Shown in pieces: positions 1-64,000 of a stretch of DNA of 64,000 bases. The notes beneath the pieces were generated by a model, which was not told where the DNA came from, searched no databases, and saw only the letters and a list, made by a program, of their open reading frames with translations. The position numbers and the translations under genes are program-made. Location of the stretch: positions 32,001 to 96,000 of the forward strand of contig CAWIMJ010000016.1 in NCBI GenBank assembly GCA_963837175.1, in the 5' to 3' direction. Source of the stretch: an uncultured Nitrososphaeraceae archaeon (GTDB taxonomy: Archaea > Thermoproteota > Nitrososphaeria > Nitrososphaerales > Nitrososphaeraceae). The first letter of the stretch is position 1, and every line of letters starts with the position of its first letter.

Positions 1-1120
1 AGGAGACGATAACACAGGATTTGAAGAAGAAGCGGCAGCAATAGTAGCTATAGCATTGTTTGTCGATACTTCAACAAGGTTTTGATAATTCTTTTCTGCC
101 AAGTCTAATATCCTATCCTTATTGGTTTCAAGGTATTTGATAGCGTTATCGTTGTCATCGTTATCATTGTGTCTACGGTCGTTTACATTAGTAAGTGATA
201 TTGTGTAAATAGAATTAACCATTTTTGGATTAGCTTTTAACGTCTGGAGTAGTGCTATAAAAGATACTGATATTACTTGTTTATTTTCTGATAAAACGGC
301 TTTAACATTTTCTTTGACTATCTGCTTTCTTTGAAAAGCCTTCTTCATTATCATTGTTATTCAGAATATTAGCAATCAACTTTTCTATTCTATCCTTTTT
401 GTCAATAAGCTCATGTAATTCTTGTTTTATTCTCTTGCATTCTTGTTCACAAGAGAATGCAGTTTTATCTAATATTGATATTTTATATTTCAAAGCTTCT
501 ATATCATTTACCAAACGTTGTCTTGTGTGTTGTAGTTTTTCTACCTCTTCTTTTAGCTGGTTATAGAGACTTTCCATATAAGGAAGTTTATCGGCAGCAA
601 TATCTACAGTATTCACCACTTTCTCTACACTCATTCCGCTTTCCGCTATTAGTTCTTTGTATAATTTCAAAAACGGTCCCAATTGGCCATTTGTCTCTTT
701 GTATACGGAAATGAGTATATCCAATTGCTTTAGCTTGCAATATTCTATGAACAATTTGGTTGCCTCTGGCTCTCTCAGGCTGAGTTCAATGGCAACTTCC
801 ACAGGTTTCTTACCTTTAGAAAAGAGTTTGTAGGCTTTGGAAGATATCTCTTCTTCCTGTTGCTGACGTTTATGTTTTTGTAGTCTGGCTTGTTCTTCCT
901 TTACGATAGCGTGTATATCACGTGGTGAGATGTGCTCTATTTGCGCAATTTCAGCGTAAGATTTGTGCTGGTTGAAATATAGATCTATTACCCGTTTTCT
1001 TCTGTCTTCTGTTATCTGCAAATGTATTTCTAATAGTATAGTTAATCGATCCTTAAAAAGGGAACGATTCTGATACCTCTTGCTCTCACATACGATATCA
1101 AAATATTCCCTTATTATCAT
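1..1120 (-). pseudogene. HTH plus coiled-coil protein, frameshifted near 330 and running off the window
   Basis: N-terminal HTH-like segment (KSYAEIAQIEHISPRDIHAIV) and coiled coil; reading continues in another frame as KQIVKENVKAVLSENKQVISVSFIALLQTLKANP... Confidence 0.65.
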
Positions 1121-1385
1121 CTACTTTCTTCTTTATAGTAATGCTTCGTAAAGTACTAAAGATTGAGTGTTCTTGTGATTTTACAATAATAACATCCAAA
1201 ATCGGCTGAGACAGTAAAGCAAGCAACAATGAAAATTATATTAGAAATAGATAGATTCTCTCTATTCAAACCAGAATAGAAAATGGTTCTCTAAAAGTTA
1301 TTAATCGGGAAATTTCTCACATTTCACCATCCTCCACGCATAGGTCGGTCTAAATCCGTGATCACTTCTAATAAGATTATAATAA

Positions 1386-1448
1386 TCACCATGCAATGAG
1401 AAGAAATGTACTTCCGCAGATGAAACATTTGAATTCTTTCTCAACCAT
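1386..1448 (-). pseudogene. Truncated small zinc-finger fragment
   Basis: MVEKEFKCFICGSTFLLIAW*: first half of an F-x-C-x2-C-x3-F finger, His pair missing. Confidence 0.3.
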
Positions 1449-1847
1449 AGATTAGATTCCTACTAATAACAATAAGAAATATTTTACTCATCCATCCATC
1501 CATCTAATACTATTCCCAAATGCCCAATGAAGAAATCGAATTGCTTAACCTTATGGCTGCAGAGACTAGCGCTATAAGGTTGTTTTATGTCTTTAATCTT
1601 CTGGAGAAATTAGTGTGTATGCTCAAAGAAAGACAATGCAAGATATATTGTTTGGATTAATAAGCGATTTTGTATCTGTCATTAACCTACTCGCATTCTT
1701 TAAATTCCAAAAGGATCTCCTTCTTATCTTGTTGCTTTGTGTCTCTAATACTAATCAGTATTGTTGTTGCATATAATAATAATATATACCTGAACTAATT
1801 GTTGCATGACACACATAAATAGTAGCAAATCTGTCTATCTGTTACAT

Positions 1848-2141
1848 TTGTCTCACTATATCTTACTCATAAATTGGACAGAGCAAGGCATTAACAAAAT
1901 TAAAGAATCTTCAGACCGTTTCAGTTCCTTTAAAGCATCGGTCGAAAAAGCAGGTGGAAAATTGATTGGAGGTTACTATACTTTCGGAGAATATGATGTG
2001 GTAATAATTATAGAAGCTCCAAATGATGAAGCAGTACTGTCTCTGATGCTCAAAGTTGGGTCAGCTGGAAATGTGAGAACCAAAACCTTGAAAGCATTTG
2101 TCGCTGAGGAAGGATTGAAGATTATAAAGGATCTTCCATAA
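1848..2141 (+). CDS. GYD domain-containing protein
   Basis: NWTEQG...GGKLIGGYYTFGEYDVVIIIEAP...GNVRTKTLKAF signature; TTG start at 1848 preferred over 1806. Confidence 0.9.
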   Translation: MSHYILLINWTEQGINKIKESSDRFSSFKASVEKAGGKLIGGYYTFGEYDVVIIIEAPNDEAVLSLMLKVGSAGNVRTKTLKAFVAEEGLKIIKDLP

Positions 2142-2232
2142 TCCATTGATTAACAGATAGATAAACGATTATCAGAGCGCATAAAACCATATTACCTAGA
2201 ATTAATAGTAGATTCTCATTCATATTGCCTAT

Positions 2233-2675
2233 GACGAGTACGATGTCTGGGTCTGACTTCATACGATAACCTTCTGTCACCGCTTGTACCTCATTTTGTT
2301 GTCCGACAGGAAAGTATGCCGCTTCATCTAACAATATAAATTTGACATTTGTATAACCTCTCAGGGTCTGTACGGTATGCGAAGGAAAAGCTTGTATTGT
2401 TGTATCTTTTATGTAAATTATAGGGCCTACTTGCTTGCATTCTACCGCAACTTTACCAGCGATAAGTAAATCATGTAACCTATCAATTAAATCCTCAGCT
2501 AAGTTAATTCTATGGCCGGTTACTATATGGAAATGTGATCCGTTATAATCATCATTTTTACTGCAAGATAGGCCATATACATAAGTATTAATTCAGTAAT
2601 ACCCAACCCTCTTGCTTTCTTGACAAATACGCTCTTATCATTATCCAGGGCATTGACTAACTGCATTTCATAATC
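2233..2675 (-). pseudogene. Terminase large subunit-like ATPase domain fragment (one frameshift near 2565, truncated at both ends)
   Basis: Manual translation: DYEMQLVNALDNDKSVFVKKARGLGITELIL (terminase-type Walker A)...HIVTG...QAFPSHTVQTLRGYTNVKFILLDEAAYFP (LRG then Walker B)...SDPDIVLV. Confidence 0.8.
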
Positions 2676-2682
2676 AACTGCC

Positions 2683-4128
2683 TTATTCTACATGATGTTC
2701 ATAAATTAATTGATCATAGAACCTAACAGACTTTATGTTTACAAATTCAAACATCCCATATCTTGATAATTCTCTACCAAATCCACTATTCTTTACTCCT
2801 CCAAATGGGACACGAGGATCTGAAATTACTACATTATTCACAGTAACCATTCCTGATTGAACCATTGACGATAACCTTTCTGCCTTGTCTAAATCTTGGG
2901 TCCATATACTTGCTCCAAGGCCAAATTTAGAATCATTTGCAATTCTAATAGCTTCTTTTTCCTCATCAACTGTAATTATTGGAGCAACAGGACCAAATAC
3001 TTCTTCCTGTGCTATTTCCATATGAAGTAATACATTCTTAAGGACAGTTGGACGGAAGAAGTAACCTTTATTTTTTATTCTTTCCCCTCCTGTAAGAAGT
3101 TCTGCTCCTTCCTTCACAGTTCTCTTTACAATACCTTCCATGTTTTCTAAGCTTTTAGCGTTAACAACAGGTCCAATATCTGTATCATCTGATAGAGGGT
3201 CTCCTACTTTGAGTTTTTCAGTCTTTTGTACGAATTTTTCGGTAAATTCGTTTGCTACCTTCTTTACAACAATAAATCTCTTGGATGCTATACAGCTTTG
3301 TCCACAATTAATAAATCTACCTTTGACAGCACCAGTAGATGTTTTTTCAATATCTGCATCTTCACATACTATAAAAGGATCACTTCCACCTAATTCCAAA
3401 ACTGTCTTCTTTATTTGCGAAGTAGCTCTCTGTGCTACTTTAGCACCTACTGGAACACTTCCAGTAAAGGTTACTGCGCTGATGCCATCTGAATCTATAA
3501 GTGTCTCAGCGGCACTAGAATCTGCAACGAGTGTTTGGAAAACTCCTTGTGGCACTCCAGCTTTATCAAATGTTTTTTCAATTTCTATTCCACATTGCAT
3601 TGTAGCACTTGCAGGTTTCAATACAATAGTATTACCAACCATTAAAGAAGGAGCAGCAAATCTTAGTCCCTGCCAGTAAGGAAAATTCCATGGCATTATA
3701 CTAGCAATTACCCCAAGAGGTTCAAATGTTATGATACTTTTTCTTGCATCTGTATTAACGACTTCACCAGTAGCAAATATCTTTCCATGATCTGCATAAT
3801 ATTCTATTGTCCATGCACATTTCTCAACCTCAGACCTTGATTCTTTTATTGCTTTTCCCATTTCCAATGTAGCGGTTTTGGCTAGGTTTTCTTTGTTTTT
3901 TCTAAGTTCTTTAGCAAATGCATAGAGGAAATCTACACGCTTATCAATATCTTCTTTCCATTCTAAGAATGCATTTTTTGATTTCTTTACCGTATCGTTC
4001 AGTTGCTCTTTGCTAATTATTGTATACTCGTTAAGAACCTCTTCTGTGGCTGGGTTGATTGTCTTTAATTTTTTATCTGTAATTGCTGTTGTAGGTGCTG
4101 ATAATGAGTCTTTTACGTCATCCTTCAT
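2683..4128 (-). CDS. NAD(P)-dependent aldehyde dehydrogenase (succinate-semialdehyde dehydrogenase-like)
   Basis: PWNFP, FTGS, LELGGSDP, NCGQSCIA catalytic Cys, EEVFGP, PFGGVKNSG motifs. Confidence 0.93.
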   Translation of the reverse strand: MKDDVKDSLSAPTTAITDKKLKTINPATEEVLNEYTIISKEQLNDTVKKSKNAFLEWKEDIDKRVDFLYAFAKELRKNKENLAKTATLEMGKAIKESRSEVEKCAWTIEYYADHGKIFATGEVVNTDARKSIITFEPLGVIASIMPWNFPYWQGLRFAAPSLMVGNTIVLKPASATMQCGIEIEKTFDKAGVPQGVFQTLVADSSAAETLIDSDGISAVTFTGSVPVGAKVAQRATSQIKKTVLELGGSDPFIVCEDADIEKTSTGAVKGRFINCGQSCIASKRFIVVKKVANEFTEKFVQKTEKLKVGDPLSDDTDIGPVVNAKSLENMEGIVKRTVKEGAELLTGGERIKNKGYFFRPTVLKNVLLHMEIAQEEVFGPVAPIITVDEEKEAIRIANDSKFGLGASIWTQDLDKAERLSSMVQSGMVTVNNVVISDPRVPFGGVKNSGFGRELSRYGMFEFVNIKSVRFYDQLIYEHHVE

Positions 4129-4541
4129 GGATTTATCACTCCTCTGCCCGTGATTTTCCCATCTTTTAGTTTAGAGAGTGCTTCTCTAGCTTGATCAAGC
4201 TTAAACCTTTCTGAAACAACAGGTTTAATTATTCCTCTCTTTGCCAATGATACAAGCTCTACCCTTTCATTTTTACTAAATCCTTCTACTTGTTCACCGA
4301 AACTATCCACAATACCTGCAATCTCGTTTCCTAGGGTAAGAGGATATTTTACACCTCTGTCTATAGTTTTTAATTGTTGCCCACCTATACCTTCATAATA
4401 ACCTTTCCATACGTGAACATCGCTATGACATACACCGGAAGATTGAATCTTGACTAGAACCTGTGTACCTTTTGATGTAGGCGTTTGAAGTTCTTGTATT
4501 TGTAGAGGTTCATTCAATTTAACGATTCTAGCAGCCTTCAT
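4125..4541 (-). pseudogene. Zn-dependent alcohol dehydrogenase with large in-frame internal deletion
   Basis: GVCHSD and LGNE (normally GHE) N-terminal part fused directly to the C-terminal 45 aa; NAD-binding domain absent; 138 aa. Confidence 0.85.
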
Positions 4542-4698
4542 GCCAAATCTTACTGATGAAATGTACTATTTACGTGATTCTAATTGAGGTCAAGATCAAA
4601 ATGTATATAAGAATTCCAGCCTCCCAGCTAACTATATTCTCATCTTTGAAAATTATTATTATAAGCAGTGATTAGTTTAGTTATTGCTATTATTACTA

Positions 4699-5154
4699 CT
4701 ATTCAAATGTACGATGGTGTGCTGCTTTGACATGTGATCTAAGAAATCTGCCAGCGGTCCTTTGATTTCTTTAACGTTATGTTTGAACAATACCATTTCC
4801 TCCGCTGCCAACTGCAGATACTCCTTTTCCTTCCTTTCTGCAATAGATATTTACCTTCCATCTTTCATCATCAATCTTTGGAAAGTCAGATCTATAGTGA
4901 CCACCTCTACTCTCTTGTCTCATCAATGCACTTCTTATTATGGCCCCACAAGCAATAAGTGATGATTCCACCTGGCAAGTCAATACAATATTTTTCAGAA
5001 TTATTATTATCGAAATTTCGAACTCTTTTATATCAATATTATCTTTATTAGAATAAAACTCATTCTTTAATTCTAAAATTCTTTTCAATCCACTTTGAAG
5101 CCTTGTCTGTTCTCTCACTATTCCTGCGTGATGTAAAAACTCCGTCGATGCCAT
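4699..5154 (-). pseudogene. C-terminal fragment of succinate dehydrogenase/fumarate reductase/L-aspartate oxidase-like flavoprotein
   Basis: AGIVR...ALMRQESRGGHYRSDFP motif; tail continues out of frame as MVLFKHNVKEIKGPLADFL..HVKAAHHRTFE*; FAD domain missing. Confidence 0.8.
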
Positions 5155-5180
5155 AGGCGTAGATAATGTTCACCTGTTGT

Positions 5181-6110
5181 CTAACGTGTGACTGCTGCAG
5201 TGGAAAATACCTCCGGATGCGCAGTTACATACTCTCGAACTCTCATGCTTGGTTTTCCGGTTAACTTCTGCACGTCCGATGTCAACCGATCGTAGCGATT
5301 TTCCGCGATGAGCTTAGCCATAGTGGAAACGTGGTGAAAAACGTATTGAGGTAAATTGAGTGGCAATAATTCTTCCTTCAGCCACTTGTCGTATGGCGTG
5401 TCCACATATTTCACTGGGCGATTTAGTGCGATCGCGTATTCTTTTGCCATCTCATTCATGTCTTCCGATCGAGGACCAGTCAGTTCATAGACCTTCCCTC
5501 GGTGACCGGTGGGATCTTCCAAAATTGTGGTAACGACCCTTGCCACATCGCTAGCGGAAATTGGTGAAGTTCGCGCCGAGCTAAATGGAAATTTAATTGT
5601 CCCATCTTTGGCAATTGATGAGGCCGCCATGCTAGAGAAGAAAGGTTCCAGGAAGATCGTCGACCTCACATGTGCTACAGGCACTCCAGACCAGTTAAGA
5701 ACTTGCTCGCCGAGCCAATGTTGTTGCTGCTGAGGTGATTCGGTCATTTCAGTTAGACTCATCTGCGAAACTGTCATTTGTGAGATGTTTACGAGAATCT
5801 CGAAGTCGGGGATTTCTTTTGCTGCGGCTGCTGCAATAGCCGTAGCCTGAAGATATGGTGACGAGATACTCATGCCAAAATACATCCGCTTGCAACCGCG
5901 CAATGCTCTTACTACATCAGCACTATTTGTGAGGTCGGCGACGACAAGTTCGGCTCCCATTTCGCTCAACACTTGAGATCGTTCGTCGAGGCGGTGTACA
6001 AGCGCTCTGACTTGAAGATCGCGCTCCCGAAGAAGTTTGACGACACCTCGCCCTACGGAACCAACATTTCCGGCGGCTCCAGTAACAAGGATGGGTGTGT
6101 TGTTTGACAT
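5181..6110 (-). CDS. NmrA-like NAD(P)H-binding atypical SDR oxidoreductase
   Basis: ILVTGAAGNVG, VRALV, GKVYELTGP motifs; visibly more GC-rich than flanks. Confidence 0.88.
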   Translation of the reverse strand: MSNNTPILVTGAAGNVGSVGRGVVKLLRERDLQVRALVHRLDERSQVLSEMGAELVVADLTNSADVVRALRGCKRMYFGMSISSPYLQATAIAAAAAKEIPDFEILVNISQMTVSQMSLTEMTESPQQQQHWLGEQVLNWSGVPVAHVRSTIFLEPFFSSMAASSIAKDGTIKFPFSSARTSPISASDVARVVTTILEDPTGHRGKVYELTGPRSEDMNEMAKEYAIALNRPVKYVDTPYDKWLKEELLPLNLPQYVFHHVSTMAKLIAENRYDRLTSDVQKLTGKPSMRVREYVTAHPEVFSTAAVTR

Positions 6111-6169
6111 GGCTATTCCTCTAATGTGATTAGATATAAATATGAAAAGAGGTAGTAAATGCTCAGTAA

Positions 6170-6652
6170 TTCCTTCTTTTGTTCTTCAACTGGAAGAGAT
6201 TGAATGTCTGCCTGTTAGTCCTCTGTATTTTCCTGTTACATTTACTCCTCCTGAACCCTCGGTATCATCTGATAATACTGCCTTTGATACCTCATCGAGC
6301 CTAAGAGTCCGATAAGCAAATTTGAAGATTGTATTTGCACCGTTGGTTTACCAAAAACATTATGGAGATCAATATGTGTCTGACTTCTAATATATGGAAT
6401 ACCAGCAGTGTTAAAGTCGATTATAGAATCTAAATTGTTTGCCATACACCTGTTGTGTAATACCACAAGGTCTGAATCAACCCCATCTAGGTATTTTTGA
6501 GTGTCTTCATGATATTTGGAAACACCAGTGGAATACCATCCAATTCAAAAGTCATATTTCATTAGTTCCTGATTAATACTTACCAAAAGTTCACATTCTG
6601 TATTGTCAGAATTTGAAAAGTCTGATATGTGAAGGACTTTACTGTTTCCTTG
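6170..6652 (-). pseudogene. Family B DNA polymerase 3'-5' exonuclease domain fragment
   Basis: QGNSKVLHISDF...IGWYSTG...DSDLVVLHNRC (ExoII-like)...HIDLHNVF...AYRTLRLDEVSKAVL...GKYRGLTG..DIQSLPVEEQKK; one stop and two frameshifts; family call from motif recognition only. Confidence 0.65.
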
Positions 6653-6653
6653 G

Positions 6654-7325
6654 TTATTCACAAAGGCAGTTGCTGTAAGCTATCCAGTCTTGTAACGCTT
6701 GATAAGCTTCTGGTGAAATGTATGTGCAATATTGCTCTTCCTCTCCTACATAAACTAAAATCTTTGCAGCTATAATCTCGCTATTGTTATATATAGGCTG
6801 TATATGACCCCATTCTAAGATAACCCCATGCCCCAAGTCTTATTCCAGAAGATACCATAGTATATACAATTAGCTTTATTCTTCTGTCTGGATATTCTAC
6901 AATTTTACGTATTTCTTCAAGAGTAGGGGCGCGATCATCTGCCCATTTTCTTCCTTTTGGAAGACCAGGTGTTATTTTCTTCCAAGAGATAAGGATGTCG
7001 TTCATTTCTGTGAAAAGCTTTATGGCTTTAAAGTAGTTGCGTATAGTTGGCCCTGTGATTTCCTTTTTATAGGCTCGTTCCTTCTGAACTTGGATGAAAC
7101 TCATAACACTCTAAATACCCAATCATTATCATCATTTCTTCTCTCAACAAAGATTCGACAGCGCTATTCTGTGGTAGTACCTTCAATTCCAATAAAGGAG
7201 AAAAAAAGATTGAGTCTTGTCGTGTATCTATCTCTTGTTACTGGAGAATTCAGTGCATATAAAAATAATATATAGGGATCTGACGACAACGATGAGGATG
7301 AGGATAACGATGACGCTTCTATCAA
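6654..7325 (-). pseudogene. Tyrosine recombinase/integrase pseudogene (N-terminal SAM-like domain and start of catalytic domain)
   Basis: From TTG 7325: ...DPYILFLYALNSPVTRDRYTTRL...; TIRNYFKAIKLF; DDRAPTLEEIRK; SSGIRLGAW (catalytic Arg box); internal stop and frameshifts; HxxR and Tyr region lost. Confidence 0.85.
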
Positions 7326-7371
7326 TTGTTTTATTTTCACCTTATTATTTGTGGAACCGATTAAAAAGAAG

Positions 7372-7404
7372 TGATATCACAATGGGCTCAAGGGTGTGTG
7401 AATC
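7372..7404 (-). repeat. Degenerate copy of tRNA-Ile2 3' end (att-like scar)
   Basis: tgatatcacaatgggctcaagggtgtgtgaatc vs 20245-20277 tgatatcggattgggcccaagggggtttgaacc; similar distance to the integrase start (57 vs 53 bp). Confidence 0.7.
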
Positions 7405-7420
7405 AAATTTGACTCAAATG

Positions 7421-7585
7421 TTGGGCCCAAATGTGCTATTAACTCTTGGCGGATGATGATTGTCGCATTAGCGTAGTATTTGAGCCAAGACCATTACAAT
7501 GTTTATATCTTAGCCCATAATCTATCTGTGTCCTCTCCATTATTGGTCTTGTGCAGCTATATTATGCAGTACGTCTTAGAGTGTT
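7421..7585. repeat. Non-coding repeat family A, copy 1 (starts with palindrome TTGGGCCCAA)
   Basis: Aligns by eye with 8708-8902: aaatgtgct.ttaa.ctctt, gatgattgt, atttgagccaagacc.att.ca..gttt.tatct.ag, tattatg...tctt..agtg. Confidence 0.8.
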
Positions 7586-7743
7586 CGTAATGATGGTACT
7601 GTTTCTTCTCTTTTTCCCTGCTTGAAGCGACCATCAATGTGCTTAATATATGCCAAAATCAAGGTGTAGTCCTTAATATATTGCGGATAACCTATCATCA
7701 TCTCTTGATAATAATAGATCCAGATACTACGATTTAGCTCCTA

Positions 7744-8526
7744 TTACTTCTTACCACCAAATAACTCTGAGACTTCTCCAGTTACATTACCTAAAACACT
7801 AGCCGTTTTGTTTACAAACGTCTGTGCTGCTTCTCCTGTATTATTAATAATTGATTTACCAGTTTGAGAAACATTAGCTCCAGCAGCCTGTGAAGCATTA
7901 TTTGGTACATTTTCTTCTGTCATATTGGTTGCTTTTTTTGGAGAAGATGATGTTGAAGGTTGTGACGTTGTTGTCATCATTTCTGCTTTTGCCTGTCCTT
8001 TGACAGTTGCTATATCTCCTTGTCCCATTTGAGTGCCTATAAGTTCTATAACTCTATCATCTTTACCGAAGTTAATTTGCAATTCTCTTGCTGTTTTGTT
8101 ATTCGACATTTCTTGAAAGTTAGTAATTTGTTTTGCATTAATATTAACTACAAACATACCATCCTTACCACCTGCAATTTTATAGTCTGTTAGATTTCTT
8201 GGTAAGATAATCATTAATTTTCCATCTTTCGTTGGAGCAATAGTCACAATGAGCTTTGCTGACTCTTTCTGTGCAACAGTACTCACAAGTTTAGCAGCAT
8301 CATCATTTGTAATATTGTATTTTATTGGATACATAATACCATTTATGGTGACGTTAGCAGTTTGAAATGTTGTATCATTAAGGTCTTGCTGTTGTTCTTG
8401 ACGTGTGGGTGGTGAACCTTGACTATAGGCTAACTGAAAAGTGGAGAAAGATAACGATGATATCGCCGCTATAATAGATAAAATCAAGAGAATAGGTATC
8501 ATACCAATTACCATTGTTGTGGCCAC
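7744..8526 (-). CDS. Secreted/surface protein with a domain like those of thaumarchaeal PEFG-CTERM proteins and a low-complexity tail
   Basis: Signal-like N-terminus; YPIKYNIT...DGKLMIILPRNL...RELQINF...IELIGT; many NxS/T sequons; no PEFG motif. Confidence 0.7.
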   Translation of the reverse strand: MATTMVIGMIPILLILSIIAAISSLSFSTFQLAYSQGSPPTRQEQQQDLNDTTFQTANVTINGIMYPIKYNITNDDAAKLVSTVAQKESAKLIVTIAPTKDGKLMIILPRNLTDYKIAGGKDGMFVVNINAKQITNFQEMSNNKTARELQINFGKDDRVIELIGTQMGQGDIATVKGQAKAEMMTTTSQPSTSSSPKKATNMTEENVPNNASQAAGANVSQTGKSIINNTGEAAQTFVNKTASVLGNVTGEVSELFGGKK

Positions 8527-8707
8527 ACTTGTTGTTTTAGTAGTATTTATTGAATAGGTACTGTCTTTTCTTATTATGATTGACGATTCTTATTCCTTTT
8601 GCTAGCACATATAACCTACTTTTCTAAAGTATTTCAGGCTTACAGTTTTCATTACCATTTATTAATTAATTATTACTTTTGAGAATATCAGCAATTTAAG
8701 CCGATAA

Positions 8708-8902
8708 TTAGACCCAAAATGTGCTGTTAACACTCTTTATGTGTCCGATGATTGTGGAAGTAACGTAAGCATTTGAGCCAAGACCCATTGCAGCGTTTCT
8801 ATCTCAGTCCACAGACTTTCTAGATATACTTTATTAGGAGACGGATGCATCTCTCCCTCTTCTTCTTTTGTATTATTCTATTATGTATTATCTCTTGTAG
8901 TG
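8708..8902. repeat. Non-coding repeat family A, copy 2
   Basis: Starts ttagacccaa (degenerate core); shares GATGATTGT and ATTTGAGCCAAGACC with copy 1. Confidence 0.8.
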
Positions 8903-8942
8903 ACCTTAACGGGACTAGTGTTGATGATTGTATTGACGATGA

Positions 8943-9040
8943 TAGTGGTGATGATTCATTCATACAGAGTTCGATAATCTGCAGTCACTTACGATGTAAA
9001 ATAAGGTTTGAAGCACTAAAGAGACAGCGAGGGAGAGAAA
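8943..9040. repeat. Non-coding repeat family B, copy 1
   Basis: gtgatga..ttcattcat.cagagttcgataat.tgc.gt.actta....aaaataag.tttgaagca...agacag.gagggagaga shared with 10532-10640. Confidence 0.85.
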
Positions 9041-9096
9041 GAGGAGAAAAAAAAGTTAGAGTAAATACAGATATTCTAACTCAGCTCAAAGATGAG

Positions 9097-9963
9097 CTAC
9101 AAGTTAGTCTTCTTCTTATTTACGAGCAGCTTTTGCTTTTCTTTTGGAAAGAGTAGGTGACTTATTCCCTTCTCTTCTGGCTGACCGTAAAGATCTGGAT
9201 GTAGGTAATAACCTCTTTCCTTAGCAGGCTTATCTTCCTCAACCTCAATCCTGTTAGAATTAGCCCAAGGATCCTTTCGTATACCTGTTACCTGCCATGA
9301 GACTTTCATACCTGATGCGCCTCCTGCAATCTTGAAGCGACTGTTGTTGTTGTTGTTCTTGTTTTTGCTGCTGCTTTTACTACTACTGTACTTTGTATTA
9401 GTATTAGTATCCATATCAGATATTTCCTCTGCAATATAGAGATTCGGCCCAGGAGCTCCTATAGCGGTAAGCTGATAGCGAAAATCCTTATTGAGTATAC
9501 CAAACCAATCTGGAAGATCTATCTCTGCTTTACCCTTGTTGTCTAACGCAACCACACCATCATAGACGTTCTTCATATCTGGTGACTCTACAAAGGAGTG
9601 GCAGAGGTATTTGTTAGCTGGATCAAGTGGGTGGTCTACCTTAAATGAACCTCCAGCTTTTTCAAGATTACCGGTTATTTTCACTTTCCCGTTTAGGACG
9701 GCAGCATAGTCAAAACTGCTATTGCAATACAAACCAGCGCTGTTGCCGCTCATGCCAACCACACCAAAGCCGTCGCGGCTGCCGCCAAGCACACCACCGC
9801 CCTTCTGGCTAATGCCATTCACACCAGCGCCTTCACTGCTCTTGCCATACACACCATCACCAAAGCTATCACTTTCGCCATACACACCATTGCCAGCGCC
9901 TTTACTGCTCGTGCCAGACACACCGTAACCTACGCCATCGTCAACTCCATCTACGTGTGACAT
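9097..9963 (-). CDS. Gly-rich GVxG-repeat protein with C-terminal FKVDHPLDP-NKYL-HSFVESP domain (fibre/adhesin-like)
   Basis: About seven 11-13 aa GV(Y/N/L/V)GxS repeats followed by a domain typical of C-termini of bacterial and phage fibre-like proteins; no signal peptide. Confidence 0.7.
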   Translation of the reverse strand: MSHVDGVDDGVGYGVSGTSSKGAGNGVYGESDSFGDGVYGKSSEGAGVNGISQKGGGVLGGSRDGFGVVGMSGNSAGLYCNSSFDYAAVLNGKVKITGNLEKAGGSFKVDHPLDPANKYLCHSFVESPDMKNVYDGVVALDNKGKAEIDLPDWFGILNKDFRYQLTAIGAPGPNLYIAEEISDMDTNTNTKYSSSKSSSKNKNNNNNSRFKIAGGASGMKVSWQVTGIRKDPWANSNRIEVEEDKPAKERGYYLHPDLYGQPEEKGISHLLFPKEKQKLLVNKKKTNL

Positions 9964-10041
9964 ATCAGTAGTCCTCCTCTCCCAATAATAAACAGGGTTC
10001 TATGAGCCATGCACATGATTGATGTATAAGATCATTTGTAC

Positions 10042-10066
10042 TTTTCATAGGCCCTAGCTATGAAAA
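10042..10066. promoter_or_regulatory. 9-bp inverted repeat upstream of the fibre-like gene (possible operator)
   Basis: TTTTCATAG-gccctag-CTATGAAAA, about 80 bp upstream of the start at 9963. Confidence 0.4.
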
Positions 10067-10120
10067 TGGACTATATAATATCATAATTTAACTGAAAATG
10101 ACTACCTGCTCAGCAATGAG

Positions 10121-10519
10121 TTTAACATCTATGTAGACTCTACAAATCTAGAAATCTGGGCGTCACTTCACTCAAAAGTGAATTGGAGAAAGATAGGATG
10201 AGCAGTACCTTAAAGAGAGTATGGCACATTGCAAGAAACATGCTTAGTTAGACGCAGAAAATAGAATGATAGTGGTAGTAGCAGTACCATTCTCTACAGA
10301 AGATGCACACAGATGTTGCAGGCATGCTAAATCTTCGTTATAAGATGAAAGTGATTTGATAGCTGCTCACTCAGCTAGATTCCATAAATTGGTAAGAGCA
10401 GACTACAACTAACACCAGTAGCAAATGAATACACATTAGACAAAGAACAAAGATCATTTGACGATATACTTGATGCTTTTAGATTAGCTTTGATATTCTA
10501 CAAGAGGACTAAGGAGTAG
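10121..10519 (+). pseudogene. Terminase large subunit-like C-terminal nuclease domain relic
   Basis: FNIYVDSTNLEIWASL...VVVAVPFSTE...RFHKLVRA...VANEYTLDKEQRSFDDILDAFRLALIFYKRTKE*; DDxxDA is the terminal RNase H-fold motif; several stops and frameshifts. Confidence 0.75.
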
Positions 10520-10531
10520 TTGTTGATTGTG

Positions 10532-10640
10532 TTGTTGATGGTGATGATGATTATGGTTCATTCATTCAGAGTTCGATAATGTGCTGTTACTTATCATACA
10601 AAATAAGATTTGAAGCATCAACAAGACAGTGAGGGAGAGA
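10532..10640. repeat. Non-coding repeat family B, copy 2, directly after the terminase stop
   Basis: Matches 8943-9040; closed by 9-bp stem TTGTTGATG/CATCAACAA. Confidence 0.85.
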
Positions 10641-10974
10641 GCTAGAGAGAGAAGTGATGCTGCTGCAAAGTTATGTTGACTATATATTTACTGAATATTG
10701 AACAGAAAAGTCTACTACAAAAGCTATAGCCTATGTAGACAACATAGATTGTACATGCTCCTACAAAGAAGGCGAATTGTTATCAAAGCAGTAGGTAATC
10801 AAATAGATATAGAAGACATTGTAGGTTCAAAATATGCTGCTATAACCTTCCATTCTATAGCCTGGATTAGCATATCTATCAACGTTACCATATACAGGAC
10901 TGATACACCAACACAGAGCTGTCAAAGTAGCCATTTCATAATTGCGACTAAACTAAGGAGCAGCATCGAGGCTT

Positions 10975-11340
10975 ATGATCATTATTGAAAGTTTGGCACC
11001 AACTGCAGCAACTCTAGGAGGTGTCTTCTTTTTAGGTGTTCTAATTGGATATGCCTTGAAGAAAGCAATCAAATTGGTAGCTGTAATATTCGGATTATTT
11101 CTAGCTGGATTAGCATACCTACAATCTCAACAGATAGTTAACATAAACTAGAATAAACTTCAACAAATGTCTGAAGGTACTATCATAACTCTTTCAAATG
11201 CAATAACACAGATTCCAGGTATTAGCAGTAGTGTCGATAGCAGCCATGCTCCAACAGCTTCAGTAGCAATGACAAACTTTGGTATTTCTCTCACAGGTAG
11301 TATGTCAGCTGGATTTAGAATTGGATTTATTAAAGGATGA
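10975..11340 (+). pseudogene. FUN14-family membrane protein with internal TAG at 11149-11151 (missed by ORF track)
   Basis: MIIIESLAPTAATLGGVFFLGVLIGYALKKAIKLVAVIFGLFLAGLAYLQSQQIVNIN*NKLQ...GSMSAGFRIGFIKG*; stop sits at the conserved INW Trp. Confidence 0.85.
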
Positions 11341-11557
11341 TAGAAAGAGAGTATGAAAGAAGTATTTCTTTACCAATAAACTAAGAAATATTTTATTAGT
11401 CTTAACCTAATCTAGTTAGTATCTTATCCAATGTTCTAGTAGATGGTATGCTACGAAGACAAACCAAACTCAACAAAGCCTTAGATAAAGTCTCTCGCTT
11501 GCCAGGTTGGCTATAATTTTCTTTTTATTCCATGGTTATTGATTATTATTATCATTG

Positions 11558-11941
11558 TTATTTTGCATCTATTATACTCTTTAGTCTTTCTATCAATATT
11601 ACGTTTTGGATTGGCTTTTGAATATAGCAATTATCATCTAATGCTGGAGATAGTTCCTTTCTAAACTGCTCATAATCCATTTCACCTGCTGTCAGAAAAC
11701 AGACCTTAACTTTGTCATCTATCTTCTTTATTTGCTCATACAATTCAAAGCCATTCATATTTGGCATTCTGATATCAAGAACTAAGAGCATATACTTATC
11801 AGCTTCTACTTTAACACTCTCCAATGCTAACAAAGGATCAGTAAAGGAATCGACTTGGAATCCACTTTCTTCTAAAACCATCTTTATCGCTAAATTCACA
11901 TCAGACTCATCGTCTACTATCATAACTCTCTTGTTTATCAT
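11558..11941 (-). CDS. Stand-alone response regulator receiver domain
   Basis: MIVDDE, LDIRMPNMNGFE, FLTA, KP motifs. Confidence 0.93.
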   Translation of the reverse strand: MINKRVMIVDDESDVNLAIKMVLEESGFQVDSFTDPLLALESVKVEADKYMLLVLDIRMPNMNGFELYEQIKKIDDKVKVCFLTAGEMDYEQFRKELSPALDDNCYIQKPIQNVILIERLKSIIDAK

Positions 11942-12306
11942 TGGTTAACCATCGTCTTTACATTAAGTCGTTGATCGATAATTGGCAGAGTAACGTAAAA
12001 GGTATCTCCTTTTTCTCTATGAGTATTAATATTATTATTCTCGACCCAATTCTTGCCACTATGGAATTCAATTATGATTTTAACAATAAACAACAATCCT
12101 AATCCATTAGCTTGATAAGACTTTGAATTAAACTTTGAGAATAGTTGTGGCAATATTTCAGAGTCTATACCAGTACCTGTATCGTTTACTTTAACAGCAG
12201 CATGAGAATGTTTCTTTTCTGTGATAATAGTCATTGTACCTTCTCCTCCTTCTTCTTTAGCAAATTTCACAACATTACTTAATGGATTAGATATAACTTG
12301 AATCAA
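11938..12306 (-). pseudogene. Histidine kinase HATPase_c fragment
   Basis: Degenerate N box, DTGTGI, GLGL, G-TF; no HisKA or sensor domain. Confidence 0.8.
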
Positions 12307-12750
12307 CCAACTTCAATCTACTTTTATAAATACATCTTCCTCAGATTGGAATAATAATATGTCATTACTAGGGTTAAACTTTGTTCTTTGTTAATCATCA
12401 TGATTATAAACTCTGAAGTTACTTAACTACTTAGGTAAAGCCGACTTGTGATATGTTGACATATTTGTATATAATATGCAATGTTTATCTTTTATCATAT
12501 TTCATTGCCTTCACAGCCTTCATCATCATTGGACATGAAAAAGTAAACAAGACAAACAATCTATTGCCTAGAAATGCTACAGACACTCGAGATTCTAGGA
12601 ATTGTGAGAGTGCGAAAGAATATAAAAGATATCTGCAAGTCAATTCCTCTTCAGCATGAGAATTGAGCAGTATTACACTATATAGCTGAGCAAAATCTAC
12701 TATAAGATATAGGATATATCTTTCTATATATTATGTAATAATTATTATGT

Positions 12751-13029
12751 ATGAAAAAAGTCCGCCAGCAGTCTGTAATAGTATTGACTGCAGCAGCAGC
12801 CATTCTCATTTGGATATCGATAGTAGCAATGATAATACCTCAAATAGTATTTGCAAATAAGGACGAAGGAAATCCATCTTCATCAACTGATGATTGCAAA
12901 TCTGATCAACTACCTGCAAGTATAGACGGAAAGATAAGATGTATGGGACAAGGAGAATGTTACTCAGAAGACTTTGAGATTGATGGAAAAGAAGTAAAAC
13001 ATTGTAACTTTATGATGAGTAACCAATAG
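12751..13029 (+). CDS. Small secreted protein with four Cys
   Basis: Signal-like N-terminus ending VFA; two IDGK repeats with Cys. Confidence 0.6.
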   Translation: MKKVRQQSVIVLTAAAAILIWISIVAMIIPQIVFANKDEGNPSSSTDDCKSDQLPASIDGKIRCMGQGECYSEDFEIDGKEVKHCNFMMSNQ

Positions 13030-13186
13030 ATAGATAGATAGCTAGAATAAATAACATAAATATATTGCTCAGACTGTAAAATGAATTGATTACGAAGCTG
13101 TTGTTGGTTTTGAGCTTTCTCTTGTTGTCATTTAATCAGATAATTTCTCACTCATCATTTAACTTTGGTAAAGCGAATTTGTTGTT

Positions 13187-13327
13187 TTAGATATTGGAAC
13201 AAATTATATAACACCTGTTAGATTTTGCTTCCCATATACCTAGTCCTACAGATATTCCAGTTATGGCTATACCTATGATTAAGAGTAGTTTTTGTTTTGA
13301 TTTGATATTATCTAGTTGATTTTGCAT
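13187..13327 (-). CDS. Small membrane-anchored hypothetical protein, possibly truncated
   Basis: MQNQLDNIKSKQK then one hydrophobic helix. Confidence 0.3.
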   Translation of the reverse strand: MQNQLDNIKSKQKLLLIIGIAITGISVGLGIWEAKSNRCYIICSNI

Positions 13328-13660
13328 CGTTATCTTTCTGAAGCCGTAATTTATAAGATTATTGATAATTATGCTTTGTTGCATAATTCGGAAAAACAGT
13401 CGTTTCTAGATGGTTTCAGGATCAACTATGAATAGCTCAGAAGTGATATCTGTCATTTGATTAAAGTTTTTCAAACTTATTGACTAATATCAGATTCATG
13501 CAACAAAGCAGATAATTATAATCTCTAAAATACAGATTCCATAGAATTAGACAATTTATCATGCAATTTCATCTATCAATAGGAATTATTGGTAATTATT
13601 CCCATGTTATGACAGCCTAAATCAACTATATTGTCAAGTCGAAAAGCATTCATTATTCTC

Positions 13661-14494
13661 TTATTGAATATCCCAATAGATAGTTGTGTCTTCATTATTT
13701 GAAGGCGCTGGCTGTGGTTGGGATTCTTCTTTCGGTACAACCACCTTATCTTTTTCCTCTTCCTGCTGTTGCTCCCGAATAGATGGTGATGATGATGAAG
13801 TAGATGGAGATGGTGTTATTGAAACAGAAGGAGTTGTTGATTCTGGACTAGTAGTACTTGTTGTTGTAGTCACAGTTTTAGTATCATTATTATTATCTCC
13901 CTTTACAGGAGGCAATATAGAAGAAGATGAAACAGTTTCACTAACATTATTCTGTTGTTCTTCTTTTGCTGCTGACGTGGCCCTTTCAGAAGAAGAAGAT
14001 TCCATTATTCCAGTAACATCTAAACTATAATATGTTGTTAAATTGACAGTACCTCCGCCATCATTATTATTATTAAGACAAGATAATTTAGAAGTTAGAA
14101 TGTTTGTTCCGTTTGTAATAAGATGATAATTGTTAGTATATGTATAATTCCATCTAGAATAGTCATCTACTCCTCCAGGACCTGTTGCAACAGCTTTCTG
14201 AAATGGCTTTGTATTATTCCAATCAGCATATACTGTACAATCAGAAGTTACATTATCTGTAGATATTCCTGAAATGGTAAGCTGGCCAACTGGCACTTCA
14301 TCGGCAGCAGGTGATGTAATCTTTACGCCCATTATCGGTAACTGTTGTTGTTGTACTTGTGCTTGTACATATAAAGTACGATAATAATAATAATAATCTG
14401 GAAGAGCAAAATAAAGAAGGATTATTATTATTCCAAAAGTAAACAACAGTAGTTTAAGTTCTTTTATTAACTTGAGCTGGCTAGACCTTTTCAT
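13661..14494 (-). CDS. Secreted protein with Ig-like domain and S/T/Q-rich tail
   Basis: N-terminal TM segment; VKITSP...LTISGISTDN..DCTVYADWN...YSRWNYTY...LTSKLSC. Confidence 0.7.
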   Translation of the reverse strand: MKRSSQLKLIKELKLLLFTFGIIIILLYFALPDYYYYYRTLYVQAQVQQQQLPIMGVKITSPAADEVPVGQLTISGISTDNVTSDCTVYADWNNTKPFQKAVATGPGGVDDYSRWNYTYTNNYHLITNGTNILTSKLSCLNNNNDGGGTVNLTTYYSLDVTGIMESSSSERATSAAKEEQQNNVSETVSSSSILPPVKGDNNNDTKTVTTTTSTTSPESTTPSVSITPSPSTSSSSPSIREQQQEEEKDKVVVPKEESQPQPAPSNNEDTTIYWDIQ

Positions 14495-14699
14495 GCTTTA
14501 TACTATAGCTCTCTATACAATATATCTAATAAGTGAAGATTCTATTGGTATGCAGCCAGCGAAATAATAACAGATCGTATACTCTTCAGCATTACCATAC
14601 TACCTATGAAGATTTAGCTGTAGGATGTGGTGGTAGTAGTGGTATTGGAATGTGAAATTTTAAAAGCTATGCAATATTATTTAAGGAAGATGTATTGAC

Positions 14700-15605
14700 T
14701 TGGTGGCTATTGATATAAGCCTTGAAAGAAATAAATATGCTGCTGGAGAAACAGTGAAAGGAATACTTACCATCTCTGAAGATAAGGAGTTTAAGGCACA
14801 AAGTCTTGAACTATCAGTTTCTGGAGAGGAGAGAATAATAGAAATAAGTGATGAAAAATCTTTTGAGACTAGAAGAATAACAGCCCAAGTATCTAATATT
14901 TTCTTCTCAAAAGACCTTTCACACTTTCTAAATTCAATAGGAACAAAGGTAAAAGATGATGATAATGATAATATGCTGCAAGTGCCGGGTGGTATTACAA
15001 AAGTCCCTTTTGAATTTACCATTCCAGATGATGCTCTAGAATCTTATGAAGGTAAATATGCAATGACAATTTACAAAATAGAGGCTGCAGCTAATATGCC
15101 AAGGAGACTAGATATAGGCAAAAGTTTGTCATTCAACGTCTTTAATCAGAAGAGAAAGAATATGAAGTTTGACAGGGCTATTATAGAGGAAATAAAAGAG
15201 AAAACAAATTCTGGTATAAGATTAGAGCTTGAAGGAGGAGATGACAAGAATAATACTTTCTCTCCGGGTGAAATTATAAGAGGAAAGATAATCATAGAAG
15301 ACTCTAAGATATCACCAAAGATAAGGAAGGCAGAGCTTATTTTAGGTGCTATAGAATTTGTTCAAGCTCAAAGAAAGAAGAAAAGAACTGAGATCTTTCC
15401 AAATTATAAAGAGAAAGTTAAAGGTAAAATTGAATGGAATAAAGATGATAATAGTAGTATTATTCAATTTGAGACGCATATTCCAAAAGATATAAGGCGA
15501 AGTTACCTTGGAAAGTATTCTGAATATTACTGGTTGCTTGAGGCAAAAGTCGATATACCATGGTCTGATGATTTGTCCGCCAGTACTATTATACAAATTG
15601 TTTGA
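14700..15605 (+). CDS. Arrestin/Vps26/SpoOM-fold protein with two related beta-sandwich domains
   Basis: YAAGETVKG...PFEFTIP...SYEGKY...YKIEA repeated as FSPGEIIRG...FETHIP...SYLGKY...WLLEAKVDIPW. Confidence 0.75.
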   Translation: MVAIDISLERNKYAAGETVKGILTISEDKEFKAQSLELSVSGEERIIEISDEKSFETRRITAQVSNIFFSKDLSHFLNSIGTKVKDDDNDNMLQVPGGITKVPFEFTIPDDALESYEGKYAMTIYKIEAAANMPRRLDIGKSLSFNVFNQKRKNMKFDRAIIEEIKEKTNSGIRLELEGGDDKNNTFSPGEIIRGKIIIEDSKISPKIRKAELILGAIEFVQAQRKKKRTEIFPNYKEKVKGKIEWNKDDNSSIIQFETHIPKDIRRSYLGKYSEYYWLLEAKVDIPWSDDLSASTIIQIV

Positions 15606-16244
15606 ATAAAGAGTAATAGTATTAGTGTGATCGGAAAATCCCTAAATTAACAATGGCCTATTGACGCCATCGTACTACTACTGAATTCAGATACTAATTG
15701 ATATGGTCCTGAATTCAATATCTTAGCAAAATGATTCAAAATATATATTTGATCATGTTGATCCAGACGAAGAGGATAATGAAATAATATATTCAATAAT
15801 TAATCGGCGAACACACAAATCCTACTTTATTTCTGAATGCTTTAGCTAGCATCTCAGTATCGTACTCTTAGGCCTTTATTCTAAGATTTAATTTAATAGT
15901 TCCTAAATAGTTGTTACTAGATGGAGAGTAGCTTGCATTTTATAATGGATTCATATCTGCTTGAACCCTAGATATAAGTGGGTTCACATAATATTGGTTA
16001 ATTATATCGTTACCAATATGAAGTAACTTATTCTCACAAGGTGTATTTAATTCTTACATATAACATGATTCAATAGTATGTTCTATTAATAACCCAGTTC
16101 TCGTTACAGGTTTATTTCCAATTATTTGTGACTGTATTTATTGAAATAACGAAATCTGAAAAGTTTGAATTTATCTATTGATAGAAGGACGTAGGCTAAG
16201 TACCTGATAAAAAATACAATTAGAACACAAGATATTACTATCGT

Positions 16245-16568
16245 TTATTTATTGAATTTACGATAAATTGCTATTAGATTATTGCATCTTCTACATCTAT
16301 ATTCTCCTTTCTCAATAAGGATAATATCTTCGCCTAGTCTTTCATTTGGATTTTCATAACTTATTATTGGAGAACCAGCATATTCCTTTTCACATCTCTT
16401 ACAATAATATTTTGAAAATCTATCTTCATTTAATCTTCCTACATTTCCTAGGAATATATGAGGAACTCCAAGACTTGCTTTGATTTCTTCTTGTTCTGTT
16501 AGTTTTGCAAGAGCATAGCCACCTGATCCTAATAATTTCTTTTCCTCTAAATCTTCGTTCTTACTCAC
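16245..16568 (-). CDS. Zinc-ribbon hypothetical protein
   Basis: CKRC...CRRC pairs. Confidence 0.75.
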   Translation of the reverse strand: MSKNEDLEEKKLLGSGGYALAKLTEQEEIKASLGVPHIFLGNVGRLNEDRFSKYYCKRCEKEYAGSPIISYENPNERLGEDIILIEKGEYRCRRCNNLIAIYRKFNK

Positions 16569-16647
16569 ATATCCTATAGTGAATAGCTATAATTTTAATA
16601 ATACATCAACATTATTTGACATTGCAACAATCTAAGTGGATTCATTC

Positions 16648-16836
16648 TCACTTCTTCTTCTTCTTACTTTCTGCCATTCTAACCACTACAGTGATTTCAT
16701 TCTTTCTTGCTTCTAATGACCAATCTAATTTATCACCTGCTTTTAATCCCCATTGCTTTACAATAAACATAGGAATAGTAGTACGTAATGATGCTTTGTT
16801 TGGAGCATTTAATGCTAATGTTGTTGCCTCTCCCAT
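16648..16836 (-). CDS. AbrB/MazE/SpoVT-family DNA-binding protein
   Basis: SLRTTIPMFIVKQWGLKAGDKLDW swapped-hairpin motif. Confidence 0.85.
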   Translation of the reverse strand: MGEATTLALNAPNKASLRTTIPMFIVKQWGLKAGDKLDWSLEARKNEITVVVRMAESKKKKK

Positions 16837-16872
16837 ATAAAGTCTACAAGTAAATGATCATGTATTAAGTTT

Positions 16873-17006
16873 GTCTACCAGTATACCACCACATTTTATA
16901 ACTTATAGTATACCATAAAATAGGTATGAATAAAATAATAACTGTACTCGATAAAGAACAGGCACACACACAATACACAATACATTAACTCTTAGAAGGT
17001 GGTATA
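16873..17006. promoter_or_regulatory. Repeated GT(A/C)TACCA boxes upstream of the AbrB gene
   Basis: GTCTACCA 16873, AGTATACCA 16880 and 16907, inverted GGTGGTATA 16998. Confidence 0.5.
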
Positions 17007-17191
17007 GACTTACGTCGATTATATGCTTTAATGACAAATTAAGAAAAGTTTAACTAAAAGGGACTTAATGTTAAAATATTGCTACCACAATTTACTGTGG
17101 CTGCATCCTGTCAGCAAAAAAGATTGGAAGTAGACCTCGTTATCAGACTAATAAGTATATCTCGAATAGAGCATCTTCTATAGTGTTACCA

Positions 17192-17543
17192 ATGCAAGAT
17201 GCTACTGATATTGATTGGGACAATGTTGATAGGGCTTGGGATCCAACTCCAAACCCTCCACCAAATGGGACATGTAAATGGAGACTTGATAAAAGTGGTC
17301 CTGAAAGCCAATGGAGGAATTACTGCCAGGGTTATACTTGGGAATATAGGGGGAATTGACAGGGGCAGTGTGCGCCGGTTTGGCATAACTAGCGAAGCAA
17401 GTTCAAGAACAGCATCCTGTTATTTCAAAAGTATGCGCAGATGTTCTTCAGGTACACCTTTAAATCCTACTTCATGCGGTCCATGCAACGATTGGGCATA
17501 CCCATGTTGCTTTGATAATGGTATTTGTAAAAAAAAGACCTAA
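17192..17543 (+). CDS. Cys/Trp-rich small protein, apparently split at a G run (17192-17359 plus 3' part of 17199-17543)
   Basis: MQDATDIDWDNVDRAWDPTPNPPPNGTCKWRLDKSGPESQWRNYCQGYTWEY then another frame ...SCYFKSMRRCSSGTPLNPTSCGPCNDWAYPCCFDNGICKKKT. Confidence 0.4.
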
Positions 17544-17888
17544 GATTTTCATAAAAAAATGAATAAAAAATAGCTTGGAAATTAAAACCCAAGATCTTCA
17601 CAAAAGTAAAGCTAACTGCTATTCCATTTGATAAGATAGACTATTAGGATTACAACTGCAGTAGTTATGCCTGCAAGTAGTGAAAATATCTCTATTCTTT
17701 GTACAGAAACGAGATGATTGATCTGCGAATAAATTGTTGAAGTAGGTGTTATAAAAAAACAAAATATATGGGTTTTCCTAATTTGATATTTACGGCATCG
17801 TGTAAACCATTTATGAAACTCGAGCAAAGTTTACCACATAATACAAAACTTATATCTTTCATGATAGTGACTATGGATATACATAGAT

Positions 17889-18554
17889 ATGTCAGATTCA
17901 TTAAATCCGCGTGATCTGGGAGTTATTGTTAGAAACACACAGCCAGAGGACATTTCTAAAATAGTCAATTTGCAGATCGAATCATATCCGTATCTTTCTC
18001 CTTATGGAAATATATGGCGTTCAGAAGAGCTTGAAAGTCATCTTCGCATTTTTCCGCAAGGACAATTTGTTGCTGTTGAACCAGATGATACTATAGTCGG
18101 TTCTGCCAGTACTCTTATGGTGTCACTTAATCCTGAATATGCAGAACATACGTGGAAAGACATTACTGCAGACGGTTTATTTATAACTCATATTCCAAGC
18201 GGAGACAGTCTGTATTTAGCAGATATATCTACCCATCCAAAACACAGACATGAAGGTATCGGAGGCATGATTATTCACAGATGGAAGGAATTAGTTACGA
18301 AGTTAAATCTAAGGAGGATGATAGGAGGAGGAAGGTTATTTAACTACTGTGATCATGCAGTCAAGATGTCTCCATATGAATACGTTGGGAAAGTGATGAA
18401 AGGGGAATTAAAAGATCCTGTTCTCACATTCGAATTGAATATTGGGTTTAGATTTGTCAAAATACTCACAAATTACCTGGATGATGTCCGTTCTCTTAAT
18501 TACGCAGGTTTTATAGAATGGTTAAATCCAAATGCGCTCAAAGTCTCTAGCTAG
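17889..18554 (+). CDS. GNAT family N-acetyltransferase (YkwB-like)
   Basis: FPQGQFVAV, THPKHRHEGIG, GGRLFNY, LKDPVLTFEL motifs. Confidence 0.88.
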   Translation: MSDSLNPRDLGVIVRNTQPEDISKIVNLQIESYPYLSPYGNIWRSEELESHLRIFPQGQFVAVEPDDTIVGSASTLMVSLNPEYAEHTWKDITADGLFITHIPSGDSLYLADISTHPKHRHEGIGGMIIHRWKELVTKLNLRRMIGGGRLFNYCDHAVKMSPYEYVGKVMKGELKDPVLTFELNIGFRFVKILTNYLDDVRSLNYAGFIEWLNPNALKVSS

Positions 18555-18724
18555 CGGTTTATGGATTAAAATTGACGATATTTTAGGTCCCATACTCAAT
18601 CGTTTTATGAAGAATACAAATCAGGTAGTCGTTGGTCTGGGTTCGGTGGATTCGCTATCCTAGCACTCCTAATTTAGAACTCTTATTTCCTAGCTATAGT
18701 CAGGCCATAAAGCATATTTCTGCA

Positions 18725-19672
18725 TCAGCCAATTGCATAGAATATTCGCCAAATTATAAACCCTGTTACTACTATCAATACAATACCAATAATCAGTTTC
18801 AAACTTCCTTCACTGAATCTATTGGTATATTTCGCTCCCATGTATCCTCCAAGCATTGCAGCAGGACCCATTGTGATCATCATCAGAAAGTCAACATTTC
18901 CGTTAATTATATGTCCAACCAAACTAGATGCACCAGTTAAAGATGATACTGCTAAATTTGTTCCAATTGCTACTTTGGTTTCCATTTTTAAGACAGAAAT
19001 CATTGCAGGCAAACGTATACTTCCAATGATTAAGCCTACAAGTCCTCCAACGAATCCTATTCCAAATCCTATGAACGATTCAGTAAAAATAAATTGCTTG
19101 TTATAGACTCCTGAAATATTTGAAGAATTAGAAGGACTAGAACGAAGAGCACTACTAGGATCATGAATCAGATCCAAATTGTTGTTATCTTCTTTGTTGT
19201 TATTGCTTCTTCTCATCTCTTCGTCCTTTTTCTTTCTTGAACTCTTAATTAATACAAATGCTTCATACAAGACTATTATTGCTATAATACCAAGTAATAG
19301 AGTAACAGGAATGTATTTTGTGAAGACGGAACCAAAGAAACCGCCAGTAGAACCTGTGGCAGCCATAATTAAAAACGTTTGAAGAGAGATGTTTTTTTGT
19401 CGAAAATGTCTAATAGCAGCAGCAGCCGCTCCAAAAGTGCTTACTCCAATATTAGTCCCGGCAGCAACACTTACTGAAGAAGAAGAAGGAGAGGAAGGAG
19501 AGAATGAAGATTCAACTCCTAAAATGATAAATGCAAGTCGCAATACTCCAAGGACAAGTCCAACCATTCCGCCTACAAATCCAACTACAAAACCCAATAA
19601 AACAAGAATGATAGCAATAACTAAATCAATATTAATGGTCTGGAGAAGCTTATTCCCTAATAAAAGTTGCAC
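18725..19672 (-). CDS. TauE/SafE (DUF81) sulfite exporter family membrane protein
   Basis: Duplicated GFVGG(M/L)VGL..G..RL motif, AxGTN repeats, about 8 TM helices. Confidence 0.88.
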   Translation of the reverse strand: MQLLLGNKLLQTINIDLVIAIILVLLGFVVGFVGGMVGLVLGVLRLAFIILGVESSFSPSSPSSSSVSVAAGTNIGVSTFGAAAAAIRHFRQKNISLQTFLIMAATGSTGGFFGSVFTKYIPVTLLLGIIAIIVLYEAFVLIKSSRKKKDEEMRRSNNNKEDNNNLDLIHDPSSALRSSPSNSSNISGVYNKQFIFTESFIGFGIGFVGGLVGLIIGSIRLPAMISVLKMETKVAIGTNLAVSSLTGASSLVGHIINGNVDFLMMITMGPAAMLGGYMGAKYTNRFSEGSLKLIIGIVLIVVTGFIIWRIFYAIG

Positions 19673-19678
19673 GTTTAC

Positions 19679-20203
19679 TTATACTATGATTTTGGAACAT
19701 GTAAATTCAAACGCGTTACCATATCTTATAATCGAAAGTCCAGTGCTACAAAGAGTACTGTTTGGCAGACAGCTTTTGAAAGAAGTTAACATCCTTTTGA
19801 TTTCTTCGATTGTAGGAGCACGATCATTTGCATATTTTCTTCCTTTAGGCATCCCACGTGTTATTTTATTCCAAGGAATATCGATGTCCATCTGTTTGCA
19901 GAATAATATTATAGGCCTGATATAATTTCTCAATGTAGAACCTGTTATTTCTTTTCGTTCTACTCTATTCTTATGAATTTGTAAGTATTTCAAGAGATTG
20001 TTGGCAAACCAGTTGATATCACTTTTTGCTTTTTCACCAAAGATGTTACAGCGATCTTCAATTGTGTCGTACCGCTCAATACCAATATAGTCAAAAAAAT
20101 AACCTAACCGCTGAAGATATTTTTCCCTGGTTATAGGGGATCTTATAGCTAAGGTGAATATCGAATAAGGACTTGAATTTAATTGAACCGGTTCTTCTAT
20201 CAT
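19679..20203 (-). pseudogene. Tyrosine recombinase/integrase N-terminal fragment next to the tRNA
   Basis: SPITREKYLQRL...STLRNYIRPI...NDRAPTIEEIKR then unrelated sequence; paralogue of 6654-7325. Confidence 0.85.
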
Positions 20204-20255
20204 TCTTTGTTACCTTTTGTTATATTAGAACCCTAATTAAGGACTGATATCGGAT

Positions 20256-20329
20256 TGGGCCCAAGGGGGTTTGAACCCCTGGCCGACCGGTTATGAGCCG
20301 GTCGCTCTACCAGGCTGAGCTATGGGCCC
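20256..20329 (-). tRNA. tRNA-Ile2 (CAT anticodon); tRNA-Met less likely
   Basis: GGGCCCATAGCTCAGCCTGGTAGAGCGACCGGCTCATAACCGGTCGGCCAGGGGTTCAAACCCCCTTGGGCCCA; GGGCCC acceptor is Ile-like. Confidence 0.9.
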
Positions 20330-20394
20330 ATGATCAAAAAGTCGATAATGGATAACGATATATAGGTTTTGAGATCGATATCAGTACATATTAC

Positions 20395-21061
20395 TTAGCA
20401 CTCTACATAATTTTTCTGGACAGAATCCAATAGTTTGTTCTGGGCTTCCAGTGAATTGATAGCAGCATTGAAAGTGAGTTCTTGTTTGTCTTCAGGAATA
20501 GTTTGTAAAACGCTTTTCCAAACTTCTGAATGTCTTAAATCTACCTCTTCATGGATTTCTAAATATTTGGTGGCATCGTTACTTTTCACACCGTAAAATT
20601 TATTCAAGCCATCAATTTTTGATCTACTAATCTTTGGCAATTCTTTTTCATATGCATACATAGCTGCCGACTGCCTCTTCCAGTGATAATTTGGTTAGTT
20701 GAGTTAATATAGAGACAGCATTATTTGTTTCATTCTGGCCTTTATAAGTAGTAAGCTCTTCCCTCTGGACGCCCATAGCAGTTGAGAACATTATCCATGG
20801 CTCTATGTGTTCATACTCTTCCTTTAGGTTCTGGCCAACATCTCTTTTTAATGAAGGATCGGTAACTCTATTAAGAATATTTTCTACAAACTTTGGTACG
20901 ACTTTTACCAATTGAAAATATTCCTTTGAATAACCTTGTAAATGATTAAAAGTAAGTTTTCCTTCAGACCACATTTGATAAAATCTATGTTTGAGCAAGC
21001 TACGCTTTTCAATTTCGTAATCGATCCTTTCTATAAGTGAATTTTTCAGCGAATTTTTCAT
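20395..21061 (-). CDS. PqqC/CADD-like (TenA family) heme-oxygenase-fold protein, split by one extra base at 20667-20668
   Basis: LLKHRFYQMWSEG, EExEH, YAYE, HEEVDxRH; removing one base gives EEAVAAMYAYEKE. Confidence 0.85.
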
Positions 21062-21308
21062 TCAACAAAAAATAGACTTTCACATAGAAAAACTTTGTGC
21101 AAAATGTTGCAAAATGTTTGATTGATTCTATCCGTGCTAGATTGATCGAATAAAATCTTATATTATTAAAAGACTCAGAGCCATTCGTAATATAAAAGCA
21201 GTCATTATATAGCTAATAGCATAATATTAAAAAGTCTTTTGGAGAAAAACTGCCGAAATATAATACACAAGAAAGGATTTTATGTGAAATGAAATCAAAA
21301 ATCTAAGT

Positions 21309-21413
21309 GCTCCGGTGGTGTAGTAGCTCGTGTATAAAAGACAGCTGCATAATCCGGTCAAGCATTGTGGCCTTTCGAGTCGCAGATCCCGGGTTCAAAT
21401 CCCGGCCGGAGCA
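21309..21413 (+). tRNA. tRNA-Glu(TTC) with a 29-nt non-canonical intron at position 15/16 (21324-21352)
   Basis: Exons join to GCTCCGGTGGTGTAG/TCCGGTCAAGCATTGTGGCCTTTCGAGTCGC...CCGGAGCA; BHB-like GTGT-AGT-AGCT...AGCT-GCAT-AAT. Confidence 0.9.
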
Positions 21414-21515
21414 TTGATATAAATGATTGAATCATTATTCCTGTGGTTTTGCATCCGTGTGGTAAAGCATTAATATGTTGAATATTTCAAGATAAGCACA
21501 GGCAAGAAATGATCT

Positions 21516-22388
21516 TTGAATAGAAGAAACCTGGAAACCAATCCTTTGTTAGAACAATTCAGCGGATATCTGTTAAAAATAGACGATGCCCTCAAGCGTG
21601 AATTAGATCTCTATTCATGGTCAGAATTTTATGCCCCGTTAAGATATGCATGCGATGGAGGTAAACGCGTTAGGCCCCTTATTCTTGTGCTTTCTGCTGA
21701 AAGCGTAATGAAAAGAACAACAGACTCGTTAAGGATTGGCGAAGATGTTCTTTTTGCTGCCTGTGCTATAGAACTTTTGCATACAGAATCTGTTATCCAT
21801 GATGATATTATTGATGAAGAGAATCTGAGACGCGGAAAGCCCTCATTTCATGTAAAGTATGGATACAACAACAGTATTTTGACTGCTGATTTTGTGTTAG
21901 GAATTATTCTCAGTATAGGTTCCAAGCTAAATAATTCGCGTGTAGCTGGCGAACTTTCTAATGCTGCAATAAAAATGAGCGAAGGTGAAATGATGGAAAT
22001 CAAATTGGCTGAAGATCTTAAAATCGGAGAGGATGATTATATTAAAGTTCTTGAGCAGAAAACTGCTTCTCTTTTTGAAGCATCTGCAAAGATAGGAGCA
22101 ATATTAGGTGGAGGAGAAGAGGATGAAATCCAAGCTATGGCTGCTTTTGGTAATTTGCTCGGAATAGCTTATCAAATTCATGATGATTTAATCGATTGGA
22201 ATAACGAAGACAGGCTCTTTAATATATTGGTAAAAAAGAATGAGCAATCAAAGGAATTTGTTGATCGAATGGAAAAGCTTTACCTATCTTATTCTTCTAA
22301 AGCCAAGAAGGAACTTCGTAAGATAAAAGATAGTACGCAAAAGAGCCACTTGGAGCATCTAACAGATTTAGCTTCGGTCCAATTTTGA
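21516..22388 (+). CDS. Polyprenyl diphosphate synthase
   Basis: GGKRVRP, HDDIID...RRG, KTASLF, QIHDD. Confidence 0.92.
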   Translation: MNRRNLETNPLLEQFSGYLLKIDDALKRELDLYSWSEFYAPLRYACDGGKRVRPLILVLSAESVMKRTTDSLRIGEDVLFAACAIELLHTESVIHDDIIDEENLRRGKPSFHVKYGYNNSILTADFVLGIILSIGSKLNNSRVAGELSNAAIKMSEGEMMEIKLAEDLKIGEDDYIKVLEQKTASLFEASAKIGAILGGGEEDEIQAMAAFGNLLGIAYQIHDDLIDWNNEDRLFNILVKKNEQSKEFVDRMEKLYLSYSSKAKKELRKIKDSTQKSHLEHLTDLASVQF

Positions 22389-23027
22389 AACTTTTATTTT
22401 TTTATTACTAAGAATACCTGAATATAAAATACGACGTCAAAACTTCCAAAAGGTTACTCGTAACTGCTATTGTTCAGACCAGTGCATAATTGTCTGATAT
22501 TATAATTGTTATTATTTACATGATTGTTTGCCGGCGGGTAGCAACGATAGTTGACATAGACCGATTATTATTATTATATTAAATGGTAGTTCAATTTATC
22601 TCCTCTTATGTTAGAAGAGAGATGCAGTATGTTATTATAAGAAAATTAAAATACGTTAAGGAAAGCTGATCCATAATAAACCAATAAATCAAATATCGTC
22701 GAAATGCTTGCAAAATTAGCTTTTGAAAAATGTTATTAAAATATTTATTATAATCAAATACATAATCAGAATCACATTAACAGAATAGATAAAAATGTTC
22801 ACTGATTTTTAGATACTTTATACACTCTAGTATAGTAATGACTCTTTCAATTTGAAATCCATCTAAAATATAACAAACAAGAAAAATCAGTCTAAAAGAA
22901 TAAAAAAAGAATCATAAAATACGTTACACAAAAAAGGCGAAAGAGGATTACGGGAATATCAAAATTCATAACAAAGGATAATTAACCGTGACAGGATTAT
23001 ATACTACATAAAAAAAAGAATTGAATA

Positions 23028-24548
23028 TCACGATGAATTACCAGCAATAGAAGAAGTGACATTTGCTAAATCAGGTACTGCTTGTGATGCAAAGTTGAGT
23101 ATAGGGGCATGCCAAATACCAAAACCTACCATAAAAACTATTGCAAAAATCAGTACTGCAACTATAGCCGTCGGCTCTCTGATCTTACTCATATCTGCCG
23201 CACTTTCCATGTACATCTTCCTAATTATCCATGCATAATACCCTAATGATAACGCGCTATTAAGAACCGCTGCTATAGCAAGATATGGCCCCCATGCCAC
23301 TATTGGTCCACTATTCATCGCAGCACTGAACAGAACCAATTTACTCCAGAAACCGTTAAGAGGTGGCACGCCAGCAAGAGCGAGAAGAGAGATAGTGAGG
23401 GCAATTGCAGTGATTGGCATTCTTCGTCCAAGTCCTTTGTAACTCTCTAAACTATAACTAGAAAGACCAACTACCACTGCTGCTGCGGCAATGAAACCGG
23501 AGGATTTCATTACCGCGTGATTAAGTATATGAAATAATGATCCAGCTAGGGCCTGATCAGAATACGGAGCAAGTGCTATACCCATCAAAATATAACCTGC
23601 CTGTGCAATACTTGAATAAGCAAGAATTCTGGGAACACTCTTTTGTATCAATGCTCCAAAGTTACCAATTGTCATAGTAAAAACTGCAAGTACGGCAAGG
23701 GTTATTGTCCAATCTGCATTCAATGCAAACATACCAAGCACTACCACGCGTAAACCTGCGGCAAAACCAGCCTTTTTAGTTCCTGCTGCAAGAAGTGCAC
23801 CAATTGTAGTTGGCGAACCCTCGTAAGCATCAGGCAACCACATATGGAATGGCACGAGCCCCATTTTAAATCCGAAACCTGCAAGAAACATAGCAATGGC
23901 GAGAAGACCTATGGGAATAAGATCTGCTTGTAAACTAGCCATTGCGTGAATAGCAGCACCAATATTTGTAGTGCCTGTGATACCATAGACCAGACCAATA
24001 GCAAAAACTAGAATTGCTGATGATAATGCGCCAAACATAAAGTATTTGATAGCTGCTTCATTTGAAACAGGATCGCGTTTCGAAAATGCAGCCAGTGCAT
24101 AAGTAGGTATAGACATCAACTCCCACGCAACAAGTAGCATTAGAAGATCAGTAGAATAACCAATAATTACCATGCCTATACTGGACAATAAGATAAGAGA
24201 ATAATACGCAGCAGGATTTGCTCTGCCTTTCATATAATTCCATGACGAAGCTGTTACCATAATGGAGACTATTAGCAACGAAATTGCAAAAAATGAACCA
24301 AACATATCATCGGCTAAAAGTCCTTCGCTAAACGCAACTGCAGGCATAACTTCTCCAGATAATATACGGAAAATTATTATTCCTATTACAACGATCAACG
24401 CACCAAAGGCGATACCGCTGTATAGTTTATTATTTGAGCCTCTTTCTCTTTTTAGAGCATCAATAACAGGGATTGCGAGTCCCACTGTCCCCAAAATTAT
24501 TATTACTATTGCTGGTGTTGAAAATAAATCTACCAATTGTTCTTTCAT
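23028..24548 (-). CDS. nuoN: NADH-quinone oxidoreductase subunit N
   Basis: EAAIKYF, FKMGLVPFHMWLPDAYEG, LAYSSIAQAGY. Confidence 0.95.
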   Translation of the reverse strand: MKEQLVDLFSTPAIVIIILGTVGLAIPVIDALKRERGSNNKLYSGIAFGALIVVIGIIIFRILSGEVMPAVAFSEGLLADDMFGSFFAISLLIVSIMVTASSWNYMKGRANPAAYYSLILLSSIGMVIIGYSTDLLMLLVAWELMSIPTYALAAFSKRDPVSNEAAIKYFMFGALSSAILVFAIGLVYGITGTTNIGAAIHAMASLQADLIPIGLLAIAMFLAGFGFKMGLVPFHMWLPDAYEGSPTTIGALLAAGTKKAGFAAGLRVVVLGMFALNADWTITLAVLAVFTMTIGNFGALIQKSVPRILAYSSIAQAGYILMGIALAPYSDQALAGSLFHILNHAVMKSSGFIAAAAVVVGLSSYSLESYKGLGRRMPITAIALTISLLALAGVPPLNGFWSKLVLFSAAMNSGPIVAWGPYLAIAAVLNSALSLGYYAWIIRKMYMESAADMSKIREPTAIVAVLIFAIVFMVGFGIWHAPILNFASQAVPDLANVTSSIAGNSS

Positions 24549-24554
24549 TGCCTC

Positions 24555-26639
24555 CTATAACAATAGTAGCATTATTACTACTATCATAATCCCTACACCA
24601 AAGACGAATAAGTATGTTTGAGTTATTCCAGTCTGTCCGGATTTTACTACCTTAGAAACGTATGTCATAGAGTATTGTAATGCAGGATTAATTCCATCAA
24701 TAACGACGCTCTCAAAGTATCGCCATATTATACGATAGATTGCAAGGGGTCCTATTACTCCTCCCCAATAAAGGGCACTATTTAGATACCATCTGTTGTA
24801 AAGGAATTTCCATATCGCCTTAGTAACTATATTTCTAGAGACAATCCCAGGATCTGCCTTCCTTGCAATATAGAAAATGAAACCTAATACAGCTCCTATT
24901 GTGAATGCTCCAATTGACGCAATAGCAGCTATAGGATTAAGGCCAAAGAATGTTTTCTCTCCTTTAGGCAATATTTGGATTTCTGATGTAGATGCTTCGC
25001 TTCTATGTTCTTGTTCTCCAATTCCAAAAGAATCCAATAGATAACCACCTAGCAAACTATGAATTTCAGCTTCAAAGACAAAGCCCACTACTCCTATAGA
25101 TATTGTTGCTATAGCAAGTATCGCAAACGGTATCCACAAACTTGCACTCACCTCATGGAGATGATGACCGCTTTGCTCTATTTCTTTAAGATGTTTACTT
25201 TCATTACCGAAAAATGACATACCTATCATTCTAAAAGTGTAAAATGCAGTCATTATTGCAACAATAACACCCACTGCAAAAAGTGGCCATGCATAAGTAT
25301 AGCCGGATTCCAATACTGCTGCAAATATTGCATCCTTGCTCCAAAAGCCAGACGTAACTAGAGGTGCTCCCGCTAATGACAAACTTGCAAGCAACATAAA
25401 GATGTAGGTCTTTTTCATGTGTTTTCGAAGGCCACCCATATCTGTCATAAATCTTGATCCTACAGTATGAAGTAGCGCACCTGCACCCATGAAAAGGGAG
25501 GCTTTAAACATGGCATGACTCATCAAATGGAAAAATCCTGCAGTATAACCATCTACAAAATTTGTTGATAATCCTGCAATCCCCAGACCCATCATCATAT
25601 AGCCTATCTGGGATCCAGTCGAATATGCAAGAACTTTTTTGATTTCTGGATTTACCAAAGCCTGACTTGCAAGCAAGAAAGCGGTTATGGCTCCAACCCA
25701 TGCAACAACTTCGAAGAATTGCGTCATACCAAAAGCAGCAAGAGCGAAGAATAACGGACCAATACGCGCAACTAAAAATACGCCTGCCTTAACCATAGTA
25801 GCAGCGTGAATTAATGCAGATACTGCTGTCGGACCAGTCATGGCCTCCAAAAGCCATTCGTTTAAAGGAAACTGTGCAGATTTTCCAACTGCACCTCCAA
25901 ATAGAAGCACAGCTGCAGGGACAAGTAAGTTCTGTTTAGCCATTTCTTGTGCCCATGTTTGGTCTGAGAGCAATTCTTTAAAGCCAAAAGTTCCAGCGTA
26001 TGTAAATATAAGAAACATACCAGCAAGCATCATTGTATCTCCAGCTCGAGTCATCAAAAAGGCCTTCATTCCTGCATGTGATGGAGAATACCACAAAGCA
26101 ATACCGCCAGCCTTATGACCTTCTTTGCCAACAAAGTCTTTCTTCTTGTCATAATACCAGAATCCGATCAAAGCATAAGATGCAAATCCCACGCCTTCCC
26201 ATCCAAAGAAGACCATAAGCAGGTTGTCTGATAACACAATAAGTTGCATCGATCCTATAAAAAATAACATAAAGAACCAATATCTTGTAAGGTCCTTGTC
26301 TCCATGCATATAGCCAGTAGAGTAGACAAAGATAAGAAATGAGATCCAAGCGACCAGGTTTGTCATGATCACGGAAAGTGGATCAGCCAATACTCCAGCT
26401 TTCAAATTGACAGAAGAAATCCAGGAAACCTGGCTGTGGATTTCTTGTCCTGCAAGTCCCATAGGAATCAAAGTTGTTGCCGAGATGGCACTTGCCAATG
26501 CGAAACCTACAGCAGCATAATTTGTCGCTTTATTACCTGCTCGTGCCACTCCAGCAATAATTGCCGCGCCTACAAAAGGTAGAATCCATACTAGCCAAAC
26601 GTTTATTCCAAATCCTTCAAATCCTAATGTTTCAACCAT
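24555..26639 (-). CDS. nuoL: NADH-quinone oxidoreductase subunit L
   Basis: WEGVG, GKSAQFPL, PTAVSALIHAATMVKAG, HAMFKASLF. Confidence 0.95.
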   Translation of the reverse strand: MVETLGFEGFGINVWLVWILPFVGAAIIAGVARAGNKATNYAAVGFALASAISATTLIPMGLAGQEIHSQVSWISSVNLKAGVLADPLSVIMTNLVAWISFLIFVYSTGYMHGDKDLTRYWFFMLFFIGSMQLIVLSDNLLMVFFGWEGVGFASYALIGFWYYDKKKDFVGKEGHKAGGIALWYSPSHAGMKAFLMTRAGDTMMLAGMFLIFTYAGTFGFKELLSDQTWAQEMAKQNLLVPAAVLLFGGAVGKSAQFPLNEWLLEAMTGPTAVSALIHAATMVKAGVFLVARIGPLFFALAAFGMTQFFEVVAWVGAITAFLLASQALVNPEIKKVLAYSTGSQIGYMMMGLGIAGLSTNFVDGYTAGFFHLMSHAMFKASLFMGAGALLHTVGSRFMTDMGGLRKHMKKTYIFMLLASLSLAGAPLVTSGFWSKDAIFAAVLESGYTYAWPLFAVGVIVAIMTAFYTFRMIGMSFFGNESKHLKEIEQSGHHLHEVSASLWIPFAILAIATISIGVVGFVFEAEIHSLLGGYLLDSFGIGEQEHRSEASTSEIQILPKGEKTFFGLNPIAAIASIGAFTIGAVLGFIFYIARKADPGIVSRNIVTKAIWKFLYNRWYLNSALYWGGVIGPLAIYRIIWRYFESVVIDGINPALQYSMTYVSKVVKSGQTGITQTYLFVFGVGIMIVVIMLLLL

Positions 26640-26654
26640 TTTTGTCTCATCTGA

Positions 26655-28452
26655 TTATTTTAAATACACTCCTTCCGAAGCAATTGCAGTTTTTTCAAAC
26701 ATGCTAGCGCCATTATCATCATTAATATTTGTGTCGATACTTTCATGCCCTGCTTTTGGAATAGGTAATACTTCAGGAGTATCTGAAAAAATCCCTTGAA
26801 TGTATCCTGTTATAGGATTAAGGAATGGATCAGGATATACTCCGATAATCAGTGTAATAGCGGCAAGAACAGCCATTGTCACAGTGATATATCGACTTGA
26901 ATCTCTGACATGAACATGCTCTTCTGAAATCTTACCAAAGAACACACGTTTATACATCCATAGGATATAGGCAGAAGATAATACAGTAGCCAAGATACCA
27001 AATCCGAAGACTGTCACCCTTAAAGAATCCCAATGGTTAACACCTGTTTGCAAAACACCATTGAAAAGAATCCATTCTGCCATAAAACCACTAGTTGGTG
27101 GAATGCCAATGATAGTCAAAGCTCCTATCATTGTAATTACTGCGGTATACGGCATTTTGCCTGCTAATCCACCCAGCTTTGACATCCTTCTGGTTCCTGT
27201 TTGTAGAATAATAGATCCTGCCATCATGAAGAGTATGGCCTTCCCAAGTCCATGGGTAATATACATCATCGTTGCGCCAGTAATACCTAGGATACTTTCC
27301 GATCCAAGACCGAACAGAATATAACCCATCTGGCTGATACTTGAATATGCCAGAACCTTCTTGATATCGTCTTGCATCAATGCCATTGCTCCGCCATAAA
27401 TCATAGTAGCAAGTCCCCACAGGTTAATATAGAGACTGTATTCAGCATAGCTTCCCGTTAAAAGGTCAAGCCATAATCGAAGTAAGCCATAAGCTCCTAT
27501 TCCGATCATAGCAGGCGACAGCAGAGCTGAAACAGGAGTAGGAGCTTCTGCGTGCGCATAAGGAAGCCAGATATGCAGTAGGAATGCAGCCAATTTTACT
27601 CCAAGGCCAACTACAAGCGCAAAAATAATAATAGACATCCACTGTATTGGAATTTGTGACGCATTTGCTTTGATTGTATCAAAATCAAATCCTCCTGCAA
27701 AAAATCCCATCGCTAATAAGGCAAGTAGTAGAACTACAGCACCCACATGTGTCCAAAAGAAAAACATTAGAGCAATTCTTCGTCTTGCTCCATAACCATA
27801 GAATGCTATAAGAAAGAAGGAAGGAACAAGCATCAATTCAAAGAAGACATAAAATTGTATCAGGTTTGTTGCAAGGACTGTGCCAAACATACCCATAGAG
27901 AACGCCAAATAAAGTGCAAAATAAAGTCCCATCTGTGAATTCAAGTATCTTTTTGTGTCGACTGTTGATTCTACTTGAGATCCAAATTGCATTTTGGTTC
28001 TATTAGTATAAGGACTACTACTGCTTCCACCTTGGTCACCACCAATTCCTCCGCTAGCTCCCTTATTGCCTGAACCGGTGGAAGGTTGTTCGCCGCCAAC
28101 ATGATCACCTTCCATATCTTCCATGATTCTGTGCATCATATAGGGTTTAGAATAAAGTGCAAGTACAGGTACATAGTATGTATATTATCATAGCGAATGG
28201 TAAGCTAAGACCATCTAATCTAAGTCCGAAATTTCCAAATTGACTCCAAGGATAACTCTCAACATAAGCTGAATGACCACTTGTGAGTGTCATTGCAGGG
28301 ATAAATAGCAACCCAGTAGAAATAGCTAAAATTCCAAACGAAAACCAAGTCGTAATAGTGACGCCATATTTTTTGGCCAAAAAATAGGATACAGGTGACG
28401 ATAAAAGAGGCAGAAAGGTTGCTGCTAAAAGAAAATACGATGACTCTACCAT
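26655..28452 (-). CDS. nuoM: NADH-quinone oxidoreductase subunit M, split by one extra base at 28168-28169
   Basis: FELMLVP, LHIWLPYAHAEAPTPVS, AYSSISQMG; corrected join reads ILCTVLALYSKPYMMHRI. Confidence 0.92.
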
Positions 28453-28460
28453 TTTGTATT

Positions 28461-28763
28461 CTATCCTCGCATACTCCTAAATTCTTCAACATCTATCTCT
28501 TTGTATAGCCTATATGCTATGATGATAATACCGAGTCCGACGGCTACCTCTGCTGCGGCAATAGCAATAGAAAAAAGAGCAAATACTTGGCCTTGGGCAT
28601 TCGGTAAATTCCTTGAAAAAGCAATCAAGTTTAGGTTTGCCGCATTGGCAATTATTTCGATCGAAAAGAGCATTCGGATAGCATTACGTTTGACAACTAG
28701 CCCGTAGATACCTATTGCTACCAGTACCAGAGATACTATAAGAAAGTCAATAAGTTGGCTCAT
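28461..28763 (-). CDS. nuoK: NADH-quinone oxidoreductase subunit K
   Basis: RNAIRMLFSIE, AAAEVAVGLG. Confidence 0.95.
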   Translation of the reverse strand: MSQLIDFLIVSLVLVAIGIYGLVVKRNAIRMLFSIEIIANAANLNLIAFSRNLPNAQGQVFALFSIAIAAAEVAVGLGIIIIAYRLYKEIDVEEFRSMRG

Positions 28764-29271
28764 TTTGTTGTTCCATATCCTCCCTGCGTGCTAACGCTAG
28801 CGCTCCTATTACAGATCCAGCTAATGTTAAAGCTAATACTATCAATGCCGGTGCATAATAAGTAACCATCTGTTTACCTATTGTCGTAAAATCAATAGCA
28901 GGTCGTTGAAGATTACCAAAGCTTGGGTCATTGATACCAGATAAAAGCAAAAGAGATCCTATACCGCCAATAAAAATTAGCATAAAAATAATGCCAGCTA
29001 ATTTTCTGCCTTTATCCTCTGTTGTGCTAAAGAGAGCCTGAGTTCTAACGAGCATAACTGTAAAAATAACTAGTACAGCTACTGCACCTACATAGACAGT
29101 AATCTGAAACATTGCCACAAAAGGAGAATCTAAAATAAGAAAGAAGCCTGCGATGCCCAACATAGAAATGGCTAGCGCAATTGCACCATAGACCAGCTCA
29201 CGACTCTCCAGTGCGACTATTGCAGAACCAATAGTCATTACAGATACTGCAATGAATATAGGATCAGCCAT
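28747..29271 (-). CDS. nuoJ: NADH-quinone oxidoreductase subunit J
   Basis: QITVYVGAVAVL motif; start MADPIF. Confidence 0.93.
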   Translation of the reverse strand: MADPIFIAVSVMTIGSAIVALESRELVYGAIALAISMLGIAGFFLILDSPFVAMFQITVYVGAVAVLVIFTVMLVRTQALFSTTEDKGRKLAGIIFMLIFIGGIGSLLLLSGINDPSFGNLQRPAIDFTTIGKQMVTYYAPALIVLALTLAGSVIGALALARREDMEQQNEPTY

Positions 29272-29788
29272 GCGTAGCACCCATCTCATCAATTTTTATT
29301 TCGACATCTCCATCATATTTTGGCTTGACTGCCAATTGTGCTGGAGTATATATCAAATGTTCTTTGGTAAAAGAAGACAGTTCGTAATCATTTGTCATAA
29401 ATAAAGCATAGAATGGACATGCATCAACACATAAACCACAAAATACACATTTGCCAAAGTCAATCTGTGGCATAATAGATTTCTTATTGTGTTTCCACTG
29501 TTCATTTACTTTTACCATACCAATAGCTTCTGCAATACCTTCACATGCAATTGCACATAGCTGACATCCTGTACATTTATCATGAAAAAGTATATGTCTA
29601 CCACGTGTTCCTGCAATACCAACTCCACGTTTTGGATCAAACTGATATCCATCTCCAACAAACTTGAGCTTTTGTTCCGGATATCGGAAAGTAAATCTTT
29701 TGAGTATGAGATGCTTTGAACCTGATTCTATTGCTTTAATAAATCCACTTGCTGATGATGAATTAAAGTTCGGAGAGGAAAAAATCAT
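29264..29788 (-). CDS. nuoI: NADH-quinone oxidoreductase subunit I
   Basis: CTGCQLCAIAC and CVFCGLCVDACP; ATG at 29788 overlaps nuoH stop. Confidence 0.95.
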   Translation of the reverse strand: MIFSSPNFNSSSASGFIKAIESGSKHLILKRFTFRYPEQKLKFVGDGYQFDPKRGVGIAGTRGRHILFHDKCTGCQLCAIACEGIAEAIGMVKVNEQWKHNKKSIMPQIDFGKCVFCGLCVDACPFYALFMTNDYELSSFTKEHLIYTPAQLAVKPKYDGDVEIKIDEMGATHG

Positions 29789-31051
29789 TGTGTCAATACT
29801 CCACCTGGTCCTAAGACTCCGCCATAAATCAGTGCTAGTGCTATAAAGGCATTTATGAATGTCAAGACTATAAGTTTGTACCAACCAGTGTGAAGCAAGA
29901 TATCTATTCTAATACGTGGATTTATGCCTCGTGGAAGTAATATTAGCATGATCATTCCAAATGTCTTTAATGTAAACCAAAAAATTGCATTGACTGTCGT
30001 AGGATTATAAATTTGTACGCCTGTATATCCTGGAATGATTTCTTTTGGAAATATCTGAGGCCCTGCCCATCCGCCAAGGAATAATATTACAAAAAGTGCA
30101 GCCAGAACATAGAGTTTGAGGTAGGTTCCAAGCTGAATTAGCCCATAAATCATACCTGATGTTTCAGTAAGCCAGCCTGCCACAATTTCGGATTCTGCTT
30201 CGGGTAAGTCAAATGGAATCCTTTCAAGCTCAGCTAAAGAAGAAATATAGAATACAAATGCACTGATCGGAAGGAATAAAATAAACCAAAACGGCTGTTG
30301 AGCGAGTGCAATATCTGTGAGATTAAGAGAACCAGCAAGAATAACAACAGAAAGAGCCGAAAGAATGAATGGAATTTCGAAAGCTATCATTTGATGTAAT
30401 GCTCTTATTCCGCCAATGAATGGATATTTGCTATTACTAGCCCACGAAAAAAGTAATGCAATTAGAGGAAAAAATCCCAATATTGCAAATACTGCAAGAA
30501 GACCTACATCTAGATCTGCGGCTACCCAACCTGGAGCCACAGGCACCAAGGCCGCTAGTGCTGCCAGCTGTTGCAACAAACGCAATAGGAGCTAGCCAGA
30601 AAATCGGTTTGTCAGCTTCTGAAGGAACTATAATCTCTTTTGAAATAAGTTTCAGTCCATCAGCAGCTAATTGTAGAATTCCTTCAATTTTACCAGCATA
30701 AAGTGGACCAACTCTCAACTGCATCTTTGCTAGGAATTTACGCTCAATGAAAATTGTAGCAGCTGCAAGTAAAGCTGCAAATGTAAATCCAGGAAATACT
30801 GCAATTCTGAATATGTCAGTATGAATCAAAAACTTGATGATCGGCAGAGTACGTGTAGGATCCACTACCATTGATAGAAATAAGTATGGTGTAAGAACTT
30901 CTCCATTGACAGGCGGAAGTGGTACATAAAATAATATGATAAAAATAATCGGTAAGCCCACCAGCGCAACGATAATCAGAATCCAAAAAATCAGCCAAAT
31001 AAGGCTACCAACAAAATTACCGAAACGAAAGTCTTTTGGAGCTGTTGCCAC
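29785..31051 (-). CDS. nuoH: NADH-quinone oxidoreductase subunit H, split by one extra base at 30564-30565
   Basis: ERK..AKMQLRVGP, ADGLKL, RIPFDLPEAESE; corrected join reads FVATAAALAALVP. Confidence 0.93.
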
Positions 31052-31053
31052 TT

Positions 31054-32226
31054 CTATCTATCAGCCTCCACTGGCCAGTAATTTAATGCCCAATAAATAG
31101 AGGGCATGTCTGCCAATTTTGCTCCTATTAGTAAATGAGGTAATGCTAGAATGTTTCTAAAAGAGCCAACAGATATCTTAACTCTATAAGGTTTTGGAGT
31201 TCCATCACTTACAATATAATATCCAAGAGCGCCCCTTCCTGATTCAACCCTCCTATAAGCTTCGCCTGGAAGCCCCTTAGGGTTAGGCTGCAACTTTGCT
31301 CGAACTTCTCCAGAATCAGGCATCTTATCTAGCAGCTGTCTCATAATATGACATGATTCTTTCATATCCAATAATGGAACATAAGCTCTTGCGAATGAAT
31401 CGCATGTTTTCATATATTGGACTTTAAAATCGATTTCATTGTATACATCGTATGGTTCAGCTTTCCGGACATCGAATGGGATTCCAGAAGCCCGTAGCAC
31501 AGAACCTGTAACGCCTAGTTTAATTGCATCTTCCTTTGTCAAGATTCCAACTCCCTCTGTCCTCTGTCGTAATAATGGGTTATTGTAAAATATGTCCTCA
31601 TATTCCTTTAACCGTTTCTCAAAATATGCAATGTTTCTTAGGCACCTATCCTTAAAGCCATTTGGTACATCATTTCTGACGCCTCCGGGTATGTTGAATG
31701 CATGAGTTACCCTTGCACCAGTCAGTGCATCCAATAAATCAATAAATAATTCCCTGTCGCCTGTTGGCCACATAAACATAGTAGAATGGCCAAGAAAGAT
31801 TCCATAGATTGCAAGCCAATATAGTGTATATACTTGACGGTTAAGCTCTGATGCAATGGCTCTAATGAACTGCCCTCGTCTAGGGACTTGAATCCCCACT
31901 AGTTCTTCTACTGCTAGACTATACGAATATGTAATATTATTAGAATCATGAATAACAGGACGCTCAAGATGAGGTATATTTTGAATGAAATTACGGTACT
32001 CACACATTTTCTCTTCTCCTCGATGCACATAGCCGGGATCAGGATCGCAATAAACAATATAATCTCCATCAAGCTTAATGGTAAATCTAAAGTGTCCTGA
32101 ACCTGGATGTTGAGGTCCAACGCTTAGCGTCATTAAACGATCGTCAGGAGATTCTTTTACTATTTCCATGCTTAGTTTATCAGATTGGTCTATTCTATCT
32201 TGAATATTTGCCAATTTTTCTCTCAC
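31054..32226 (-). CDS. nuoD: NADH-quinone oxidoreductase subunit D
   Basis: GPQHPGSGH, GYVHRGEEK, ESGRG, EADR terminus. Confidence 0.95.
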   Translation of the reverse strand: MREKLANIQDRIDQSDKLSMEIVKESPDDRLMTLSVGPQHPGSGHFRFTIKLDGDYIVYCDPDPGYVHRGEEKMCEYRNFIQNIPHLERPVIHDSNNITYSYSLAVEELVGIQVPRRGQFIRAIASELNRQVYTLYWLAIYGIFLGHSTMFMWPTGDRELFIDLLDALTGARVTHAFNIPGGVRNDVPNGFKDRCLRNIAYFEKRLKEYEDIFYNNPLLRQRTEGVGILTKEDAIKLGVTGSVLRASGIPFDVRKAEPYDVYNEIDFKVQYMKTCDSFARAYVPLLDMKESCHIMRQLLDKMPDSGEVRAKLQPNPKGLPGEAYRRVESGRGALGYYIVSDGTPKPYRVKISVGSFRNILALPHLLIGAKLADMPSIYWALNYWPVEADR

Positions 32227-32227
32227 C

Positions 32228-32909
32228 TTATCTACCTTTTATTCTAAACTCCTTTCTCAATGGCGGAATATCAGCCCAGTCTTCAGGCAAGAGGAAACGC
32301 TCATTTCTTGGATGTCCTTCAAAATACACACCGAGCATTTCAAATGTCTCTCGCTCATGATACTCTACGCTTTTGTAGACGTTAATTAATGTTGGCAATC
32401 TTGCATCGTCACGATTTGTCCGAGTAGCCAAAACCAGGATATGGGCACCAAGATCTACTCTTGAATAAGAGCCTAAATGATAAACAACTTCAATTTGATT
32501 ATCTTTGGGATAATCAGTGCCTGCAATAGACTCTGCATGATCAAATGCCATAGAATCACGAAGAAAAGATGCCACTTCTACAATATTTGCAGGGTCAACA
32601 TATATTTTTATACGCAGGGGTCTTATATAACTAACTTTTACCTTATCTCCCAATTGAGAAGATATTTGATTTACAAGTTCCTTTTCAAAGAGTGGAGGCT
32701 CAGGTTCTTTTTTTGCTAGAGAAGTAGGCGCAGGAGGTTTAGATGGCGGCGTTGAGGGTGATGCTTTGGTCACAGGAGTAGATGAAGAAATATTAGTGCT
32801 TGGACTATTAGCGAGCAGCGGGTTTGGATGATGATGAAGAGGAGGAAGATATTGAAGATTCAGAAATGTTTGTGTCGCCAGATTTATTCTTATTTGAATC
32901 TTCACTCAT
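32228..32909 (-). CDS. nuoC: NADH-quinone oxidoreductase subunit C; likely start MSEDSN at 32909, one extra base at 32813
   Basis: ERETFEMLGVYFEGHP, PPLRK; Ser/Pro-rich N-terminal extension. Confidence 0.92.
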
Positions 32910-32910
32910 A

Positions 32911-33426
32911 TTACTTAATCTTCGACCTTTTGATCTTTTCTTGTAGCAACATCGTGCCTTGGATCAACGTTTCAGGTCGAGGAGGACATCCGGGAACATA
33001 TACATCTACTGGGATAATTCCATCGACTCCCGGAAGCACATTGTATGAATCAATATACAATCCGCCTGTGATTGCGCATGCGCCCATTGCGATTACGTAT
33101 TTTGGCTCAGGCATCTGATCATAAACCATCCTCAATCTAGGTGCCATCTTACGAGTCACAGTACCTTGTACGACAATCAAATCGCACTGTCTTAATGAAC
33201 CGAATGCTTCAATAATTCCAAATCTTTCAACATCATATCTAGGACCTGAAGCTGCCCCAAATTCTACACTACAGCATGCCGTTTCTAAGTGTACAGGCCA
33301 TAAGGACCAAATTCTTCCCCAATTGATCGCAAAGCCTAAAGGCTTGTCTAATGCCTTCACTAGTACATCACTTAATTTGCTAACCATGACATTGAAGTTC
33401 GTAGGATTAAGAAGGTCTCTGATCAT
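32911..33426 (-). CDS. nuoB: NADH-quinone oxidoreductase subunit B
   Basis: ACCSVE, MGACA, PGCPPRPE. Confidence 0.96.
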   Translation of the reverse strand: MIRDLLNPTNFNVMVSKLSDVLVKALDKPLGFAINWGRIWSLWPVHLETACCSVEFGAASGPRYDVERFGIIEAFGSLRQCDLIVVQGTVTRKMAPRLRMVYDQMPEPKYVIAMGACAITGGLYIDSYNVLPGVDGIIPVDVYVPGCPPRPETLIQGTMLLQEKIKRSKIK

Positions 33427-33493
33427 TGCCTTTTTTCCTCAGTATTGGTCCACAGTTTTGATATATAATACTTGTTAGTGAAAGATACTACTA

Positions 33494-33868
33494 TTACCAA
33501 ATCCCTTTCCTGCCCGACAAATAAAGTGCATAGGCCATAGAGGAGAACATTATTCCTAAGAAAGCCATAATTGGAAGGGTTGCAGTTCTCGGAATTGAAA
33601 ATAGAGCTGTTGCCCAAGAAAAAAGGAAGATTGACATGACATCAAATACAACAAACATCAAAATGTAAGCATAATATTGCATCATAAAGTGCGAACGACC
33701 TTCACCGCTGGGCATCTGGCCACATTCCATAGGTAGGAATTTAACTGGATTGTATCGTCGTCTAGGTGATAATAGTCTAGATAAAATTAATGCGGGAACA
33801 GCAGCTAGTATACCAAACCCGAACATGTACATAATTGGAGTAAATTGTGCAACAGTCTCTCCAGCCAA
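33494..33868 (-). CDS. nuoA: NADH-quinone oxidoreductase subunit A
   Basis: MECG, YY..ILMFVVFDV. Confidence 0.94.
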   Translation of the reverse strand: MAGETVAQFTPIMYMFGFGILAAVPALILSRLLSPRRRYNPVKFLPMECGQMPSGEGRSHFMMQYYAYILMFVVFDVMSIFLFSWATALFSIPRTATLPIMAFLGIMFSSMAYALYLSGRKGIW

Positions 33869-33907
33869 TGCACCACTTGCTGATTTATGAAGATATAAAA
33901 GTCTTGC

Positions 33908-35119
33908 TTAATGTTTTGAAACTATATTAAATAGTTGGCGAGCAGCAAGCTTTGGATGGTTTAGGGCCAATCTCATCATCTTCACTGTTGTGAACTCTGC
34001 TTTAATAAAATCTAAAAACTCATCTGTAGATAAATCTCTTAATATATCAATTTCTTTATCCCATTCATCGTCTGAAAGTCCAATCCAGCGTGCTTGAACC
34101 TTAAGAGCTGCCTTGATTTTTGATTCTACCCTCTTTCTCACAATTTGCTCATACACCATAAGGGATGCCTTCTCAGAATCTTGAGTAAGAGACCTAGCTC
34201 CAATTTCGCCTGCCAACCTACCGAATTCAATAGCATACCTAATTCCTTCTAATACCAGCGGATTAGACTGTCCTGCTGAATCTCCTACCATGATAAAGCC
34301 ATCAGAGACAGAAGATTCCCTAAGGCCCTCGTTTGGTATAAATCCATAATGTAACTCTATCGGTTGGATTTTACCTAGCCTGTCTAATGGTTTCAATTTC
34401 TTTTCAAATATCCAATGTAACTTTTGCATTGGATCTATATTAGATTCAGGTCTACCAACACCAATTCCGATTCTTACTCTATTCTTTGACACTGGAAAAA
34501 CCCATGCGTAGCCAGCGTCCGAATACGTATGTCCTACCATGAGTGTCCATGTTGCAGGATCCACGTGCTCACAATAGCACTCGTATTCAGCTCCGACTCC
34601 GTATCTTTTCCATTCGTTAACACTCCGCAACCTTCGACCAACAGAACTAGTGAAACCGCTTGCATCAATCACTAATTTACAATTTATTGCTAAATCTCCT
34701 TTTGGTGTGCTTACTTTTAATCCTACGGCTCGGTTTTTGGAGTCAGTTATTACATTGGTAACATTGCTCCTTACCATAATTTCGGCACCGGCCTCTGCTG
34801 CTAAAAACGCAAGAAACTGATACGTCATTCGAACATTTAATACACATGATTTTGCGGTATCTCCACTGATAGTAACTTCATTAGAAGGCGATATCAAAGA
34901 ATAATTGTTTATCGGATTATAATGGTCTTTTGAAATTCCAAGTTTTTCTATATCCTCTATCCAACTCACACCACTAGTTCTTATGTTATGTGCAATCGAA
35001 TCATCCTTTTCGAACAGGATTACATTTGCTCCTAAGATTGAGGCTTTATATGCAGCTGAGAGTCCTGCAGGACCTCCACCTACAATTGCAATATCATATC
35101 TTAAAGTGGTAGTAGTCAT
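33908..35119 (-). CDS. Geranylgeranyl reductase family flavoprotein (DGGGPL reductase-like)
   Basis: GGGPAG, YAWVFP, GDSAG..NP...EGI. Confidence 0.88.
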   Translation of the reverse strand: MTTTTLRYDIAIVGGGPAGLSAAYKASILGANVILFEKDDSIAHNIRTSGVSWIEDIEKLGISKDHYNPINNYSLISPSNEVTISGDTAKSCVLNVRMTYQFLAFLAAEAGAEIMVRSNVTNVITDSKNRAVGLKVSTPKGDLAINCKLVIDASGFTSSVGRRLRSVNEWKRYGVGAEYECYCEHVDPATWTLMVGHTYSDAGYAWVFPVSKNRVRIGIGVGRPESNIDPMQKLHWIFEKKLKPLDRLGKIQPIELHYGFIPNEGLRESSVSDGFIMVGDSAGQSNPLVLEGIRYAIEFGRLAGEIGARSLTQDSEKASLMVYEQIVRKRVESKIKAALKVQARWIGLSDDEWDKEIDILRDLSTDEFLDFIKAEFTTVKMMRLALNHPKLAARQLFNIVSKH

Positions 35120-35122
35120 ATC

Positions 35123-36487
35123 TCATCCTGCAGTAAATGAAATATTGTCAAACCGCATGTAAGGAAGAATAGAATCTGATAGGACCTTTTGTTCTTTTGA
35201 GATACCAGTAAGATCATTTAATGCATCAAATACATTACCTGCCACCATAACTTCCTTTATAGCATATTCAATATTTCCCTTCTCTATGTATTGTCCACCT
35301 TTAACAACACCTGAAAAATCACCATTTACAGGATTCACATTTCCAGAAAATCTGTTTATTATAATGCCTTTGTCCATTTCAGAAATCAGAGTTTCTGCTC
35401 TTGACTTACCTGCTTCTATTATAATATTAGTTGTAGATACTATAGGGGGAGTTTTAGGAGAACCGCCTGCATTGCCCGTACTTTCTGTATTATCTTTATT
35501 AGCAGTATAGGTATTGTAAAGGAATTTTTTCAAAATTCCTTTTTCAATTATTATGTTACATTGATGAGAAATACCCTCTCTATCAAAACTTGACGCTGCT
35601 AAACCCTTAGTATTAGTAGCATCGTCTATAATGGTTAGTAAATCAGAAGAGACGGATTTTCCAAGCTTTCCCTTAAATTTACTCGCATCTTTCTGCATGG
35701 TCTGTGAATTAATTGAATACGCGACTACATCCTGTACCAATTCAGTTACTGCAGAAGGAGTAAGGAGCATTTCTCCCTTAAAGCTCTGGATTTTTTTAGA
35801 ATCCAAAGAATCTATAACTGACTTAGCGAATTCTCTGCTTGTTGAACATACATTGATATCTTTGACATTGTGAGTACCACCGAATTGAAAATCAAAATTA
35901 GATACTTCACTGCCGTCTATTGCCATTCCCATAATAGACCACGAAAATGCACTGATTGTTTCTTTTACTCTTATTCCATTGGAGTTCAGCAAAGCATGGG
36001 TCATCACAGAGCTTGTAAAATTACCGCTATCGACACTCACCCTCTTGTCATAAGCTTTTGCAGCATCTAACATATCGACTGCCATTTTTACAGCATCAGA
36101 TGCTGTAAAAGATTCAGATTTTCTATCATAGATACCATTTAGCAATTCTACTCTTCGTGAAAAAGGCATCGAATTGAATTTATCAGATGGACTCACCCTA
36201 GCAAGTTTAATAGCCTGCGTAACTGCGTCGCTGACGCATTCCTTTTCTAGCACATTGGTAGAAGAAAAACCTAATGAATTATTTACAAACACTCTGATTC
36301 CCAATCCGCCAGTCCGGTGAGATTTGCACTGTTTTAGATCGTTATTCTCAATAAAGACCTCTGATTCTTTATTGCTCACTCCATAAGCTTCACAATAGTC
36401 AGCTCCCTTTTTTTCTGCCTCCCTCAATACAAAACTACAAATTTCTTCCAATTTTCCTACTGCAGACCTCCGATAATCGCGTTGCAT
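35123..36487 (-). CDS. pmbA: TldE/PmbA family protein (start may be about 12 codons downstream)
   Basis: GLGIRV, FDREG, STGNA, NPVNGDFS; no HExxH. Confidence 0.88.
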   Translation of the reverse strand: MQRDYRRSAVGKLEEICSFVLREAEKKGADYCEAYGVSNKESEVFIENNDLKQCKSHRTGGLGIRVFVNNSLGFSSTNVLEKECVSDAVTQAIKLARVSPSDKFNSMPFSRRVELLNGIYDRKSESFTASDAVKMAVDMLDAAKAYDKRVSVDSGNFTSSVMTHALLNSNGIRVKETISAFSWSIMGMAIDGSEVSNFDFQFGGTHNVKDINVCSTSREFAKSVIDSLDSKKIQSFKGEMLLTPSAVTELVQDVVAYSINSQTMQKDASKFKGKLGKSVSSDLLTIIDDATNTKGLAASSFDREGISHQCNIIIEKGILKKFLYNTYTANKDNTESTGNAGGSPKTPPIVSTTNIIIEAGKSRAETLISEMDKGIIINRFSGNVNPVNGDFSGVVKGGQYIEKGNIEYAIKEVMVAGNVFDALNDLTGISKEQKVLSDSILPYMRFDNISFTAG

Positions 36488-37866
36488 CTGATATGCGGTC
36501 CACCACCATCAACTTTTGCTGGTTGAAATTTACCACAGTATCCTGTTCCTATGTCGAATTTAAAATCCCTTCCTACCATGTCCACAGATTGTAATACATC
36601 AAAAGCACTACCAGAAATACTAGCACCTCTTAGAAGTTCCTTTAGTTCACCCCTTTCAATTAAGTATACTTCTTGAGATCCAAACATAAATTCCCCATTC
36701 GCATCAGCCTGACCATTTCTAGCGCCTTTTATTAGATAGCCGTGTCTTGTTTCCTTCACAATATCATCAAATTTATCATGTCCAGGTTCAATGAATGTAT
36801 TCCTCATCCTAATTAGCAGATCATCATCATATTCAAAGGCACGTGCGTTGCCAGTTGGTGGAACATCGAACATTAATGCAGTTTCACGGTTATGTAAAAA
36901 AGACTTAAGTATACCCTCTTCTATAATTACGGTTCTACTTGCTAAAACTCCTTCATCATCAACTATGGTAGTTCCAGCTCCATTTGAAGCAATATCCTCT
37001 TGACCGCTATCTATCATCGTAACGAGATGGCTTGCTATTTTTGTTCCGATTTTATCTTTGACTATTGAGCCGGAAAGAACAAAATCAGCCTCTACCATAT
37101 GACCTATAGCCTCATGTGAGATTAAACCTACCATCCCCGGATCTAAAATTATCGTTGTCCTTTCGCCGATGACATGTTTTGCTTCCAGCAGCTTTGTTGC
37201 CTTTTCCGATGCTAGATTAGCATAGTCAATATGATCTTTTTCAGAAAACAAATCTTGCCATCCACCGGTTATTCCAATTCCCTCTGAGGTTGTTACGCTT
37301 TCGTTTTCTTTGCGTGCGACTGTCGTTACATTAAATTCTGGTTTAGAATCATATATTTCTACTTCTGCCCCATCGCTGTTAACTATTAATTTATGGTCTA
37401 ACATTTCACGATAGACACAAGAAGCAAATTTAATTAATGGAGAATACTTTCTAGCCTGCACTTCAGCCTCTTTTGTAATTCTTACTTTATTTTCGATATC
37501 AATGCTAGAAAGGTCACCTCTAATCTTTGTTTTAAATAGACCCTTAGCTAGCTTTGATGATGCAAGCCCTTCAACTTTATTCTTTTTTGTTCCAGCAAGT
37601 AGTTTTGCTACTGTTATAGCTTCATAAAGAGAGTCTTTTAATGCATTCTTTGAAAGAAGGTTTGTACTGCTAAAACCCCAGCAACCGTCTACAAGGACTC
37701 TAATACCACATCCAGAGTTTTGAATGCTACGAATTCGTTCAAGTTCACCATTGCTAAAATTTACTTCATTTGTAGTTCTGGATTGATAACGCACCTCAAC
37801 ATATTTTGTATCCTTAGCTTTGGAAATCAGAGAACACAAGTCATCAATTACCAGCAAATTTGTCAT
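36457..37866 (-). CDS. tldD: TldD metalloprotease
   Basis: HEAIGH, DDEG, TGNAR, RMRNT, CGK. Confidence 0.92.
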   Translation of the reverse strand: MTNLLVIDDLCSLISKAKDTKYVEVRYQSRTTNEVNFSNGELERIRSIQNSGCGIRVLVDGCWGFSSTNLLSKNALKDSLYEAITVAKLLAGTKKNKVEGLASSKLAKGLFKTKIRGDLSSIDIENKVRITKEAEVQARKYSPLIKFASCVYREMLDHKLIVNSDGAEVEIYDSKPEFNVTTVARKENESVTTSEGIGITGGWQDLFSEKDHIDYANLASEKATKLLEAKHVIGERTTIILDPGMVGLISHEAIGHMVEADFVLSGSIVKDKIGTKIASHLVTMIDSGQEDIASNGAGTTIVDDEGVLASRTVIIEEGILKSFLHNRETALMFDVPPTGNARAFEYDDDLLIRMRNTFIEPGHDKFDDIVKETRHGYLIKGARNGQADANGEFMFGSQEVYLIERGELKELLRGASISGSAFDVLQSVDMVGRDFKFDIGTGYCGKFQPAKVDGGGPHIRCNAIIGGLQ

Positions 37867-38177
37867 TATGATAAAACCACATACTCAATTACTCTCAATT
37901 ATGTTTATCTAATGGCCTAGCCTAAGCTAGAGTACAAGTCCATTCCATACAATATAAATACAATGCTAAAAGAAACTGTGCATCAGAATGTAAGAGATAT
38001 TTAAGAATCAATAAATAATGAGTATCTTAGTATATGAGGTAAAGGATGAGAAATGATATTTTAATCAATTACTCTTACCTAACTATTTTGAGAATGATAT
38101 TGTTAGACTATCATTGTTTTTGCTTATAAATTTTCCCATCAAATACTCTTATTCATAGTAGGCATAATAAATTTAAT

Positions 38178-39170
38178 ATTGTCCCTGCCATACCTGCACC
38201 TGAATTTAAAGATATTTTCATTTGGGCAAATTCAGAGCCGCTTTCGATTAAAGGTTTGAATGGAAAGGTTATTCTGCTAGACTGCTGGACATATACATGT
38301 ATCTTTTGCTCGCGTACTATTCCTATAATGAAACATTTACAGCAAAAATATGCTAAGAATGGATTTCAAGTAATCCAAGCACATTCCGCAGAATATAATT
38401 TTGCTAAAGATGTATCGAATATACAGAGCACTATTACGATATAACATAAAAAATATTCCAGTTGCATTTGAAACCGATAATAAGAATATGGTAAGCATAT
38501 GGTAATACATATTGGCCAAAACATGTTTTAATAGATCATAATGGCTTTGTCCGTTATGAGCATGCAGGATATGGAAGAATTCAAGATTTTGAAGATGCAT
38601 TAGTAGAATTGTTAGAGGAGGCTGGTCAGAAACCAGCTAAATCCAGAGACTGAAAATCCGACTGATGAGATTTTTAATACTTATGGAATGCACTATGATG
38701 GTATCGCATCTGAGATATGCGTTGGTTATTCAAGTCTTGGAAGGTTTGGAAACAACCAAACAATGAAGCATGATAAACCAAATATCGTAGTAGATAGTGG
38801 ATGTCATGACAATAATTTAGTTTATCTGCGTAGGAAATGGATATGGGAGCATGAAGGCGTACGATTTTGTTCTGATCATAAAGAGAAAAACCCGGCAGTA
38901 ATAGCAAAATATGACAATGCAAAACGCGTACATGGAATTATTGGATCATCAGATGGCAAGGTTGGAAAGGTAGAAGATAAACTAGACGAAAACTATTTGA
39001 CAGAAAAATGTGCAGGAAAGGATGTAAGAATAAAAAATGGTGTCAGTTTTGCAGACATAAAATGGTCATTCATGCATAACTTGGTAAGAACACAAGAGCC
39101 TGAAATACATGAAATAGAGATAACTCCTCGATCCGAGAATTTTATATTTTATACGTTTGTATTCGGGTAG
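38178..39170 (+). pseudogene. Redoxin/DipZ-like thioredoxin-fold protein with three lesions
   Basis: PAPEF..., DCWTYTCIFC, HSAEY, YGNTYWPKHVLID, C-terminal YTFVFG; breaks near 38430, 38490 and 38645. Confidence 0.8.
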
Positions 39171-39310
39171 ATGGATAGCAGTAATTAATAATTTTATGGA
39201 ACTAGTACTGATCGATAATTATTATTTCTATGATTTAAACAATCGTCATCTTCATAATTGACAAGATCTCATGTTAAATGTTTTTCTATCAATAAGGTAT
39301 TCTGGTAAAT

Positions 39311-39817
39311 ATGTACAAAGATGATATTAAAGATGTGGAACAGCAGCAGCTCAGAGAGGGTGATATAGCACCAGACTTTACCTCATCTGATTCTGATGGT
39401 CATAGTTTCAAGCTATCGGATTTTCGTAGAAAAAAGAACGTCGTAGTCTACTTTTATCCAAAAGACTTTACACCGGGTTGCACAACAGAGGCAATAGAAT
39501 TCACAAAAGATTATAACAAGATAAAGGACTCTAACATTGAGATTATAGGTGTTAGCCCGGACAATGATGATTCACATAAAAAGTTTAGGCAAAAAATAAA
39601 AATTCCCTATCTGCTTTCAGCTGATATCCAAAACGAAACATCCAAGAAATATGGTGTTTATGGGCCTAAGAGTTTTATGGGTAAGGAGTATAATGGTGTT
39701 AACAGATCTACTTTTCTAATCGACACAAATGGAAAAATTATTAGAATTTTCTCAAAAGTAAAACCAGCTGGTCACAGTCAAGAAGTAATTGATTCCTTTA
39801 GAAGGAAAATTGAGTGA
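39311..39817 (+). CDS. bcp: Peroxiredoxin BCP
   Basis: YFYPKDFTPGCTTEA, RSTFLID. Confidence 0.92.
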   Translation: MYKDDIKDVEQQQLREGDIAPDFTSSDSDGHSFKLSDFRRKKNVVVYFYPKDFTPGCTTEAIEFTKDYNKIKDSNIEIIGVSPDNDDSHKKFRQKIKIPYLLSADIQNETSKKYGVYGPKSFMGKEYNGVNRSTFLIDTNGKIIRIFSKVKPAGHSQEVIDSFRRKIE

Positions 39818-40205
39818 TGCAAAGAATGAGATCATATTGTTATTATAACTAATTATGTAGAATGATTTCACTCTGACATTTATTTATTAATCGCTGAAGA
39901 ATTTTTTAATCTCAAATAAAAAAAATCCTTTTTTTACTCATATTACTCTTTCTCTCTCGTCCAACGGCTGATCAGTCTTTTGTTTGAAGAACCTAAAATA
40001 ATCACTCATTTTTTTAATATTTTATGGCATAGATACTTGTTTTTGATCTTTCTAATTGAAACTAGAAGCTTATCACAAATAATAAAGAGATATGGTTGAT
40101 AGGGAATACTCTATAATATTCATCCTGTAAACTTCTAATCGAATAGATATATATGTATATATATAGTAGAGATGAAAATTTAGAGTTTTCTTCTTGGGTC
40201 TTAAG

Positions 40206-40290
40206 TGCGGGAGATGGGATTTGAACCCACGAACCCCTAAGGGATAAGAGCCTCAGTCTTACGCCTTTGGCCAAGCTGGGCGACTCCCGC
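40206..40290 (-). tRNA. tRNA-Leu(GAG)
   Basis: GCGGGAGTCGCCCAGCTTGGCCAAAGGCGTAAGACTGAGGCTCTTA...GGTTCAAATCCCATCTCCCGCA; long variable arm. Confidence 0.95.
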
Positions 40291-40463
40291 TCGTTATAAA
40301 ATGAATACCGCTAATTTGAATATTACCCGTTTTGATGACCTAAATTACCATAATAACTAACAGACAAAGTCTTAAATTATATTAATAACAAATTGTCAAT
40401 AACTTATCACATTCATAATTGTATGATAATGGTTTTTATAGGTCTTTAAAGGAGGACAAAGAT

Positions 40464-40700
40464 GTGTTAGTACCCATACGTTGTTTTACCTGTGGGAATT
40501 TAGTTGCAGATAAATATGCAGAGTATTCAAACAGAGTACAAGCAGGACAAGATCCTGCGAAGGTTATGGATTCTTTAAATGTGAAACGTTACTGTTGTCG
40601 ACGAATGTTTGTTTCTACAGTCGAAACAATATATCAGGTAATACCTTATTACGAGGCGCTACGACAAAGGATGTCAGAAATTAAGTCAGAAATAGAATAA
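40464..40700 (+). CDS. rpoN: DNA-directed RNA polymerase subunit N (Rpo10)
   Basis: PIRCFTCG...RYCCRRM; GTG start. Confidence 0.96.
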   Translation: MLVPIRCFTCGNLVADKYAEYSNRVQAGQDPAKVMDSLNVKRYCCRRMFVSTVETIYQVIPYYEALRQRMSEIKSEIE

Positions 40701-40706
40701 GATAAA

Positions 40707-41954
40707 ATGCCATTAATCTCAGCGGTTAAAGGCAGGATTATTTTTAATAGTAGAGGAAGTAAAACTATAGAGATCGACGTTATCACTGACAACAAATTCT
40801 TTGGGAGAGCATGCGCTCCTTCAGGGGCTAGTGTAGGAAAATTAGAAGCGCAAAGTTTTTCTGACAATAGACCTGAAAAATCACTTGAAATATTCAATGA
40901 AAATATAAGGAAATTCATTGGCATAGAAGCACAAGATCCAAAGGCAATTTTTGACGTTTTAAAATCTATTGACAACAGTATGTCATATGCTAACATTGGC
41001 GGCGCGATTGCCTATGCTTTGAGCATTGCGTCTGTTGATTCAGCAGCAAAGGCACTAGATGTACCGTTATTCAAATTATTAAATGCAAGAAAACAATATA
41101 AGTTTCCTTATCCGTTAGGGAATATTTTAGGCGGCGGTGCTCATGCTGGCCCTGGTACTCCTGATATTCAAGAGATTCTCGCTTGTCCAATAGGTGCTAG
41201 AAATATAATGGAGGCTCTGGAAATGAACTTTCAACTCCATGCACAAGTTCGTAAAGTCATTGAATCCATTGACAAACGATTTACAAATGGTCGGGGAGAT
41301 GAGGGTGCATGGGCGCCTAATCTTAATAATGACCAAGCGTTAGATATTGTAGAGAAGGCTGTCAAAAATTGTGGTTTTACTATAGGTAAAGACATGGCTT
41401 TGGGAATTGACTTTGCTAGTTCTTCAATGTGGAATGAAAACAGACAAGTTTATGATTATTCTAGGCAGGGAATCTTACGAGATACCCAAGAACAAATTGA
41501 GTTTGTTAATTACTTAATTAACACCTACAAACTCATATATGTAGAAGATCCTGTTCATGAGGAAGATTTCGAGGGTATGGCAGCTGTCACTAAAAAGAAT
41601 CCAAATTGTCTAGTCACAGGTGATGACATATTAGTTACAAATGCTGCACGTGTAAGAGAAGCAATAAGGCGTGGATCCTGTAATGCCGCGATTTTGAAAG
41701 TGAATCAGGCAGGAAGTCTACATGATGCCCTGAACTTTGTAAACGAATGTAATAATAACAATATAAGAATTGTAACATCGCATCGATCAGGTGAATCGAC
41801 TGACTCACACATTTCTCACATTGCAGTCGCTACTGGTTCGAAGATGCTAAAGGCAGGGATTGTAGGAGGAGAACGTGTTTCAAAGCTAAACGAACTTTTA
41901 CGGCTATCGGAGTATGATTTAATAGATGGAATGGCTGAAGTGTCCTTTGCTTAA
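40707..41954 (+). CDS. eno: Enolase
   Basis: PSGAS, GDEGA, VTGDD, LKVNQ, SHRSGES. Confidence 0.95.
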   Translation: MPLISAVKGRIIFNSRGSKTIEIDVITDNKFFGRACAPSGASVGKLEAQSFSDNRPEKSLEIFNENIRKFIGIEAQDPKAIFDVLKSIDNSMSYANIGGAIAYALSIASVDSAAKALDVPLFKLLNARKQYKFPYPLGNILGGGAHAGPGTPDIQEILACPIGARNIMEALEMNFQLHAQVRKVIESIDKRFTNGRGDEGAWAPNLNNDQALDIVEKAVKNCGFTIGKDMALGIDFASSSMWNENRQVYDYSRQGILRDTQEQIEFVNYLINTYKLIYVEDPVHEEDFEGMAAVTKKNPNCLVTGDDILVTNAARVREAIRRGSCNAAILKVNQAGSLHDALNFVNECNNNNIRIVTSHRSGESTDSHISHIAVATGSKMLKAGIVGGERVSKLNELLRLSEYDLIDGMAEVSFA

Positions 41955-41955
41955 C

Positions 41956-42699
41956 ATGAGTGATGAAAAGGAGATTCAGAATATGCCAGTGGAAACTGAT
42001 GTTGAACACAAAGGATCGGAACAAATTACCGACGATATGACTTCTGAACAATCAATTCCTACCGAATCTAAAGAAGATATGGATTACAGCCAGGATAGCA
42101 ACAATTTAGAGAAAATGATTCTTTCTACTGGTATTCGTGTTGGTACTCCAGTTAAGACTAAATATATGATACCATTTATTGTGCGTGCTAACCCGGAAGG
42201 TTTGTATATTCTTGACATTAGTAAAACCTTATCAAGGATTGATGTTGCGGCGAAATTTATTGGACGTTCGAATATAGCAAGAGTTGCAGTGACTTCTGCC
42301 CGTGAGTATGGTAAAACACCTGTAGAAAAGTTCTGTGAATTTACTGGTGCTACTGGTATCTTTGGACGATTTATGCCAGGGACTTTCACAAATCCATCCT
42401 TACCAAGATACATGGAGCCTGAAATCGTAATTGTTACTGACCCACAGGCCGACCAACAAGCAGTCATAGAGGCGACTAGAGCAGGCGTTCCAGTTATCGC
42501 GATCTCTAACAGTGATAATGTGACATCGAAAGTAGATCTAATCATTCCTGCAAATAACAGAGGCCGAAAGGCTCTGGCTACTGTTTATTGGCTCCTCGCA
42601 AGAGAGGTTTTAAAGAAACAAGGCACCATTAAGTCCGATAGTGATATGAAGGTGTCTATTGATGACTTTGAAACCAAATTAGTCGAGGAATTACCTTGA
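41956..42699 (+). CDS. rps2: 30S ribosomal protein S2
   Basis: GRFMPGTFTNP, IPANNRG. Confidence 0.96.
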   Translation: MSDEKEIQNMPVETDVEHKGSEQITDDMTSEQSIPTESKEDMDYSQDSNNLEKMILSTGIRVGTPVKTKYMIPFIVRANPEGLYILDISKTLSRIDVAAKFIGRSNIARVAVTSAREYGKTPVEKFCEFTGATGIFGRFMPGTFTNPSLPRYMEPEIVIVTDPQADQQAVIEATRAGVPVIAISNSDNVTSKVDLIIPANNRGRKALATVYWLLAREVLKKQGTIKSDSDMKVSIDDFETKLVEELP

Positions 42700-43547
42700 A
42701 TGGCAGGACGAAAATACGTCGACCTGCCGTAGCAGGAATTTTTTATCCAAATGATCCTTTTGAACTTAACCGGGCAATAGAACGATCTTTTAAAGATCAG
42801 CGATTTGGACCAAATCATATGCCACCCTCTGAGTCCAAGCGCAGAATTTATGGAATTGTGTCACCTCATGCTGGATACATCTATTCGAGCGCGGTTGCTG
42901 CTAATGGGTTTTATGAGGTGTCATCAATGGAATTTGATGACGTCATAATGATAGGGCCTAATCATTACGGGATAGGAACAGGAGTTGCTATCATGAGTTC
43001 TGGCCTATGGGAAACACCATTAGGCCAAATTGAAATTAATCAGGATTTATCGTTGGCGATTTCTAAAAATTCAGGAATAATTGATTTAGATGATTTTGCC
43101 CATAGTAAAGATCATTGCCTAGAAGTTCAGTTACCGTTTGTTCAATACATAACAAAGAAGAAATTCAGAATTGTGCCGATTGTCTTAATAATGCAAGACA
43201 GACAGACTGCCGATGACATTGGTAGATCTATTGCACAATCCACTGTAAATACAAACAGCTTACTTATTGCATCGTCAGATTTTACTCACTATGAATCAAA
43301 CAGTGAGGCACATAGAAAAGATATGGAGCTAATAAATGCAATCCTATCTTTAGATATTTTAAAATTTTATACAACTTTGGAAAGAGAAAATGTATCTGCT
43401 TGTGGCTATGGTGCAATTGCTTCAATAATGACAGCTGCAAAAAACCTTGGCGCTACGAAGGGTGAATTACTAAGGTATGCTACAAGCGGAGATATTATTG
43501 GTGATACCAATACAGTAGTAGGATATTCATCAATTGTATTTGTATGA
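42696..43547 (+). CDS. MEMO1 family protein (AmmeMemoRadiSam protein B-like)
   Basis: RRPAVAGIFYP, PHAGYIYS, GPNH, SSDFTHY, CGYG. Confidence 0.93.
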   Translation: MNGRTKIRRPAVAGIFYPNDPFELNRAIERSFKDQRFGPNHMPPSESKRRIYGIVSPHAGYIYSSAVAANGFYEVSSMEFDDVIMIGPNHYGIGTGVAIMSSGLWETPLGQIEINQDLSLAISKNSGIIDLDDFAHSKDHCLEVQLPFVQYITKKKFRIVPIVLIMQDRQTADDIGRSIAQSTVNTNSLLIASSDFTHYESNSEAHRKDMELINAILSLDILKFYTTLERENVSACGYGAIASIMTAAKNLGATKGELLRYATSGDIIGDTNTVVGYSSIVFV

Positions 43548-44527
43548 ATTGGGAAAAATCCTACGCCGAAACTTCTGCACCGGCAAAAATTATTTTATTT
43601 GGCGAACATTTTGTTGTATACAATAAACCTGCAATCCTTGCATCTGTAACTAAGCGTATCAAAGTAGGCATACACTTGAATAATAGTAAAACCATCAATA
43701 TCAAATCAGACCTCGGCATTGAAGCCTCATATAAAGAATCAGATTTTAACATAATCAAAGGAGCAAACAATTCTCAGACCACTTTATATCCTCTGTATGA
43801 ATCTGCTAGAAGCGTACTTTCAGAAAGAAATCAAATTCTGGGATTAGACATAGTAGTGAATTCTGAATTTCCCTACGGCCTCGGTCTTGGATCTTCGGCT
43901 GCATCTTGCGTTGCAACAGTTGCTGCGGTAGATTCATTGTTTCATAAACCAGATAAGCAATATGTATGCGATAAAGCAATTAAGTCAGAACGTCTAATTC
44001 ATAATAATTCCTCAGGAGCAGATTGCTATATTTCCACCTTTGGAGGTCTAATGTATTATATTAAGAATACGAGTTTTAATAGAATCTATTGTAGAAAGGA
44101 TCTATCTTTGATAATAGGAAACACAGGAATCAGACATTCAACTGGAGCCTTAGTCTCTTTAGTAAAGAAATTCAAAGACGAAAATAGTTCATTGTTCAAT
44201 GATTTATCTCGTCATGCAGGGAATATATGTCGAGACGCTGTTACTGCGATTATGAAAGGCGATGAGAGAAAACTTGGAAAATTGATGAGAGAAAACCACA
44301 CTTTACTACAGCAAATAGGAGTCTCTCACGACAAAATTGACTATCTGGTGAATGTTTGTGTTGAGAACGGCGCATTAGGAGCGAAACTTACCGGTGCTGG
44401 GGGCGGAGGAATAATGATAGCATTAGTTCCACAAGAAGAAAAGTTAAAGATAATTTCAACTATTGAAAAAAATGGATTTGAATGTATAGACGTCGAAATT
44501 GACTTCAATGGATTGATGTTAAACTAA
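43544..44527 (+). CDS. mvk: Mevalonate kinase
   Basis: PAKIILFGEHFVVY, GLGSSAA, KLTGAGGGG. Confidence 0.95.
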   Translation: MNWEKSYAETSAPAKIILFGEHFVVYNKPAILASVTKRIKVGIHLNNSKTINIKSDLGIEASYKESDFNIIKGANNSQTTLYPLYESARSVLSERNQILGLDIVVNSEFPYGLGLGSSAASCVATVAAVDSLFHKPDKQYVCDKAIKSERLIHNNSSGADCYISTFGGLMYYIKNTSFNRIYCRKDLSLIIGNTGIRHSTGALVSLVKKFKDENSSLFNDLSRHAGNICRDAVTAIMKGDERKLGKLMRENHTLLQQIGVSHDKIDYLVNVCVENGALGAKLTGAGGGGIMIALVPQEEKLKIISTIEKNGFECIDVEIDFNGLMLN

Positions 44528-44562
44528 ACTTTAAATCTACTTTAAAAATATAAAATTTCTAA

Positions 44563-45345
44563 ATGCGAAATGAGCTAGCTTTAATCAAGCTAGGTGGATC
44601 AGTAGTTACCCTTAAAGAAAAACCTCTTACCCCCAATCTTGCAGCGATTAATAATATCACAACTGTAATTGCCAGGCTTAGAATTCCAATAATAATCGTA
44701 CATGGGGGCGGTTCATTTGGACATTATTGGTCTGCAAAATATGATATGCATACAAAACCAGATGATTACGATCCATATGGAATATCAATAGTACATGAAT
44801 CGATGATACATCTAAACCAAATAATAGTTAACTCTATGATAAAGGAAAGAATAAACGCATATGCACTTATGCCTTCAACTTTTATATCAGGCCATAGACC
44901 AATTACAAGAAAAATTAACGAATTACAGGTTATTGCACAACATGGAATAATTCCTGTGACATTTGGAGATATTGTTCATATTAAGAAAACTAAGTTCTCT
45001 GTCTTATCAGGAGATGTGATAATGACAATCCTTGCTCAGGCTTTACATCCTTCAAAAGTCCTTTTTACTCTCAACGTTGACGGCATTTATAAGAATATTA
45101 AGGCCAAGAAGGTCATAAAAGAAATTAAGAATAAAAATAGGTCTATTGAGTTGTCAACTGTAAAAGCTGATGTAACAGGCGGTATGCAGAGAAAGGTTAC
45201 AGAAGCATTTAAGATAGCACGCTCTGGAATAGATGTAGTAATGCTAAATGGACTTAAGCCAGAACGAATCATAAATGCTATAAACGGTTCAGATTTTGAA
45301 GGTACCACTATTAAAAGAATAGGAGGCAAAAAACAAAGTGCCTAA
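44563..45345 (+). CDS. Isopentenyl phosphate kinase
   Basis: KLGGSVVT, HGGGSFGH, SGD, DVTGGM. Confidence 0.93.
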   Translation: MRNELALIKLGGSVVTLKEKPLTPNLAAINNITTVIARLRIPIIIVHGGGSFGHYWSAKYDMHTKPDDYDPYGISIVHESMIHLNQIIVNSMIKERINAYALMPSTFISGHRPITRKINELQVIAQHGIIPVTFGDIVHIKKTKFSVLSGDVIMTILAQALHPSKVLFTLNVDGIYKNIKAKKVIKEIKNKNRSIELSTVKADVTGGMQRKVTEAFKIARSGIDVVMLNGLKPERIINAINGSDFEGTTIKRIGGKKQSA

Positions 45346-46429
45346 TCTATCGGATCTTCCATCTGATATAGAAATTATAAAAAAACGCAAAAGAGAGGGC
45401 ATTGAAATACCACTGCAAAAAAATGTCCAATCTAAAACAACCTCTACATATTTGGAATATGTTAGCCTTATTCATAATGCTTTACCTGAACTTGACTATG
45501 ATGAGATTGATATTTCGACAACTTTTCTAAAACAGAGATTTTCTGCACCTCTCATTATAGATTCCATGACTGGAGGTGCTCCTGAGGCAGCCAAAATCAA
45601 CGGAAGACTAGGTGATCTCGCAGAAAAATATGGTTTTGCAATGGGTTTAGGTAGTCAACGGGCCGGTCTTGAAAGCAAGGAACTGGCAGAAACCTATTCT
45701 ATTGCAAGAAAAAATGCTCCTAGTGCATTCCTTATCGCAAATATTGGCGGAGCTCAGCTTGCAAAAGGCCTCACGATAGAAAATATAAAAGAGATCATTA
45801 ACATGATACAAGCCGATGCTCTTGTAATACACCTTAATCCATTGCAAGAGCTTATACAGCCAGAAGGAGAACCAAAATATAAAGGAGTTTTCTCGAAGAT
45901 TTCTGAAATCTCTAGAGACGTCGATGTACCTGTAATCGTAAAGGAAGTTGGCGCAGGGATCTCTAAAGAAGTAGCAGTTAAGCTAGAGATGGCAGGTGTA
46001 GCTGCAATCAATGTTGCAGGAGCTGGCGGAACAAGCTGGGCGGGAGTCGAAAAGTTGCGTGCGGAGGCATCAAATAATGATCTTAAAATGCACCTAGGCG
46101 AAATTTTTTGGGATTGGGGAATACCTACAGCAGCCAGTCTTATTGAAGTAAAAAAAACAGTCGAACTACCAATTATTGCTTCAGGTGGCTTGCGAAACGG
46201 TCTGGAAATTGCAAAGTGTATTGCCTTGGGTGCAAGTATGTGTGCGATGGCTTATCCTTTTTTGTTAAGAGCGGCAGAATCAAGCGAACATTTGTTTAAT
46301 TTTGCTGATACTATTATAGCTGAACTTAAGAGTACCATGTTTCTCGTTGGTGCGATTAATCTTTCTGTTTTGAAAAGCTCAAGGTATATATTGACAGGAC
46401 CTTTAGCAGATCAGGTCAGCAATCGATGA
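45338..46429 (+). CDS. fni: Type 2 isopentenyl-diphosphate isomerase
   Basis: MTGG, GSQR, HLNPLQE, KEVG.G, GGTSW. Confidence 0.95.
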   Translation: MPNLSDLPSDIEIIKKRKREGIEIPLQKNVQSKTTSTYLEYVSLIHNALPELDYDEIDISTTFLKQRFSAPLIIDSMTGGAPEAAKINGRLGDLAEKYGFAMGLGSQRAGLESKELAETYSIARKNAPSAFLIANIGGAQLAKGLTIENIKEIINMIQADALVIHLNPLQELIQPEGEPKYKGVFSKISEISRDVDVPVIVKEVGAGISKEVAVKLEMAGVAAINVAGAGGTSWAGVEKLRAEASNNDLKMHLGEIFWDWGIPTAASLIEVKKTVELPIIASGGLRNGLEIAKCIALGASMCAMAYPFLLRAAESSEHLFNFADTIIAELKSTMFLVGAINLSVLKSSRYILTGPLADQVSNR

Positions 46430-47430
46430 AAGCAAGTAGTATTAGAGATGAGCTTGAATCTAATGCTAGTATGTTAACTGATTTTATTCGCTCATATTTG
46501 CAGGGCGAACCCAAAGAGCTCTATCAGGCGTCAGAACATTATATTTTAAGCGGAGGTAAACGACTGCGGCCTTTCATGACAATTAAAACATGTGAAATGT
46601 TGGGCGGCAATTTAAGAAGGGCATTACCTCCAGCCGCAGCAGTAGAAATGATCCATAATTTCTCTTTGGTGCATGACGATATAATGGATAATGATGATAT
46701 GCGTCATAATATTCCGACTGTTCACAATTATTATGGCACACCTCTTGCTATATTGTCAGGAGACATTCTCTTTTCTAAAGCATTCAAATTATTGGTGGCA
46801 GAGGGAAGAAAAGTAGGGCATTCGGAGAGTGCAATTTCTGAAATGGTAGCACGACTTTCAAATGCATGTATTTATGTGTGTGAAGGGCAGGCTACTGACA
46901 TTGGCATGACATTAAATCGGCGATTCTCTAGTGGATCGAATTATATTGACATGATAGGTAAAAAAACAGCCGCGCTATTCGAAGTCTCTTGTGCATTAGG
47001 CGCATTATCAGTAATAGATTCAGACAATGAAGATGTAGAAAATCTATCCTCGTTTGGAAGGAACGTAGGAATTGCATTCCAACTTATTGATGATTTAATA
47101 GGAATAACAGGAGATCCAAAACTTACAGGAAAGTCAGTAGGAAATGATATTAGGGAGGGTAAAAAGACATATCCCATTCTTCTCGCTCTTAGAAACGCGA
47201 AAGAGAAGGAGAGAAGTAAAATCATCAAAGTTTTCGGAAAGAATTCGTCAACGGCTGACCTAAAATTAGCAGTTAGAACCATTTCAGATATAGGCATAGA
47301 AAAACAGGTAAAAAAGGCTGCAAAATCACATATTGATAGGGCAATCAAATCAATTGAACGATATAGTTATTCATATGCAAAGGAGATACTTGAATCGTCG
47401 GCTAATTTTATAGTAGAAAGGAGCCTGTAA
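46426..47430 (+). CDS. Geranylgeranyl diphosphate synthase
   Basis: GGKRLRP, FSLVHDDIMD, QLIDD, DIREGKKT. Confidence 0.93.
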   Translation: MKASSIRDELESNASMLTDFIRSYLQGEPKELYQASEHYILSGGKRLRPFMTIKTCEMLGGNLRRALPPAAAVEMIHNFSLVHDDIMDNDDMRHNIPTVHNYYGTPLAILSGDILFSKAFKLLVAEGRKVGHSESAISEMVARLSNACIYVCEGQATDIGMTLNRRFSSGSNYIDMIGKKTAALFEVSCALGALSVIDSDNEDVENLSSFGRNVGIAFQLIDDLIGITGDPKLTGKSVGNDIREGKKTYPILLALRNAKEKERSKIIKVFGKNSSTADLKLAVRTISDIGIEKQVKKAAKSHIDRAIKSIERYSYSYAKEILESSANFIVERSL

Positions 47431-47436
47431 TAACAA

Positions 47437-49176
47437 GTGTCCTTTGATGAAGAAACAGAAAACATTACCAGAATCATAACACTAAAAAATGCTGTAGAAC
47501 ATGATGGCAAAGCAATGGCTGATGCCGTCATTGCAAAAATTGCCGCTTCCAGACCCAATCTTCGAAGTAATTTGAAGAACATCATTCCTGAAGTTAAAAA
47601 CTTGGTACAAAAGATCAATTCATTGCCATTATCCGACCAAAAAGCATTCCTTGAAGAAATTGCACCTGAGGAATCAAAGAAAAAAAAGAAAGTGTACGAA
47701 GCAGACCAGATACATCTTCCACCATTGCAAGGTGCAACAATGGGAAATGTGGTTACAAGGTTTCCTCCTGAACCCAATGGCTATCCTCATCTAGGACATG
47801 CCAAGGCAGCAATTATAGATGAAGAATATGCGCGTCTATATAATGGCAAATTAATTCTACGCTTTGATGATACTAATCCCGTAAATGAAAAGTTAGAATA
47901 TTATGATGCAATAAAGGAGGGATTAGAGTGGCTTGGAGTAAAGTTTGATGTCACAAAAAATACTTCTGACGATATTCAACTATTATACAAATACGGTAAA
48001 AAATTGATAATGGCTGGTGGAGCTTATGTATGTACGTGTCCTCAAAAAATTATACATAATCGCAGAGCAGATGGACTTCCTTGTGAGTGTAGAAAAGATC
48101 CAGCTGTTGCTATAGAAAGATTTCCAAAAGTTTTTGATGGATCTTTTAACCAAAACGATGCAATTATCAGATTCAAAGGAGATATGTCTGACCAAAATAC
48201 TGCTATGAGAGATCCGACACTTTTTAGAATATTAGAATGCAATCATCCGAAATTAGGAAATAAAATTCGAGTTTGGCCTACGTATGATTTTGCTGCACCT
48301 ATTGAAGATAGTCTTGATGGTGTGACTCATGCCATGCGCACAAAAGAGTACGAACTGCGTAATGAATTGTATTTTGCAATACTTGATAGACTAGGACTTA
48401 GGAAACCTATTATGATCGAATTTTCAAGATTAGATTTTGACGGAATTCCTGTTTCTAAAAGAAAAATAAAACCGTTGATAGAGAAGGGAATTATAAAAAG
48501 TTGGGATGATCCTCGCCTTCCTACTTTAATGGCAATGAGAAGAAGAGGCTTTTTACCTGAAGCAATAAGACTATTTGTTCTGTCTTTAGGTATGACACGT
48601 GCTGAAACAAAACCACCCTTTGAGGCTCTCGAAGCCTTTAACAGGAAAATTATTGATCCTCAATGTATAAGATTATTTTTTGTAAATAATCCTGTGGAAT
48701 TACATATTAAGAATATTACATCATCAAATGAAATAATATTGAAAAATCATCCTAATAGAGACTTTGGCTTTCGAAAAGTCAAGGTCTCAAATTCCTTTTA
48801 TATTTCTGGTGACGACGCAGTCAAACTTAATGTCGGAGACGAAATTAGATTAATGGAATTATATAATATTAAAATAGTCGAGATCAAATCAGAAAATCAT
48901 AAAAAACTCCTGATAGCAAACTCCATAGGAGATGAGTTAAAACAGGCTATTCCTAAAATTCAATGGGTCGCAAAGAATAATATAGTTCCTTTCAAAGTTA
49001 TGATTGCAAGAGAGCTATACATAGGTGAAGTCTATAACATAAACAGTCTCAATATCTCTGAAGGATTTGCTGAAGCATTTGTGTCCACACTGGAATACGG
49101 AACTATATCTCAATTCGTAAGATTTGGTTTCTGCAGACTGGACGAAAATAATACCGCTATATTTACTCATAGGTAG
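47437..49176 (+). CDS. gltX: Glutamate--tRNA ligase
   Basis: RFPPEPNGYPHLGH, RFDDTNP, VSKR, QFVRFGF. Confidence 0.96.
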   Translation: MSFDEETENITRIITLKNAVEHDGKAMADAVIAKIAASRPNLRSNLKNIIPEVKNLVQKINSLPLSDQKAFLEEIAPEESKKKKKVYEADQIHLPPLQGATMGNVVTRFPPEPNGYPHLGHAKAAIIDEEYARLYNGKLILRFDDTNPVNEKLEYYDAIKEGLEWLGVKFDVTKNTSDDIQLLYKYGKKLIMAGGAYVCTCPQKIIHNRRADGLPCECRKDPAVAIERFPKVFDGSFNQNDAIIRFKGDMSDQNTAMRDPTLFRILECNHPKLGNKIRVWPTYDFAAPIEDSLDGVTHAMRTKEYELRNELYFAILDRLGLRKPIMIEFSRLDFDGIPVSKRKIKPLIEKGIIKSWDDPRLPTLMAMRRRGFLPEAIRLFVLSLGMTRAETKPPFEALEAFNRKIIDPQCIRLFFVNNPVELHIKNITSSNEIILKNHPNRDFGFRKVKVSNSFYISGDDAVKLNVGDEIRLMELYNIKIVEIKSENHKKLLIANSIGDELKQAIPKIQWVAKNNIVPFKVMIARELYIGEVYNINSLNISEGFAEAFVSTLEYGTISQFVRFGFCRLDENNTAIFTHR

Positions 49177-50058
49177 ATGAAAACAATAATGAAGATAGCA
49201 CGAATAAAAAATGCGATTATAGGTGAGACATATGCCATTGTTTCTGATGATGAAAAGAAAATAATCACAAAATCGGAAATTCAGGAACAAACTGGCATTC
49301 CTATTCCTCCTCGCATTAAGGAATTTATGTTTGAAGGTTGGTTAAAAGAAGTCAAAGAATATCAAGGAGCATTAGAATATATTCACAGAATTGAAGATGT
49401 CGGGCTGTTAGCCCCTCTCCCCAATCCATCCAAGATAATTTGTCTCGCTTTTAACTATTATGATCATGCAAGAGACGCGGGATTAACACCGTCTGATGAA
49501 CCTGTAATATTTATGAAACCAAGAACTACATTAAATCCTCCCTTTAGTGACATCATTTGCCCTTCGTTTGTCAAACGCTTAGATTATGAAGCAGAAATTG
49601 CTGCCATAATAGGAAAGGATACTAAAAAGGTATCTGAAGAGAACGCGCTTGATTCTATTTTTGGATATATGATCTTACATGATGTATCTGCCAGAGATAT
49701 CCAGTTCAAAGACAAACAATTTACAAGGGGAAAAAGTATTGATACTTTTGCACCTTGTGGTCCTTGGATTACAACCAAAGACGAAATAGAGGATCCACAG
49801 AACTTAAAGATTATTACTAAGGTTAACGGTGAGACACGACAGAATTCATCTAGTATAAATATGGTGATACCTATAAAGAAAATAATTTCGAGTTTGAGTA
49901 TGCTCATGACGATAGAAGCAGGTGATATAATTTCAACAGGAACTCCAGCAGGTGTAGCAATGTCTATGAAGGAACCAAAATATCTAAAGGATGATGACAT
50001 CGTTGAAATCTCCATAGAAAGGCTCGGGATGATTAGAAATCGCATTGTGTTTCAATAA
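49177..50058 (+). CDS. Fumarylacetoacetate hydrolase family protein
   Basis: LDYEAE, DVSARD, GKSIDTF.P.GP, TGTPAGV. Confidence 0.92.
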   Translation: MKTIMKIARIKNAIIGETYAIVSDDEKKIITKSEIQEQTGIPIPPRIKEFMFEGWLKEVKEYQGALEYIHRIEDVGLLAPLPNPSKIICLAFNYYDHARDAGLTPSDEPVIFMKPRTTLNPPFSDIICPSFVKRLDYEAEIAAIIGKDTKKVSEENALDSIFGYMILHDVSARDIQFKDKQFTRGKSIDTFAPCGPWITTKDEIEDPQNLKIITKVNGETRQNSSSINMVIPIKKIISSLSMLMTIEAGDIISTGTPAGVAMSMKEPKYLKDDDIVEISIERLGMIRNRIVFQ

Positions 50059-50477
50059 CAATGAAAACATAGGCTGTGAAAAGAGAACATTAATGTAGAT
50101 CGTTCTTATCCAATGTGGAATAATGTAAGGATTATGGTACATCAAGAAGAATGATAGAAATCAAATTCGATTCTTCTTCCCTACACTCCTTTTATCTATT
50201 TTTATTCTTTATTATTCTTAATCTAATCATTTCGATTTTTAATAATTTTGCATAAGCTGCAAAATGGATCATTGCCCTATTAAAAAGCATCTAATGTTCT
50301 TCGATCTGCATTTTCATCTATGGCTTGTACAAGTTGATCTACTCATCAGAATGCATTAAAAGTGTTTATTTTGGGGCATTTGTCATTATTTTATAAAGCA
50401 TTTAATATCAAAATTGAATTATCTATCGCTAATGATAACAATATATTTATTTAGTATAAATAGAATTTGAAGGTTAT

Positions 50478-51320
50478 ATGGTAGTTGACAATAAAGGAAC
50501 ATGCACATATGTCCGTGTGCTCAAGGAAGATCTTTCTATTATCCGTGTAACTCCTTCTGACGGTCCAGTCCCAGATTTCAAAGCTGGCCAATTTGTTACT
50601 TTAGGAACTTATATACCAACTGAAGGAAAAATCATACGAAGGGCATATTCTATTGCTTCTCCACCTGAGCAAAAAAAATTTTTTGAATTGCTCATTAGAT
50701 GGGTAAGGAAACCTGTTCCAGGTCGACTAACCACTGACTTGTTCAATAAAAAAGAAGGTGACGAAGTCTTTTGGGTCAAACCCGTTGGAATATTTACTGT
50801 TAATGAAAAGATGCATGATGGATCGCCTGACAACAGAAGGATGGTTTTAATAGGCGGTGGCACAGGTCTTGCGCCCTTTATAGCGTATACTTTACATCTC
50901 AAATCAATTGGAAGTAAACGAGAGATAATTGTCCTACACGGTGCTAGTTACGTAGATGAACTAAGTTATCGTGAATTGTTAACTGATTTGGAAGAAGAGA
51001 GTTTAGATAAAGGTAGGGATAAATGGAACTTCAGGTATAGAGCGAGTATCAGTAGGCCTCAAGAGTGGTTCAATAGGACATGGAGTGGTCAGAAAGGAAG
51101 AGTAGAATCATTCCTAAGACCTATGCCTGGCACAGACCGATCACCTTTAGAAGAACTAGTGGGCGAAAAGATAACGCCAGAAAATACTTCATTTTATGTG
51201 TGCGGATGGCAAGGTACTGTAGATGGAGCACTCGATTACTTGGTTCCAAAGGGTTTTGTTACTGAACGAAATAAGAGAAAAGATGGAAGCTATGATGTAA
51301 AGTTCGAATCATATGGCTAA
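50478..51320 (+). CDS. Ferredoxin/flavodoxin--NADP+ reductase
   Basis: RAYSIAS, GGTGLAPF, YVCG, ESYG terminus. Confidence 0.9.
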   Translation: MVVDNKGTCTYVRVLKEDLSIIRVTPSDGPVPDFKAGQFVTLGTYIPTEGKIIRRAYSIASPPEQKKFFELLIRWVRKPVPGRLTTDLFNKKEGDEVFWVKPVGIFTVNEKMHDGSPDNRRMVLIGGGTGLAPFIAYTLHLKSIGSKREIIVLHGASYVDELSYRELLTDLEEESLDKGRDKWNFRYRASISRPQEWFNRTWSGQKGRVESFLRPMPGTDRSPLEELVGEKITPENTSFYVCGWQGTVDGALDYLVPKGFVTERNKRKDGSYDVKFESYG

Positions 51321-51381
51321 GTAAAGTTCACTTTTTCCAGTTTTTAAAGCCTTATATCATGGAAACATCGACAACTAATAT

Positions 51382-51717
51382 ATGAAATTTGAATTTGAAG
51401 AATTCTCGACGGTAGAAGATGTTTTTCTTTACCTAGTATCTGTTGCACCATATATGAAACAGGTTCTACCTGTCAGCTCTTATAAAGGCTATGTGTTTTC
51501 CATTGTGCCTTTGACACCGCTTTCAGGAGATGTACTCATGATGATCTATACGAAAGGTGAGATGGAAACAGGAATGATAGAATTTGACATTTCGACTAAG
51601 AAATACAAAATAGTATCTGCAGTTGAAAGAGCCGATAAAAATTACTTTATCATCTTGACGCCTAAAAATGCAACTATCGCAGACAGTGCCATTCAGTATT
51701 TAGAATCTAAAGAATAA
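51382..51717 (+). CDS. Hypothetical protein
   Basis: Clean 111-aa ORF with AT-rich TATA-like sequence upstream. Confidence 0.7.
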   Translation: MKFEFEEFSTVEDVFLYLVSVAPYMKQVLPVSSYKGYVFSIVPLTPLSGDVLMMIYTKGEMETGMIEFDISTKKYKIVSAVERADKNYFIILTPKNATIADSAIQYLESKE

Positions 51718-51744
51718 ATATAATTAGAAAATTTTTACAATTTT

Positions 51745-53319
51745 TTAGAGACTTGGTGGTGCAGGGGCTGTCACCGATCGGTGTCTGGCATACCTATCAA
51801 CGATATCTTCAGGGTGCTCTCCATTAAAGAGATCTTTTGATAATCCCCGCAGATATTTCATTATAGCCCAAGTTCCAGCCTTTATTAATCCAGCCATGAA
51901 TACTTTCATTGCAGGACCATATGTCTTATTTCTGATAATTATAGGAATTATATCGTTGATTACCCATAAGTTGTGCTGCCAACATTTCCAGAATAAAGTG
52001 AATTGTGCTTCATTTAAGTTCCCAAAGTGCATAGAATTCTTCTCTGAAAAATCCTGGTAAAGTAGTGGCGCAACTAAACCTCTCATATTCATTTCTCTAA
52101 AGTCCTCAATAAGATCTATTGTATACTGTGTCTCATCGGGAGTTTCATCTGGCCATCCTATAATAAGCGTCAATGCAGGAAACCAATGATTTTGGTTTAG
52201 AATTTTACAACCCTCTCTTACTACTGCGCCCCATTCCTCAGGCTGATATGGCTTTGTCTTTACGCCTAGATGCTTTTTTACCATGCTAGGCGCTACTGTC
52301 TCTACTCCTAAATTAGTTGCAAGCCACCTTCCGCTCGCCTCCATGTTGTTTACCGTGGAAAGACTCTTGATAAGGCCTGGTGAAGACGTAACGGCTGATA
52401 ACGTCATATGGGTAGTTCCCACAAAATTTGCGCCCACAGATTTTAATCCTTTCCATACATCCAAAATTGCATCAGAATTTGGAATAAAATTCTTGTTGTC
52501 ACATCCATAAAGGAGCATTTCATCTGACTGAAGCCAAATAGAATCAAAGCCGTATTTCAAATTAATCCGGGCCTCGGTCAGCAATCTATCTAATGGTATA
52601 TCTTTCTTTGACCGTTTGTTAACATCACAAAAGTCACAACCCCTTCCACAACCACGCATTGCTTCGATCAAGGAATTTATTGTTGGGCCTCTTATCAAAG
52701 GAATGTTGTCAATATTTCTAACAAATGTGTGAAGTAATTCTGGTGCATCATCTCCCTCTAAATCTTGAAAAAGGTCCAGTGCAAGTTCATCAGCCTCGCC
52801 AATTACAACTGTATCAATTCCATGGATCTTCATTCTGTCAGGCTTAGCTAATTCCCAAGAACCATTTCCACCAACTACCACTTTAAAGTTAAACTTCTTT
52901 TTTAATTGTATGATTGAAGCACACATCTTCTTAAATTTCATAGCAACATAAGACAGTTTTTCTGGGGACATTGTTGTAGTAACTGGTGCCATACCCAGCG
53001 GATCCATTACATTAATACCCACCACTTTTGTGTCTGATCCTATACATTTATCAAGCATTTCTGGATGAGCAAGGAAAATATCTTCTCGCTTGTATTCTTT
53101 CAAAAGGGCTCCTTCGATTCTTCTTAATCCACATTGGGAAACCTTAACCTCTCCGGTAATTTTGTCAGTCTCGACGCTTGGACAAAATAATTTATCGAAG
53201 ACAAATTCAGGAACTAACTCATAAGGTCCGCATGCAATGAAACCATAAAGGAAGTTTCCTCTATAATTGGTCATTAGGCTACGGTCCGCTGTTAAAACTA
53301 TACGTCTACCAGCCGCCAT
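51745..53319 (-). CDS. B12-binding radical SAM enzyme, probable GDGT ring synthase (Grs) homologue
   Basis: CGRGCDFC; IVLTADRSLM, GLRRIEGAL, MDPLGMAP, VVVGG..W resemble the GrsA/GrsB family (from recall, unsearched). Confidence 0.75.
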   Translation of the reverse strand: MAAGRRIVLTADRSLMTNYRGNFLYGFIACGPYELVPEFVFDKLFCPSVETDKITGEVKVSQCGLRRIEGALLKEYKREDIFLAHPEMLDKCIGSDTKVVGINVMDPLGMAPVTTTMSPEKLSYVAMKFKKMCASIIQLKKKFNFKVVVGGNGSWELAKPDRMKIHGIDTVVIGEADELALDLFQDLEGDDAPELLHTFVRNIDNIPLIRGPTINSLIEAMRGCGRGCDFCDVNKRSKKDIPLDRLLTEARINLKYGFDSIWLQSDEMLLYGCDNKNFIPNSDAILDVWKGLKSVGANFVGTTHMTLSAVTSSPGLIKSLSTVNNMEASGRWLATNLGVETVAPSMVKKHLGVKTKPYQPEEWGAVVREGCKILNQNHWFPALTLIIGWPDETPDETQYTIDLIEDFREMNMRGLVAPLLYQDFSEKNSMHFGNLNEAQFTLFWKCWQHNLWVINDIIPIIIRNKTYGPAMKVFMAGLIKAGTWAIMKYLRGLSKDLFNGEHPEDIVDRYARHRSVTAPAPPSL

Positions 53320-53416
53320 TTCTATTCTGTATCCTCTCCAATTCGTCTACAAATTCGATATAAATCTATTACCATAACGTTTCTAGTATGGTCAGTAGGT
53401 TATCCACTTTAATTAA

Positions 53417-53839
53417 TCAATAGAGACCTTTTCTGTGACCTTTAATTAGTATTGACTTAAGCTGTCGATGGTCAAGAATACACAAAGCATTTGAAAATGT
53501 TACCCATTTATAGTCATCGTGCTCTTTCGAAATCTTTATTTTCCTAGTTGATGTAGTCGCAAAATAAAATCTGACTTCCTTTTCTGATTTCATCCCATCT
53601 GCTTTGAAATAAGAATAATGAATTCTACCAATATATGATTGAATATATAAGGATACTATGCCTGTTTCTTCACATACTTCTCTTATTAGCGTCTGTACTT
53701 CGGTCTCTCCTTTTTCTTTATGTCCCTGTGGAAAACCCCAAAAACCCCTTCTATTTCTTAAGAGAAGAAATTGAGATTCTACATTCTCTAGAGAAGTACC
53801 ATATCTTATAACTGCTCCTATAGACTGTTCCAGCGCCAC
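53417..53839 (-). CDS. NUDIX hydrolase (Ap4A hydrolase-like)
   Basis: WGFPQGHKEKGETEVQTLIREVCEETG, SKEHDDYKW. Confidence 0.9.
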   Translation of the reverse strand: MALEQSIGAVIRYGTSLENVESQFLLLRNRRGFWGFPQGHKEKGETEVQTLIREVCEETGIVSLYIQSYIGRIHYSYFKADGMKSEKEVRFYFATTSTRKIKISKEHDDYKWVTFSNALCILDHRQLKSILIKGHRKGLY

Positions 53840-53930
53840 TCTATACCATTACTTAGAAATTAAGATAATTATAATATTGTTACCTTATCTTAAAGGTATT
53901 AATATCCTACTAAAACTGTTGATTAGTGCA

Positions 53931-54004
53931 GGGCCGGTCGTCTAGTCCGGTAGGATACGGCATTGGCATTGCTGAGGTCGTGGGTTCGAATCCCACCCGG
54001 TCCA
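53931..54004 (+). tRNA. tRNA-Ala(GGC)
   Basis: Cloverleaf with TTGGCAT anticodon loop and G3:U70 pair. Confidence 0.93.
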
Positions 54005-54034
54005 AATCTTCTGAGTATTTTACGTATGATAGAT

Positions 54035-54520
54035 TCATATAGTAAAATTCTCGTTAATTTCGAAAGCCACTCGTCGTTTATGTATAATTTGATAAATTCT
54101 AAATACTGATTTAGTTCTTGAATCATAACCGATTTCTAATATACGTCTGAAGGTTTCTAATTTAGAATCTACAATAATCTTTCCTAAACCTTCGTTCCTG
54201 TCCTTAATTTTCTTTATTATTTTTTGAGGAAGATATATCGGAAAAATATTTGATCTTGCATATGCTAATCGTTTCCCAGTTGTTTTATTGATAATACATA
54301 TCTCTCGTTTGATCAACTCAGGAGTTTCTTTCTGTTTTAAAACTTTTACTTCGGTTTTAGAGTTAGTCATTATACTCAATATTGGCTCTATTGTTCCAGT
54401 TTCCGAGATAAGGATTTTTGCATAAAGTGAAAGTGTGATGTTTGCTTTACGTTCCAATTCGGCTATCTTCTCTAGCATATAGCATCCAAATTCTTTTATC
54501 GTTATTGAAACGACAGCCAA
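54035..54520 (-). CDS. Chorismate pyruvate-lyase (UbiC/DUF98/UTRA-fold) family protein
   Basis: LISETGT...V.VLKQ...KRE...AYARS...GLGKII...ETFR...R.Y.I...INENF pattern. Confidence 0.75.
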   Translation of the reverse strand: MAVVSITIKEFGCYMLEKIAELERKANITLSLYAKILISETGTIEPILSIMTNSKTEVKVLKQKETPELIKREICIINKTTGKRLAYARSNIFPIYLPQKIIKKIKDRNEGLGKIIVDSKLETFRRILEIGYDSRTKSVFRIYQIIHKRRVAFEINENFTI

Positions 54521-54544
54521 TTGTTCTATAATAATATACGAACA

Positions 54545-55255
54545 TTAAAAAAATGATCCAGTGGCAAATCTAAAAACTAAAACGATAATGGTAAAAATTA
54601 TAGTTCCTAAACTCACTAATTTAAGCCTAGTTTCAAGTTTTTTCATTCGATATTTGTCACGTCCATTTCTTCTCATTTCTTTATATGGTCTAGATGTTCT
54701 AATTTCGATATAACTTTCAAGACCTGCGATTACAGATATAATTATCGGCAAGAACCCAATGGAATTAGTTTGCATAATAAATCCTGCCAGCAATGGTAGG
54801 ACTCCCCAAGATGTTGCAAACCAGAAGCTGTTATGAAAAAATCCTTTGAATAGTTCCAGATTATATGCAAAAACAAAAAATCCTTCTAATATGGCAATTA
54901 TGCAAAGTAGCGGTACATAAAAAATTATGTAATAGATTCCAATAGCGTATGCAACTGTTAATCCCGAAATTATCAACATCCATAATTGTCGTTTGTTAAG
55001 GTAATCCCCCCATGGCTTAATTTTTGAACCTAAGATATCAGCAGCATGCGCTGACACTCCTAGTGCTAGAGCATAAATAACAGAAATAGCAATAACTCTA
55101 TCCCACAATACGATAGGAGAAAGAAGAGAACCAATTATCGTAAAGGATATGCACATACCTGTATATGGAAGAAATAGTAAGCCTATAAAAATACGGAATT
55201 TTATAGGCCCAAATTTCGGTACAAACCACTCATTCAAACGAGTATCGTCATTCAA
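54545..55255 (-). CDS. Multi-pass membrane protein, UbiA prenyltransferase-like
   Basis: About 8 TM helices; AHAAD, FAYNLE...FH...FA.SWG; TTG start overlaps upstream stop; canonical NDxxDxxxD not evident. Confidence 0.55.
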   Translation of the reverse strand: MNDDTRLNEWFVPKFGPIKFRIFIGLLFLPYTGMCISFTIIGSLLSPIVLWDRVIAISVIYALALGVSAHAADILGSKIKPWGDYLNKRQLWMLIISGLTVAYAIGIYYIIFYVPLLCIIAILEGFFVFAYNLELFKGFFHNSFWFATSWGVLPLLAGFIMQTNSIGFLPIIISVIAGLESYIEIRTSRPYKEMRRNGRDKYRMKKLETRLKLVSLGTIIFTIIVLVFRFATGSFF

Positions 55256-55929
55256 GGTTTTTTTGCTGAAATAATTGCAGCCGTCCCTAAAGTATAAAAA
55301 TTGCAAGAGATACTCTTGAATCCCGCCTGTTGTAGAACATACATCATTTCTTCTACCCATTTAGTATTTCTTATAACGTTATTTAAGTCCCTAAATACAG
55401 TTCCCCAAGAAGCCGAAAAGTTACCAACTATTTGAAGAACTACAAAATATGCACTCCATAAAATGCGAAAAATAATGTTTTGGGGATAAGTGAAGTCGTG
55501 AAAAACTATAACTCCATTATGGTTTAATACACGCCATGATTCTTCTACTAATCTCCTGATGTTCACATATTTAGCCAGGTAGGAAGATATAATCGTATCA
55601 AAACTGTTACTCCTGTAAGGTAGTGTTTCTGCATTACCATTAATAAATAAACCGTACCTTCTTTTCTTTTTTGCAATTTTCAAATAGTCTAATGCCAGAT
55701 CTAGACCCATTATTTGTTTTTTATTACTTTTTGATATTAATGAAGAAAGAATCCCAGTTCCACAAGCAAGGTCGAGGATATTTTCTCTTTTATCAAGGAT
55801 GCTTAACATATGATTTTTCCATAGGTAATCCTGTCCAAAAGTAGTAAGACGAACGATAAAATCATAGCTGGACGCAGTTTTAGAGTTAAAGAATTTTCTG
55901 GCAATTATATGTCCCTCATGTACTTGCAA
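55252..55929 (-). CDS. UbiE/MenG-like class I SAM methyltransferase
   Basis: F...A.SYD...TFGQD..WK, ILDLACGTG, NAETLPY...FD, RVL. Confidence 0.85.
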   Translation of the reverse strand: MQVHEGHIIARKFFNSKTASSYDFIVRLTTFGQDYLWKNHMLSILDKRENILDLACGTGILSSLISKSNKKQIMGLDLALDYLKIAKKKRRYGLFINGNAETLPYRSNSFDTIISSYLAKYVNIRRLVEESWRVLNHNGVIVFHDFTYPQNIIFRILWSAYFVVLQIVGNFSASWGTVFRDLNNVIRNTKWVEEMMYVLQQAGFKSISCNFYTLGTAAIISAKKP

Positions 55930-56006
55930 TATTTTTATATTGTATGTTACTTCCTAATATATATTGAAACTTATACAGGCAGCTCACACTATATAGTAAG
56001 AATAAA

Positions 56007-56714
56007 TTGTATTTTGTCAACTGGCAAAGAAAGGTATCTATAGAATATGTTGATGGACGAAAAGTAGTTGTTAAAAAAAATAAATCAACAAAAGTTTTTC
56101 ATGAATATCTTTTAATATTCACTTATACGCTTGCCTCTATTTTGCTGGCTCATCCTTCTGCTCCACCTTATTTAGGAAAATTTATGTTACAAAACGAGAG
56201 TTACGATATGAGAAGGAATTTACAAAAGTTAGGTATTCCTACGCCACAGCTTATTTCAATTTCGGAGTCTGTTATAATCGAAGAATATATACAGCAAGGA
56301 GACCTGTATCGAGCGTTTTTAGATGGTAAAAATTCAACGTTAGCCTTCCAAGCAGGAGTTTTAACCGGAAAATTACATAAGGCAAATTACGTTTTTACAG
56401 ATAATAAATCGCAGAATTATCTTGTTGCCTCAGATAAGTCTCTCATTAGAACTGATTTAGGATTCATACAAAAAAAAAGTTCAATATTTTCACAGAGCAT
56501 CGATATTGGTTCATTTCTTGCCAGTGTAATAGATTTTGAGAACTCCCAATATCAGGCAATAGAAAGAGCTTTTTTCTATGGATACAAATCCGAGACAAAG
56601 CATAGTTTTCCATATCTTTCTATCGTACTGAGAAATATTCTTTCGTTCGGTTTTGCTTCTAATCACACTGCAATGCTTCGAAATATGGTTAGAGACTCTT
56701 CAAAGACACTATGA
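56007..56714 (+). CDS. Atypical kinase-fold protein (RIO/Bud32/Kdo-like)
   Basis: VVVKK, E, GIPTPQL, EEYI, LH.....DNKSQNY catalytic loop, DLG. Confidence 0.7.
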   Translation: MYFVNWQRKVSIEYVDGRKVVVKKNKSTKVFHEYLLIFTYTLASILLAHPSAPPYLGKFMLQNESYDMRRNLQKLGIPTPQLISISESVIIEEYIQQGDLYRAFLDGKNSTLAFQAGVLTGKLHKANYVFTDNKSQNYLVASDKSLIRTDLGFIQKKSSIFSQSIDIGSFLASVIDFENSQYQAIERAFFYGYKSETKHSFPYLSIVLRNILSFGFASNHTAMLRNMVRDSSKTL

Positions 56715-57256
56715 ATCTGTTAGATGACGAAAGGAAAAGGACTAGCAAAATAAATTTTGTGATAAACACTATCATATATAATAAGCAGAAAACAATCAAC
56801 TTCTATATCTAATCGATTGTCATTATTTACTACATCTTGATAAAATTATTTCGGTCACTTATACTTATAAAACGAAAATATTAAAAGCTATTGCTCTAAA
56901 TATTTAATTTTTAAAATTAAGTACTAATTGTGTCACAAAATGGCTTCAAATTTCGGATCCAGTCAGACAAAGCAATGATAAGTTCATAAAAAAATGTGAT
57001 GGTAAATAAAAGATATATTCCAATACCGTCACGACGAATTTACACAATAACCTTGTTCAGAAGACGACACAGTCTGACAAGAATAGCAAAACCGTGATTT
57101 GCAGATGGCTATATTCTACTATCACTTAATAGGCCTATTTCGAATTTAAACAATCTCTATTTTCAAAAGGCTTCTTCTTAATATACGAAAGTATCTAGAT
57201 TTCCTTAGTTTTCTTGCCGTAATGTAGATAAACCCTCTCTAGTTTTAATAACAGAA

Positions 57257-58646
57257 TTGACTAGCTCAATAAGCAGTAACATTGATGAAAGCAGACGTAA
57301 AAAAAAGAAGAAATTACTTTTTGTTTTATCCGTTTCTATAATAATAGTAATCCTGACTATAATTATAGTCGCATTCCACTTTAACCTAGTGAATATGATA
57401 ATAGGCCAAATACAGCAACACAAAAAGAAACAAGGTCCATCTTTACAAATTCCATATAACTCTCTGAAAGTAGAATTGGTGACTGAAGGATTGTCTTTTC
57501 CTACAAGTATGGACTTTATAGATAGTAACAATATTTTGGTTTTGCAAAAGGATACTGGAACAGTACATCTTGTCTCAAATGGTATTCTACAGAAGAAGCC
57601 AGTGTTGAAAGTACAAGTTGACACAAAGGGAGAGCGTGGACTACTTGGAATCACACATAGTAGAAAAGATACTGTGTTTCTTTATTTTACTGAATCAGAC
57701 TATGGTGATAAGTCATTAAGAAATAGAGTATATAGGTATCATTGGAATGGAACGAATCTTCTTAATCGTACGTTGATTTTGGATTTGCCTGCAGCACCAG
57801 GTCCCTATCATCAAGGTGGAAAATTGAAGATTGGCTATGATAATTATCTGTATGCAGTTATAGGAGACCTTACTGGCAGCAGACGGTTTACTACAAAATC
57901 ATAAAGACGGAAAGAAGCCTAATGATAGCTCGGTCATATTGAGAGTAAATCCAGATAATGGTTCACCAGTCAATAATAATCCATTTTACAGCAATAATTA
58001 CAGTAGTAGTAGTAATAATAATAGTGATTATTATAATGATAAAGATGATGTTGAGAGCTTGTTGGGCAGCTATTATGCATACGGTATCAGAAATAGTTTT
58101 GGAATAGATTTTGATCCTATAACAGGAGCCTTATGGGATACAGAAAATGGAGAAATTGGCTATGATGAAGTTAATTTGATTAAACCAGGATTTAACAGTG
58201 GATGGGCACAAGTTATGGGGCCTATTACTAGAAATAATAAAACGGATAATGATTTAGTAAGTTTCCCCGGCTCTATATATACTGATCCCATATTTAGCTG
58301 GAAAGCTCAGATTGGAATTACTGACATAGAATTTCTAAATTCTTCAAAACTCGGAGATAAATATACAAATAACATTTTTGTTGGTGATATTAATAATGGT
58401 AATCTATATTACTTTGAAGTTAATGATAGAAGGACAGGCCTAAAGTTTGATAATAATAATAATAATAGGAGCAGCAGCCGTCACTATATTGGACTAACTG
58501 ATTTCGTGGTTGATAATGATGACGAATTATCAGCCTCAATTTTTGGAACTGGCTTTGGCCGTATAACTGATATTGAGACAGGTCCTGATGGGTTTTTATA
58601 TATATTGTCATACGAGGATGGAAAAATATATAGAATCGTAAGATAA
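57257..58646 (+). CDS. PQQ-dependent glucose/sorbosone dehydrogenase family protein, membrane-anchored, split by one extra base at 57875-57876
   Basis: GERGLLGI, HQGG, YGIRNSFG..FDP, DE.N, ITDIETGPDG; corrected join reads GDLTAADGLLQNHK. Confidence 0.88.
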
Positions 58647-59025
58647 TTACAGAATATAAACAACACAACAAGAGCATAATTCTTAATAAATTGGAATTAT
58701 TAGATATACATATTATGAGTTAAGTATATCACAGTATTCTAACCATGCGCTCTATAGAAGATTCTGCGAATGCATAATAGTTATGATAACATTAAATGAC
58801 AATTAATTTACATGAAGATTAGATAATCATTTTATTACAAGAACAAAATGCTAATACGTTTAAGGCAAATAAAATTGAAGTAGTTATTTATATCCATCCT
58901 GCATTTCAACTGATTTGTCGCTATGCATAAATGTTAGTTTGTCAAAACTCATTACCATTCATTTATAGCGCTAACAAGGTTGTTCAACGGTTATTGTCAT
59001 ACTTTAGTCTACTTCTCTATAGATC

Positions 59026-59418
59026 CTAAGGAACGATTAGTGTTTTTTTATCGAAACCACCGGAACCAAATTTGCAATAGAAGCATTGATCAGATTGCAT
59101 ATAGGGTATTCTTTGGACTATTACTGCCCCTATTTTAAGGGCTATTTTCGTCATCAACCTATACTTAAAAGGCATTGATGGAATTACTTCCCCAAAATAA
59201 AGACTATAATGATCAGGACAAAATTTGAGTATTACCTGAGCTTTTTGTCTTTGTTCAGGAACTATTTCTCTATTATTATTACTTACGACTTTGGCTATAT
59301 TAACCTGTTCACGTATATATTCATGCTTAGGGCATGGACAATTCTTACCGCCAGGATGCTTATAGGCTGGAACGTTCTTCCAATCCAAATTTGGGAAGTC
59401 TCTCTCAAAATCGTCCAT
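59026..59418 (-). CDS. Cys/His-rich hypothetical protein
   Basis: HPGGKNCPCPKH, CPDH, CFYC. Confidence 0.7.
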   Translation of the reverse strand: MDDFERDFPNLDWKNVPAYKHPGGKNCPCPKHEYIREQVNIAKVVSNNNREIVPEQRQKAQVILKFCPDHYSLYFGEVIPSMPFKYRLMTKIALKIGAVIVQRIPYMQSDQCFYCKFGSGGFDKKTLIVP

Positions 59419-59569
59419 AAGCGATCAATAATCTCTAATAACGTCATGTCATATAAAGGTGTGGGAAACATTAATTTTTTTAAAAATTGCCTCCCTCCAC
59501 CTAATAAGAATTACGGTTCAAGAATGAGAAAAAATATATTTTTGAAGGTATAACAGAACGACAAGCAAC

Positions 59570-60607
59570 GTGACAAGAGACAAATACAGTAATGGAAATA
59601 GCAGTGCAGCGACTACTACTACAACTGCTGCTAGAAATAATATTATAAGGAGCAACCAGAATTCAGCAGATTCAAACCTCAATACTCTACTAGAATTCAA
59701 AAAAACTCTAGTAGAAGAACAGAAAACAGGCGAAAGTAAGATTCAAGAACTTAACAATAAGATAGAAGGTACAAAGAAGCAGATTGATGAGGAAAGGATA
59801 CGATTAGAGGATTTTCGTATCAAATTAAAAGAAATTAACGATCAGAAAGACACAGAATACTCTAAATTTACTGAAATGAAAAGTAATTTTATACAAGCAA
59901 AAAATCAAATGAAATCTCTTGATGATAAAGCTGGTCCAGCTGGATTATCTAAATCGCGTAAGGAACGTTTTGATCTAGCTAATTTGACCAAAGTTTTTGA
60001 ACAGATTGAGCGGGACATTCAAACAAAGAAACTATCAAAAGATGAAGAGAGAAAATTAGTCGCAAAATCGAAAGAGATTGCTACCAAATTGTATGCATTA
60101 AAGATTATCCACAAGAAAGAAGATCATTATAGAAAAATTTCATTTCAATATGATGCAATAAAATCAAAAATGAACAATATCTTTGATCTGAAATCAGAAT
60201 TTGGTAACAATATTGGCGAACTGAAGAAAAGCTTAGATGTTCTTTTAAATTTACGTGAGAATTTATACGAAGAAAGAAGAAAAATAATCCGCGAAGTAAG
60301 AGAAGCAGCAGCAAAATTAGAAATGGTCGAAACACAACTCAACGCAATTGAATTTAGAAAATCGCGTATTCAGGCTGCTGAATATAGGCAAAGAAAACAG
60401 AAGGAAAGCGGAGAAAGGCGAGAATCCAGATACGAAGTAGCTCAAGAGAGAGCCAAACGTAGTAAAGAGAACCAAGAAAGATGGAACACATTAAAGGAAG
60501 CCGCATTAAAAAAGATGTCAAGTGGCGAAAAGCTAACGTTTGAGGAAATGAAATTAATCTTTGGTGACAGTAATAATCCGGATCTGATCATGGGCTCAGA
60601 TGATTGA
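59570..60607 (+). CDS. Archaeal coiled-coil protein (COG1340-like)
   Basis: Heptads, IQTKKLSKDEERKLV, C-terminal GEKLTFEEM. Confidence 0.8.
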   Translation: MTRDKYSNGNSSAATTTTTAARNNIIRSNQNSADSNLNTLLEFKKTLVEEQKTGESKIQELNNKIEGTKKQIDEERIRLEDFRIKLKEINDQKDTEYSKFTEMKSNFIQAKNQMKSLDDKAGPAGLSKSRKERFDLANLTKVFEQIERDIQTKKLSKDEERKLVAKSKEIATKLYALKIIHKKEDHYRKISFQYDAIKSKMNNIFDLKSEFGNNIGELKKSLDVLLNLRENLYEERRKIIREVREAAAKLEMVETQLNAIEFRKSRIQAAEYRQRKQKESGERRESRYEVAQERAKRSKENQERWNTLKEAALKKMSSGEKLTFEEMKLIFGDSNNPDLIMGSDD

Positions 60608-61256
60608 GTTATTTCCTTGTAGTGGTTCATATAGTTCCTCAACTTATTTTATCATATTCAAAAGAAAAACTGAACAGAAAATATAAATATTTCAAATATA
60701 TATAACAATAGTATTTTAATCCAATATACCAGGAACCTGATTCTCATCTAATCATAGTCTAATCGGTTATTATTTGACCATATTTCATCACGATTTGTCA
60801 AATCGATTAGGACAAGAATTATTCTTATCTATTTAAGTTTCGTGCTAATCGAAAGAATAACCAAGATAAGCCTATTTAAAGAGTTAAGCTAAAACAATTA
60901 AATACGGCTTATTTTTGTACGACCTGACTTGCATAGGAGGGTTGAGAATCCCATTCATGTTGTTTTGTGAAATAAAAATATTTTCAGACATGTGATCGTA
61001 AGATACGAACCAGATTATAATATAATGAAATAAAGAAATCAAAAAGAACATAAAAAATAGACAAATAATGATAAAGACATTTTGGTAAAAGATCTCCTGT
61101 AGCAAATTCGAACTATGTACAATGTCTCGCTCTGCCTAGTGATCTGAGTGCCATAATAGTAATTTTATAGAAAGATAGAGATAACGGTAATGAAATTCTT
61201 AGGATATATAGCAACTTATAATTGCCCCAATTTCATATCTCATATCAGGATTGTGA

Positions 61257-61718
61257 ATGTCTGACACAAGGCAGCTTCTTGTTCGTAGAATCAAGGATGG
61301 AACAGTAATAGATCATATCGAATCTGGAAAGGCATTGCTTGTATTACGTACTCTAGATATTACAGGCAAAGAGGGCAACGTCATTACCGTTGCCTTAAAT
61401 GTTCCAAGTAGTAAGCATAATAAGAAAGATATTATCAAAGTAGAAAACAGATTTTTAGAAAAAAATGAAACTAACAAACTTGCCTTAATTGCTCCTCATG
61501 CAACTATTAATATTATCAAAGACTATAAATTATTTGAAAAACGTAAGATTCAACTCCCTGATTCTATTATTGGAGTTTTCAAATGCACAAATCTTAAATG
61601 TGTTACAAACAGTGATGAATATATTAAACCTATCATAAATATTATAGATAAAGAAAAAATTATATTAAGATGCAAGTATTGTTTTAGAACTCTTACTATA
61701 AACGAATTAGTGTCTTGA
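61257..61718 (+). CDS. pyrI: Aspartate carbamoyltransferase regulatory chain
   Basis: IKDGTVIDHI, KKDIIKVE, C.N.KCVT, RCKYC. Confidence 0.95.
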   Translation: MSDTRQLLVRRIKDGTVIDHIESGKALLVLRTLDITGKEGNVITVALNVPSSKHNKKDIIKVENRFLEKNETNKLALIAPHATINIIKDYKLFEKRKIQLPDSIIGVFKCTNLKCVTNSDEYIKPIINIIDKEKIILRCKYCFRTLTINELVS

Positions 61719-61796
61719 TTATCATAAATACCATCTCAATCTATGTATCATCAGATAGTGCCAAGAGAATGATGAAAAAGGAAAATTATTACAATC

Positions 61797-62117
61797 TCAT
61801 GATTGTCCTAGAATTATGATTGCTACGACGATACCATAAATTGCGATTGCTTCTCCGAGAGCTGTAAACACTAACGCCTGTGATCGGAGTTCAGGTCTTT
61901 CGGTAATAGCCGCGAGTCCTGCTGCACCCACACCTCCAATGGCTATACCTGCACCAAGGGCAGCTAGCCCAAAGGCAACTCCTGCACCTATAAATTTCAT
62001 AGACCCACTAGCAGATGCTGCTGCCTGTTGGGCATCAACATTATTTGTCAAATGCTCTACAGAAAGTAAGGTTACGGCAGTAATAATTGCTACTGTTGAA
62101 AATGACAGTAATTTCAT
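61797..62117 (-). CDS. atpK: A-type ATP synthase subunit K (c)
   Basis: GAGIAIG..G, ERPE, LGEAIAIYG conserved Glu. Confidence 0.93.
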   Translation of the reverse strand: MKLLSFSTVAIITAVTLLSVEHLTNNVDAQQAAASASGSMKFIGAGVAFGLAALGAGIAIGGVGAAGLAAITERPELRSQALVFTALGEAIAIYGIVVAIIILGQS

Positions 62118-62405
62118 AGACAAGGTAAGCAAGATAAGGTGCCATATTTAACTATAACTAAATGACCAAAAAGGTAAATTTTATGGATAATGAAGTCTCC
62201 AAGGTTATAAGAACTAGTTCAGGCTATGTTATTTTTAGCATTTAACATCAAAGAATCTATCTATTCATAATCAGTGTCTTTTAATTCAAAGTCGGATGCA
62301 GAGGATGTTCTACAGATTTTATTTTAATCTATCAATGATGACGGATCAATCTCTTCTAAAATGGTCCAATAGGATCAATGTTTCTCCCAAAACATTGCGA
62401 TATAA

Positions 62406-62546
62406 TTATATATGTTGTATCTTTATTAGCGTGTTCCTCTTGTAATTGGTTAAATCCTCTTTTATATTTTCAATCATTAAATCATGCTCCTGCTTTAATC
62501 GCATTTTGGCAGTTTCAAACATTTTGTTGATAATATCTTGAGCCAT
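62406..62546 (-). CDS. 46-aa helical protein in the ATP synthase operon (below ORF-track cutoff)
   Basis: ATG 2 bp after atpD stop: MAQDIINKMFETAKMRLKQEHDLMIENIKEDLTNYKRNTLIKIQHI*. Confidence 0.65.
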   Translation of the reverse strand: MAQDIINKMFETAKMRLKQEHDLMIENIKEDLTNYKRNTLIKIQHI

Positions 62547-62547
62547 T

Positions 62548-63186
62548 TTAAATCTTCTTCTTCTCCAACACAGCCTTCACTTTTTTGAGTCTTACGAATT
62601 CTTCTCGTTCTCTTTCCTCCAAGGTTGCTTTTATAAAGTAAATTGCATCTTGATATTGAGGAATGATGACAAATTCTAATGCATTTATTAGTTTTTGTGT
62701 TCTTTCAAGCTCTTTAGCTAAACTGAAGATCGCATTTTCATATTCTGCTGCCTTACATATTCCTGGCAACGCATCCTTTATCAGTTTGGCGGCCTTATCT
62801 ACGTAGGCATTTGTGTCGGCAAAACCATATGCTATTGTTTGTGCCCCTTCTTTCGCTGTTACCTGAAGAGTAGGTACTTTAACATCAACAATTCTCCGGA
62901 CATTGACATCAACTTCCATTGTACCTGGTGTGGAGGTTGCAATGGATTCGATAGTTGATGTACCTAGTGAAAGATATGCATCATAGACTGATTTGTAAAT
63001 CTCTTCCAATGGTAGCCAAATATCTTCTCTTGCTTTGTTTGCCTCCTCAATCATTTCATCTATTTTCTTTAACAATACTTCCCGCTTATCGTCGAGAATT
63101 TTGTGAACCATCTTTGCGACTTGCATTGATCGCCGTATCTTAATCCATTCAATTTTGGTCGCTATAGCTTTTTTGCCAAATGACAT
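62548..63186 (-). CDS. atpD: A-type ATP synthase subunit D
   Basis: LDDKREVL, INALEFVIIP, LEEREREEFVRLK. Confidence 0.95.
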   Translation of the reverse strand: MSFGKKAIATKIEWIKIRRSMQVAKMVHKILDDKREVLLKKIDEMIEEANKAREDIWLPLEEIYKSVYDAYLSLGTSTIESIATSTPGTMEVDVNVRRIVDVKVPTLQVTAKEGAQTIAYGFADTNAYVDKAAKLIKDALPGICKAAEYENAIFSLAKELERTQKLINALEFVIIPQYQDAIYFIKATLEEREREEFVRLKKVKAVLEKKKI

Positions 63187-63195
63187 AGATTACTA

Positions 63196-64000
63196 TTACA
63201 CTCCTCCAGTCCCTTTATAGAACCGTCGGACATTCTTATCCTTGATCTTAGTGAGTTCTCCTTCCGGAAGCGTTGACAAGACATCCCATGCCTTGCCAAG
63301 CGTTTCCTCAAGATTTCTGTTCTCATCTGCACTTTGCTTTAGAAATTGATTTTCAAACATATCACCTACATCTAGATATTTCAGGTCAACACCAGTTAAT
63401 CCTGCCCTACCAACAATTTCTGCAAGTGCTCTTACCTCTTGTGCCCTAGAATAAGCATCATAAAGCTGATTTCCTACTTCCATGTGATCCTCTCTAGTTT
63501 TTCCTTCACCTACTCCATCTTTCATTAATCTTGAAAGAGACATCAGCACGTTGACTGGCGGATAGATACCTTTCCTGAATAAATCTCGGCCCAGCACGAT
63601 CTGACCCTCAGTAATGTAGCCTGTAAGATCAGGAATAGGATGGGTTATATCATCTGCTGGCATGGATAAGATGGGTACTTGTGTTACACTGCCATTTTTT
63701 CCTTTAATTCTTCCTGCACGCTCATAATTATTTGCCAGATCAGTATATAAGTATCCAGGATAACCCTTCCTACCAGGTACTTCTTCCCTTGCTGCACTAA
63801 TCTCCCTAAGCGCTTCTGCATAGTTAGTCATATCAGTAAGAATTGCCAATACATGCATACCCAGATCAAATGCTAGATATTCTGCAACAGTCAATGCGAC
63901 TCTTGGAGTTATGATTCTTTCAATGGCTGGATCGTCTGCCAAGTTTAGAAAGAGTACACTTCGTCTAAGCGCTCCAGATTCCTCTAAACTACGTTTAAAA
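63196..64000 (-). CDS. atpB: A-type ATP synthase subunit B (5' part outside window)
   Basis: [41 protein letters not shown]. Confidence 0.96.

Follow-up and report, generated by a model that had tools for sequence, protein, structure and literature searches.

A graveyard of stacked integrative elements beside a tRNA(CAT) gene in a soil ammonia-oxidising archaeon, with capsid-less relatives encoding a viral-type terminase

An island of decayed elements

The window analysed here, a stretch of 64,000 nucleotides from the genome (G000) of a soil ammonia-oxidising Nitrososphaeraceae archaeon, contains part of an island next to a tRNA gene in which no fewer than three mobile elements have integrated and decayed. 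Overall, the explanation that fits best, and that we regard as probable, is a stack of decayed elements built from two module types, with capsid-less relatives elsewhere in the family. The features on which this reading draws are as follows (window coordinates).

1-20254, no strand: window part of a 30.6-kb island at the tRNA (synteny with same-genus G041:C8)
2233-2687, minus: TerL ATPase relic in two frames, running from Walker A to shortly beyond Walker B (truncated on both sides)
2683-4128, minus: intact aldehyde dehydrogenase, cargo (Pfam Aldedh, E 1e-151)
4125-4541, minus: alcohol dehydrogenase fragment, 138 aa (Pfam ADH_N and ADH_zinc_N_2, both partial)
4777-5154, minus: C-terminal fragment of a succinate dehydrogenase/fumarate reductase flavoprotein, 125 aa (Pfam Succ_DH_flav_C, E 1.7e-16)
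5181-6110, minus: NmrA-like NAD(P)-binding protein, cargo (Pfam NmrA, E 1.9e-20)
6170-6679, minus: exonuclease-domain relic of a family-B DNA polymerase (PolB; 71-81% identity to the element PolB of G015:C15)
6657-7376, minus: integrase relic 1 (Int1), split over three frames, with the N-terminal domain and the first part of the catalytic domain (paralogue identity, PHROG)
7366-7404, minus: inner att remnant consisting of a degenerate tRNA 3'-end copy and the element-side sequence after it (30/39 matching positions)
8704-9042, no strand: dispersed non-coding repeat of ~340 bp (partial copies at 7384-7517 and 10519-10700)
9097-9963, minus: multi-copy 288-aa protein with Gly-rich repeats (copies of 81-87% nucleotide identity on C15, C5 and C8)
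10124-10516, plus: C-terminal relic of the TerL nuclease domain, last ~125 residues (three frames with stops, tblastn)
11558-12306, minus: response regulator and truncated histidine-kinase ATPase domain, cargo or relic (Pfam Response_reg, HATPase_c)
18725-19672, minus: gene of the TauE/SafE sulfite-exporter family, directly next to truncated integrase 2 (Pfam TauE, E 3e-42)
19679-20203, minus: integrase relic 2 (Int2), N-terminal SAM-like domain without the catalytic domain (174-aa frame adjoining the tRNA)
20255-20330, minus: tRNA(CAT), probably tRNA-Ile2, into which the elements integrated (ARAGORN; Rfam tRNA, 69.9 bits)

Borders and stacking

The left border of the island lies at G000:C16:21612, 10.4 kb to the left of the window. 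In G041:C8 the left flank and the tRNA are contiguous and the island is missing from the site, whereas in G000 the left flank, with 19 nt of the tRNA 3' end, occupies C16:21281-21611, 30.6 kb from the tRNA. This 19-nt copy at the outer border is identical at 17/19 positions (two mismatches). The left flank encodes the N-terminus of an integrase, with 62% identity to the integrase of an element in G070 (E 6.5e-27); this third integrase stump, 79 aa long, lies outside the island and is common to G000 and the same-genus genome. Inside the island, the inner att remnant directly precedes Int1 and corresponds to the tRNA 3' end and its downstream sequence; matches of at least 27/39 positions occur at only four non-self sites across the 3.8-Mb genome. 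The remnant also overlaps the start of the ~340-bp repeat, present in about 10 copies in G000, and because other copies bear similar att-like ends away from detected tRNAs, it is less clean than a simple att scar. Taken together, the remnant beside Int1 and the stump outside the island show at least three stacked integrations. The repeated integration and decay foreseen by the original prediction, cargo genes included, is thus borne out by att remnants and synteny. The tRNA(CAT) is confirmed, and its identity as tRNA-Ile2 is plausible: its acceptor stem (GGGCCCA) differs at one of seven positions from that of tRNA-Ile(GAT) (GGGCCGA) and is dissimilar to that of the other CAT tRNA.

Integrase and PolB relics

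Two dead tyrosine integrases had been proposed, one of them adjoining the tRNA, and both are real and lie almost exactly at the predicted positions. The first ~137 residues of Int2 share 44-47% identity with integrase paralogues elsewhere in the genome, and its orthologue in G017 (90% DNA identity) is open for 300 aa and likewise truncated. Int1 is 50-66% identical to genomic paralogues and matches the PHROG integrase phrog_5127 (E 2.6e-4). Since the two relics share merely 44% identity over 96 aa, they represent separate arrivals, not a duplication.

Int1 meets the PolB relic at ~6665-6680. The latter carries one in-frame TGA and frameshifts, begins after Exo I and stops before Exo III; against the PolB of G015:C15 it shows 81% identity over its first 27 residues and 71% over 73 residues. 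The integrase of G015:C15, to which Int1 is 67% identical, lies 2.3 kb upstream of the primase-helicase-PolB, with integrase, primase-helicase region and PolB all on one strand. Judged by this arrangement, the Int1 and PolB relics probably originated from one element. A tblastn search of the relic's own genome revealed no other copy and matched no housekeeping paralogue, and the family-wide PolB search added one 52-residue match at a contig end in G000 (E 1e-6). The exonuclease piece abutting an integrase relic, originally placed at 6170-6652, is therefore real, and the housekeeping PolB is not its source.

PolB relatives were found in 22 of 101 family genomes (G000 counted), with intact frames of 690 aa or ~1400 aa that contain a YGDTDS motif and a Pfam DNA_pol_B domain (E 1.1e-24). 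They are primase-helicase-PolB replicases of integrative elements, in which PolB is fused to or preceded by the primase-helicase. Their closest match is to RNA-primed cellular-type PolBs (1s5j, E 1.9e-34) rather than to protein-primed ones.

TerL relics and the TerL family

Both predicted terminase pieces are real and close to where they had been placed, the ATPase piece on the minus strand and the C-terminal end of the nuclease on the opposite one. Walker A and Walker B motifs are visible in the ATPase relic, which is 61-69% identical to an intact TerL (L034:9443-10699; joint E 3.6e-45), matches the viral TerL profile (E 7e-32 and 4e-13) and groups with the genomic clade-I TerLs; a cellular helicase, considered as a possible source, does not account for it. 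The nuclease relic consists of three collinear tblastn matches with correct spacing (10124-10183, 10269-10400 and 10412-10513), of which the second and third are significant (E 3e-8 to 8e-8) and the first alone has E 0.27; its final 30-34 aa show 56-67% identity. Pfam returned nothing significant for the integrase, PolB and TerL fragments of the window, and identification hence rests on intact relatives.

TerL relatives match phage terminase profiles (PHROG phrog_2, E 1.4e-26), with T4-type gp17 as the best PDB profile match (E 3.7e-4). The Walker A, Walker B and nuclease aspartate residues are invariant in 15/15 intact copies and dN/dS ranges from 0.04 to 0.17 in six within-genome pairs, so TerL is under purifying selection. 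The family is present in 65 of 101 sampled Nitrososphaeraceae genomes, often in many copies, with 20 or more matches per genome at the upper end (G015, G027, G038, G060, G076 and G090). About 48 uninterrupted frames of at least 480 aa were found among the 150 matches listed.

Modules rather than a single family

A single family defined by integrase, TerL and PolB, as first envisaged, does not hold. PolB was found in 3/53 TerL loci of at least 9 kb, and just five distinct loci (G070:C43, G041:C19, G046:C315, L149 and L223) bring TerL and PolB within some 3-10 kb. G015:C15, the closest relative of the Int1 and PolB relics, has no TerL within 40 kb, and in genus g2 PolB occurs in 3/10 genomes and TerL in 0/10. 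PolB is one of several replication modules in TerL elements. The order of the Int, PolB and TerL relics on one strand equals that of the intact G070:C43 (tRNA-like sequence, Int, HTH, a 1792-aa replicase with DNA_pol_B, a 115-aa ORF, TerL). Nevertheless, given that G015:C15 lacks TerL and that ~3.5 kb of metabolic genes separate the relics, the TerL ATPase relic need not share an element with Int1-PolB and may derive from another.

Among the proposed cargo, the metabolic part is supported by the dehydrogenase and NmrA genes, while surface cargo was not confirmed. A gene in G055:C31, 2 kb away from a TerS-TerL pair, shares 78% identity with the aldehyde dehydrogenase, and homologues of the response regulator/kinase adjoin TerL at loci in G027, G055 and G028. 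The 288-aa Gly-rich-repeat protein had no match in Pfam or PDB.

Capsid-less relatives and alternative explanations

Intact TerL elements measure 11-13 kb, occur in multiple copies with TerL, primase and integrase intact, and recur within one genome and across genera; G078 has two copies with the same 11.2-13 kb gene set. Searches of L037, G070, L035 and L038 revealed no distal att repeat, so these sizes rest on copy-to-copy similarity. The examined flanks of 37 of the 53 TerL loci of at least 9 kb contain no integrase, and circular contigs numbered 0/160.

Portal and head profiles were built from 68 IMG/VR loci, 56 of which have the portal cluster. Searched against all of G000 and 51 genomic loci, they matched only the proviruses of G079 and G100, with no match anywhere in G000 and none in 20 capsid-less TerL loci; a portal was present in 1/160 further TerL loci. 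PF05065 and PF04860 were detected in 0/5 genomes searched. The view that no capsid or portal gene is recognisable thus extends to family-specific profiles. Either reading first offered, a reduced provirus or a capsid-less satellite, may apply: the lack of capsid genes is shown for the intact relatives, and these may behave as satellites.

The TerL relics and most TerS-TerL loci could be leftovers of complete head-tailed proviruses whose structural genes were deleted, TerL being still detected only as the most conserved viral gene. The family is indeed viral, with relatives at the 68 IMG/VR loci followed in 56 by the portal cluster; a complete head module adjoins the family TerL in G079 and G100; the clade-I TerLs of genomes have as their sister group viral contigs that encode portal-like and minor-head proteins; and TerS-TerL lacks a nearby integrase or replicase at many loci. 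The TerS and TerL of NitKor-E1 were likewise read as a likely head-tailed virus relic (Krupovic et al. 2019, PMC6563490). Genomic TerLs moreover intermingle in the tree with those of viral contigs having divergent portals and minor head proteins, and the divergent-portal profiles have only two members each, so decay from full proviruses is possible for many loci. As a general account, however, we consider it unlikely: the same 11-13 kb gene set recurs with its core genes intact, the many long TerL frames and low dN/dS do not suggest leftovers, and decay at random would be expected to yield portal or capsid fragments no less often than intact TerL, contrary to the profile searches.

Much less probable is that the host or non-viral elements domesticated TerS-TerL to do a job other than packaging, such as DNA processing in element replication or interference with invading viruses. 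Although the high copy numbers, the conserved catalytic motifs under purifying selection, the lack of portal and head matches throughout G000 and of PF05065 and PF04860 matches in the five genomes searched, and an IMG/VR search with the element primase that found no relative would fit it, the viral gene order is kept, with a TerS-like HTH upstream and a small downstream ORF common to a viral contig, and the pairs reside in integrase-bearing elements, not at fixed host loci. We know of no precedent for such domestication. Finally, we give a negligible likelihood to an ordinary chromosome in which the fragments resemble element genes by chance or stem from cellular helicases and the housekeeping PolB, as the missing Pfam matches and the weak DEAD/ResIII matches of one TerL paralogue (E 1.4e-3 and 0.024) are outweighed by 61-81% identity to intact element genes, the TerL profile match, the PolB searches and the empty site in G041.

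Comparison with known systems

Bacterial phage satellites (PICI, cf-PICI and PICMI) are about 10-15 kb long and combine an integrase and a replication module of their own with packaging genes but lack a full virion module, often with cargo and at tRNA or other fixed sites. Classical PICIs encode only TerS and borrow TerL from the helper, and cf-PICIs also encode capsid genes; the elements described here instead have TerS and TerL, no capsid genes and an archaeal host. Tycheposons of marine cyanobacteria are reportedly tyrosine-recombinase elements integrating at tRNA genes, whose decayed, stacked copies are said to build cargo-rich islands by the tRNA. Compared by description, our island resembles these in all such respects, but the host domain and gene families are different.

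The TerL family is shared, at 30-51% identity, by thaumarchaeal IMG/VR contigs and by head-tailed proviruses of Nitrososphaeria (of the Nvie-Pro1 type described in PMC6563490), with a TerS-like gene upstream and, in some cases, the small ORF 3' of TerL. In these viruses portal, head-module and capsid genes lie beside TerL (56/68 loci); such genes are missing from all of G000, the window included, and from the 11-13 kb elements. Similar in gene content is NitKor-E1, a cryptic element integrated in Ca. Nitrosopumilus koreensis AR1 and called enigmatic by Krupovic et al. (2019, PMC6563490), which by their description has a tyrosine integrase and TerS-TerL and no other head-tailed-virus genes. It is not among the best 80 genome loci for TerL. 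Their survey reports only five TerL matches across the genomes it covers, against 65 of 101 Nitrososphaeraceae genomes here, and compared with that description TerS-TerL here is accompanied by defined replication modules in an 11-13 kb architecture that recurs. Casposons, ThaMY3-E2 and NitEve-E6 are described in the same paper as self-replicating integrated elements of Thaumarchaeota encoding their own family-B polymerase, a feature shared with our elements. In contrast to casposons, integration here is by a tyrosine recombinase at a tRNA; Cas1 was absent from G000, G041, G015 and G046 and occurred in G070 only on another contig. The link of PolB to a primase-helicase and its RNA-primed cellular-type affinity further set it apart from the polymerases of all three as described there.

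Proposed history

We propose that at least three tyrosine-recombinase elements integrated successively and site-specifically, all at the 3' end of a single tRNA(CAT) gene. Each newcomer would have restored the tRNA, displaced the older element and left a partial tRNA 3' end, and deletions, frameshifts and rearrangement would then have left all element genes dead. The sole remnant of the oldest event would be the 79-aa stump outside the island. Element A, the middle block up to window position 7365, retains Int1, the PolB exonuclease piece, the metabolic genes and the TerL ATPase piece on one strand; element B, the youngest block (7405-20254), retains Int2 at the tRNA and the TerL nuclease end on the other. 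These relics appear to come from two kinds of module, freely combined among the elements of Nitrososphaeraceae: viral TerS-TerL packaging and a replicase of primase-polymerase, helicase and RNA-primed-type PolB, the alternatives to which are MCM and a PriX-domain AEP primase.

Intact TerL-bearing relatives may plausibly be virus satellites. More specifically, they might package their own DNA through TerS-TerL into capsids of a helper head-tailed virus, a tentative reading whose likelihood we place somewhat short of even. In the window copy, no part of which is still mobile, the cargo genes alone may matter to the cell.

Stacked integrations at a tRNA gene

The DNA beside the tRNA gene with anticodon CAT is a dead stack of integrative elements, none of which can move now. 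Its middle block, element A, reaches window position 7365 and holds integrase 1, a piece of a family-B DNA polymerase (PolB) and the ATPase piece of a large terminase (TerL); its youngest block, element B (7405-20254), holds integrase 2 and the nuclease end of a TerL. The features are as follows.

Relics and landmarks of the island (window positions)
2233-2687, minus strand: TerL ATPase relic in two frames, from Walker A to Walker B
~6170 to ~6665-6680, minus strand (that of integrase 1): PolB exonuclease-domain relic with one in-frame TGA and frameshifts
6657-7376, minus strand: integrase 1 relic in three frames, 50-66% identical to paralogues (phrog_5127, E 2.6e-4)
7366-7404, minus strand: inner att remnant directly before integrase 1, a degenerate copy of the tRNA 3' end plus its downstream sequence, with 30/39 positions matching
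10124-10516, plus strand: C-terminal end of a TerL nuclease (last ~125 residues), seen as three matches that are collinear and spaced as expected, in three frames
19679-20203, minus strand: integrase 2 relic, a 174-aa frame with 44-47% identity to integrase paralogues of the source genome across ~130 residues
20255-20330, minus strand: tRNA, anticodon CAT (ARAGORN, Rfam), the integration target

In G041, a genome of the same genus, the right flank, tRNA and left flank are contiguous on contig C8, while in the source genome (G000) 30.6 kb separate the tRNA from the corresponding left flank (C16:21281-21591), after which come 19 nt of the tRNA 3' end, two of them mismatched; the island thus starts 10.4 kb to the left of the window and ends at position 20254. 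The left flank itself codes for an integrase N-terminus of 79 residues, with 62% identity to the integrase of an intact element in another family genome, G070, and since the stump is common to G000 and G041, an older integration predates both species. Integrases 1 and 2 share 44% identity over 96 residues and thus represent separate arrivals, and an att remnant directly before integrase 1 is the pattern expected if the newer element B had entered a tRNA already restored by the older element A. Besides the remnant, just four sites in the 3.8-Mb genome match this tRNA sequence at 27/39 positions or better; a complication for the stacking reading is that the remnant and the start of a dispersed repeat of ~340 bp overlap. 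Taken together, the att remnants, the G041 synteny, the two divergent dead integrases and the outer integrase stump bear out the original prediction of repeated integration and decay at this tRNA. The tRNA may be an Ile2 (CAU, agmatidine-modified) and not a Met tRNA: its acceptor stem (GGGCCCA) matches that of tRNA-Ile(GAT) (GGGCCGA) in 6/7 positions and differs from that of the other CAT tRNA, on contig C50; ARAGORN overlooks intron-bearing tRNAs.

The complete catalytic domain of tyrosine recombinases has the motif R..K..HxxR..H/W..Y. By homology (44-66% identity to paralogues), the window integrases are members of this family; the paralogue on contig C7 matches PF00589 (Phage_integrase, E 1.3e-7) and Phage_int_SAM_1 (E 5.6e-5). 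Integrase 1 ends soon after the first conserved Arg region (SSGIRLGAW) and gives way to PolB homology, and the frame of integrase 2 stops before the catalytic domain, directly followed by a TauE gene, so that both, being without a complete catalytic domain, are pseudogenes. G017, also of the same genus, has integrase 2 at 90% DNA identity in a longer (300 aa), still truncated frame.

Copies of this integrase family occur on at least nine further contigs of the source genome (C7, C8, C12, C15, C17, C22, C25, C29 and C55). All those inspected (loci on C7, C8, C12, C15, C25 and C29) are frameshifted or truncated, and two copies on C7 adjoin intron-bearing tRNA genes. The genome seems to hold many dead integrations.

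Cargo and repeats

The ~340-bp repeat is non-coding and present in about ten copies in the source genome: at window 8704-9042, partially at 7384-7517 and 10519-10700, and on contigs C8, C9, C12, C13, C17, C39 and C52 (two copies). Some copies start with a stretch resembling a tRNA 3' end, and a partial copy lies immediately after the TerL relic's stop; the repeat may mark the end of an element, or may be an RNA gene or a non-autonomous element of small size. At 9097-9963 (minus strand) lies a gene for a 288-aa protein with Gly-rich repeats from 33-nt tandem units and a conserved C-terminal domain, which has no Pfam or PDB match and has copies on C5, C8 and C15 at 81-87% nucleotide identity. 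A 301-aa protein encoded within the island (14700-15605, plus strand) matches arrestin N- and C-domains (E 1.6e-18 and 7e-8). The aldehyde dehydrogenase beside the TerL relic (2683-4128) has 78% protein identity to one from another genus (L031:6173-7608, from G055:C31), located 2 kb from a pair of small (TerS) and large terminase genes, and response-regulator and histidine-kinase genes recur beside TerL in G027, G028 and G055; cargo may be common to several elements. Window 6100-10600 was matched in soil metagenome runs of at least seven studies, with a small share in two metatranscriptomes, which is not evidence of expression or habitat.

Identity of the polymerase and terminase relics

Pfam gave nothing significant on the window fragments, and the relics were identified via intact relatives; neither the PolB fragment nor the TerL fragments themselves matched PHROGs. 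By this homology, the integrase pieces, PolB exonuclease piece, TerL ATPase piece and opposite-strand TerL nuclease piece of the original prediction are all present.

A complete family-B polymerase comprises Exo I-III and motifs A, B and C (YGDTDS). The window piece keeps the Exo II region only, Exo I, Exo III and the polymerase domain being gone. Its intact relatives are family-B polymerases (PF00136, DNA_pol_B, E 1.1e-24; YGDTDS motif), closest in the PDB to RNA-primed cellular-type polymerases (1s5j, E 1.9e-34). The fragment had been distinguished from the housekeeping PolB, and rightly so: tblastn found no other match to it in the source genome, and its relatives are element polymerases. 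These occur in 22/101 sampled family genomes, a tally that takes in G000 and the unpublished G035, and the intact ones are frames of ~690 aa or ~1400 aa, with one of 1797 aa, the long forms carrying an N-terminal primase-helicase part. Integrase 1 homology stops and PolB homology starts at ~6665-6680. On contig C15 of G015, an integrase 67% identical to integrase 1, a primase-helicase region and a PolB that shares 81% identity with the first part of the window piece follow one another on one strand, and because of this order the window junction is best read as an internal deletion in one element; no TerL lies within 40 kb of the G015 locus.

In single frames of 1390-1800 aa (L022:571-5949 from G070:C43, and L008, L009 and L010 from G013, G002 and G074), an N-terminus resembling a primase-polymerase is joined to a P-loop helicase region and a complete family-B polymerase. 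A PDB search with the first 1150 aa of the G070 replicase gave no sequence match. The elements are not casposons, since Cas1 (PF01867) is absent from four of the five genomes checked (G000, G041, G015 and G046) and in the fifth, G070, lies on another contig, unlinked to the element.

The two TerL pieces lie on opposite strands and in different blocks, the ATPase relic between an intact aldehyde dehydrogenase gene and a GYD gene. The first of the three nuclease matches is not significant alone. The large-terminase profile phrog_2 matches the paralogues on C5 and C22 (E 4e-15 and 5.7e-13) and the intact relatives (E 1.4e-26), and the best PDB match of a 15-sequence TerL profile is T4-type gp17 (E 3.7e-4). 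Walker A, Walker B and nuclease aspartates are conserved without exception in 15/15 intact sequences; with a Walker A/B ATPase, a C-terminal RNase-H-like nuclease and matches to terminase profiles, the intact relatives are TerLs as judged by homology. The family is present in 65/101 sampled genomes (G000 and the unpublished G035 and G077 included), six of which have at least 20 matches, these being matches and not copy numbers; by hand count, ~48 of the 150 matches listed stay open without interruption over 480 aa or more. Apart from this tally and that for PolB, no result draws on G035 or G077. Searches of genome contigs gave 166 relatives, the best 80 of which are by title nearly all Nitrososphaerales or Thermoproteota MAGs, and metagenome contigs gave 396.

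A TerL belonging to this archaeal family (45% identity) also lies on a 2.7-kb contig assigned to a Candidatus Brocadia MAG (L181), probably through a binning error. The source genome itself contains a second element relic (L001, G000:C5:3236-4773). Besides a primase-helicase that is broken, it has genes for an AEP/PriX primase, a DNA methylase and a TerS-like HTH protein, and its TerL is interrupted by a frameshift at a low-complexity insert rich in Lys and Glu.

Intact relatives and module exchange

On G070:C43 the order is tRNA-like sequence (a sub-threshold Rfam clan match and a reading of the sequence only), integrase, HTH gene, 1792-aa replicase with PolB at its end, 115-aa ORF, TerL and 211-aa Zn-finger ORF; gene order and strand are those of window block A. 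The opposite orientation of TerL and integrase in block B is also seen in G078, where two copies at different sites have 11.2-13 kb in common: genes for an AAA protein, a PriX-domain AEP primase, a TerS-like HTH protein and TerL, then three small ORFs and the integrase on the other strand. Small conserved ORFs that come after TerL in the elements measure 77, 154 and ~230 aa. Other loci have MCM, or MCM and PolB, as a replacement replication module. Exact-repeat searches found no distal att of the intact elements, and an Atlas search with a conserved 233-aa element ORF, whose model is poor, gave no usable match.

The original prediction had placed integrase, TerL and PolB in a single element family, and this did not hold: PolB is found in 3/53 TerL loci of at least 9 kb (integrase in 16/53), and the G015 locus has PolB without TerL. 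The two genes lie ~3-10 kb apart at five distinct loci, and in genus g2 PolB is present in 3/10 genomes and TerL in 0/10. Given the rarity of the pairing and the occurrence of PolB without TerL, the modules combine freely.

Search for capsid and portal genes

Among 68 IMG/VR loci with related TerLs, a portal cluster of ~450 aa follows TerL in 56, and further head genes come after it. Portal and head profiles built from these clusters were searched against six frames of the whole source genome and 51 genomic loci, a set in which the corresponding TerL profile gave 48 matches. Portal and head matches were restricted to loci of G079 and G100, which look like true proviruses; no portal or head match was found in the six frames of the source genome. 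The portal profile matched 1/160 further TerL loci, and none of these 160 was on a circular contig. In five genomes, no match to Pfam models for capsid or portal proteins was found. By these searches, the lack of capsid and portal genes reported for the window holds for the whole source genome and for the TerL loci other than G079, G100 and the one further locus. The viral contigs nearest the genomic TerLs have divergent portals, with a weak phrog_12 match and a minor head protein match (E 2.4e-7), for which the profiles had two members each; portals of such contigs include proteins of 617, 632 and 447 aa in L061, L119 and L059. Pfam and PHROG scans of 139 neighbour proteins took the best 25 families each, so that single weak portal or capsid matches are possibly hidden. 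A 503-aa ORF of G079 has a weak capsid-protein match (E 0.005) and belongs to a head-module cluster found in 2/101 genomes. A 628-aa ORF after TerL in G003 was considered as a portal and rejected, as it is a glycosyltransferase. With the element primase as query, no relative was found in IMG/VR.

A possible satellite lifestyle

In a maximum-likelihood TerL tree (quick IQ-TREE search), 21 genomic TerLs, including the window relic, fall into one clade with six viral contigs, genomic and viral sequences being interleaved within it; the other clade holds portal-bearing viruses and the G079 provirus (support 98). Six within-genome TerL pairs have dN/dS of 0.04-0.17, a range in which part of the divergence may predate integration. 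The intact relatives in G070 and G078 combine an integrase, their own replication module and packaging genes in 10-15 kb with no virion genes, a satellite-like gene set that the dead window copy does not have. On this gene content, we read the intact relatives as capsid-less elements with a retained viral packaging motor, for which a satellite lifestyle would, we infer, be the simplest use.

A broader and tentative proposal, to which we give somewhat less than even credence, is that soil Nitrososphaeraceae host a large undescribed class of 11-13 kb elements with their own replicase and TerS-TerL, satellites of head-tailed archaeal viruses to which they bring their own terminase, and that their repeated tRNA integration and decay builds cargo islands like that in the window. 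Such satellites would replicate through a PrimPol-helicase-PolB, an MCM or an AEP primase, and would keep a TerS-TerL motor under purifying selection, portal and capsid being absent.

In the available excerpts of Krupovic et al. 2019 (PMC6563490), TerL is reported in five thaumarchaeal hits, terminases are described as previously unseen in non-viral elements, and NitKor-E1, with TerS, TerL and integrase only, is called enigmatic and probably a relic. Our literature searches turned up no account of TerL elements without capsid genes in Nitrososphaeraceae; the supplementary lists of PMC6563490 may bear on Nitrosocosmicus elements. Elements of this kind are likewise absent from the accessible part of a survey of archaeal proviruses published in 2026. 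According to the excerpt of a 2025 preprint, which adds satellites of spindle-shaped viruses, pSSVi and pSSVx were the sole archaeal satellites known before, and in the literature as partly available we found no satellite of a head-tailed archaeal virus.

Significance

The ~30 kb beside the tRNA are imported DNA in which working-looking metabolic and transport genes (aldehyde dehydrogenase, an NmrA-like protein, TauE and hydrolases) stand among dead element genes, a specific way in which ammonia-oxidising archaea gain genes. A terminase without capsid genes was noted once before in Thaumarchaeota, as an oddity; here many copies of the family, spread over 65/101 sampled genomes, keep their catalytic motifs and show low dN/dS. 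Should the elements prove to be satellites, they would be the first archaeal case linked to head-tailed viruses, and virus-satellite-host triangles would become open to study in a globally important group of nitrifiers; if they are not, a conserved orphan packaging motor still calls for explanation.
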